From the human T2T-CHM13v2.0 reference genome, Homo sapiens: a stretch of DNA of 64,000 nucleotides. A program made the translations under genes and the position numbers. This document shows positions 1 through 64,000 of this stretch, one piece after another. The notes under the pieces were generated by a model. That model was not told where the DNA came from and did not search any database. It saw only the letters and a list, made by a program, of their open reading frames with translations. Within the stretch, counting starts at the first letter, position 1. Each line of letters opens with the position of its first letter. The stretch spans positions 1,632,001 to 1,696,000 of the forward strand of contig CP068257.2 of the NCBI GenBank assembly GCA_009914755.4, read 5' to 3'.

Positions 1-3000
1 GTACCCAAAGCATGTATTATATACTGTACATAAAATATGAAAGTACATCAAATATATATTTTATTCTGTACATAAAATATCAAAGTACACCAGATATATA
101 TTCTATAGTGTACATAAAATAACAAAGTACACAAACCATAAATTATATACTGTACATAAAATATGACATTACATCAAATATATATTAGGTACATAAAATA
201 TGAAAGTACATCAAATATAGATTATATACTGTACATAAAATATCAATGTACCCCAAATATATATTTTATACTCTACATGAAATATCAAAGTTCACAAACT
301 ATATATTATATACTGTACATAAAATATCAAAGTACCCAAGGTATATATTCTATACTGTACAAAAGATATCAAAGTACCGAAAGCACGTATTATATACTGT
401 ACATAAAATATGAAAGTACATCAAATATATATTTTATTCTGTACATAAAATATCAAAGTACACCAGATATATATTCTATAGTGTACATAAAATATCATAC
501 TACCCAAACTATTTATTATATACTGTACATAAAATATGAAATTACATCAAATATATATTATATTAGGTACATAAAATATGAAATTACATCAAATATAGCT
601 TATATACTGTACATTAAATACCAAAGTACCCCAAATATATATTTTATACTGTACATGAAATATCAAAGTTCACAAACTATATGTTATATACTGTACATAA
701 AATATCAAAGTACCCAAGGTATGTATTCTATACTGTACAAAAAATATCACAGTACCCAAAGCATGTATTATATACTGTACATAAAATATGAAAGTACATC
801 AAATATATATTTTATTCTGTACATAAAATATCAAAGTACACCAGATATATATTCCATAGTGTACATAAAATATCAAAGTACCCAAACTATACATTATATA
901 CTGTACATAAAATATGAGATTACATCAAATATATATTTTATTAGCTACATAAAATATGAAAGTACATCAGATATAGATTATATACTGTACATAAAATATC
1001 AAAGTACCCCAAATATGTATTATATACTCTACATGAAATATCAAAGTTCACAAACTATATATTATATACTGTAGATAAAATATCAAAGTACCCAAGGTAT
1101 ATATTCTATACTGTACAAAAAATATCAAAGTACCCAAAGCATGTATTATATACTGTATACAAAATATGAAAATACATTAAATATATATTTTATTCTGTAC
1201 ATAAAATATCAAAGTACACCAGATATGTATTCTATAGTGTACATAAAATAACAAAGTACACAAACTATAAATTATATACTGTACGTAAAATATGAAATTA
1301 CATCAAATATATATTAGGTACATAAAATATGAAAGTACATCAAATATAGATTATATAAGGTACATATAATATCAATGTACCCCAAATATATATTTTATAC
1401 TCTACATGAAATATCAAAGTTCACAAACCATACATTATATACTGTACATAAAATATCAGAGTACCCAAGGTATATATTCTATACTGTACGAAAAATATCA
1501 AAGTACCCAAAGCATGTATTATATACTGTACATAAAATATGAAAGTACATCAAATATATATTTTATTCTGTACATAAAATATCAAAGTACACCAGATATA
1601 TATTCTATAGTGTACATAAAATATCAAAGTACCCAAACTATACATTATATACTGTACATAAAATATGAAATTACATCAAATATATATTAGGTACATAAAA
1701 TATGAAAGTATATCAAATATAGATTATATACTGTACATATAATATCAATGTACCCCAAATATATATTTTATACTCTACATGAAATATCAAAATTCAGAAA
1801 CCATATATTATATACTGTACATAAAATATCAAAGTACCCAATGTATATATTCTATACTGTACAAAAAACATCAAAGTACCCAAAGCATGTATTATATACT
1901 GTACATAAAATATGAAAGTACATCAAATATATATTTTATTCTGTACATAAAATATCAAAGTACACCAGATATATATTCTATAGTGTACATAAAATATCAA
2001 TGTACCCAAACTATACATTATATACTGTACAAAAAATATGAAATTACATCAAATATATATTATATTAGGTACATAAAATATGAAAGCACATCAAATATAG
2101 ATTATATACTGTACATTAAATGCCAAAGTACCCCAAATATATATTTTATACTGTACATCAAATATCAAAGTTCACAAACTATATATTATATACTGTACAT
2201 AAAATATCAAAGTACCCAAGGTATATATTCTATACTGTACAAAAAATATCAAAGTACCCAAAGCATGTATTATATACTGTACATAAAATATGAAAGTACA
2301 TCAAATATATATTTTATTCTGTACATAAAACATCAAAGTACACCAGATATATATTCTATAGTGTACATAAAATATCAAAGTACCCAAACTATACATTATA
2401 TACTGTACATAAAATATGAAATTACATCAAATATATATTATATTAGGTACATAAAATACGAAAGTACATCAAATATAGATTATATAGTGTACATAAAATA
2501 TCAAAGTACCCCAAATATATATTATATACTCTACATGAAATATCAAAGTTCACAAACTATATATTATATACTGTAGATAAAATATCAAAGTACCCAAGGT
2601 ATATATTATATACTGTACAAAAAATATCAAAGTATCCAAAGCATGTATTATATACTGTATATAAAATATGAAAGTAAATTAAACATATATTTTATTCTGT
2701 ACATAAAATATCAAAGTACACCAGATATATATTCTATAGTGTACATAAAATAACAAAGTACACAAACTATAAATTATATACCGTACATAAAATATGAAAT
2801 TACATCAAATATATATTAGGTACCTAAAATATGAAAGTACATCAAATATAGATTATATACTGTACATAAAATATCAATGTACCCCAAATATATATTTTAT
2901 ACTCGACATGAAATATCAAAGTTCACAAACCATATATTATATACTGTACATAAAATATCAAAGTACCCAAGGTATATATTCTATACTGTAGAAAAAATAT

Positions 3001-6000
3001 CAAAGTACCCAAAGCATGTATTATATACTGTACATAAAATATGAAAGTACATCAAATATATATTTTATTCTGTACATAAAATATCAAAGTACACCAGATA
3101 TAGATTCTATAGTGTACATAAAATATCAAAGTACCCAAACTATACATTATATACTGTACATAAAATATGAAATTACATCAAATATATATTAGGTACATAA
3201 AATATGAAAGTACATCAAATATAGATTATATACTGTACATAAAATATCAATGTACAACAAATATATATTTTATACTCTACATGAAATATCAAAGTTCACA
3301 AACTATATATTATATAATGTACATAAAATATCAAAGTACCCAAGGTATATATTCTATACTGTACAAAAAATATCAAAGTACCGAAAGCATGTATTATATA
3401 CTGTACATAAAATATGAAAGTACATCAAATATATATTTTATTCTGTACATAAAATATCAAAGTACACCAGATATATATTCTATAGTGTACATAAAATATC
3501 AAAGTACCCAAACTATACATTATATACTGTACATAAAATATGAAATTACATCAAATATATATTATATTAGGTACATAAAATATGAAAGTACATCAAATAT
3601 AGATTATATACTGTACATTAAATACCAAAGTACCCCAAATATATATTTTATACTGTACATGAAATATCAAAGTTCACAAACTATATATTATATACTGTAC
3701 ATAAAATATCAAAGTACCCAAGGTATATATTCTATACTGTACAAAAAATATCAAAGTACCCAAAGCATGTATTATAAACTGTACATAAAATATGAAAGTA
3801 CATCAAATATATATTTTATTCTGTACATAAAATATCAAAGTACACCAGATATATATTCTATAGTGTACATAAAATATCAAAGTACCCAAATTATACATTA
3901 TATACTGTACATAAAATATGAAATTACATCAAATATATATTATATTAGGTACATAAAATATGAAAGTACATCAAATATAGATTATATACTGTACATTAAA
4001 TACCAAAGTACCCCAAATATATATTTTATACTGTACATGAAATATCAAAGTTCACACACTATATATTATATACTGTACATAAAATATCAAAGTACCCAAG
4101 TTATATATTCTATACTGTACAAAAAATATCAAAGTACCCAAAACATGTATTATAAACTGTACATAAAATATGAAAGTACATCAAATATATATTTTATTCT
4201 GTACATAAAATATCAAAGTACTCCAGATATATATTCTATAGTGTACATAAAATATCAAAGTACCCAAACTATACATTATATACTGTACATAAAATATGAA
4301 ATTACATAAAATATATATTATATTAGGTACATAAAATATGAAAGTACATCAAATATAGATTATATACTGTACATAAAATATCAAAGTACCCAAATATATA
4401 TTATATACTCTACAGGAAATATCAAAGTTCACACACTATATATTATATACTGTACATAAAATATCAAAGTACCCAAGGTATATATTCTATACTGTACAAA
4501 AAATATCAAAGTACCCAAAGCATGTATTATATACTGTATGTAAAATATGAAAGAACATCAAATATATATTTTATTCTGTACATAAAATATCAAAGTACAC
4601 CAGATATATATTCTATAGTGTACATAAAATATCAAAGTACCCAAAGCATGTATTATAAACTGTACATAAAATATGAAAGTACATCAAATATATATTTTAT
4701 TGTGTACATAAAATATCAAAGTACACCAGATATATATTCTATAGTGTACATAAAATATCAAAGTACCCAAACTATACATTATATACTGTACAGAAAATAT
4801 GAAATTACAGCAAATATATATTATATTAGGTACATAAAATATGAAAGTACATCAAATATAGATTATATACTGTACATTAAATACCAAAGTACCCCAAATA
4901 TATATTTTATACTGTACATGAAATATCAAATTTCACAAACTATATATTATATACTGTACATAAAATATCAAAGTACACAAGGTAATTATTCTATACTGTA
5001 CAAAAAATATCAAAGTACCCAAAGCATGTATTATAAACTGTACATAAAATATGAAAGTACATCAAATATATATTTTATTCTGTACATAAAATATCAAAGT
5101 ACACCAGATATATATTCTATAGTGTACATAAAATATCAAAGTACCCAAACTATACATTATATACTGTACATAAAATATGAAATTACATCAAATATATATT
5201 ATATTAGGTACATAAAATATGAAAGTACATCAAATATAGATTATATACTGTACATTAAATACCAAAGTACCCCAAATATATATTTTATACTGTACATGAA
5301 ATATCAAAGTTCACAAACTATATATTATATACTGTACATAAAATATCAAAGTACCCAAGGTATATATTCTATACTGTACAAAAAATATCAAAGTACCCAA
5401 AGCATGTATTATAAACTGTACATAAAATATGAAAGTACATCAAATATATATTTTATTCTGTACATAAAATATCAAAGTACACCAGATATATATTCTATAG
5501 TGTACATAAAATATCAAAGTACCCAAACTATACATTATATACTGTACCTAAAATATGAAATTACATAAAATATATATTATATTAGGTACATAAAATATGA
5601 AAGTACATCAAATATAGATTATATACTGTACATAAAATATCAAAGTACCCAAATATATATTATATACTCTACAGGAAATATCAAAGTTCACACACTATAT
5701 ATTATATACTGTACATAAAATATCAAAGTACCCAAGGTATATATTCTATACTGTACAAAAAATATCAAAGTACCCAAAGCATGTATTATATACTGTATGT
5801 AAAATATGAAAGAACATCAAATATATATTTTATTCTGTACATAAAATATCAAAGTACACCAGATATATATTCTATAGTGTACATAAAATATCAAAGTACC
5901 CAAAGCATGTATTATAAACTGTACATAAAATATGAAAGTACATCAAATATATATTTTATTCTGTACATAAAATATCAAAGTACACCAGATATATATTCTA

Positions 6001-9000
6001 TAGTGTACATAAAATAACAAAGTACACAAACTATAAATTATATACTGTATATAAAATATGAAATTACATCAAAAATATATTAGGTACATAAAATATGAAA
6101 GTACATCAAATATAGATTATATACTGTACATAAAATATCAATGTACCCCAAATATATATTTTATACTGTACATGAAATATCAAAGTTCACAAACTATATA
6201 TTATGTACTGTACAAAAAATATCAAAATACCCAAGGTATATATTCTATACTGTACAAAAAATATCAAAGTACCCAAAGCATGTATTATATACTGTACATA
6301 AAATATGAAAGTACATCAAATATATATTTTATTGTGTACATAAAATATCAAAGTACACCAGATATATATTCTATAGTGTACATAAAATATCAAAGTACCC
6401 AAACTATACATTATATGCTGTACAGAAAATATGAAATTACAGCAAATATATATTATATTAGGTACATAAAATATGAAAGTACATCAAATATAGATTATAT
6501 ACTGTACATTAAATACCAAAGTACCCCAAATATATATTTTATACTGTATATGAAATATCAAAGTTCACAAACTATATATTATATACTGTACATAAAATAT
6601 CAAAGTACACAAGGTATATATTCTATACTGTAGAAAAAATATCAAAGTACCCAAAGCATGTATTATATACTGTACATAAAATATGAAAGTACATCAAATA
6701 TATATTTTATTCTGTACATAAAATATCAAAGTACACCAGATATATATTCTATAGTGTACATAAAATATCAAAGTACCCAAACTATACATTATATACTGTA
6801 CATAAAATATGAAATTACATCAAATATATATTAGGTACATAAAATATGAAAGTACATCAAATATAGATTATATACTGTACATAAAATATCAATGTACAAC
6901 AAATATATATTTTATACTCTACATGAAATATCAAAGTTCACAAACTATATATTATATAATGTACATAAAATATCAAAGTACCCAAGGTATATATTCTATA
7001 CTGTACAAAAAATATCAAAGTACCGAAAGCATGTATTATATACTGTACATAAAATATGAAAGTACATCAAATATATATTTTATTCTGTACATAAAATATC
7101 AAAGTACACCAGATATATATTCTATAGTGTACATAAAATATCAAAGTACCCAAACTATACATTATATACTGTACATAAAATATGAAATTACATCAAATAT
7201 ATATTATATTAGGTACATAAAATATGAAAGTACATCAAATATAGATTATATACTGTACATTAAATACCAAAGTACCCCAAATATATATTTTATACTGTAC
7301 ATGAAATATCAAAGTTCACAAACTATATATTATATACTGTACATAAAATATCAAAGTACCCAAGGTATATATTCTATACTGTACAAAAAATATCAAAGTA
7401 CCCAAAGCATGTATTATAAACTGTACATAAAATATGAAAGTACATCAAATATATATTTTATTCTGTACATAAAATATCAAAGTACACCAGATATATATTC
7501 TATAGTGTACATAAAATATCAAAGTACCCAAATTATACATTATATACTGTACATAAAATATGAAATTACATCAAATATATATTATATTAGGTACATAAAA
7601 TATGAAAGTACATCAAATATAGATTATATACTGTACATTAAATACCAAAGTACCCCAAATATATATTTTATACTGTACATGAAATATCAAAGTTCACACA
7701 CTATATATTATATACTGTACATAAAATATCAAAGTACCCAAGTTATATATTCTATACTGTACAAAAAATATCAAAGTACCCAAAACATGTATTATAAACT
7801 GTACATAAAATATGAAAGTACATCAAATATATATTTTATTCTGTACATAAAATATCAAAGTACTCCAGATATATATTCTATAGTGTACATAAAATATCAA
7901 AGTACCCAAACTATACATTATATACTGTACATAAAATATGAAATTACATAAAATATATATTATATTAGGTACATAAAATATGAAAGTACATCAAATATAG
8001 ATTATATACTGTACATAAAATATCAAAGTACCCAAATATATATTATATACTCTACAGGAAATATCAAAGTTCACACACTATATATTATATACTGTACATA
8101 AAATATCAAAGTACCCAAGGTATATATTCTATACTGTACAAAAAATATCAAAGTACCCAAAGCATGTATTATATACTGTATGTAAAATATGAAAGAACAT
8201 CAAATATATATTTTATTCTGTACATAAAATATCAAAGTACACCAGATATATATTCTATAGTGTACATAAAATATCAAAGTACCCAAAGCATGTATTATAA
8301 ACTGTACATAAAATATGAAAGTACATCAAATATATATTTTATTGTGTACATAAAATATCAAAGTACACCAGATATATATTCTATAGTGTACATAAAATAT
8401 CAAAGTACCCAAACTATACATTATATACTGTACAGAAAATATGAAATTACAGCAAATATATATTATATTAGGTACATAAAATATGAAAGTACATCAAATA
8501 TAGATTATATACTGTACATTAAATACCAAAGTACCCCAAATATATATTTTATACTGTACATGAAATATCAAATTTCACAAACTATATATTATATACTGTA
8601 CATAAAATATCAAAGTACACAAGGTAATTATTCTATACTGTACAAAAAATATCAAAGTACCCAAAGCATGTATTATAAACTGTACATAAAATATGAAAGT
8701 ACATCAAATATATATTTTATTCTGTACATAAAATATCAAAGTACACCAGATATATATTCTATAGTGTACATAAAATATCAAAGTACCCAAACTATACATT
8801 ATATACTGTACATAAAATATGAAATTACATCAAATATATATTATATTAGGTACATAAAATATGAAAGTACATCAAATATAGATTATATACTGTACATTAA
8901 ATACCAAAGTACCCCAAATATATATTTTATACTGTACATGAAATATCAAAGTTCACAAACTATATATTATATACTGTACATAAAATATCAAAGTACCCAA

Positions 9001-12000
9001 GGTATATATTCTATACTGTACAAAAAATATCAAAGTACCCAAAGCATGTATTATAAACTGTACATAAAATATGAAAGTACATCAAATATGTATTTTATTC
9101 TGTACATAAAATATCAAAGTACACCAGATATATATTCTATAGTGTACATAAAATATCAAAGTACCCAAACTATACATTATATACTGTACCTAAAATATGA
9201 AATTACATAAAATATATATTATATTAGGTACATAAAATATGAAAGTACATCAAATATAGATTATATACTGTACATAAAATATCAAAGTACCCAAATATAT
9301 ATTATATACTCTACAGGAAATATCAAAGTTCACACACTATATATTATATACTGTACATAAAATATCAAAGTACCCAAGGTATATATTCTATACTGTACAA
9401 AAAATATCAAAGTACCCAAAGCATGTATTATATACTGTATGTAAAATATGAAAGAACATCAAATATATATTTTATTCTGTACATAAAATATCAAAGTACA
9501 CCAGATATATATTCTATAGTGTACATAAAATATCAAAGTACCCAAAGCATGTATTATAAACTGTACATAAAATATGAAAGTACATCAAATATATATTTTA
9601 TTCTGTACATAAAATATCAAAGTACACCAGATATATATTCTATAGTGTACATAAAATAACAAAGTACACAAACTATAAATTATATACTGTATATAAAATA
9701 TGAAATTACATCAAAAATATATTAGGTACATAAAATATGAAAGTATACATCAAATATAGATTATACACTGTACATAAAATATCAAAGTACCCCAAATATA
9801 TATTATATACTCTACATGAAATACCAAAGTTCACAAACTATATATTATATACTGTACATAAAATAAAGTCCCCAAGGTATATATTCTATACTGTAGAAAA
9901 AATATCAAAGTACCCAAAGCATGTATTATATTCTGTATATAAAATATGAAAGTACATCAAATATATATTTTATTCTGTACATAATATATCAAAGTACACC
10001 AGATATATATTCTATAGTGTACATAAAATAACAAAGTACAAAAACTATAAATTATATACTGTACATAAAATATGAAATTACATCAAATATATATTAGGTA
10101 CATAAAATATGAAAGTACATCAAATATAGATTATATACTGTACATAAAATTTCAATGTACCCCAAATATATATTTTATACTCTACATGAAATATCAAAGT
10201 TCACAAACCATATATTATATACTGTACATAAAATATCAAAGTACCCAAGGTATATATTCTATACTATACAAAAAATATCAAAGTACCCAAAGCATGTATT
10301 ATATACTGTACCTAAAATATGAAAGTACATCAAATACATATTTTATTCTGTACATAAAATATCAATGTACACCAGATATATATTCTATAGTGTACATAAA
10401 ATATCAAAGTACCCAAACTATACATTATATACTGTACATAAAATATGAAATTACATCAAATATATTTTATATTAGGTACATAAAATATGAAAGTACATCA
10501 AATATAGATTATATACTGTACATAAAATATCAAAGTACCCCAAATATATATTATATACTCTACATGAAATATCAAAGTTCACAAACTATATATTATATAC
10601 TGTACATAAAATATCAAAGTACCCAAGGTATATATTCTATACTATACAAAAAATATCAAAGTACCCAAAGCATGTATTATATACTGTACCTAAAATATGA
10701 AAGTACATAAAATATATATTTTATTCTGTACATAAAATATCAAAGTACACCAGTTATATATTTTATAGTGTTCATAAAATATCAAAGTACCCAAACTATA
10801 CATTATATACTGTACATAAAATATGAAATTACATCAAATATATATTAGGTACATAAAATATGAAAGTACATCAAATATAGATTATATACTGTACATATAA
10901 TATCAATGTACCCCAAATATATATTTTATACTCTACATGAAATATCAAAGTTCACAAACCATATATTATATACTGTACATAAAATATCAAATTACCCAAG
11001 GTATATATTCTATACTGTACAAAAAATATCAAAGTACCCAAAGCATGTATTATATACTGTACATAAAATATGAAAGTACATCAAATATATATTTTATTCT
11101 GTACATAAAATATCAAAGTACACCAGATATATATTCTATAGTGTACATAAAATATCAAATTACCCAAACTATACATTATATACTGTACATAAAATATGAA
11201 ATTACATCAAATATATATTATATTACGTACATAAAATATGAAAGTACATCAAATATAGATTATATACTGTACATAAAATATCAAAGTACCCGAGGTATAT
11301 ATTCTATACTGTACAAAAAATATCAAAGTACCCAAAACATGTATTATATACTGTACATAAAATATGAAAGTACATCAAATATATATTTTATTCTGTACAT
11401 AAAATATCAAAGTACACCAGATATATATTCTATAGTGTACATAAAATAACAAAGTACACAAACGATAAATTATATACTGTACATAAAATATGACATTACA
11501 TCAAATATATATTAGGTACATAAAATATGAAAGTACATCAAATATAGATTATATACTGTACATAAAATATCAATGTACCCCAAATATATATTTTATACTC
11601 TACATGAAATATCAAAGTTCACAAACCATATATTATATACTGTACATAAAATATCAAAGTACCCAAGGTATATATTCTATACAGTACAAAAAATATCAAA
11701 GTACCCAAAGCATGTATTTTATACTGTACATAAAAGATGAAACTACATCAAATATATATTTTATTCTGGACAAAAAATATCAAAGTACACCAGACATATT
11801 TTCTATAGTGTACATAAAATATCAAAGTACCCAAAGCATGTATTATATACTGTACATAAAATATGAAAGTACATCAAATATATATTTTATTCTGTACATA
11901 AAATATCAAAGTACACCAGATATATATTCTATAGTGTACATAAAATATCAAAGTACCCAAACTATATATTATATACTGTACATAAAATATGAAATTACAT

Positions 12001-14880
12001 CAAATATATATTAGGTACATAAAATATGAAAGTACATCAAATATAGATTATATACTGTACATAAAATATCAATGTACAACAAATATATATTTTATACTCT
12101 ACATGAAATATCAAAGTTCACAAACTATATATTATATAATGTACATAAAATATCAAAGTACCCAAGGTATATATTCTATACTGTACAAAAAATATCAAAG
12201 TACCGAAAGCATGTATTATATACTGTACATAAAATATGAAAGTACATCAAATATATATTTTATTCTGTACATAAAATATCAAAGTACACCAGATATATAT
12301 TCTATAGTGTACATAAAATATCAAAGTACCCAAACTATACATTATATACTGTACATAAAATATGAAATTACATCAAATATATATTATATTAGGTACATAA
12401 AACATGAAAGTACATCAAATATAGATTATATACTGTACATTAAATACCAAAGTACCCCAAATATATATTTTATACTCTACATGAAATATCAAAGTTCACA
12501 AACTATATATTATATACTGTACATAAAATATCAAAGTACCCAAGGTATATATTCTATACTGTACAAAAAATATCAAAGTACCCAAAGCATGTGTTATAAA
12601 CTGTACATAAAATATGAAAGTACATCAAATATATATTTTATTCTGTACATAAAATATCAAAGTACACCAGATATATATTCTATAGTGTACATAAAATATC
12701 AAAGTACCCAAAGTATACATTATATACTGTACATAAAATATGAAATTACATCAAATATATATTATATTAGGTACATAAAATATGAAAGTACATCAAATAT
12801 AGATTATATACTGTACATTAAATACCAAAGTACCCCAAATATATATTTTATACTGTACATGAAATATCAAAGTTCACACACTATATATTATATACTGTAC
12901 ATAAAATATCAAAGTACCCAAGGTATATATTCTATACTGTACAAAAAATATCAAAGTACCCAAAGCATGTATTATATACTGTATATAAAATATGAAAGTA
13001 CATCAAATATATATTTTATTCTGTACATAAAATATCAAAGTACACCAGATATATATTCTATAGTGTACATAAAATAAAAAAGTACACAAACTATAAATTA
13101 TATACTGTACGTAAAATATGAAATTACATCAAATATATATTAGGTACATAAAATATGAAAGTACATCAAATATAGATTATATACTGTACATATAATATCA
13201 ATGTACCCCAAATATATATTTTATACTCTACATGAAATATCAAAGTTCAGAAACCATATATTATATACTGTACATAAAATATCAAAGTACCCAAGGTATA
13301 TATTCTATACTGTACAAAAAATATCAAAGTACCCAAAGCATGTATTATATACTGTACATAAAATATGAAAGCACATCAAATATATATTTTATTCTGTACA
13401 TAAAACATCAAAGTACACCAGATATATATTCTATACTGTACAAAAAATATCAAAGTACCCAAAGCATGTATTATATACTGTACATAAAATATGAAATTAC
13501 ATCAAATATATATTATATTAGGTACATAAAATATGAAAGCACATCAAATATAGATTATATACTGTACATTAAATACCAAAGTAACACAAATATATATTTT
13601 ATACTGTACATCAAATATCAAAGTTCACAAACTATATATATATATACTGTACATAAAATATCAAAGTACCCAAGGTATGTATTCTATACTGTATAAAAAA
13701 TATCAAAGTACCCAAAGCATGTATTATATACTGTACATAAAATATGAAAGTACATCAATTATATTTTATTCTGTACATAAAATATCAAAGTACACCAGAT
13801 ATATATTCTATAGTGTACATAAAATATCAAAGTACCCAAACTATACATTATATACTGTACATAAAATATGAAATTACATCAAATATATATTATATTAGGT
13901 ACATAAAATATGAAAGTATATCAAATATAGATTATATACTGTACATTAAATACCAAAGTACCCCAAATATATATTTTATACTGTACATCAAATATCAATG
14001 TTCACAAACTATATATTATATACTGTACATAAAATATCAAAGTACCCATAGTATATATTCTACACTGTACAAAAAATATCAAAGTACCCAAAGCAAGTAT
14101 TATATACTGTATATTAAATATGAAAGTACATCACATACATATTTTATTCTGTACATAAAATATCAAAGTACACCAGATATATATTCTATAGTGTACATAA
14201 AATAACAAAGTTCAAAAATTATAAATTATATGCTGTACATAAAATATGAAATTACATCAAATATATATTAGGTACATAAAATATGAAAGTACATCAAATA
14301 TAGATTATATACTGTACATAAAATATCAATGTACCCCAAATATATATTTTATACTCTACATGAAATATGAAAGTTCACAAACCATATATTATATGCTGTA
14401 CATAAAATATCAAAGTACCCAAGGTATATATTCTATACTGTACAAAAAATATCAAAGTACCCAAAGCATGTATTATATACTGTACATAAAATATGAAAGT
14501 ACATCAAATATATATTTTATTCTGTACATAAAATATCAAAGTACACCAGATATATATTCTATAGTGTACATAAAATATCAACGTACCCAAACTCTACATT
14601 ATATACTGTACATAAAATATGAAATTACATCAAATATATATTATATTAGGTACATAAAATATGAAAGTACATCAAATATAGATTATATACTGTACATAAA
14701 ATATCAAAGTGCCCCAAATATATATTATATACTGTACATGAAATATCAAAGTTCACAAACTATATATTATATACTGTAGATAAAATATCAAAGTACCCAA
14801 GGTATATATTCTATACTGTACAAAAAATATCAAAGTACCCAAAGCATGTATTATATACTGTACATAAAATATGAAAGTAC
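1..14880. repeat. Domain of canonical 9-monomer (378-bp) HOR, monomer order A-I
   Basis: The 14-aa translation units recur in fixed order ESTSNID / Q(C/S)TPNIYF / MKYQSSQTIYY / QSTQGIYS / KKYQSTQSMYY / ESTSNIYF / QSTPDIYS(IV) / QSTQTIHY / EITSNIYYIR every 126 aa (378 nt). Some I-to-A junctions carry a 6-bp deletion (atatatatt[atatta]ggtac), giving 372-bp copies. Confidence 0.8.
2950..9740. repeat. Two tandem copies of a 3642-bp super-repeat (about 87 monomers), near-identical
   Basis: Pseudo-ORF pairs at exact +3642 offset: 3167/6809 (380 aa, identical), 4522/8164 (348 aa, 1 difference), 5781/9423 (identical). The D-monomer TAG stops at 2989-2991 and 6631-6633 are also 3642 bp apart. Homology is lost before about 2930 and after about 9740. 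Confidence 0.85.
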
Positions 14881-17800
14881 ATCAAATATATATTTTATTC
14901 TGTACATAAAATAACAAAGTACACCAGATATATATTTTATAGTGTACATAAAATATGAAATTACCCAAACTATACATTACATACTGTACATAAAATATGG
15001 AATTACATCAGATATATATTATATTAGGTACGTAAAATATGAAAGTACATCAAATATAGATTATATACCATACATAAAATATAAAGGAACCCCAAATATA
15101 TATGATATACTGTTCATGAAATATCAAAGTTCACAAACTATATATTATATACTGTAGATAAAATATCAAAGTACCCAAGGTATATATTCTATACTGTAAA
15201 AAAAAATCAAAGTACCCAAAGCATGTATTATATACTGTACATAAAATATGGAATTACATCAAATATATATTATATTAGGTACGTAAAATATGATAGTACA
15301 ACAAATATAGATTATATACCATACATAAAATATAAAGGAACCCCAAATATATATGATATACTGTACATGAAATATCAAAGTTCACAAACTATATATTATA
15401 TACTGTAGATAAAATATCAAAGTACCCAAGGTATATATTCTATACTGTAAAAAAAATATCAAAGTACCCAAAGCATGTATTATATACTGTACATAAAATA
15501 TGAAAGCACATCAAATATGTATTATATTAGGTACATAAAATATGAAAGTACATAAAATATAGATGATATACTGTACATAAAATATCAAAGTAGCCCAAAT
15601 ATATATTATACAGTGTACATGAAATATCAAAATTTACGAAATATATATTATATAATGTACATAAAATATCAAAGTACCCAAAGCAAGTATTATATACGGT
15701 ACATAAAAGATGAAATTACATCAAATATATATTTTATTCTGTACATAAAATATCAAAGTACACCAGATATATATTTTATAGTGTACATAAAATATCAAGG
15801 TGCCCAAACTATAGATTATATACTGTACATAAAATATGAAATTACATCAAATATATATTATATTAGGTACGTAAAATATGAAAGTACGTCAAATATAGAT
15901 TATATACTGTACATAATATATAAAAGAACCCCAACTATATATTATATACTGTACATGAAATATCAAAATACACAAACTATATATTATATACTGTACATAA
16001 AATATCAAAGCACCCAAGGTATATATTCTATACTGTACAGAAAATATCAAAGTACCCAAAGCATGTATTATATACTGTACATAAAATATGAAAGTACATC
16101 AAATATATATTTTATTCTGTACATAAAATAACAAAGTACACCAGATATATATTTTATAGTGTACATAAAATATCAAAGTACCCAAACTATACATTACATA
16201 CTGTACATAAAATATGGAATTACATCAAATATATATTATATTAGGTACGTAAAATATGAAAGTACATCAAATATAGATTATATACCGTACATAAAATATA
16301 AAGGAACCCCAAATATATAGGATATACTGTACATGAAATATCAAAGTTCACAAACTATATATTATATACTGTAGATAAAATATCAAAGTACCCAAGGTAT
16401 ATATTCTATACTGTATAAAAAATATCAAAGTACCCAAAGCATGTATTATATACTGTACATAAAAGATGAAAGTACATCAAATATATATTTTATTCTGTAC
16501 ATAAAATAACAAAGTACACCAGATATATATTTTATAGTGTACATAAAATATGAAATTACCCAAACTATACATTACATACTGTACATAAAATATGGAATTA
16601 CATCAAATATATATTATATTAGGTATGTAAAATATGAAAGTACATCAAATATAGATTATATACCATACATAAAATATAAAGGAACCCCAAATATATATGA
16701 TATACTGTACATGAAATATCAAAGTACCCAAGGTATATATTCTATAATGTAAAAAAAATATCAAAGCACCCAAAGCATGTATTATATACTGTACATAAAA
16801 TATGAAAGTACATCAAATATATATTTTATTCTGTACATAAAATATCAAAGTACACCAGATATATATTTTATAGTGTACATAAAATATCAAGGTACCCAAA
16901 CTATACATTATATACTGTACATAAAATATGAAATTACATCAAATATATATTATATTAGGTACGTAAAATATGAAAGTACATCAAATATAGACTATATACT
17001 GTACATAATATATAAAAGAACCCCAAATATATATTATATACTGTACATGATGTATCAAAATACACAAACTATATATTATATACTGTACATAAAATATCAA
17101 AGTACCCAAGGTATATATTCTATACTGTACAAAAAATATCAAAGTACCCAAAGCATGTATTATATACTGTACATAAAATATGAAAGTACATCAAATATAT
17201 ATTATATTAGGTACGTAAAATATGAAAGTACATCAAATATAGATTATATACCATACATAAAATATAAAGGAACCCCAAATATATATGATATACTGTACAT
17301 GAAATATCAAAGTTCACAAACTATATATTATATACTGTAGATAAAATATCAAAGTACCCAAGGTATATATTCTATACTGTAAAAAAAAATCAAAGTACCC
17401 AAAGCATGTATTATATACTGTACATAAAATATGAAGGCACATCAAATATATATTATATTAGGTACATAAAATATGAAAGTACATAAAATATAGATGATAT
17501 ACTGTACATAAAATATCAAAGTAGCCCAAATATATATTATACAGTGTACATGAAATATCAAAATTTACAAAACATATATTATATAATGTACATAAAATAT
17601 CAAAGTACCCAAAGCAAGTATTATATACTGTACATAAAAGATGAAAGTACATCAAATATATATTTTATTCTGTACATAAAATATCAAAGTACACCAGATA
17701 TATATTTTATAGTGTACATAAAATATCAAGGTACCCAAACTATACATTATATACTGTACATAAAATATGAAATTACATCAAATATATATTATATTAGGTA

Positions 17801-20800
17801 CGTAAAATATGAAAGTACATCAAATATAGATTATATACTGTACATAATATATAAAAGAACCCCAAATATATATTATATACTGTACATGAAGTATCAAAAT
17901 ACACAAACTATATATTATATACTGTAGATAAAATATCAAAGTACCCAAGGTATATATTCTATACTGTACAAAAAATATCAAAGTACCCAAAGCATGTATT
18001 ATATACTGTATATAAAATATGAAAGTACATCAAATATATATTTTATTCTGTACATAAAATAACAAAGTATACCAGATATATATTTTATAGTGTACATAAA
18101 ATATCAAAGTACCCAAACTATACATTACATACTGTACATAAAATATGGAATTACATCAAATATATATTATATTAGGTACGTAAAATATGAAAGTACATCA
18201 AATATAGATTATATACCATACATAAAATCTAAAGGAACCCCAAATATATATGATATACTGTACATGAAATTTCAAAGTTCACAAACTATATATTATATAC
18301 TGTAGATAAAATATCAAAGTACCCAAGGTATATATTCTATACTGTAAAAAAAAACCAAAGTACCCAAAGCATGTATTATATACTGTACATAAAATATGAA
18401 AGTACATCAAATATATATTTTATTCTGTACATAAAATAACAAAGTACACCAGATATATATTTTATAGTGTACATAAAATATGAAATTACCCAAACTATAC
18501 ATTACATACTGTACATAAAATATGGAATTACATCTAATATATATTATATTAGGTACGTAAAATATGAAAGTACATCAAATATAGATTATATACCATACAT
18601 AAAATATAAAGGAACCCCAAATATATATGATATACTGTACATGAAATATCAAAGTTCACAAACTATATATTATATACTGTAGATAAAATTTCAAAGTACC
18701 CAAGGTATATATTCTATATTGTAAAAAAAATATCAAAGTACCCAAAGCATGTATTATATACTGTACATAAAATATGAACGCACATCAAATATATATTATA
18801 TTAGGTACATAAAATATGAAAGTACATAAAATATAGATGATATACTGTACATAAAATATCAAAGTAGCCCAAATATATATTATACAGTGTACATGAAATA
18901 TCAAAATTTACGAAATATATATTATATAATGTACATAAAATATGAAAGTACACAAAGCAAGTATTATATACTGTACATAAAAGATGAAATTACATCAAAT
19001 ATATATTTTATTCTGTACATAAAATATCAAAGTACACCAGATATATATTTTATAGTGTACATAAAATATCAAGGTACCCAAACTATACATTATATACTGT
19101 ACATAAAATATGAAATTACATCAAATATATATTATATTAGGTACATAAAATATGAAAGTACATCAAATATAGATTATATACTGTACATAATATATAAAAG
19201 AACCCCAACTATATATTATATACTGTACATGAAATATCAAAATACACAAACTATATATTATATACTGTACATAAAATATCAAAGCACCCAAGGTATATAT
19301 TCTATACTATACAAAAAATATCAAAGTACCCAAAGCATGTATTATATACTGTACATAAAATATGAAAGTACATCAAATATATATTTTATTCTGTATATAA
19401 AATAACAAAGTACACCAGATATATATTTTATAGTGTACATAAAATATCAAAGTACCCAAACTATACATTACATACTGTACATAAAATATGGAATTACATC
19501 AAATATATATTATATTAGGTACGTAAAATATGAAAGTACATCAAATATAGATTATATACCATACATAAAATATAAAGGAACCCCAAATATATAGGATATA
19601 CTGTACATGAAATATCAAAGTTCATAAACTATATATTATATACTGTAGATAAAATATCAAAGTACCCAAGGTATATATTCTATACTGTATAAAAAATATC
19701 AAAGTACCCAAAGCATGTATTATATACTGTACATAAAAGATGAAAGTACATCAAATATATATTTTATTCTGTACATAAAATAACAAAGTACACCAGATAT
19801 ATATTTTATAGTGTACATAAAATATGAAATTACCCAAACTATACATTACATACTGTACATAAAATATGGAATTACATCAAATATATATTATATTAGGTAC
19901 GTAAAATATGAAAGTACATCAAATATAGATTATATACCATACATAAAATATAAAGGAACCCCAAATATATATGATATACTGTACATGAAATATCAAAGTT
20001 CACAAACTATATATTATATACTGTAGATAAAATATCAAAGTACCCAAGGTATATATTCTATACTGTAAAAAAAATATCAAAGCACCCAAAGCATGTATTA
20101 TATACTGTACATAAAATATGAAAGCACATCAAATATATATTATATTAGGTACATAAAATATGAAAGTACATAAAATATAGATGATATACTGTACATAAAA
20201 TATCAAAGTAGCCCAAATATATATTATACAGTGTACATGAAATATCAAAATTTACAAAATATATATTATATAATGTACATAAAATATCAAAGTACCCAAA
20301 GCAAGTATTATATACTGTACATAAAAGATGAAAGTACATCAAATATATATTTTATTCTGTACATAAAATATCAAAGTACACCAGATATATATTTTATAGT
20401 GTACATAAAATATCAAGGTACCCAAACTATACATTATATACTGTACATAAAATATGAAATTACATCAAATATATATTATATTAGGTACGTAAAATATGAA
20501 AGTACATCAAATATAGATTATATACTGTACATAATATATAAAAGAACCCCAACTATATATTATATACTGTACATGAAATATCAAAATACACAAACTATAT
20601 ATTATATACTGTACATAAAATATCAAAGTACCCAAGGTATATATTCTATACTGTACAAAAAATATCAAAGTACCCAAAGCATGTATTATATACTGTACAT
20701 AAAATATGAAAGTACATCAAATATATATTTTATTCTGTACATAAAATAACAAAGTACACCAGATATATATTTTATAGTGTACATAAAATATCAAAGTACC

Positions 20801-23800
20801 CAAACTATACATTACATACTGTACATAAAATATGGAATTACATCAAATATATATTATATTAGGTACGTAAAATATGAAAGTACATCAAATATAGATTATA
20901 TACCATACATAAAATCTAAAGGAACCCCAAATATATATGATATACTGTACATGAAATTTCAAAGTTCACAAACTATATATTATATACTGTAGATAAAATA
21001 TCAAAGTACCCAAGGTATATATTCTATACTGTAAAAAAAATATCAAAGTACCCAAAGCATGTATTATATACTGTACATAAAATATGAAAGTACATCAAAT
21101 ATATATTTTATTCTGTACATAAAATAACAAAGTACACCAGATATATATTTTATAGTGTACATAAAATATGAAATTACCCAAACTATACATTACATACTGT
21201 ACATAAAATATGGAATTACATCTAATATATATTATATTAGGTACGTAAAATATGAAAGTACATCAAATATAGATTATATACCATACATAAAATATAAAGG
21301 AACCCCAAATATATATGATATACTGTACATGAAATATCAAAGTTCACAAACTATATATTATATACTGTAGATAAAATATCAAAGTACCCAAGGTATATAT
21401 TCTATACTGTAAAAAAAATAACAAAGTACCCAAAGCATGTATTATATACTGTACATAAAATATGCAAGTACATCAAATATATATTTTATTCTGTACATAA
21501 AATAACAAAGTACACCAGATATATATTTTATAGTGTACATAAAATATGAAATTACCCAAACTATACATTACATACTGTACATAAAATATGGAATTACATC
21601 AAATATATATTATATTAGGTACGTAAAATATGAAAGTACATCAAATATAGATTATATACCATACATAAAATCTAAAGGAACCCCAAATATATATGATATA
21701 CTGTACATGAAATTTCAAAGTTCACAAACTATATATTATATACTGTAGATAAAATATCAAAGTACCCAAGGTATATATTCTATACTGTAAAAAAAATATC
21801 AAAGTACCCAAAGCATGTATTATATACTGTACATAAAATATGAAAGTACATCAAATATATATTTTATTCTGTACATAAAATAACAAAGTACACCAGATAT
21901 ATATTTTATAGTGTACATAAAATATGAAATTACCCAAACTATACATTACATACTGTACATAAAATATGGAATTACATCTAATATATATTATATTAGGTAC
22001 GTAAAATATGAAAGTACATCAAATATAGATTATATACCATACATAAAATATAAAGGAATCCCAAATATATATGATATACTGTACATGAAATATCAAAGTT
22101 CACAAACTATATATTATATACTGTAGATAAAATATCAAAGTACCCAAGGTATATATTCTATACTGTAAAAAAAATATCAAAGTACCCAAAGCATGTATTA
22201 TATACTGTACATAAAATATGAAAGCACATCAAATATATATTATATTAGGTACATAAAATATGAAAGTACATAAAATATAGATGATATACTGTACATAAAA
22301 TATCAAAGTAGCCCAAATATATATTATACAGTGTACATGAAATATCAAAATTTACAAAATATATATTATATAATGTACATAAAATATCAAAGTACCCAAA
22401 GCAAGTATTATATACTGTACATAAAAGATGAAAGTACATCAAATATATATTTTATTCTGTACATAAAATATCAAAGTACACCAGAAATATATTTTATAGT
22501 GTACATAAAATATCAAGGTACCCAAACTATACATTATATACTGTACATAAAATATGAAATTACATCAAATATATATTATATTAGGTACGTAAAATATGAA
22601 AGTACATCAAATATAGATTATATACTGTACATAATATATAAAAGAACCCCAACTATATATTATATACTGTACATGAAATATCAAAATACACAAACTATAT
22701 ATTATATACTGTACATAAAATATCAAAGTACCCAAGGTATATATCCTATACTGTACAAAAAATATCAAAGTACCCAAAGCATGTATTATATACTGTACAT
22801 AAAATATGAAAGTACATCAAATATATATTTTATTCTGTACATAAAATAACAAAGTACACCAGATATATATTTTATAGTGTACATAAAATATCAAATTACC
22901 CAAACTATACATTACATACTGTACATAAAATATGGAATTACATCAAATATATATTATATTAGGTACGTAAAATATGATAGTACAACAAATATAGATTATA
23001 TACCATACATAAAATATAAAGGAACCCCAAATATATATGATATACTGTACATGAAATATCAAAGTTCACAAACTATATATTATATACTGTAGATAAAATA
23101 TCAAAGTACCCAAGGTATATATTCTATACTGTAAAAAAAATATCAAAGTACCCAAAGCATGTATTATATACTGTACATAAAATATGAAAGCACATCAAAT
23201 ATATATTATATTAGGTACATAAAATATGAAAGTACATAAAATATAGATGATATACTGTACATAAAATATCAAAGTAGCCCAAATATATATTGTACAGTGT
23301 ACATGAAATATCAAAATTTACGAAATATATATTATATAATGTACATAAAATATCAAAATACCCAAAGCAAGTATTATATACTGTACATAAAAGATGATAT
23401 TACATCAAATATATATTTTATTCTGTACATAAAATATCAAAGTACACCAGATATATATTTTATAGTGTACATAAAATATCAAGGTACCCAAACTATACAT
23501 TATATACTGTACATAAAATATGAAATTACATCAAATATATATTATATTAGGTACGTAAAATATGAAAGTACATCAAATATAGATTATATACTGTACATAA
23601 TATATAAAAGAACCCCAACTATATATTATATACTGTACATGAAATATCAAAATACACAAACTATATATTATATACTGTACATAAAATATCAAAGTACCCA
23701 AGGTATATATTCTATACTGTACAAAAAATATCAAAGTACCCAAAGCATGTATTATATACTGTACATGAAATATGAAAGTACATCAAATATATATTTTATT

Positions 23801-26800
23801 CTGTACATAAAATAACAAAGTACACCAGATATATATTTTATAGTGTACATAATATATCAAAGTACCCAAACTATACATTACATACTGTACATAAAATATG
23901 GAATTACATCAAATATATATTATATTAGGTACGTAAAATATGAAAGTACATCAAATATAGATTATATACCATACATAAAATATAAAGGAACCCCAAATAT
24001 ATATGATATACTGTACATGAAATATCAAAGTTCACAAACTATATATTATATACTGTACATAAAATATCAAAGTACCCAAGGTATATATTCTATACTGTAC
24101 AAAAAATATCAAAGTACCCAAAGCATGTATTATATACTGTACCTAAAATATGAAAGTACATCAAATATATATTTTATTCTGTACATAAAATAACAAAGTA
24201 CACCAGATATATATTTTATAGTGTACATAAAATATGAAATTACCCAAACTATACATTACATACTGTACATAAAATATGGAATTACATCAAATATATATTA
24301 TATTAGGTACGTAAAATATGAAAGTACATCAAATATAGATTATATACCATACATAAAATATAAAGGAACCCCAAATATATATGATATACTGTACATGAAA
24401 TATCAAAGTTCACAAACTATATATTATATACTGTAGATAAAATTTCAAAGTACCCAAGGTATATATTCTATATTGTAAAAAAAATATCAAAGTACCCAAA
24501 GCATGTATTATATACTGTACATAAAATATGAACGCACATCAAATATATATTATATTAGGTACATAAAATATGAAAGTACATAAAATATAGATGATATACT
24601 GTACATAAAATATCAAAGTAGCCCAAATATATATTATACAGTGTACATGAAATATCAAAATTTACGAAATATATATTATATAATGTACATAAAATATGAA
24701 AGTACACAAAGCAAGTATTATATACTGTACATAAAAGATGAAATTACATCAAATATATATTTTATTCTGTACATAAAATATCAAAGTACACCAGATATAT
24801 ATTTTATAGTGTACATAAAATATCAAGGTACCCAAACTATACATTATATACTGTACATAAAATATGAAATTACATCAAATATATATTATATTAGGTACAT
24901 AAAATATGAAAGTACATCAAATATAGATTATATACTGTACATAATATATAAAAGAACCCCAACTATATATTATATACTGTACATGAAATATCAAAATACA
25001 CAAACTATATATTATATACTGTACATAAAATATCAAAGCACCCAAGGTATATATTCTATACTATACAAAAAATATCAAAGTACCCAAAGCATGTATTATA
25101 TACTGTACATAAAATATGAAAGTACATCAAATATATATTTTATTCTGTATATAAAATAACAAAGTACACCAGATATATATTTTATAGTGTACATAAAATA
25201 TCAAAGTACCCAAACTATACATTACATACTGTACATAAAATATGGAATTACATCAAATATATATTATATTAGGTACGTAAAATATGAAAGTACATCAAAT
25301 ATAGATTATATACCATACATAAAATATAAAGGAACCCCAAATATATAGGATATACTGTACATGAAATATCAAAGTTCATAAACTATATATTATATACTGT
25401 AGATAAAATATCAAAGTACCCAAGGTATATATTCTATACTGTATAAAAAATATCAAAGTACCCAAAGCATGTATTATATACTGTACATAAAAGATGAAAG
25501 TACATCAAATATATATTTTATTCTGTACATAAAATAACAAAGTACACCAGATATATATTTTATAGTGTACATAAAATATGAAATTACCCAAACTATACAT
25601 TACATACTGTACATAAAATATGGAATTACATCAAATATATATTATATTAGGTACGTAAAATATGAAAGTACATCAAATATAGATTATATACCATACATAA
25701 AATATAAAGGAACCCCAAATATATATGATATACTGTACATGAAATATCAAAGTTCACAAACTATATATTATATACTGTAGATAAAATATCAAAGTACCCA
25801 AGGTATATATTCTATACTGTAAAAAAAATATCAAAGCACCCAAAGCATGTATTATATACTGTACATAAAATATGAAAGCACATCAAATATATATTATATT
25901 AGGTACATAAAATATGAAAGTACATAAAATATAGATGATATACTGTACATAAAATATCAAAGTAGCCCAAATATATATTATACAGTGTACATGAAATATC
26001 AAAATTTACAAAATATATATTATATAATGTACATAAAATATCAAAGTACCCAAAGCAAGTATTATATACTGTACATAAAAGATGAAAGTACATCAAATAT
26101 ATATTTTATTCTGTACATAAAATATCAAAGTACACCAGATATATATTTTATAGTGTACATAAAATATCAAGGTACCCAAACTATACATTATATACTGTAC
26201 ATAAAATATGAAATTACATCAAATATATATTATATTAGGTACGTAAAATATGAAAGTACATCAAATATAGATTATATACTGTACATAATATATAAAAGAA
26301 CCCCAACTATATATTATATACTGTACATGAAATATCAAAATACACAAACTATATATTATATACTGTACATAAAATATCAAAGTACCCAAGGTATATATTC
26401 TATACTGTACAAAAAATATCAAAGTACCCAAAGCATGTATTATATACTGTACATAAAATATGAAAGTACATCAAATATATATTTTATTCTGTACATAAAA
26501 TAACAAAGTACACCAGATATATATTTTATAGTGTACATAAAATATCAAAGTACCCAAACTATACATTACATACTGTACATAAAATATGGAATTACATCAA
26601 ATATATATTATATTAGGTACGTAAAATATGAAAGTACATCAAATATAGATTATATACCATACATAAAATCTAAAGGAACCCCAAATATATATGATATACT
26701 GTACATGAAATTTCAAAGTTCACAAACTATATATTATATACTGTAGATAAAATATCAAAGTACCCAAGGTATATATTCTATACTGTAAAAAAAATATCAA

Positions 26801-29800
26801 AGTACCCAAAGCATGTATTATATACTGTACATAAAATATGAAAGTACATCAAATATATATTTTATTCTGTACATAAAATAACAAAGTACACCAGATATAT
26901 ATTTTATAGTGTACATAAAATATGAAATTACCCAAACTATACATTACATACTGTACATAAAATATGGAATTACATCTAATATATATTATATTAGGTACGT
27001 AAAATATGAAAGTACATCAAATATAGATTATATACCATACATAAAATATAAAGGAACCCCAAATATATATGATATACTGTACATGAAATATCAAAGTTCA
27101 CAAACTATATATTATATACTGTAGATAAAATATCAAAGTACCCAAGGTATATATTCTATACTGTAAAAAAAATAACAAAGTACCCAAAGCATGTATTATA
27201 TACTGTACATAAAATATGCAAGTACATCAAATATATATTTTATTCTGTACATAAAATAACAAAGTACACCAGATATATATTTTATAGTGTACATAAAATA
27301 TGAAATTACCCAAACTATACATTACATACTGTACATAAAATATGGAATTACATCAAATATATATTATATTAGGTACGTAAAATATGAAAGTACATCAAAT
27401 ATAGATTATATACCATACATAAAATCTAAAGGAACCCCAAATATATATGATATACTGTACATGAAATTTCAAAGTTCACAAACTATATATTATATACTGT
27501 AGATAAAATATCAAAGTACCCAAGGTATATATTCTATACTGTAAAAAAAATATCAAAGTACCCAAAGCATGTATTATATACTGTACATAAAATATGAAAG
27601 TACATCAAATATATATTTTATTCTGTACATAAAATAACAAAGTACACCAGATATATATTTTATAGTGTACATAAAATATGAAATTACCCAAACTATACAT
27701 TACATACTGTACATAAAATATGGAATTACATCTAATATATATTATATTAGGTACGTAAAATATGAAAGTACATCAAATATAGATTATATACCATACATAA
27801 AATATAAAGGAATCCCAAATATATATGATATACTGTACATGAAATATCAAAGTTCACAAACTATATATTATATACTGTAGATAAAATATCAAAGTACCCA
27901 AGGTATATATTCTATACTGTAAAAAAAATATCAAAGTACCCAAAGCATGTATTATATACTGTACATAAAATATGAAAGCACATCAAATATATATTATATT
28001 AGGTACATAAAATATGAAAGTACATAAAATATAGATGATATACTGTACATAAAATATCAAAGTAGCCCAAATATATATTATACAGTGTACATGAAATATC
28101 AAAATTTACAAAATATATATTATATAATGTACATAAAATATCAAAGTACCCAAAGCAAGTATTATATACTGTACATAAAAGATGAAAGTACATCAAATAT
28201 ATATTTTATTCTGTACATAAAATATCAAAGTACACCAGAAATATATTTTATAGTGTACATAAAATATCAAGGTACCCAAACTATACATTATATACTGTAC
28301 ATAAAATATGAAATTACATCAAATATATATTATATTAGGTACGTAAAATATGAAAGTACATCAAATATAGATTATATACTGTACATAATATATAAAAGAA
28401 CCCCAACTATATATTATATACTGTACATGAAATATCAAAATACACAAACTATATATTATATACTGTACATAAAATATCAAAGTACCCAAGGTATATATCC
28501 TATACTGTACAAAAAATATCAAAGTACCCAAAGCATGTATTATATACTGTACATAAAATATGAAAGTACATCAAATATATATTTTATTCTGTACATAAAA
28601 TAACAAAGTACACCAGATATATATTTTATAGTGTACATAAAATATCAAATTACCCAAACTATACATTACATACTGTACATAAAATATGGAATTACATCAA
28701 ATATATATTATATTAGGTACGTAAAATATGATAGTACAACAAATATAGATTATATACCATACATAAAATATAAAGGAACCCCAAATATATATGATATACT
28801 GTACATGAAATATCAAAGTTCACAAACTATATATTATATACTGTAGATAAAATATCAAAGTACCCAAGGTATATATTCTATACTGTAAAAAAAAATCAAA
28901 GTACCCAAAGCATGTATTATATACTGTACATAAAATATGAAAGCACATCAAATATATATTATATTAGGTACATAAAATATGAAAGTACATAAAATATAGA
29001 TGATATACTGTACATAAAATATCAAAGTAGCCCAAATATATATTGTACAGTGTACATGAAATATCAAAATTTACGAAATATATATTATATAATGTACATA
29101 AAATATCAAAATACCCAAAGCAAGTATTATATACTGTACATAAAAGATGATATTACATCAAATATATATTTTATTCTGTACATAAAATATCAAAGTACAC
29201 CAGATATATATTTTATAGTGTACATAAAATATCAAGGTACCCAAACTATACATTATATACTGTACATAAAATATGAAATTACATCAAATATATATTATAT
29301 TAGGTACGTAAAATATGAAAGTACATCAAATATAGATTATATACTGTACATAATATATAAAAGAACCCCAACTATATATTATATACTGTACATGAAATAT
29401 CAAAATACACAAACTATATATTATATACTGTACATAAAATATCAAAGTACCCAAGGTATATATTCTATACTGTACAAAAAATACCAAAGTACCCAAAGCA
29501 TGTATTATATACTGTACATGAAATATGAAAGTACATCAAATATATATTTTATTCTGTACATAAAATAACAAAGTACACCAGATATATATTTTATAGTGTA
29601 CATAATATATCAAAGTACCCAAACTATACATTACATACTGTACATAAAATATGGAATTACATCAAATATATATTATATTAGGTACGTAAAATATGAAAGT
29701 ACATCAAATATAGATTATATACCATACATAAAATATAAAGGAACCCCAAATATATATGATATACTGTACATGAAATATCAAAGTTCACAAACTATATATT

Positions 29801-30540
29801 ATATACTGTAGATAAAATATCAAAGTACCCAAGGTATATATTCTATACTGTACAAAAAATATCAAAGTACCCAAAGCATGTATTATATACTGTACCTAAA
29901 ATATGAAAGTACATCAAATATATATTTTATTCTGTACATAAAATAACAAAGTACACCAGATATATATTTTATAGTGTACATAAAATATGAAATTACCCAA
30001 ACTATACATTACATACTGTACATAAAATATGGAATTACATCAAATATATATTATATTAGGTACGTAAAATATGAAAGTACATCAAATATAGATTATATAC
30101 CATACATAAAATATAAAGGAACCCCAAATATATATGATATACTGTACATGAAATATCAAAGTTCACAAACTATATATTATATACTGTAGATAAAATATCA
30201 AAGTACCCAAGGTATATATTCTATAGTGTAAAAAAAATATCAAAGTACCCAAAGCATGTATTATATACTGTACATAAAATATGAAAGCACATCAAATATA
30301 TATTATATTAGGTACATAAAATATGAAAGTACATAAAATATAGATGATATACTGTACATAAAATATCAAAGTAGCCCAAATATATATTATACAGTGTACA
30401 TGAAATATCAAAATTTACAAAATATATATTATATAATGTACATAAAATATCAAAGTACCCAAAGCAAGTATTATTTACTGTACATAAAAATGAAAGTACA
30501 TCAAATATATATTTTATTCTGTACATAAAATATCAAAGTA
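14880..30540. repeat. Diverged HOR subfamily domain: 378-bp HOR with diagnostic substitutions, interspersed with rearranged X-blocks
   Basis: Monomer variants GITSNIYYIRYVKY, IDYIPYIKYKGTPNIYD (ccatacataaaatataaaggaacccc, TGTACA lost), ggtacgtaaaat (CpG-creating) and ctgtaaaaaaaatatc. Pseudo-ORFs starting MYIKYEITQTIHY recur at exact 378-bp steps (20777, 21155, 21533, 21911; 26531, 26909, 27287, 27665). Pseudo-ORFs starting MYMKYQNL(R/Q)NIYY mark irregular blocks spaced 966, 1344 or 2100 bp apart (966 + n x 378). Confidence 0.8.
18400..30480. repeat. Two tandem copies of an approximately 5754-bp super-repeat (X-block plus variable numbers of 378-bp HORs), >99.9% identical, with a nested internal 2100/2687-bp sub-duplication
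   Basis: Pseudo-ORF pairs at +5754 (or +5753): 18467/24221, 18887/24641, 19811/25565, 20231/25985, 20777/26531, 21155/26909, 21533/27287, 21911/27665, 22331/28085, 22877/28631, 23297/29050, all with identical translations. The only differences seen are a 1-bp A-run indel near 28880 and TAC vs TAG at 24050/29803. Minus-strand pseudo-ORFs at 20145/25899 and 22245/27999 are at the same offset. Confidence 0.85.
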
Positions 30541-33380
30541 CACCAGATATATATTTTATAGTGTACATAAAATATCAAGGTACCCAAACTATACATTATA
30601 TACTGTACATAAAATATGAAATTACATCAAATATATATTATATTAGGTACCTAAAATATGAAAGTACATCTAATATAGATTATATACTGTACAGAAAATA
30701 TCAAAGTACCCCAAATATATATTATAAACTGTACATGAAATATGAAAGTTCACAAACTATATATTATATACTGTACATAAAATATCAAAGTACTCAAGGT
30801 ATATATTCTATACTGTACAAAAAATATCAAAGTACCCAAAGCATGTATTATATACTGTACCTAAAATATGAAAGTACATCAAATATATATTTTATTCTGT
30901 ACATAAAATAACAAAGTACACCAGATATGTATTTTATAGTGTACATAAAATATCAAAGTACCGAAAGTATACATTACATACTGTACATAAAATATGAAAT
31001 TACATCAAATATATATTATATTAGGAACATAAAATATGAAAGTACATCAAATATAGATTATTAACTGTACAGAAAATATCAAAGAACCCCAAATATATAT
31101 TTTATACTGTACATGAAATATCAAACTTCACAAACTATATATTATATAATGTACATAAAATATCAAAGTACCCAAGGTATATATTCTATACTGTACAAAA
31201 AATATCAAAGTCCCCAAAGCATGTGTTATATACTGTACATAAAATATGAAAGTACATCAAATATAAATTTTATTCTGTACATAAAATATCAAAGTACACC
31301 AAATATATATTCTATACTGTACATAAAATATCAAAGTACCCAAACTATACATTATATACTGTACATAAAATATGAAATTACATCAAATATATATTATATT
31401 AGGTACATAAAATATGAAAGTACATCAAATATAGATTATATGCTGTACACTAAATACCAAAGTACCCCAAATATATATTTTATACTGTACATGAAATATC
31501 AACGTTCGCAAACTATATATTATATAATGTAGATAAAATATCAAAGTACCCAAGGTATATATTCTATACTGTACAAAAAATATCAAAGTATCCAAAGCAT
31601 GTATTATACACTGTACATAAAATATGAAAGTACATCAAATATATATATTATTCTGTACCTAAAATATCAAAGTACACCAGATATATATTCTATAGTGTAC
31701 ATAAAATATCAAAGTACCCAAACTATACATTATATACTGTACATAAAATATGAAATTACATCAAATATATATTATATTAGGTACGTAAAATATGAAAGTA
31801 CATCAAATATAGATTATATACTGTACATAAAATATAAAAGTACCCCAAATATATATTATATACTGTACATGAAATATCAAAATACACAAACTATATATTA
31901 TATAGTGTACATAAAATATCAAAGTACCCAAGGTATATGTTCTATGCTGTACAAAAAATATCAAAGTACCCAAACCATGTATTATATACTGTACATAAAA
32001 TATGAAATTACAACAAATATATATTTTATTCTGTACATAAAATATCAAAGTACACCAGATATATAATTTATAGTGTACATAAAATATCAAATTACCGAAA
32101 CTATACATTATATCGTGTACATAAAATATGAAATTACATCAAATATATATTATATTAGGTACGTAAAATATGAAAGTACATCAAATATAGATTATTAACT
32201 GTACATAAAATATCAAAGTACCCCAAATATATATTATACACTGTACATGAAATATCAAAGTTCACAAACTATATATTATATACTGTAGATAAAATATCAA
32301 AGTACACAAGGTATATATTCTATACTGTACAAAAAATATCAAAGTACCCAAAGCATGTATTATATACTGTACATAAAATATGAAAGTTCATCAAATATAT
32401 ATTTTATCCTGTACATAAAATAACAAAGTACACCAGATATATATTTTATAGTGTACATAAAATATCAAAGTACCCAAACTATACATTATATACTGTACAT
32501 AAAGTATGAAATTACATCAAATATATATTATATTAGGTACCTAAAATATGAAAGTACATCAAATATAGATTATTAACTGTACATAAAATATCAAAGAACC
32601 CCAAATATATATTATATACTGTATATGAAATATTAAACTTCACAAACTATATATTATATACTGTACATAAAATATCAAAGTACCCAAGGTATATATTCTA
32701 TACTGTACAAAAAATATCAAAGTACCCAAAGCATGTATTATATACTGTACATAAAATATGAAAGTACATCAAATATATATTTTATTCTGTACATAAAATA
32801 ACAAAGTACACCAGATATATATTTTATAGTGTACATAAAATATCAAAGTACCCAAACTATACATTACATACTGTACATAAAGTATGAAATTACATCAAAT
32901 ATATATTATATTAGGAACATAAAATATGAAAGTACATCAAATATAGATTATTAACTGTACATAAAATATCAAAGAACCCCAAATATATATTATATACTCT
33001 ACATGAAATATCAACGTTCGCAAACTATATATTATATACTGTAGAAAAAATATCAAAGTACCCAAGGTATATATTCTATACTGCACAAAAAATATCAAAG
33101 TATCCAAAGCATGTATTATACACTGTACATAAAATATGAAAGTACATCAAATATATATATTATTCTGTACCTAAAACATCAAAGTACACCAGATATATAT
33201 TTTATAGTGTACATAAAATATCAAAGTACCCAAACTATACATTATATACTGTACATAAAATATGAAATTACATCAAATATATATTATATTAGTTACCTAA
33301 AATATGAAAGTACATCAAATATACATTATTAACTGTACATAAAATATCAAAGTACCCCAAATATATATTATATACTGTAC
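30540..33380. repeat. Transition domain with mixed monomer variants (e.g. agattattaactgtac, ctgtacctaaaa, aaagaaccccaaat), still on a roughly 378-bp HOR
   Basis: The variant motif attattaactgtac recurs near 31060, 32195, 32570, 32950 and 33330 (about 378-bp steps after the first). Monomer order remains A-I-like. Confidence 0.6.
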
Positions 33381-36300
33381 ATGAAATATCAAAGTTCACA
33401 AACTCTATATTATATACTGTACATAAAATATCAAAGTACCCAAGGTATATATTCTATACTGTACAAAAAATATCAAAGTACCCAAAGCATGTATTATATA
33501 CTGTACATAAAAGATGAAAGTACATCAAATATATATTTTATTCTGTACATAAAATATCAAAGTACACCAGATATATATTCTATAGTGTACATAAAATATC
33601 AAAGTACCCAAACTATACATTATATACTGTATATAAAATATGAAATTACATCAAATATATATTAGGTACATAAAATATGAAAGTACATCAAATATGGATT
33701 ATATACTGTACATAAAATATCAATGTACCCCAAATATATATTATATACTGTTTATGAAATATCAAAGTTCACAAACTATTTATTATATACTGTATATAAA
33801 ATATCAAAGTACCCAAGGTATATATTCTATACTGTACAAAAAATATCAAAGTACCCAAAGCATGTATTATATACTGTACATAAAATATGAAAGTACATCA
33901 AATATATATTTAATTCTGTACATAAAATATCAAAGTACACCAGATATATATTCTATAGTGTACATAAAATATCAAAGTACCCAAACTATACATTATATAC
34001 TGTACATAAAATATGAAATTACATCAAATATATATTATATTAGGTACATAAAATATGAAAGTACATCAAATATAGATTATATACTGTACATAAAATATCA
34101 AAGTACCCCAAATATATATTATATACTGTACATGAAATATCAAAGTTCACAAACTATATATTATATACGGTACATAAAATATCAAAGTACCCAAGGTATA
34201 TATTCTATACTGTACAAAAAATATCAAAGTACCCAAAGCATGTATTATATACTGTACATAAAATATGAAAGTACATCAAATATATATTTTATTCTGTACA
34301 TAAAATATCAAAGTACACCAGATATATATTCTATAGTGTACATAAAATATCAAAGTACCCAAACTATACATTATATACTGTACATAAAATATGAAATTAC
34401 ATCAAATATATATTAGGTACATAAAATATGAAAGTACATCAAATATAGATTATATACTGTACATAAAATATCAAAGTACCCAAATATATATCATATACTG
34501 TACATGAAATATCAAAGTTCACAAACTATATATTATATACTGTACATAAAATATCAAAGTACCCAAGGTATATATTCTATACTGCACAAAAAATATCAAA
34601 GTACCCAAAGCATGTATTATAGACTGTATATAAAATATGAAATTACATCAAATATATATTTTATTCTGTACATAAAATATCAAAGTACACCAGATATATA
34701 TTCTATAGTGTACATAAAATAACAAAGTACACAAAGTATAAATTATATACTGTACATAAAATATGAAATTACATCAAATATATATTAGGTACATAAAATA
34801 TGAAAGTACATCAAATATAGATTTTATACTGTACATATAATATCAAAGTACCCCAAATATATATTTTGTACTCTACATGGAATATCAAAGTTCACAAACC
34901 ATATATTATATACTGTACATAAAATATCAAGGTACCCAAGGTATATATTCTATACTGTACAAAAAATATCAAAGTACCCAAAGCATGTATTATATACTGT
35001 ACATAAAATATGAAAGTACATCAAATATATATTTTATTCTGTACGTAAAATTTCAAAGTACACCAGATATATATTCTATAGTGTACATAAAATATCAAAG
35101 TACCCAAACTATAAACTATATACTGTACATAAAATATGAAATTACATCAAATATATATTAGGTACATAAAATATGAAAGTACATCAAATATAGATTATAT
35201 ACTGTACATAAAATATCAATGTACCCCAAATATATATTTTATACTCTACATGAAATATCAAAGTTCACAAACCATATATTGTATACTGTACATAAAATAT
35301 CAAAGTACCCAAGGTATATATTCTATACTATACAAAAAATATCAAAGTACCCAAAGCATGTATTATATACTGTACCTAAAATATGAAAGTACATCAAATA
35401 TATATTTTATTCTGTACATAAAATATCAAAGTACACCAGATATATATTCTATAGTGTACACAAAATATCAAAGTACCCAAACTATACATTACATACTGTA
35501 CATAAAATATGAAATTACATCAAATATATTTTATATTAGGTACATAAAATATGAAAGTACATCAAATATAGATTATACACTGTACATTAAATACCAAAGT
35601 ACCCCAAATATATATTTTATACTGTACATGAAATATCAAACTTCACAAATTATATATTATATAGTGTACATATAATATCAAAGTACCCAAGGTATATATT
35701 CTATACTGTACAAAAAATAACAAAGTACCAAAAGCATGTATAATATACAGTACATAAAATATGAAATTACATCAAATATATATTTTATTCTGTACATAAA
35801 ATATCAAAGTACACCAGATATATATTCTATAGTGTACATAAAATATAAAAGTACCCAAACTATACATTATATACTGTACATAAAATATGTAATTACATCA
35901 AATATATATTATATTAGGTACATAAAATATGAAAGTACATCAAATATAGATTATATACTGTACATTAAATACCAAAGTACCCCAAATATATATTTTATAC
36001 TGTACATGAAATATCAAAGTTCACAAACTATATATTATATACTGTACATAAAATAAAGTCCCCAAGATATATTCTATACTGTAGAAAAAATATCAAAGTA
36101 CCCAAAGCATGTATTATATACTGTATATAAAATATGAAAGTACATCAAATATATATTTTATTCTGTACATAATATATCAAAGTACACCAGATATATATTC
36201 TATAGTGTACATAAAATAACAAAGTACAAAAACTATAAATTATATACTGTACATAAAATATGAAATTACATCAAATATATATTAGGGACATAAAATATGA

Positions 36301-37830
36301 AAGTACATCAAATATAGATTATATACTGTACATAAAATTTCAATGTACCCCAAATATATATTTTATACTCTACATGAAATATCAAAGTTCACAAACCATA
36401 TATTATATACTGTACATAAAATATCAAAGTACCCAAGGTATATATTCTATACTATACAAAAAATATCAAAGTACCCAAAGCATGTATTATATACTGTACC
36501 TAAAATATGAATGTACATCAAATATATATTTTATTCTGTACATAAAATATCAAAGTACACCAGATATATATTCTATAGTGTACACAAAATATCAAAGTAC
36601 CCAAACTATACATTATATACTGTACATAAAATATGAAATTACATCAAATATATTTTATATTAGGTACATAAAATATGAAAGTACATCAAATATAGATTAT
36701 ATACTGTACATTAAATACCAAAGTACCCCAAATATATATTTTATACTGTACATGAAATATCAAAGTTCACAAACTATATATTATATACTGTACATATAAT
36801 ATCAAAGTACACACGGTATATATTCTATACTGTACAAAAAATAACAAAGTACCAAAAGCATGTATAATATACTGTACATAAAATATGAAAGTACATCAAA
36901 TATATATTTTATTCTGTACATAAAATATCAAAGTACACCAGATATATATTCTATAGTGTACATAAAATATCAAAGTACCCAAACTATACATTATATACTG
37001 TAAATAAAATATGAAATTACATCAAATATATTTTATATTAGGTACATAAAATATGAAAGTACATCAAATATAGATTATATACTGTACATAATATATCAAA
37101 GTAACCCAAATATATATTATATACTCTACATGAAATATCAAAGTTCACAAACAATATATTATATACTGTACATAAAATATCAAAGTACCCAAGGTATATA
37201 TTCTATACTGCACAAAAAAATCAAAGTACCCAAAGCATGTATTATATACTGTATATAAAATATGAAAGTACATCAAATATATATTTTATTCTCTACATAA
37301 TATATCAAAGTACACCAGATATATATTCTATAGTGTACATAAAATAACAAAGTACACAAACTATAAATTATATACTGTACATAAAATATGAAATTACATC
37401 AAATATATATTAGGTACATAAAATATGAAAGTACATCAAATATAGATTATATACTGTACATAAAATATCAATGTACCCCAAATATATATTTTATACTCTA
37501 CATGAAATATCAAAGTTCACAAACCATATATTGTATACTGTACATAAAATATGAAAGTACCCAAGGTATGTATTCTATACTGTGCAAAAAATATCAAAGT
37601 ACCCAAAGCATGTATTATATACTGTACATAAAATATGAAAGTACATCAAATATATATTTTATTCTGTACATATAATATCAAAGTACACCATATATATATT
37701 CTATAGTGTACATAAAATATCAAAGTACCCAAACTATACATTATATACTGTACATAAAATATGAAATTACATCAAATATATATTAGGTACATAAAATATG
37801 AAATTACATCAAATATAGATTATATACTGT
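33350..37830. repeat. 4.4-kb block that is duplicated about 25.4 kb downstream (partner at 58700-63200)
   Basis: Pseudo-ORF pairs: 33381/58743, 33640/59002 and 34504/59866 (offset 25362); 35136/60125 and 35736/60725 (offset 24989); 36260/61629 and 37388/62757 (offset 25369). Each pair differs by 0-3 residues. The offset shifts imply one internal deletion of about 373 bp (roughly one HOR) and one 7-bp indel between copies. Confidence 0.8.
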
Positions 37831-38424
37831 ACATATAATATCAAAGTACCCAAGGTATATATTCTATACTGTACAAAAAATATCAAAGTACCCAAAGCAT
37901 GTATTATATACTGTACATAAAATATGAAAGTACATCAAATATATATTTTATTCTGTACATAATATATCAAAGTACACCAGATATATATTCTATAGTGTAC
38001 ATAAAATAACAAAGTACCCAAACTATACATTATATACTGTACATAAAATATGAAATTACATCAAATATATATTATATTAGGTACATAAAATATGAAAGTA
38101 CATCAAATATAGATTATACACTGTACATAAAATATCAAAGTACCCCAAATATATATTATATACTCTACATGAAATATCAAAGTTCACAAACTATATATTA
38201 TATACTGTACATAAAATAAAGTCCCCAAGGTATATATTCTATACTGTAGAAAAAATATCAAAGTACCCAAAGCATGTATTATATACTGTATATAAAATAT
38301 GAAAGTACATCAAATATATATTTTATTCTGTACATAATATATCAAAGTACACCAGATATATATTCTATAGTGTACATAAAATAACAAAGTACAAAAACTA
38401 TAAATTATATACTGTACATAAAAT

Positions 38425-41400
38425 ATGAAATTACATCAAATATATATTAGGTACATAAAATATGAAAGTACATCAAATATAGATTATATACTGTACATAA
38501 AATTTCAATGTACCCCAAATATATATTTTATACTCTACATGAAATATCAAAGTTCACAAACCATGTATTATATACTGTACATAAAATATCAAAGTACCCA
38601 AGGTATATATTCTATACTATACAAAAAATGTCAAAGTACCCAAAGCATGTATTATATACTGTACCTAAAATATGAAAGTACATCAAATATATATTTTATT
38701 CTGTACATAAAATATGAAAGTACACCAGATATATATTCTATAGTGTACATAAAATATCAAAGTACCCAAACTATACATTGTATACTGTACATAAAATATG
38801 AAATTACATCAAATATATATTATATTAGGTACATAAAATATGAAAGTACATCAAATATAGATTATACACTGTACATAAAATATCAAAGTACCCAAAATAT
38901 ATATTATATACTCTACATGAAATATCAAAGTTCACAAACTATATATTATATACTGTACATAAAATAATGTCCCCAAGGTATATATTCTATACTGTAGAAA
39001 AAATATCAAAGTACCCAAAGCATGTATTATATACTGTATATAAAATATGAAAGTACATCAAATATATATTTTATTCTGTACATAATATATCAGAGTACAC
39101 CAGATATATATTCTATAGTGTACATAAAATAACAAAGTACAAAAACTATAAATTATATACTGTACATAAAATATGAAATTACATCAAATATATATTAGGT
39201 ACATAAAATATGAAAGTACATCAAATATAGATTATATACTGTACATAAAATTTCAATGTACCCCAAATATATATTTTATACTCTACATGAAATATCAAAG
39301 TTCACAAACCATATATAATATAATGTACATAAAATATCAAAGTACCCAAGGTATATATTCTATACTATACAAAAAATATCAAAGTACCCAAAGCATGTAT
39401 TATATACTGTACCTAAAATATGAATGTACATCAAATATATATTTTATTCTGTACATAAAATATCAAAGTACACCAGATATATATTCTATAGTGTACACAA
39501 AATATCAAAGTACCCAAACTATGCATTATATACTGTACATAAAATATGAAATTACATCAAATATATTTTATATTAGGTACATAAAATATGAAAGTACATC
39601 AAATATAGATTATATACTGTACATTAAATACCAAAGTACCCCAAATATATATTTTATACTGTACATGAAATATCAAAGTTCACAAACTATATATTATATA
39701 CTGTACATATAATATCAAAGTACACAAGGTATATATTCTATACTGTACAAAAAATAACAAAGTACCAAAAGCATGTATAATATACTGTACATAAAATATG
39801 AAAGTACATCAAATATATATTTTATTCTGTACATAAAATATCAAAGTACACCAGATATATATTCTATAGTGTACATAAAATATCAAAGTACCCAAACTAT
39901 ACATTATATACTGTACATAAAATATGAAATTACATCAAATATATTTTATATTAGGTACATAAAATATGAAAGTACATCAAATATAGATTATATACTGTAC
40001 ATAATATATCAAAGTAACCCAAATATATATTATATACTCTACATGAAATATCAAAGTTCACAAACAATATATTATATACTGTACATAAAATATCAAAGTA
40101 CCCAAGGTATATATTCTATACTGCACAAAAAAATCAAAGTACCCAAAGCATGTAGTATATACTGTATATAAAATATGAAAGTTCATCAAATATATATTTT
40201 ATTCTCTACGTAATATATCAAAGTACACCAGATATATATTCTATAGTGTACATAAAATATCAAAGTACCCAAACTATACATTATATACTGTACATAAAAT
40301 ATGAAATTACATCAAATATATATTAGGTACATAAAATATGAAAGTACATCAAATATAGATTATATACTGTACATAAAATATCAATGTACCCCAAATATAT
40401 ATTTTATACTTTACATGAAATATCAAAGTTCACAAACCATATATTGTATACTGTACATAAAATATCAAAGTACCCAAGGTATATGTTCTATACTGTACAA
40501 AAAATATCAAAGTACCCAAAGCATGTATTATATACTGTACATAAAATATGAAAGTACATCAAATATATATTTTATTCTGTACATAAAATATCAAAGTACA
40601 CCAGATATATATTCTATAGTGTACATAAAATATCAAAGTACCCAAACTATACATTATATACAGTAAATAAAATATGAGATTACATCAAATATATATTATA
40701 TTAGGTACATAAAATATGAAAGTACATCAACTATAGATTATATACTGTACATTAAATACCAAAGTACCCCAAATATATATTTTATACTGTACATGAAATA
40801 TCAAAGTTCACAAACTATATATTATATACTGTACATAAAATATCAAAGTACCCAAGGTATATATTCTATACTGTACAAAAAATATCAAAGTACCCAAAGC
40901 ATGTATTATATACTGTACCTAAAATATGAAAGTACATCAAATATATATTTTATTCTGTACATAAAATATCAAAGTACACCAGATATATATTCTATAGTGT
41001 ACATAAAATATGAAAGTACCCAAACTATACATTATATACTGTACATAAAATATGAAATTACATCAAATATATATTATATTAGGTACATAAAATATGAAAG
41101 TACATCAAATATAGATTATACACTGTACATAAAATATCAAAGTACCCAAAATATATATTATATACTCTACATGAAATATCAAAGTTCACAAACTATATAT
41201 TATATACTGTACATAAAATAAAGTCCCCAAGATATATATTCTATACTGTAGAAAAAATATCAAAGTACCCAAAGCATGTATTATATACTGTATATAAAAT
41301 ATGAAAGTACATCAAATATATATTTTATTCTGTACATAATATATCAAAGTACACCAGATATATATTCTATAGTGTACATAAAATAACAAAGTACAAAAAC

Positions 41401-44400
41401 TATAAATTATATACTGTACATAAAATATGAAATTACATCAAATATATATTAGGTACATAAAATATGAAAGTACATCAAATATAGATTATATACTGTACAT
41501 AAAATTTCAATGTACCCCAAATATATATTTTATACTCTACATGAAATATCAAAGTTCACAAACCATGTATTATATACTGTACATAAAATATCAAAGTACC
41601 CAAGGTATATATTCTATACTATACAAAAAATATCAAAGTACCCAAAGCATGTATTATATACTGTACCTAAAATATGAAAGTACATCAAATATATATTTTA
41701 TTCTGTACATAAAATATGAAAGTACACCAGATATATATTCTATAGTGTACATAAAATATCAAAGTACCCAAACTATACATTATATACTGTACATAAAATA
41801 TGAAATTACATCAAATATATATTATATTAGGTACATAAAATATGAAAGTACATCAAATATAGATTATACACTGTACATAAAATATCAAAGTACCCAAAAT
41901 ATATATTATATACTCTACATGAAATATCAAAGTTCACAAACTATATATTATATACTGTACATAAAATAATGTCCCCAAGGTATATATTCTATACTGTAGA
42001 AAAAATATCAAAGTACCCAAAGCATGTATTATATACTGTATATAAAATATGAAAGTACATCAAATATATATTTTATTCTGTACATAATATATCAGAGTAC
42101 ACCAGATATATATTCTATAGTGTACATAAAATAACAAAGTACAAAAACTATAAATTATATACTGTACATAAAATATGAAATTACATCAAATATATATTAG
42201 GTACATAAAATATGAAAGTACATCAAATATAGATTATATACTGTACATAAAATTTCAATGTACCCCAAATATATATTTTATACTCTACATGAAATATCAA
42301 AGTTCACAAACCATATATAATATAATGTACATAAAATATCAAAGTACCCAAGGTATATATTCTATACTATACAAAAAATATCAAAGTACCCAAAGCATGT
42401 ATTATATACTGTACCTAAAATATGAATGTACATCAAATATATATTTTATTCTGTACATAAAATATCAAAGTACACCAGATATATATTCTATAGTGTACAC
42501 AAAATATCAAAGTACCCAAACTATGCATTATATACTGTACATAAAATATGAAATTACATCAAATATATTTTATATTAGGTACATAAAATATGAAAGTACA
42601 TCAAATATAGATTATATACTGTACATTAAATACCAAAGTACCCCAAATATATATTTTATACTGTACATGAAATATCAAAGTTCACAAACTATATATTATA
42701 TACTGTACATATAATATCAAAGTACACAAGGTATATATTCTATACTGTACAAAAAATAACAAAGTACCAAAAGCATGTATAATATACTGTACATAAAATA
42801 TGAAAGTACATCAAATATATATTTTATTCTGTACATAAAATATCAAAGTACACCAGATATATATTCTATAGTGTACATAAAATATCAAAGTACCCAAACT
42901 ATACATTATATACTGTACATAAAATATGAAATTACATCAAATATATTTTATATTAGGTACATAAAATATGAAAGTACATCAAATATAGATTATATACTGT
43001 ACATAATATATCAAAGTAACCCAAATATATATTATATACTCTACATGAAATATCAAAGTTCACAAACAATATATTATATACTGTACATAAAATATCAAAG
43101 TACCCAAGGTATATATTCTATACTGCACAAAAAAATCAAAGTACCCAAAGCATGTAGTATATACTGTATATAAAATATGAAAGTTCATCAAATATATATT
43201 TTATTCTCTACGTAATATATCAAAGTACACCAGATATATATTCTATAGTGTACATAAAATATCAAAGTACCCAAACTATACATTATATACTGTACATAAA
43301 ATATGAAATTACATCAAATATATATTAGGTACATAAAATATGAAAGTACATCAAATATAGATTATATACTGTACATAAAATATCAATGTACCCCAAATAT
43401 ATATTTTATACTTTACATGAAATATCAAAGTTCACAAACCATATATTGTATACTGTACATAAAATATCAAAGTACCCAAAGTATATGTTCTATACTGTAC
43501 AAAAAATATCAAAGTACCCAAAGCATGTATTATATACTGTACATAAAATATGAAAGTACATCAAATATATATTTTATTCTGTACATAAAATATCAAAGTA
43601 CACCAGATATATATTCTATAGTGTACATAAAATATCAAAGTACCCAAACTATACATTATATACAGTAAATAAAATATGAGATTACATCAAATATATATTA
43701 TATTAGGTACATAAAATATGAAAGTACATCAACTATAGATTATATACTGTACATTAAATACCAAAGTACCCCAAATATATATTTTATACTGTACATGAAA
43801 TATCAAAGTTCACAAACTATATATTATATACTGTACATAAAATATCAAAGTACCCAAGGTATATATTCTATACTGTACAAAAAATATCAAAGTACCCAAA
43901 GCATGTATTATATACTGTACCTAAAATATGAAAGTACATCAAATATATATTTTATTCTGTACATAAAATATCAAAGTACACCAGATATATATTCTATAGT
44001 GTACATAAAATATGAAAGTACCCAAACTATACATTATATACTGTACATAAAATATGAAATTACATCAAATATATATTATATTAGGTACATAAAATATGAA
44101 AGTACATCAAATATAGATTATACACTGTACATAAAATATCAAAGAACCCAAAATATATATTATATACTCTACATGAAATATCAAAGTTCACAAACTATAT
44201 ATTATATACTGTACATAAAATAAAGTCCCCAAGATATATATTCTATACTGTAGAAAAAATATCAAAGTACCCAAAGCATGTATTATATACTGTATATAAA
44301 ATATGAAAGTACATCAAATATATATTTTATTCTGTACATAATATATCAAAGTACACCAGATATATATTCTATAGTGTACATAAAATAACAAAGTACAAAA

Positions 44401-45600
44401 ACTATAAATTATATACTGTACATAAAATATGAAATTACATCAAATATATATTAGGTACATAAAATATGAAAGTACATCAAATATAGATTATATACTGTAC
44501 ATAAAATTTCAATGTACCCCAAATATATATTTTATACTCTACATGAAATATCAAAGTTCACAAACCATATATTATATACTGTACATAAAATATCAAAGTA
44601 CCCAAGGTATATATTCTATACTATACAAAAAATACCAAAGTACCCAAAGCATGTATTATATACTGTACCTAAAATATGAATGTACATCAAATATATATTT
44701 TATTCTGTACATAAAATATCAAAGTACACCAGATATATATTCTATAGTGTACACAAAATATCAAAGTACCCAAACTATACATTACATACTGTACATAAAA
44801 TATGAAATTACATCAAATATATTTTATATTAGGTACATAAAATATGAAAGTACATCAAATATAGATTATATACTGTACATTAAATACCAAAGTACCCCAA
44901 ATATATATTTTATACTGTACATGAAATATCAAAGTTCACAAACTATATATTATATACTGTACATATAATATCAAAGTACCCAAGGTATATATTCTATACT
45001 GTACAAAAAATAACAAAGTACCAAAAGCATGTATAATATACTGTACATAAAATATGAAAGTACATCAAATATATATTTTATTCTGTACATAAAATATCAA
45101 AATACACCAGATATATATTCTATAGTGTACATAAAATATCAAAGTACCCAAACTATACATTATATACTGTAAATAAAATATGAAATTACATCAAATATAT
45201 TTTATATTAGGTACATAAAATATGAAAGTACATCAAATATAGATTATATACTGTACATAATATATCAAAGTAACCCAAATATATATTATATACTCTACAT
45301 GAAATATCAAAGTTCACAAACAATATATTATATACTGTACATAAAATATCAAAGTACCCAAGGTATATATTCTATACTGCACAAAAAAATCAAAGTACCC
45401 AAAGCATGTATTATATACTGTATATAAAATATGAAAGTACATCAAATATATATTTTATTCTCTACATAATATATCAAAGTACACCAGATATATATTCTAT
45501 AGTGTACATAAAATAACAAAGTACACAAACTATAAATTATATACTGTACATAAAATATGAAAGTACATCAAATATATATTAGGTACATAAAATATGAAAG
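38425..45600. repeat. 3002-bp super-repeat: two full copies (38425-41426, 41427-44428) plus a truncated third copy lacking about 748 bp; related 2.9-kb units extend back to about 35.1 kb
   Basis: Pseudo-ORF pairs at +3002: 38425/41427 (2 aa differences), 39173/42175 (identical), 39773/42775 (identical), 40301/43303 (1 difference), 40793/43795 (1 difference). 44429 matches 42175 at +2254 (3002 minus 748). 36260 matches 39173 at +2913. The boundary monomer variant acataaaataaagtccccaag recurs near 38215, 41218 and 44220, also 3002-3003 bp apart. Confidence 0.8.
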
Positions 45601-48600
45601 TACATCAAATATAGATTATATACTGTACATAAAATATCAATGTACCCCAAATATATATTTTATACTCTACATGAAATATCAAATTTCACAAACCATATAT
45701 TATATACTGTACATAAATATCAAAGTACCCAAGGTATGTATTCTATACTGTACAAAAAATATCAAAGTACCCAAAGCATGTATTATATACTGTACATAAA
45801 ATATGAAAGTACATCAAATATATATTTTATTCTGTACATAAAATATCAAAGTACACCAGATATATATTCTATAGTGTACATAAAATATCAAAGTACCCAA
45901 ACTATACATTATACACTGTACATAAAATATGAGATTACATCAAATATATATTAGGTACATTAAATATGAAAGTACATGAAATATAGATTATATACTGTAC
46001 ATAAAATATCAAAGTACCCCAAATATATATTATATACTCTACATGAAATATCAAAGTTCACAAACTATATATTATATACTGTACATAAAGTATCAAAGTA
46101 CCCAAGGTATATATTCTATACTGTACAAAAGATATCAAAGTACCCAAAGCATGTATTATATACTGTATATAAAATATGAAAGTACATTAAATATATATTT
46201 TATTCTGTACATAAAATATCAAAGTACACCAGATATATATTCTATAGTGTACATAAAATAACAAAGTACACAAACTATAAATTATATACTGTACATAAAA
46301 TATGAAATTACATCAAATATATATTAGGTACATAAAATATGAAAGTGCATCAAATATAGATTATATGCTGTACATAAAATATCAATGTACCCCAAATATA
46401 TATTTTATACTCTACATGAAATATCAAAGTTCACAATCCATACATTATATACTGTACATAAAATATCAAATTACCCAAGGTATATATTCTATACTGTACA
46501 AAAAATATCAAAGTACCCAAAGCATGTATTATATACTGTACATAAAATATGAAAGTACATCAAATATATATTTTATTCTGTACATAAAATAATAAAGTAC
46601 ACCAGATATATATTCTATAGTGTACATAAAATATCAAAGTACCCAAACTATACATTACATACTGTACATAAAGTATGAAATTACATCAAATATATATTAT
46701 ATTAGGAACATAAAATATGAAAGTACATCAAATATAGATTATTAACTGTACATAAAATATCAAAGAACCCCAAATATATATTATATACTCTACATGAAAT
46801 ATCAAAGTTCGCAAACTATATATTATATACTGTAGATAAAATATCAAAGTACCCAAGGTATATATTCTATACTGTACAAAAAATATCAAAGTATCCAAAG
46901 CATGTATTATACACTGTACATAAAATATGAAAGTACATCAAATATATATATTATTCTGTACCTAAAACATCAAAGTACACCAGATATATATTTTATAGTG
47001 TACATAAAATATCAAAGTACCGAAACTATACATTATATACTGTACATAAAATATGAAATTACATCAAATATATATTATATTAGGTACATAAAATATGAAA
47101 GTACATCTAGTATAGATTATATACTGTACATAAAATATCAAAGTACACCAAATATATATGATATACCGTACATGAAATATTAAAGTTCACAAACTATATA
47201 TTATATACTGTAGATAAAATATAAAAGGACCCAAGGTATATATTCTATACTGTACAAAAAATATCAAAGTACCCAAAGCATGTATTATATACTATACATA
47301 AAATATGAAAGTACATCAAATATATATTTTATTCTGTACATAAAATAACAAAGTACACCAGATATATATTTTATAGTGTACATAAAATATCAAAATACTC
47401 AAACTATACATTACATACTGTACATAAAATATGAAAGTACATCAAATATATATTATATTAGGAACATAAAATATGAAAGTACATCAAATATAGATTATTA
47501 ACTGTACATACAATATCAAAGTACCCCAAATATATATTATATACTGTACATGAAATATCAAAGTTCACAAACTATATATTATATACTGTACATAAAATAT
47601 CAAAGTACCCAAGGTATATATTCTATACTGTACAAAAAATATCAAAGTACCCAAAGCATGTATTATATACTGTACATAAAATATGAAAGTACATCAAATA
47701 TATATTTTATTCTGTACATAAAATATCAAAGTACACCAGATATATATTCTATAGTGTACATAAAATATCAAAGTACCCAAACTATACATTATATACTGCA
47801 AATAAAATATGAAATTACATCAAATATATTTTATATTAGGAACATAAAATATGAAAGTACATCAAATATAGATTATATACTGTACATAATATATCAAAGT
47901 AACCCAAATATATATTATATACTCTACATGAAATATCAAAGTTCACAAACAATATATTATATACTGTACATAAAATATCAAAGTACCCAAGGTATATATT
48001 CTATACTGCACAAAAAAATCAAAGTACCCAAAGCATGTATTATATACTGTATATAAAATATGAAAGTACATCAAATATATATTTTATTCTCTACATAATA
48101 TATCAAAGTACACCAGATATATATTCTATAGTGTACATAAAATAACAAAGTACACAAACTATAAATTATATACTGTACATAAAATATGAAAGTACATCAA
48201 ATATATATTAGGTACATAAAATATGAAAGTACATCAAATATAGATTATATACTGTACATAAAATATCAATGTACCCCAAATATATATTTTATACTCTACA
48301 TGAAATATCAAATTTCACAAACCATATATTATATACTGTACATAAATATCAAAGTACCCAAGGTATGTATTCTATACTGTACAAAAAATATCAAAGTACC
48401 CAAAGCATGTATTATATACTGTACATAAAATATGAAAGTACATCAAATATATATTTTATTCTGTACATAAAATATCAAAGTACACCAGATATATATTCTA
48501 TAGTGTACATAAAATATCAAAGTACCCAAACTATACATTATACACTGTACATAAAATATGAGATTACATCAAATATATATTAGGTACATTAAATATGAAA

Positions 48601-51600
48601 GTACATGAAATATAGATTATATACTGTACATAAAATATCAAAGTACCCCAAATATATATTATATACTCTACATGAAATATCAAAGTTCACAAACTATATA
48701 TTATATACTGTACATAAAATATCAAAGTACCCAAGGTATATATTCTATACTGTACAAAAGATATCAAAGTACCCAAAGCATGTATTATATACTGTATATA
48801 AAATATGAAAGTACATTAAATATATATTTTATTCTGTACATAAAATATCAAAGTACACCAGATATATATTCTATAGTGTACATAAAATAACAAAGTACAC
48901 AAACTATAAATTATATACTGTACATAAAATATGAAATTACATCAAATATATATTAGGTACATAAAATATGAAAGTGCATCAAATATAGATTATATGCTGT
49001 ACATAAAATATCAATGTACCCCAAATATATATTTTATACTCTACATGAAATATCAAAGTTCACAATCCATACATTATATACTGTACATAAAATATCAAAT
49101 TACCCAAGGTATATATTCTATACTGTACAAAAAATATCAAAGTACCCAAAGCATGTATTATATACTGTACATAAAATATGAAAGTACATCAAATATATAT
49201 TTTATTCTGTACATAAAATAATAAAGTACACCAGATATATATTCTATAGTGTACATAAAATATCAAAGTACCCAAACTATACATTACATACTGTACATAA
49301 AGTATGAAATTACATCAAATATATATTATATTAGGAACATAAAATATGAAAGTACATCAAATATAGATTATTAACTGTACATAAAATATCAAAGAACCCC
49401 TAATATATATTATATACTCTACATGAAATATCAAAGTTCGCAAACTATATATTATATACTGTAGATAAAATATCAAAGTACCCAAGGTATATATTCTATA
49501 CTGTACAAAAAATATCAAAGTATCCAAAGCATGTATTATACACTGTACATAAAATATGAAAGTACATCAAATATATATATTATTCTGTACCTAAAACATC
49601 AAAGTACACCAGATATATATTTTATAGTGTACATAAAATATCAAAGTACCGAAACTATACATTATATACTGTACATAAAATATGAAATTACATCAAATAT
49701 ATATTATATTAGGTACATAAAATATGAAAGTACATCTAGTATAGATTATATACTGTACATAAAATATCAAAGTACACCAAATATATATGATATACCGTAC
49801 ATGAAATATTAAAGTTCACAAACTATATATTATATACTGTAGATAAAATATAAAAGGACCCAAGGTATATATTCTATACTGCACAAAAAATATCAAAGTA
49901 CCCAAAGCATGTATTATATACTATACATAAAATATGAAAGTACATCAAATATATATTTTATTCTGTACATAAAATAACAAAGTACACCAGATATATATTT
50001 TATAGTGTACATAAAATATCAAAATACTCAAACTATACATTACATACTGTACATAAAATATGAAAGTACATCAAATATATATTATATTAGGAACATAAAA
50101 TATGAAAGTACATCAAATATAGATTATTAACTGTACATACAATATCAAAGTACCCCAAATATATATTATATACTGTACATGAAATATCAAAGTTCACAAA
50201 CTATATATTATATACTGTACATAAAATATCAAAGTACCCAAGGTATATATTCTATACTGTACAAAAAATATCAAAGTACCCAAAGCATGTATTATATACT
50301 GTACATAAAATATGAAAGTACATCAAATATATATTTTATTCTGTACATAAAATATCAAAGTACACCAGATATATATTCTATAGTGTACATAAAATATCAA
50401 AGTACCCAAACTATACATTATATACTGTAAATAAAATATGAAATTACATCAAATATATTTTATATTAGGTACATAAAATATGAAAGTACATCAAATATAG
50501 ATTATATACTGTACATAATATATCAAAGTAACCCAAATATATATTATATACTCTACATGAAATATCAAAGTTCACAAACAATATATTATATACTGTACAT
50601 AAAATATCAAAGTACCCAAGGTATATATTCTATACTGCACAAAAAAATCAAAGTACCCAAAGCATGTATTATATACTGTATATAAAATATGAAAGTACAT
50701 CAAATATATATTTTATTCTCTACATAATATATCAAAGTACACCAGATATATATTCTATAGTGTACATAAAATAACAAAGTACACAAACTATAAATTATAT
50801 ACTGTACATAAAATATGAAATTACATCAAATATATATTAGGTACATAAAATATGAAAGTACATCAAATATAGATTATATACTGTACATAAAATATCAATG
50901 TACCCCAAATATATATTTTATACTCTACATGAAATATCAAAGTTCACAAACCATATATTATATACTGTACATAAATATCAAAGTACCCAAGGTATGTATT
51001 CTATACTGTACAAAAAATATCAAAGTACCCAAAGCATGTATTATATACTGTACATAAAATATGAAAGTACATCAAATATATATTTTATTCTGTACATAAA
51101 ATATCAAAGTACACCAGATATATATTCTATAGTGTACATAAAATATCAAAGTACCCAAACTATACATTATACACTGTACATAAAATATGAGATTACATCA
51201 AATATATATTAGGTACATTAAATATGAAAGTACATGAAATATAGATTATATACTGTACATAAAATATCAAAGTACCCCAAATATATATTATATACTCTAC
51301 ATGAAATATCAAAGTTCACAAACTATATATTATATACTGTACATAAAATATCAAAGTACCCAAGGTATATATTCTATACTGTACAAAAGATATCAAAGTA
51401 CCCAAAGCATGTATTATATACTGTATATAAAATATGAAAGTACATTAAATATATATTTTATTCTGTACATAAAATATCAAAGTACACCAGATATATATTC
51501 TATAGTGTACATAAAATAACAAAGTACACAAACTATAAATTATATACTGTACATAAAATATGAAATTACATCAAATATATATTAGGTACATAAAATATGA

Positions 51601-52990
51601 AAGTGCATCAAATATAGATTATATGCTGTACATAAAATATCAATGTACCCCAAATATATATTTTATACTCTACATGAAATATCAAAGTTCACAATCCATA
51701 CATTATATACTGTACATAAAATATCAAATTACCCAAGGTATATATTCTATACTGTACAAAAAATATCAAAGTACCCAAAGCATGTATTATATACTGTACA
51801 TAAAATATGAAAGTACATCAAATATATATTTTATTCTGTACATAAAATAATAAAGTACACCAGATATATATTCTATAGTGTACATAAAATATCAAAGTAC
51901 CCAAACTATACATTACATACTGTACATAAAGTATGAAATTACATCAAATATATATTATATTAGGAACATAAAATATGAAAGTACATCAAATATAGATTAT
52001 TAACTGTACATAAAATATCAAAGAACCCCAAATATATATTATATACTCTACATGAAATATCAAAGTTCGCAAACTATATATTATATACTGTAGATAAAAT
52101 ATCAAAGTACCCAAGGTATATATTCTATACTGTACAAAAAATATCAAAGTATCCAAAGCATGTATTATACACTGTACATAAAATATGAAAGTACATCAAA
52201 TATATATATTATTCTGTACCTAAAACATCAAAGTACACCAGATATATATTTTATAGTGTACATAAAATATCAAAGTACCGAAACTATACATTATATACTG
52301 TACATAAAATATGAAATTACATCAAATATATATTATATTAGGTACATAAAATATGAAAGTACATCTAGTATAGATTATATACTGTACATAAAATATCAAA
52401 GTACACCAAATATATATGATATACCGTACATGAAATATTAAAGTTCACAAACTATATATTATATACTGTAGATAAAATATAAAAGGACCCAAGGTATATA
52501 TTCTATACTGTACAAAAAATATCAAAGTACCCAAAGCATGTATTATATACTATACATAAAATATGAAAGTACATCAAATATATATTTTATTCTGTACATA
52601 AAATAACAAAGTACACCAGATATATATTTTATAGTGTACATAAAATATCAAAATACTCAAACTATACATTACATACTGTACATAAAATATGAAAGTATAT
52701 CAAATATATATTATATTAGGAACATAAAATATGAAAGTACATCAAATATAGATTATTAACTGTACATACAATATCAAAGTACCCCAAATATATATTATAT
52801 ACTGTACATGAAATATCAAAGTTCACAAACTATATATTATATACTGTACATAAAATATCAAAGTACCCAAGGTATATATTCTATACTGTACAAAAAATAT
52901 CAAAGTACCCAAAGCATGTATTATATACTGTACATAAAATATGAAAGTACATCAAATATATATTTTATTCTGTACTTAAAATATCACAGT
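45100..52990. repeat. Three tandem copies of a 2629-bp super-repeat
   Basis: Pseudo-ORF triplets at exact +2629 steps: 45557/48186/50815, 45640/48269/50898, 45976/48605/51234, 46043/48672/51301, 46302/48931/51560, 46902/49531/52160, 47550/50179/52808. Translations are identical or differ by 1 aa. Nucleotide comparison of 45170-45600 with 47799-48229 is essentially identical. Divergence begins near 52980. Confidence 0.85.
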
Positions 52991-53939
52991 ACACCAGATA
53001 TATATTTTATAGTGTACATAAAATATCAAAGTACCCAAACTATACATTATATACTGTACATAAAATATGAAATTACATCAAATATATATTATATTAGTTA
53101 CCTAAAATATGAAAGTACATCAAATATAGATTATATACTGTACATAAAATATCAGAGTACCCCAAATATATATTATATACTGTACATGAAATATCAAAGT
53201 TCACAAACTATATATTATATACTGTACATAAAATATCAAAGTACCCAAGGTATATATTCTATACTATACAAAAAATATCAAAGTACCCAAAGCATGTATT
53301 ATATACTGTACATAAAAGATGAAAGTACATCAAATATATATTTTATTCTGTACATAAAATAACAAAGTACACCGGATATATATTTTATAGTGTACATAAA
53401 ATATCAAAGTACCCAAACTATACATTACATACTGTACATAAAATATGAAATTACATCAAATATATATTATATTAGTTACCTAAAATATGAAAGTACATCA
53501 AATATAGATTATATACTGTACAGAAAATATGAAAGTACCCCAAATATATATTATACACTGTACATGAAATATGAAAGTTCACAAACTATATATTATATAC
53601 TGTACATAAAATATCAAAGTACCCAAGGTATATATTCTATACTGTACAAAAAATATCAAAGTACCCAAAGAATGTATTATATACTGTACATAAAATATGA
53701 AAGTACATCAAATATATATTTGATTCTGTACATAAAATAACAAAGTACACCAGATATGTATTTTATAGTGTACATAAAATATCAAAGTACTGAAACTATA
53801 CATTACACACTGTACATAAAATATGCAATTACATCAAACATATATTATATTAGGAACATAAAATATGAAAGTACATCAAATATAGATTATTAACTGTACA
53901 TAAAATATCAAAGAACCCCAAATATATATTATATACTGT

Positions 53940-55400
53940 ACATGAGATATCAAACTTCACAAACTATATATTATATACTGTACATAAAATATCAAAGTAC
54001 CCAAGGTATATATTCTATACTATACAAAAAATATCAAAGTACCCAAAGCATGTATTATATACTGTACATAAAAGATAAAAGTACATCAAATATATATTTT
54101 ATTCTGTACATAAAATATCAAAGTACACCAGATATATATTATATAGTGTACATAAAATATCAAAGTACCCAAACTATACATTATATACTGTACATAAAAT
54201 ATGAAATTACATCAAATATATATTATATTAGGTACATAAAATATGAAAGTACATCAAATATATATTATATACTGTACATAAAATATAAAAGTACCCCAAA
54301 TATATATTATATACTGAACATGAAATATCAAAATACACAAACTATATATTATATACTGTACAAAAAATATCAAAGTACCCAAGGTATATATTCTATACTG
54401 TATAAAAAATATCAAAGTACCCAAAGCATGTATTATATACTGTACATAAAATATGAGAGTACATCAAATATATATTTTATTCTGTACATAAAATATCAAA
54501 GTACACCAGATATATATTTTATAGTGTACATAAAATATCAAAGTACCCAAACTATACATTATATACTGTACATAAAATATGAAATTACATCAAATATATA
54601 TTATATTAGGTACATAAAATATGAAAGTACATAAAATATAGATGATATACTGTACATAAAATATCAAAGTAGCCCAAATATATATTATACAGTGTACATG
54701 AAATATCAAAATTTACAAAATATATATTATATAATGTACATAAAATATCAAAATACCCAAAACAAGTATTATATACTGTACATAAAAGATGAAAGTACAT
54801 CAAATATATATTTTATTCTGTACATAAAATATCAAAGTACACCAGATATATATTTTATAGTGTACATAAAATATCAAGGTAACCAAACTATACATTATAT
54901 ACTGTACATAAAATATGAAATTACATCAAATATATATTATATTAGGTACGTAAAATATGAAATTACATCAAATACAGATTATATACTGTTCATAAAATAT
55001 AAAAGTACCCCAAATATATATTATATACTGTACATGAAATATCAAAATACAGAAACTATATATTATATACTGTACAAAAAATATCAAAGTACCCAAAGCA
55101 AGTATTATATACTGTACATAAAAGATGAAAGTACATCAAATATATATTTTATTCTCTACGTAAAATATCAAAGTACACCAGATATATATTTTATAGTGTA
55201 CATAAAATATCAAAGTACCCAAACTATACATTACATACTGTACATAAAATATGAAATTACATGAAATATATATTATTTTAGGAACATAAATATGAAAGTA
55301 CATCAAATATAGATTATTAACTGTACATAGAATATCAAAGAACCCCAAATATATATTATATACTGTACATGAGATATCAAACTTCACAAACTATATATTA
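53940..55400. repeat. Island of domain-B-type monomers, including an X-block copy, embedded about 24 kb away from the domain-B region
   Basis: Minus-strand pseudo-ORF 54606-54803 is identical to those at 20145, 22245, 25899 and 27999. + strand pseudo-ORF 54692 (MYMKYQNLQNIYY...) matches the X-block type. The B-type monomers ataaaatataaaagtacccc and caaaatacacaaac are present. Confidence 0.65.
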
Positions 55401-58400
55401 TATACTGTACATAAAATATCAAACTACCCAAGGTATATATTCTATACTGTACAAAAAATATCAAAATACCCAAAGCATGTATTATATACTGTACATAAAA
55501 TATGAAAGTATATCAAATATATATTTTATTCTGTACATAAAATATCAAAGTACACCAGATATATATTTTATAGTGTACATAAAATATCAAAGTACCCAAA
55601 CTATACATTATATACTGTACATAAAATATGAAATCACATCAAATGTATATTATATTAGGTACATAAAATATGAAAGTACTTCGAGTATAGATTATTTACT
55701 GTACATAAATTATCAAAGTACCCCAAATATATATGATATACTGTACATGAAATATCAAAGTTCACAAACGATATATTATATACTGTAGATAAAATATCAA
55801 AGTACCCAAGGTTTATATTCTATACTGTACAAAAAATATCAAAGTACCCAAAGCATGTATTATATACTGTACATAAAAGATGAAAGTACATCAAATATAT
55901 ATTTTATTCTGTACATAAAGTAACAAAGTACACCAGATATATATTTTATAGTGTACAGAAAATATGAAAGTACCCAGCTATACATTACATACTGTACATA
56001 AAATGTGGAATTACATCAAATATATATTATATTAGGTACATAAAATATGAAAGTACATCAAATATAGATTATATACTGTACATAAAATATCAAAGTACTC
56101 CAAATATATATTACATACTCTACATGAAATATCAAAGTTCACAAACTATATATTATATACTGTACATAAAATATCAAAGTACCCAAGGTATATATTCTAT
56201 ACTGTACAAAAAATATCAAAGTACCCAAAGCATGTATTATATACAGTAAATAAAATATGAAAGTACATCAATTATATATTTTATTCTGTACATAATATAT
56301 CAAAGTACACCAGATATATATTCTATAGTGTACATAAAATAAGAAAGTACACAAACTATAAATTATATACTGAACATAAAATATGAAATTACATCAAATA
56401 TATATTAGGTACATAAAATATGAAAGTACATCAAATATAGATTATATACTGTACATAAAATATCAATGTACCCCAAATATATATTTTATACTCTACATGA
56501 AATATCAAAGTTTAGAAACCATATATTGTATACTGTACATAAAATATCAAAATACCCAAGGTATATATTCTATACTGTACAAAAAATATCAAAGTACCCA
56601 AAGCATGTATTATATACTGTACATAAAATATGAAAGTACATCAAATATATATTTTATTCTGTACATAAAATATCAAAGTACACCAGATATATATTCTATA
56701 GTGTACATAAAATATCAAAGTACACAAACTATACACTATATAATATACATAAAATATGAAATTACATCAAATATATATTAGGTACATAAAATATGAAAGT
56801 ACATCAAATATAGATTATATACTGTACATAAAATATCAAAGTACCCAAATATATATCATATACTGTACATGAAATATCAAAGTTCACAAACTATATATTA
56901 TATACTGTACATAAAATATCAAAGTACCCAAGGTATATATTCTATACTGCACAAAAAATATCAAAGTACCCAAAGCATGTATTATATACTGTATATAAAA
57001 TATGAAATTACATCAAATATATATTTTATTCTGTACATAAAATATCAAAGTACACCAGATATATATTCTATACTGTACATAAAATAACAAAGTACACAAA
57101 GTATAAATTATATACTGTACATAAAATATGAAATTACATCAAATATATATTAGGTACATAAAATATGAAAGTACATCAAATATAGATTATATACTGTACA
57201 TATAATATCAAAGTACCCAAAATATATATTTTGTACTCTACATGGAATATCAAAGTTCACAAACCATATATTATATACTGTACATAAAATATCAAGGTAC
57301 ACAAGGTATATATTCTATACTGTACAAAAAATATCAAAGTACCCAAAGCATGTATTATATACTGTACATAAAATATGAAAGTACATCAAATATATATTTT
57401 ATTCTGTACGTAAAATATCAAAGTACACCAGATATATATTCTATAGTGTACATAAAATATCAAAGTACCCAAACTATACATTATATACTGTACATAAAAT
57501 ATGAAATTACATCAAATATATATTATATTAGGTACATAAAATATGAAAGTACATCAAATATAGATTATATACTATATAATAAAAATACCAATGTACCCAA
57601 ATATATATTTTATACTGTACATGAAATATCAAAGTTCACAAACTATATATTATATACTGTACATAAAATATCAAAGTACCCAATGTATATATTCTATACT
57701 GTACAAAAAATATCAAAGTACCCAAAACATGTATTATATACTGTACATAAAATATGAAAGTACAACAAATATATATTTTATTCCGTACATAAAATATCAA
57801 AGTACACCAGATATATATTCTATAGCGTACATAAAATATCAAAGTACACAGACTATACATTATATACTGTACATAAAATATGAAATTACATCAAATATAT
57901 ATTATATTAGGTACATAAAATATGAAAGTACATCAAATATAGATTATATACTCTACATTAAATACGAAAGTACCCAAATATATATTATATACTCTCAATG
58001 AAATATCAAAGTTCACAAACTATATATTATATACTGTACATAAAATATCAAAGTACCCAAGGTGTATATTCTATACTGTACAAAAATATCAATGTACCCA
58101 AAGCGTGTATTATGTACTGTATATAAAATATGAAAGTACATCAAATATATATTTTATTCTGTACATAAAATATCAAAGTACACCAGATATATATTCTATA
58201 GTGTACATAAAATAACAAAGTACACAAACTATACATTATATACTGTACATAAAATATGAAATTACATCAAATATATATTAGGTACATAAAATATGAAAGT
58301 ACATCAAATATAGATTATATACTCTACATAAAATATCAATGTACCCCAAATATATAATTTATACTCTACATGAAATATCAAAGTTCACAAACCATATATT

Positions 58401-58699
58401 ATATACTGTCCATAAAATATCAAAGTACCCAAGGTATATATTCTATACTATACAAAAAATATCAACGTACCCAAAGCATGTATTATATACTGTACCTAAA
58501 ATATGAAAGTACATCAAATATATATTTTATTCTGTACATAAAATAACAAAGTACACCAGATATATATTCTATAGTGTACATAAAATAACAAAGTACACAA
58601 ACTATAAATTATATACTGTACATAAAATATGAAATTACATCAAATATATATTAGGTACATAAAATATGAAAGTACATCAAATAAAGATTATATACTGTA

Positions 58700-61600
58700 C
58701 ATATAATATCAATGTACCCCAAATATATATTTTATTCTCTACATGAAATATCAAAGTTCACAAACCATATATTATATACTGTACATAAAATATCAAAGTA
58801 CCCAAGGTATATATTCTATACTGTACAAAAAATATCAAAATACCCAAAGCATGTATTATATACTGTACATAAAATATGAAAGTACATCAAATATATATTT
58901 TATTCTGTACATAAAATATCAAAGTACACCAGATATATATTCTATAGTGTACATAAAATATCAAAGTACCCAAACTATACATTATATACTGTACATAAAA
59001 TATGAAATTACATCAAATATATATTAGGTACATAAAATATGAAAGTACGTCAAATATGGATTATATACTGTACATAAAATATCAATGTACCCCAAATATA
59101 TATTATATACTGTTTATGAAATATCAAAGTTCACAAACTATATATTATATACTGTATATAAAATATCAAAGTACCCAAGGTATATATTCTATACTGTACA
59201 AAAAATATCAAAGTACCCAAAGCATGTATTATATACTGTACATAAAATATGAAAGTACATCAAATATATATTTAATTCTGTACATAAAATATCAAAGTAC
59301 ACTAGATATATATTCTATAGTGTACATAAAATATCAAAGTACCCAAACTATACATTATATACTGTACATAAAATATGAAATTACATCAAATATATATTAT
59401 ATTAGGTACATAAAATATGAAAGTACATCAAATATAGATTATATACTGTACATAAAATATCAAAGTACCCCAAATATATATTATATACTGTACATGAAAT
59501 ATCAAAGTTCACAAACTATATATTATATACGGTACATAAAATATCAAAGTACCCAAGGTATATATTCTATACTGTACAAAAAATATCAAAGTACCCAAAG
59601 CATGTATTATATACTGTACATAAAATATGAAAGTACATCAAATATATATTTTATTCTGTACATAAAATATCAAAGTACACCGGATATATATTCTATAGTG
59701 TACATAAAATATCAAAGTACCCAAACTATACATTATATACTGTACATAAAATATGAAATTACATCAAATATATATTAGGTACATAAAATATGAAAGTACA
59801 TCAAATATAGATTATATACTGTACATAAAATATCAAAGTACCCAAATATATATCATATACTGTACATGAAATATCAAAGTTCACAAACTATATATTATAT
59901 ACTGTACATAAAATATCAAAGTACCCAAGGTATATATTCTATACTGCACAAAAAATATCAAAGTACCCAAAGCATGTATTATAGACTGTATATAAAATAT
60001 GAAATTACATCAAATATATATTTTATTCTGTACATAAAATATCAAAGTACACCAGATATATATTCTATAGTGTACATAAAATATCAAAGTACCCAAACTA
60101 TAAACTATATACTGTACATAAAATATGAAATTACATCAAATATATATTAGGTACATAAAATATGAAAGTACATCAAATATAGATTATATACTGTACATAA
60201 AATATCAATGTACCCCAAATATATATTTTATACTCTACATGAAATATCAAAGTTCACAAACCATATATTGTATACTGTACAAAAAATATCAAAGTACCCA
60301 AGGTATATATTCTATACTATACAAAAAATATCAAAGTACTCAAAGCATGTATTATATACTGTACCTAAAATATGAAAGTACATCAAATATATATTTTATT
60401 CTGTACATAAAATATCAAAGTACACCAGATATATATTCTATAGTGTACACAAAATATCAAAGTACCCAAACTATACATTACATACTGTACATAAAATATG
60501 AAATTACATCAAATATATTTTATATTAGGTACATAAAATATGAAAGTACATCAAATATAGATTATACACTGTACATTAAATACTAAAGTACCCCAAATAT
60601 ATATTTTATACTGTACATGAAATATCAAACTTCACAAATTATATATTATATAGTGTACATATAATATCAAAGTACCCAAGGTATATATTCTATACTGTAC
60701 AAAAAATAACAAAGTACCAAAAGCATGTATAATATACAGTACATAAAATATGAAAGTACATCAAATATATATTTTATTCTGTACATAAAATATCAAAGTA
60801 CACCAGATATATATTCTATAGTGTACATAAAATATAAAAGTACCCAAACTATACATTATATACTGTACATAAAATATGTAATTACATCAAATATATATTA
60901 TATTAGGTACATAAAATATGAAAGTACATCAAATATAGATTATATACTGTACATTAAATACCAAAGTACCCCAAATATATATTTTATACTGTACATGAAA
61001 TATCAAAGTTCACAAACTATATATTATATACTGTACATAAAATATCAAAGTAACCAAGGTATATATTCTATACTGTACAAAAAATATCAAAGTACCCAAA
61101 GCATGTATTATGTACTGTACCTAAAATATGAAAGTACATCAAATATATATTTTATTCTGTACATAAAATATCAAAGTACACCAGATATATATTCTATAGT
61201 GTACATAATATATCAAAGTACCCAAACTATACATTATATACTGTACATAAAATATGAAATTACATCAAATATATATTATATTAGGTACATAAAATATGAA
61301 AGTACATCAAATATAGATTATACACTCTACATAAAATATCAAAGTACCCAAAATATATATTATATACTCTACATGAAATATCAAAGTTCACAAACTATAT
61401 ATTATATACTGTACATAAAATAAAGTCCCCAAGGTATATATTCTATACTGTAGAAAAAATATCAAAGTACCCAAAGCATGTATTATATACTGTATATAAA
61501 ATATGAAAGTACATCAAATATATATTTTATTCTGTACATAATATATCAAAGTACACCAGATATATATTCTATAGTGTACATAAAATAACAAAGTACAAAA

Positions 61601-63200
61601 ACTATAAATTATATACTGTACATAAAATATGAAATTACATCAAATATATATTAGGTACATAAAATATGAAAGTACATCAAATATAGATTATATACTGTAC
61701 ATAAAATTTCAATGTACCCCAAATATATATTTTATACTCTACATGAAATATCAAAGTTCACAAACCATATATTATATACTGTACATAAAATATCAAAGTA
61801 CCCAAGGTATATATTCTATACTATACAAAAAATATCAAAGTACCCAAAGCATGTATTATATACTGTACCTAAAATATGAATGTACATCAAATATATATTT
61901 TATTCTGTACATAAAATATCAAAGTACACCAGATATATATTCTATAGTGTACACAAAATATCAAAGTACCCAAACTATACATTATATACTGTACATAAAA
62001 TATGAAATTACATCAAATATATTTTATATTAGGTACATAAAATATGAAAGTACATCAAATATAGATTATATACTGTACATTAAATACCAAAGTACCCCAA
62101 ATATATATTTTATACTGTACATGAAATATCAAAGTTCACAAACTATATATTATATACTGTACATATAATATCAAAGTACCCAAGGTATATATTCTATACT
62201 GTACAAAAAACAACAAAGTACCAAAAGCATGTATAATATACTGTACATAAAATATGAAAGTACATCAAATATATATTTTATTCTGTACATAAAATATCAA
62301 AGTACACCAGATATATATTCTATAGTGTACATAAAATATCAAAGTACCCAAACTATACATTATATACTGTAAATAAAATATGAAATTACATCAAATATAT
62401 TTTATATTAGGTACATAAAATATGAAAGTACATCAAATATAGATTATATACTGTACATAATATATCAAAGTAACCCAAATATATATTATATACTCTACAT
62501 GAAATATCAAAGTTCACAAACAATATATTATATACTGTACATAAAATATCAAAGTACCCAAGGTATATATTCTATACTGCACAAAAAAATCAAAGTACCC
62601 AAAGCATGTATTATATACTGTATATAAAATATGAAAGTACATCAAATATATATTTTATTCTCTACATAATATATCAAAGTACACCAGATATATATTCTAT
62701 AGTGTACATAAAATAACAAAGTACACAAACTATAAATTATATACTGTACATAAAATATGAAATTACATCAAATATATATTAGGTACATAAAATATGAAAG
62801 TACATCAAATATAGATTATATACTGTACATAAAATATCAATGTACCCCAAATATATATTTTATACTCTACATGAAATATCAAAGTTCACAAACCATATAT
62901 TGTATACTGTACATAAAATATCAAAGTACCCAAGGTATGTATTCTATACTGTACAAAAAATATCAAAGTACCCAAAGCATGTATTATATACTGTACATAA
63001 AATATGAAAGTACATCAAATATATATTTTATTCTGTACATATAATATCAAAGTACACCATATATATATTCTATAGTGTACATAAAATATCAAAGTACCCA
63101 AACTATACATTATATACTGTACATAAAATATGAAATTACATCAAATATATATTAGGTACATAAAATATGAAAGTACATCAAATATAGATTATATACTGTA
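58700..63200. repeat. Downstream partner of the 33350-37830 block (dispersed intra-array segmental duplication)
   Basis: Same pseudo-ORF correspondences as for the 33350-37830 block. In addition 56383-57100 resembles 34030-34722 at offset 22365 (pseudo-ORF 56869 vs 34504). Confidence 0.8.
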
Positions 63201-64000
63201 CATAAAATATCAAAGTACCCCAAATATATATTATATACTCTACAGGAAATATCAAAGTTCACACACTATATATTATATACTGTACATAAAATATCAAAGT
63301 ACCCAAGGTATATATTCTATACTGTACAAAAAATATCAAAGTACCCAAAGCATGTATTATATACTGTATATAAAATATGAAAGTACATCAAATATATATT
63401 TTATTCTGTACATAATATATCAAAGTACACCAGATATATATTCTATAGTGTACATAAAATAACAAAGTACACAAACTATACATTATATACTGTACATAAA
63501 ATATGAAATTACATCAAATATATATTAGGTTCATAAAATATGAAAGTACATCAAATATAGATTATATACTGTACATAAAATATCAATGTACCCCAAATAT
63601 ATATTTTATACTTTACATGAAATATCAAAGTTCACAAACCATATATTGTATACTGTACATAAAATATCAAAGTACCCAAGGTATATGTTCTATACTGTAC
63701 AAAAAATATCAAAGTACCCAAAGCATGTATTATATACTGTACATAAAATATGAAAGTACATCAAATATATATTTTATTCTGTACATAAAATATCAAAGTA
63801 CACCAGATATATATTCTATAGTGTACATAAAATATCAAAGTACCCAAACTATACATTATATACTGTACATAAAATATGAAATTACATCAAATATATATTA
63901 TATTAGGTACATAAAATATGAAAGTACATCAAATATAGATTATATACTGTACATAAAATATCAAAGTACCCCAAATATATATTATATACTCTACATGAAA

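What the first reader, a model, noticed from the sequence alone, without database searches (positions are those of the whole stretch)
33350..63200. Non-adjacent intra-array segmental duplication: 33.35-37.83 kb is copied at 58.7-63.2 kb (about 25.4 kb apart) with a one-HOR indel
Unlike the tandem super-repeats, these two 4.4-kb blocks are separated by about 21 kb of other array sequence yet are about 98-99% identical. The offset changes from 25362 to 24989 to 25369 along the block, implying a deletion or insertion of about one HOR plus a 7-bp indel. A shorter piece, 56.38-57.1 kb, is a third relative of the 34.0-34.7 kb segment. This suggests long-range duplication or gene conversion within the array, or a much larger tandem period of at least 25 kb of which this window sees only part.
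Basis: seen in the sequence. Interest (0 to 1): 0.5.

Follow-up and report, generated by a model that had tools for sequence, protein, structure and literature searches.

The report
Multi-HOR duplication inside a satellite array
Two stretches of about 4.4 kb, 25 kb apart inside a 42-bp satellite array of the human HSat1A type, are true copies of one another (99.5% identical), which is the ordinary way such arrays grow by misaligned recombination and is not a new kind of feature.

Summary
The window is one uninterrupted, single-orientation satellite: a 42-bp monomer, 22% GC and a 9-monomer HOR of 378/373 bp. This matches published descriptions of human HSat1A.

Copy A (33406-37818) and copy B (58768-63187) carry the same ordered series of distinct HOR variants. 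They differ at 17 of 4056 aligned bases. Unrelated HORs differ at about 22 of 378.

The "one-HOR indel plus 7 bp" is really three events:
- B lost one 373-bp HOR; the third relative at 56.4-57.5 kb still has it.
- A lost one 378-bp HOR, leaving a hybrid HOR; three other copies keep the B arrangement.
- A carries a 2-bp indel.

A also lacks 84 bp (two monomers) at 37819.

The pairing is unique only for 33.4-36.05 kb. The 36.07-37.5 kb part belongs to a family of at least five copies. There is no 25-kb periodicity left of 33406. On the right, the unique pairing stops about 0.8 kb from the window end, so the block may be the start of a larger macro-repeat.

Best reading: unequal-exchange duplication, later modified by HOR-scale deletions and younger local amplifications. 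This is known satellite behaviour and of low interest.

The parts
1..64000 (+). Host array: uninterrupted 42-bp satellite in one orientation, organised as a 9-monomer HOR (ABCDEFGHI, 378 or 373 bp). It matches the published description of human HSat1A (SAR).
   Evidence: TRF finds one array with period 42 and 1530 copies. GC is 21-22%. Wrap-around monomer decomposition and typing give 174 HOR units. No inverted repeats of at least 900 nt were reported in the stretch scanned for them, 32-64 kb. For HSat1A, papers report a 42-bp monomer, 23% GC and a 378-bp 9-mer. The HSat1A primer core matches 453 times at up to 2 mismatches.
33406..34721 (+). Copy A, segment 1 (HOR variants 17, 18, 19). It pairs with 58768-60083 at offset 25362.
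   Evidence: 7 mismatches in 1316 bp. The next-best place in the window is 83% ungapped. HOR pairs: 33697/59059 = 2 differences, 34075/59437 = 1, 34448/59810 = 4. The flank to the left drops to 13 mismatches in 121 bp, and the next unit shows 35 differences.
34722..35052 (+). HOR present in A and in relative C but absent from B. The event is a 373-bp deletion in B; the 42 bp at 34680-34721 equal 35053-35094 and form the crossover tract.
   Evidence: B 60042-60083 matches both A flanks. B carries A-left alleles upstream and A-right alleles downstream of the junction. C (57087-57417) keeps this unit with 4 mismatches.
35053..36055 (+). Copy A, segment 2 (HOR variants 08, 20 and the head of the hybrid unit). 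It pairs with 60042-61044 at offset 24989.
   Evidence: 4 mismatches in 1003 bp. Next best is 97.4%. HOR pairs 35193/60182 = 2 and 35571/60560 = 2, with 10 as the next best for the latter.
35949..36316 (+). Hybrid 368-bp HOR in A. Its head comes from the B-type unit at 60938 and its tail from the 370-bp unit at 61316. The crossover lies within 36003-36055, and there is an additional 2-bp loss near 36065.
   Evidence: A carries all 7 B-left-specific alleles up to 36002, then the 8-bp-deleted signature of the 370-bp unit from 36056. M3 (43738+44116) and M2 keep the unfused B arrangement.
36067..37818 (+). Copy A, segment 3 (HOR variants 08, 21, 22 and the first nine monomers of a 16-monomer unit). 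It pairs with 61436-63187 at offset 25369. The part 36067-37514 is also found at 38980, 41982 and 44236.
   Evidence: 6 mismatches in 1737 bp over 36067-37803, plus one more at 37804. Other copies are 99.4-99.5% identical. The multiple alignment shows a star-like relation up to B 62883, and 3 sites shared only by A and B after that.
37819..38074 (+). Possible continuation of copy A after an 84-bp (A+B monomer) deletion. It pairs with 63272-63527 at offset 25453, but the pairing is not unique.
   Evidence: 3 mismatches in 256 bp, against 4/256 for several other places. A hybrid A/C monomer sits at the junction. The HOR string here is ABCDEFGHICDEFGHI.
58768..63187 (+). Copy B (possibly extending to 63527). 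HOR variants run 17 18 19 08 20 02 07 08 21 22 plus one further unit.
   Evidence: Private changes are split evenly between the copies: 7 A-derived, 7 B-derived, 6 ambiguous.
61045..61435 (+). Sequence present in B (and in M2/M3) but fused out of A. It represents one 378-bp HOR equivalent.
   Evidence: The offset changes from 24989 to 25367/25369. B 60934-62883 is collinear with 43734-45683 without any gap, at 99.4%.
63188..63271 (+). Two monomers (A and B types, 84 bp) present in B but missing from A.
   Evidence: The offset changes from 25369 to 25453. The junction sequences are shown.
56401..57478 (+). Third relative C, an older partial copy of A 34036-35113. It lies 2997 bp upstream of the equivalent part of B.
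   Evidence: 98.2% identity over 1078 bp. 10/926 differences over A 34188-35113. HOR 56813 differs from 34448 by 2 and from 59810 by 6. C spans the unit deleted in B.
38011..44634 (+). Younger tandem super-repeat (period 3002 bp, 2.2 copies) lying between A and B. It contains further copies of the 07-08-21 module.
   Evidence: 7 mismatches in 3622 bp. HOR map. Divergence 0.19% against 0.46% for A/B, p=0.03.
45036..52975 (+). Younger tandem super-repeat (period 2629 bp, 3 copies) lying between A and B.
   Evidence: 13 mismatches in 5311 bp. HOR variants 22 26 27 28 29 30 31 occur three times. Divergence 0.24% against 0.46% for A/B, p=0.05.

Best explanation
Copies A and B are paralogous copies of one stretch of 11-13 HORs inside an HSat1A-type satellite array. 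I think the most likely origin is out-of-register homologous recombination within the array, by unequal sister-chromatid or homologue exchange or by break-induced replication restarted out of register. That event duplicated a large multi-HOR segment in tandem. On this view, 58767/58768 is the junction between the end of unit 1 and the start of unit 2, and the window shows only the first 5.2 kb of unit 2.

Shown by the sequence:
- Each copy later lost one whole HOR by the same kind of in-phase, out-of-register exchange. The crossover tracts are 42-53 bp of perfect identity, and the deletions left a hybrid HOR in A and a fused junction in B.
- A also lost two monomers.
- Each copy accumulated about 0.23% private substitutions.

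Inferred, with modest statistical support:
- Unit 1 was later lengthened by younger local tandem amplifications of one extra 3002-bp copy and two extra 2629-bp copies. The original period would then have been about 17 kb rather than 25.4 kb.
- The mechanism of the initial duplication and the existence of the rest of unit 2 are also inferred.

No gene or function is implied. This is array turnover.
For: - A collinear run of distinct HOR variants occurs in the same order and orientation in both copies, at 0-4 differences per HOR against a background median of 22.
- There is a sharp left edge at 33405/33406. The alignment continues in HOR phase to the left, but only at background identity.
- Indel polarity is resolved by outgroups. 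C keeps the HOR missing from B. M2 and M3 keep the HOR pair that is fused in A.
- All junctions are in-phase hybrids with 42-53 bp crossover tracts.
- Private changes split 7 A-derived to 7 B-derived.
- A/B divergence (0.46%) exceeds that of the intervening 3002-bp repeat (0.19%, p=0.03) and the 2629-bp repeat (0.24%, p=0.05).
- Unique A/B pairing runs from the start of B to 63187, only 813 bp from the window end. The A side beyond 38.0 kb is a zone of younger amplification. This is what a truncated view of a larger duplication would look like.
- The literature names unequal crossover, gene conversion and BIR as the proposed mechanisms for satellite array change (PMC11034957). It also reports hyper-local changes of periodicity and macro-repeats in human satellite arrays, including new HORs in HSat1 (bioRxiv 10.1101/2021.07.12.452052).
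Against: - The rest of the putative second unit lies outside the window, so tandem continuation is untested.
- The last ~0.8 kb of the window does not continue the A-side sequence uniquely. B 63532-63863 is identical to a unit lying 2.25 kb further along on the A side, and the last 137 bp match that A-side sequence at only about 94%. The alternative register d=25826 gives 5/352, which is no better than several unrelated places.
- For 36.07-37.5 kb, A and B are not demonstrably sisters. The relation with M1, M2 and M3 is star-like, and one informative site groups B with M3.
- The age contrasts with the intervening repeats are only marginally significant.
Confidence: 0.5

Rival explanations
1. 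Isolated patch. A tract of about 4.4-4.7 kb was copied non-reciprocally between two pre-existing, distant, in-phase positions of the array, without any larger tandem unit. The route would be long-tract gene conversion or synthesis-dependent repair, or BIR with template switching.
For: The left boundary is sharp, with the flank at background identity. Unique pairing ends at 63187-63527, and B then resembles a different unit (40330-40661, 0 mismatches in 332 bp) before diverging. The array as a whole is a mosaic of patches of 0.3-2 kb, each with a different closest relative. One example is 666 bp that is 100% identical at three places.
Against: A tract of at least 4.4 kb is long for a conversion event (general knowledge, not tested here). 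The patch would have to end within 0.8 kb of the window edge by coincidence. The A-side end coincides with a zone of later amplification, which can explain the loss of collinearity without a true tract end.
Confidence: 0.25
2. Relic of a once-local cluster. A and B were neighbouring members of the local super-repeat family of about 3 kb, and were pushed apart only by later amplification between them (layered expansion).
For: The right third of the block belongs to a family of at least five copies with periods of 2254-3002 bp. At least 8.3 kb of the spacer is young tandem repeat. C lies 2997 bp from the equivalent part of B.
Against: The spacer includes about 6 kb (52.75-58.69 kb) of HOR units with no close relative, at 10 or more differences, except unit 56813 of relative C. 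It also includes the 26-31 variants that are absent from A and B. The spacer is therefore not all young expansion. The left part (variants 17, 18, 20) exists only in A and B.
Confidence: 0.12
3. Assembly artefact. One real segment was placed twice in a hard-to-assemble satellite.
For: Near-identical satellite repeats are a classic source of false duplication. No read data are available here.
Against: The copies differ by three structured indels of HOR or monomer scale, each with a clean hybrid junction, and by 20 substitutions (10 transitions, 10 transversions) split evenly between the copies. Each copy is embedded in different flanking HOR variants.
Confidence: 0.05

Closest known systems
Human satellite 1A (HSat1A, formerly 'SAR', classical satellite I) arrays with a 378-bp 9-mer HOR, as described for T2T-CHM13 (prevalent in the chr13 array)
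   Same: The monomer is 42 bp, GC is about 22-23%, the dominant period is 9 monomers or 378 bp, the array has a single orientation, and HOR structure and periodicity vary locally. The HSat1A primer core matches 17 of 19 bases, 453 times.
   Different: I could not align the window to a human reference or to the Dfam SAR model, because no such database is available here. Species and chromosome are therefore inferred and not shown. Metagenome contigs carrying the same satellite are only 85-97% identical.
Macro-repeats, layered expansions and hyper-local nested-repeat expansion in human centromeric satellite arrays (Altemose et al., bioRxiv 10.1101/2021.07.12.452052)
   Same: There are nested duplications of multi-HOR segments at several scales and ages: 99.98%, 99.8%, 99.5% and about 97.6% identity layers. 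Young amplified blocks sit between older related flanks.
   Different: The scale here is small (kilobases to tens of kilobases) and the family is HSat1A, not alpha satellite. No symmetry around a centre can be assessed from 64 kb.
Unequal crossover model of satellite evolution (Smith 1976, from my own knowledge) and BIR-based models (bioRxiv 10.1101/731430; PMC11034957)
   Same: All three secondary indels are whole-HOR or whole-monomer deletions with in-phase hybrid junctions and short perfectly identical crossover tracts, as these models predict.
   Different: The sequence alone cannot tell reciprocal unequal exchange from BIR or from replication slippage of large units.
Gene conversion patches within tandem arrays
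   Same: There is a mosaic of short stretches whose closest relative changes along the array. Examples are HOR 34448, which is closer to 56813 than to 59810, and 666 bp identical at three sites.
   Different: The A/B block is much longer than the other patches, and it carries length changes that conversion alone does not produce.

Membership tests
HSat1A / SAR (human classical satellite I) | 42-bp monomer | tested here: met
   TRF period 42 with 1530 copies. Autocorrelation peaks at multiples of 42. 1395 of 1532 monomers are exactly 42 bp.
HSat1A / SAR (human classical satellite I) | Extreme AT richness (about 23% GC) | tested here: met
   GC is 21.2-22.2% in every 2-kb bin. The published value for clones is 23%.
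HSat1A / SAR (human classical satellite I) | Predominant 9-monomer (378 bp) higher-order period | tested here: met
   ABCDEFGHI units of 378/373 bp span the whole window. The published description is 378-bp tandem 9-mer repeats.
HSat1A / SAR (human classical satellite I) | Sequence match to the reference consensus (Dfam DF0001062) or to assembled human arrays | not testable with these tools
   There is only indirect support. The HSat1A primer F1 core matches at up to 2 of 19 mismatches 453 times, against 0.01 expected. The consensus rotates to a 17+25-bp unit pair that fits my recollection of the classical A/B units. No human sequence database is available.
Large tandem (macro-repeat) duplication by unequal exchange | Collinear series of distinct HOR variants in the same order and orientation, at identity well above array background | tested here: met
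   8 complete positional HOR pairs show 0-4 differences against a median of 22.
Large tandem (macro-repeat) duplication by unequal exchange | Copy length equals the offset, meaning homology continues for a full period and the copies abut | tested here: inconclusive
   There is no homology at this offset to the left of 33406. That fits 33406 being the start of unit 1. On the right, only 5.2 kb of unit 2 is visible. 4.4 kb pairs uniquely and the last 0.8 kb is uninformative.
Large tandem (macro-repeat) duplication by unequal exchange | Junctions in phase with the monomer and HOR register | tested here: met
   The offset keeps HOR phase across the left edge. All indel junctions are in-phase hybrids.
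Gene-conversion tract | Both ends sharp with flanks at background identity, and no net length change | tested here: inconclusive
   The left end is sharp. The right end is ambiguous. Length change cannot be assessed without an unconverted allele.
Gene-conversion tract | Tract length in the usual range (up to about 1-2 kb; general knowledge) | tested here: not met
   The uniquely paired block spans at least 4.4 kb.

The most novel reading that the evidence does not exclude
The block is a truly dispersed, non-tandem intra-array copy. On this reading a segment of about 4.5 kb and 12 HORs was transplanted 17-25 kb away, by long-tract conversion, BIR template switching or re-insertion of an excised circle. 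That would document a mode of HSat1A homogenisation that acts over tens of kilobases without changing the local tandem order.
Probability: 0.2. Interest if true: 0.35.

Novelty: already known. Interest (0 to 1): 0.15.

Why it matters
The finding matters little beyond bookkeeping. It is a clean, base-resolved example of how a human-type AT-rich satellite array turns over. It shows multi-HOR duplication, whole-HOR deletions with hybrid junctions, and successive layers of local amplification. If the window comes from a complete assembly, the ordered HOR-variant markers (variants 17-18-19-08-20) and the three indel junctions could serve as unique anchors. They could be used to validate the assembly or to compare haplotypes in this array. 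The finding does not point to a gene, a regulatory element or a new mechanism.

Tried and rejected
- Whole-window megablast against itself returned only 16 HSPs and missed the block. I replaced it with k-mer diagonal chaining.
- A brute-force scan of all offsets timed out.
- Global pairwise alignment with affine gaps stayed on the HOR-shifted diagonal and under-reported identity in the middle kilobase, giving 95%. Diagonal mismatch profiles corrected this.
- The repeat finder was swamped by the 42-bp period. It was useful only for showing in-phase against out-of-phase identity and for reporting no inverted repeats.
- MAFFT placed the gap in A at the wrong HOR, so I used only the columns after B 61436.
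- My first guess for the 2-bp shift at junction 2 (d=25371) had the wrong sign. The correct value is d=25367.
- Searching the literature for the monomer as a text string found nothing.
- The metagenome scan found the same satellite in 23 contigs, but none is closer than about 97-99% over short stretches. None covers A, B or the flank, and the long contigs show no clean internal repeats. One contig is a chimera with 61% GC DNA.
- I considered extending the homology past 38074 through a 2.25-kb gap (d=23202) or a 373-bp gap (d=25826). Both rest on about 330 bp or on non-unique matches, so neither is claimed.
- ORFs up to 380 aa on the + strand were rejected as genes. The 42-bp unit is 14 codons, and one frame of the consensus has no stop codon.
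Full report
**What the window is.** The whole 64 kb is one uninterrupted tandem array.
- TRF reports a single array with period 42 and 1530 copies.
- GC is 21-22% throughout.
- No inverted repeats of at least 900 nt were reported in the 32-64 kb scan.
- A wrap-around alignment to the consensus split the sequence into 1532 monomers. These fall into nine types, A to I, that recur in the fixed order ABCDEFGHI, giving a 9-monomer HOR of 378 bp. The 373-bp form has a shortened I monomer. There are 174 units in all.
- Structural variants mark sub-domains. 12-monomer units occur in 4.3-12 kb. 6- and 8-monomer units fill 15-30.7 kb, where GC skew also differs.
- These properties match published descriptions of human satellite 1A (HSat1A, 'SAR'): 42 bp, about 23% GC, predominantly 378-bp 9-mers.
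- The core of a published HSat1A primer matches 453 times at up to 2 mismatches, against 0.01 expected.
- I could not align the window to a human reference, so the species assignment is an inference.

**Checking the observation.** Exact 100-mer and 60-mer matches recover precisely the three reported offsets, 25362, 24989 and 25369. Mismatch lists along each diagonal give these results:

| Copy A | Copy B | Differences |
|---|---|---|
| 33406-34721 | 58768-60083 | 7/1316 |
| 35053-36055 | 60042-61044 | 4/1003 |
| 36067-37803 | 61436-63172 | 6/1737 |
| 37819-38074 (after an 84-bp gap) | 63272-63527 | 3/256 |

- The total is 20/4312, or 99.5% identity.
- Background is much lower. The median distance between HOR units is 22 differences per ~378 bp. 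Of 6656 unit pairs more than 10 kb apart, only 18 have 2 or fewer differences, and six of those are positional A/B pairs.
- For the three main segments, B is the unique best match in the window: 99.5% vs 83%, 99.6% vs 97.4%, and 99.65% vs 98.0%.
- The fourth segment is not distinctive, with 3/256 against 4/256 elsewhere. I treat it as only a possible extension.

**Anatomy of the differences.** The offset changes are not 'one HOR plus 7 bp'. They are three separate events.
1. A has 373 bp (34722-35052 plus a 42-bp ambiguous tract) that B lacks. B carries A-left alleles before the junction and A-right alleles after it. The third relative C (56401-57478) spans this unit with 4 mismatches. B therefore suffered a one-HOR deletion.
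2. B has one HOR equivalent (61045-61435) that A lacks. A's 368-bp unit at 35949 carries all seven alleles specific to B's unit 60938 up to position 36002. It then carries the 8-bp-deleted signature of the 370-bp unit 61316 from 36056 onward, so the crossover lies within 36003-36055. The unfused arrangement is also found at 43734-45683 and 40732-41820. A therefore suffered a 378-bp deletion, plus a 2-bp loss. The '7 bp' is (378-373)+2.
3. A lacks the A and B monomers (84 bp) present at B 63188-63271, which leaves a hybrid A/C monomer.

All junctions are in monomer phase. This is the signature of out-of-register homologous exchange.

**How unique is the pairing?** An HOR-variant map, built by clustering units at 4 or fewer differences, reads as follows:
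- A = 17 18 19 x 08 20 (02/07 hybrid) 08 21 22 + 16-mer
- B = 17 18 19 08 20 02 07 08 21 22 + two units + 25

Variants 17, 18 and 20 occur only in A and B. Variant 19 also occurs in C, and the A copy is closer to C (2 differences) than to B (4). The module 02-07-08-21-22 occurs again at 43738-45613. Related forms occur twice in the 3002-bp super-repeat at 38.0-44.6 kb, and partly at 9759-10506.

In a multiple alignment of these copies, the region B 61436-62883 is star-like. A has 3-4 private changes, B has 1 and M3 has 4, and one site groups B with M3. Only beyond 62884 do A and B share three sites against the rest. The specific A/B sisterhood therefore rests on 33.4-36.05 kb, on 37.5-37.8 kb, and on the shared adjacency of the left and right parts.

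**Boundaries and the 25-kb period.**
- The left edge is sharp. There are 13 mismatches in the 121 bp before 33406, and the next unit pair differs at 35 positions.
- Along the same HOR-index diagonals, all units to the left of A show 19-36 differences. Across the whole left part of the window, the median of the best of three diagonals is 22. There is thus no 25-kb periodicity on the left.
- On the right, unique pairing ends at 37818/63187, which is 813 bp from the window end.
- The remaining sequence is uninformative. B 63532-63863 is identical to 40330-40661, a unit that lies 2.25 kb further along on the A side, and then drops to about 94%. An alternative register with one extra HOR in B gives 5/352, no better than unrelated places.
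- The A side beyond 38.0 kb is a zone of younger amplification, with 3002-bp and 748-bp periods.
- The block could therefore be the visible start of a much longer second unit. The window cannot decide this.

**Relative ages.**

| Repeat pair | Divergence | Test against A/B (one-sided binomial) |
|---|---|---|
| A/B | 0.46% | reference |
| 3002-bp repeat | 0.19% | p=0.03 |
| 2629-bp repeat | 0.24% | p=0.05 |
| 3642-bp repeat | 0.06% | p=0.0008 |
| 5754-bp repeat | 0.02% | p=4e-6 |
| M3/B | 0.62% | not different from A/B, p=0.27 |

- C differs from A by 1.08% (10/926). By my own count of the mismatch positions listed, it differs from B by about 1.3%. It is therefore an older paralogue, giving ((A,B),C).
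- If the two intervening super-repeats are younger, as the figures suggest, the A-B spacing at the time of duplication was about 17 kb (25.4 - 3.0 - 5.3).
- About 6 kb of the spacer (52.75-58.69 kb) has no close relative, apart from unit 56813 of relative C. The copies were therefore never simply adjacent.
- Private changes polarised by 25-mer counts split 7 A-derived, 7 B-derived and 6 ambiguous. Transitions equal transversions at 10:10. This is what two independently ageing copies would show, and it argues against a trivial assembly duplicate.

**Mechanism.**
- Shown: whole-HOR and two-monomer deletions by in-phase, out-of-register homologous exchange, with crossover tracts of 42-53 identical bases.
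- Inferred: the original duplication arose in the same way but at a larger misalignment. Such an event produces a tandem macro-repeat whose second unit begins at 58768.
- Unequal crossover, gene conversion and BIR are the mechanisms discussed for human satellite arrays (PMC11034957 and bioRxiv 10.1101/731430).
- Macro-repeats, layered expansion and hyper-local changes of periodicity have been described for T2T-CHM13 satellites, including new HORs in HSat1.
- Rivals are a dispersed copy made by long-tract conversion or template switching, a relic of a local cluster separated by expansion, and an assembly artefact. Each is weighed in the rival explanations.

**Comparison and verdict.** This is an instance of known satellite-array dynamics in a known satellite family. 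The indel interpretation needed correction. The choice between a 'large tandem period' and an 'isolated copy' needs flanking sequence. Interest is low and novelty is 'already known'.

Noticed in passing
window 14681-30677: This is a distinct sub-domain built from 6-monomer (ABCDEI, 252 bp) and 8-monomer (ABDEFGHI, 336 bp) HOR variants mixed with 9-mers. GC skew is weaker here (-0.20 against -0.27). A 5754-bp super-repeat (18390-23140 = 24144-28894) differs at only 1 of 4751 bases, making it the youngest layer in the window.
   Followed up: partly
window 10880-11546 and 37445-38111: Both units are 16-monomer variants, ABCDEFGHICDEFGHI, with the same kind of A/C hybrid monomer at the junction. 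They are only 95.7% identical (29 differences in 667), whereas B, the close copy of 37445, has the intact I-A-B-C order. This implies either a recurrent 84-bp deletion or an older shared variant combined with a conversion in B.
   Followed up: partly
window 9759-10506: This is a further distant copy of the first two units (370-bp '07' plus '08') of the multi-copy module. It is 99.3% identical to 61382-62080, 51.6 kb away, and 99.0% identical to 38099-38779. Long-range relatives therefore also bridge the 15-30.7 kb sub-domain.
   Followed up: no
window 54641-55311: Two 8-monomer ABDEFGHI units sit alone among 9-mers. The first differs by only 5 positions from units of the 15-30.7 kb sub-domain, such as 20180, which is 34 kb away.
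   Followed up: no
window 36867-37532, 50294-50959, 62236-62901: A 666-bp stretch is 100% identical at three places. The first units of the other two 2629-bp repeat copies (45242, 47871) share one derived change. This suggests either conversion or a particular order of amplification.
   Followed up: no
window 4358, 5617, 8000, 9259, 11547: 12-monomer HOR variants ABCDEFDEFGHI, with an internal DEF duplication, recur within a 3642-bp super-repeat. That repeat (2968-6103 = 6610-9745) has 2 mismatches in 3136 bp.
   Followed up: no
whole window, + strand: There are 75 ORFs of at least 90 aa, up to 380 aa, and all but one are on the + strand. This is a mechanical artefact. The 42-bp unit is 14 codons, and the frame TAT TAT ATA CTG TAC ATA AAA TAT CAA AGT ACA CCA AAT ATA has no stop codon. 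It is not evidence of coding.
   Followed up: yes
A/B and the younger repeat pairs across the window: Substitutions between near-identical copies show transitions equal to transversions: 10:10 for A/B, 14:14 for the young tandem repeats and 6:6 for M3/B. This agrees with the low Ti/Tv reported for alpha satellite and HSat1A in bioRxiv 10.64898/2026.09.03.749043.
   Followed up: partly
loci L001-L023 (metagenome contigs): An exact 42-bp D-type monomer occurs in 23 stretches of DNA drawn from metagenome contigs of many unrelated projects. Satellite identity to the window is 85-99% over the aligned parts. This is most simply host or human contamination. L023 is 61% GC with a 55-bp satellite end, so it is a likely chimera.
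   Followed up: partly
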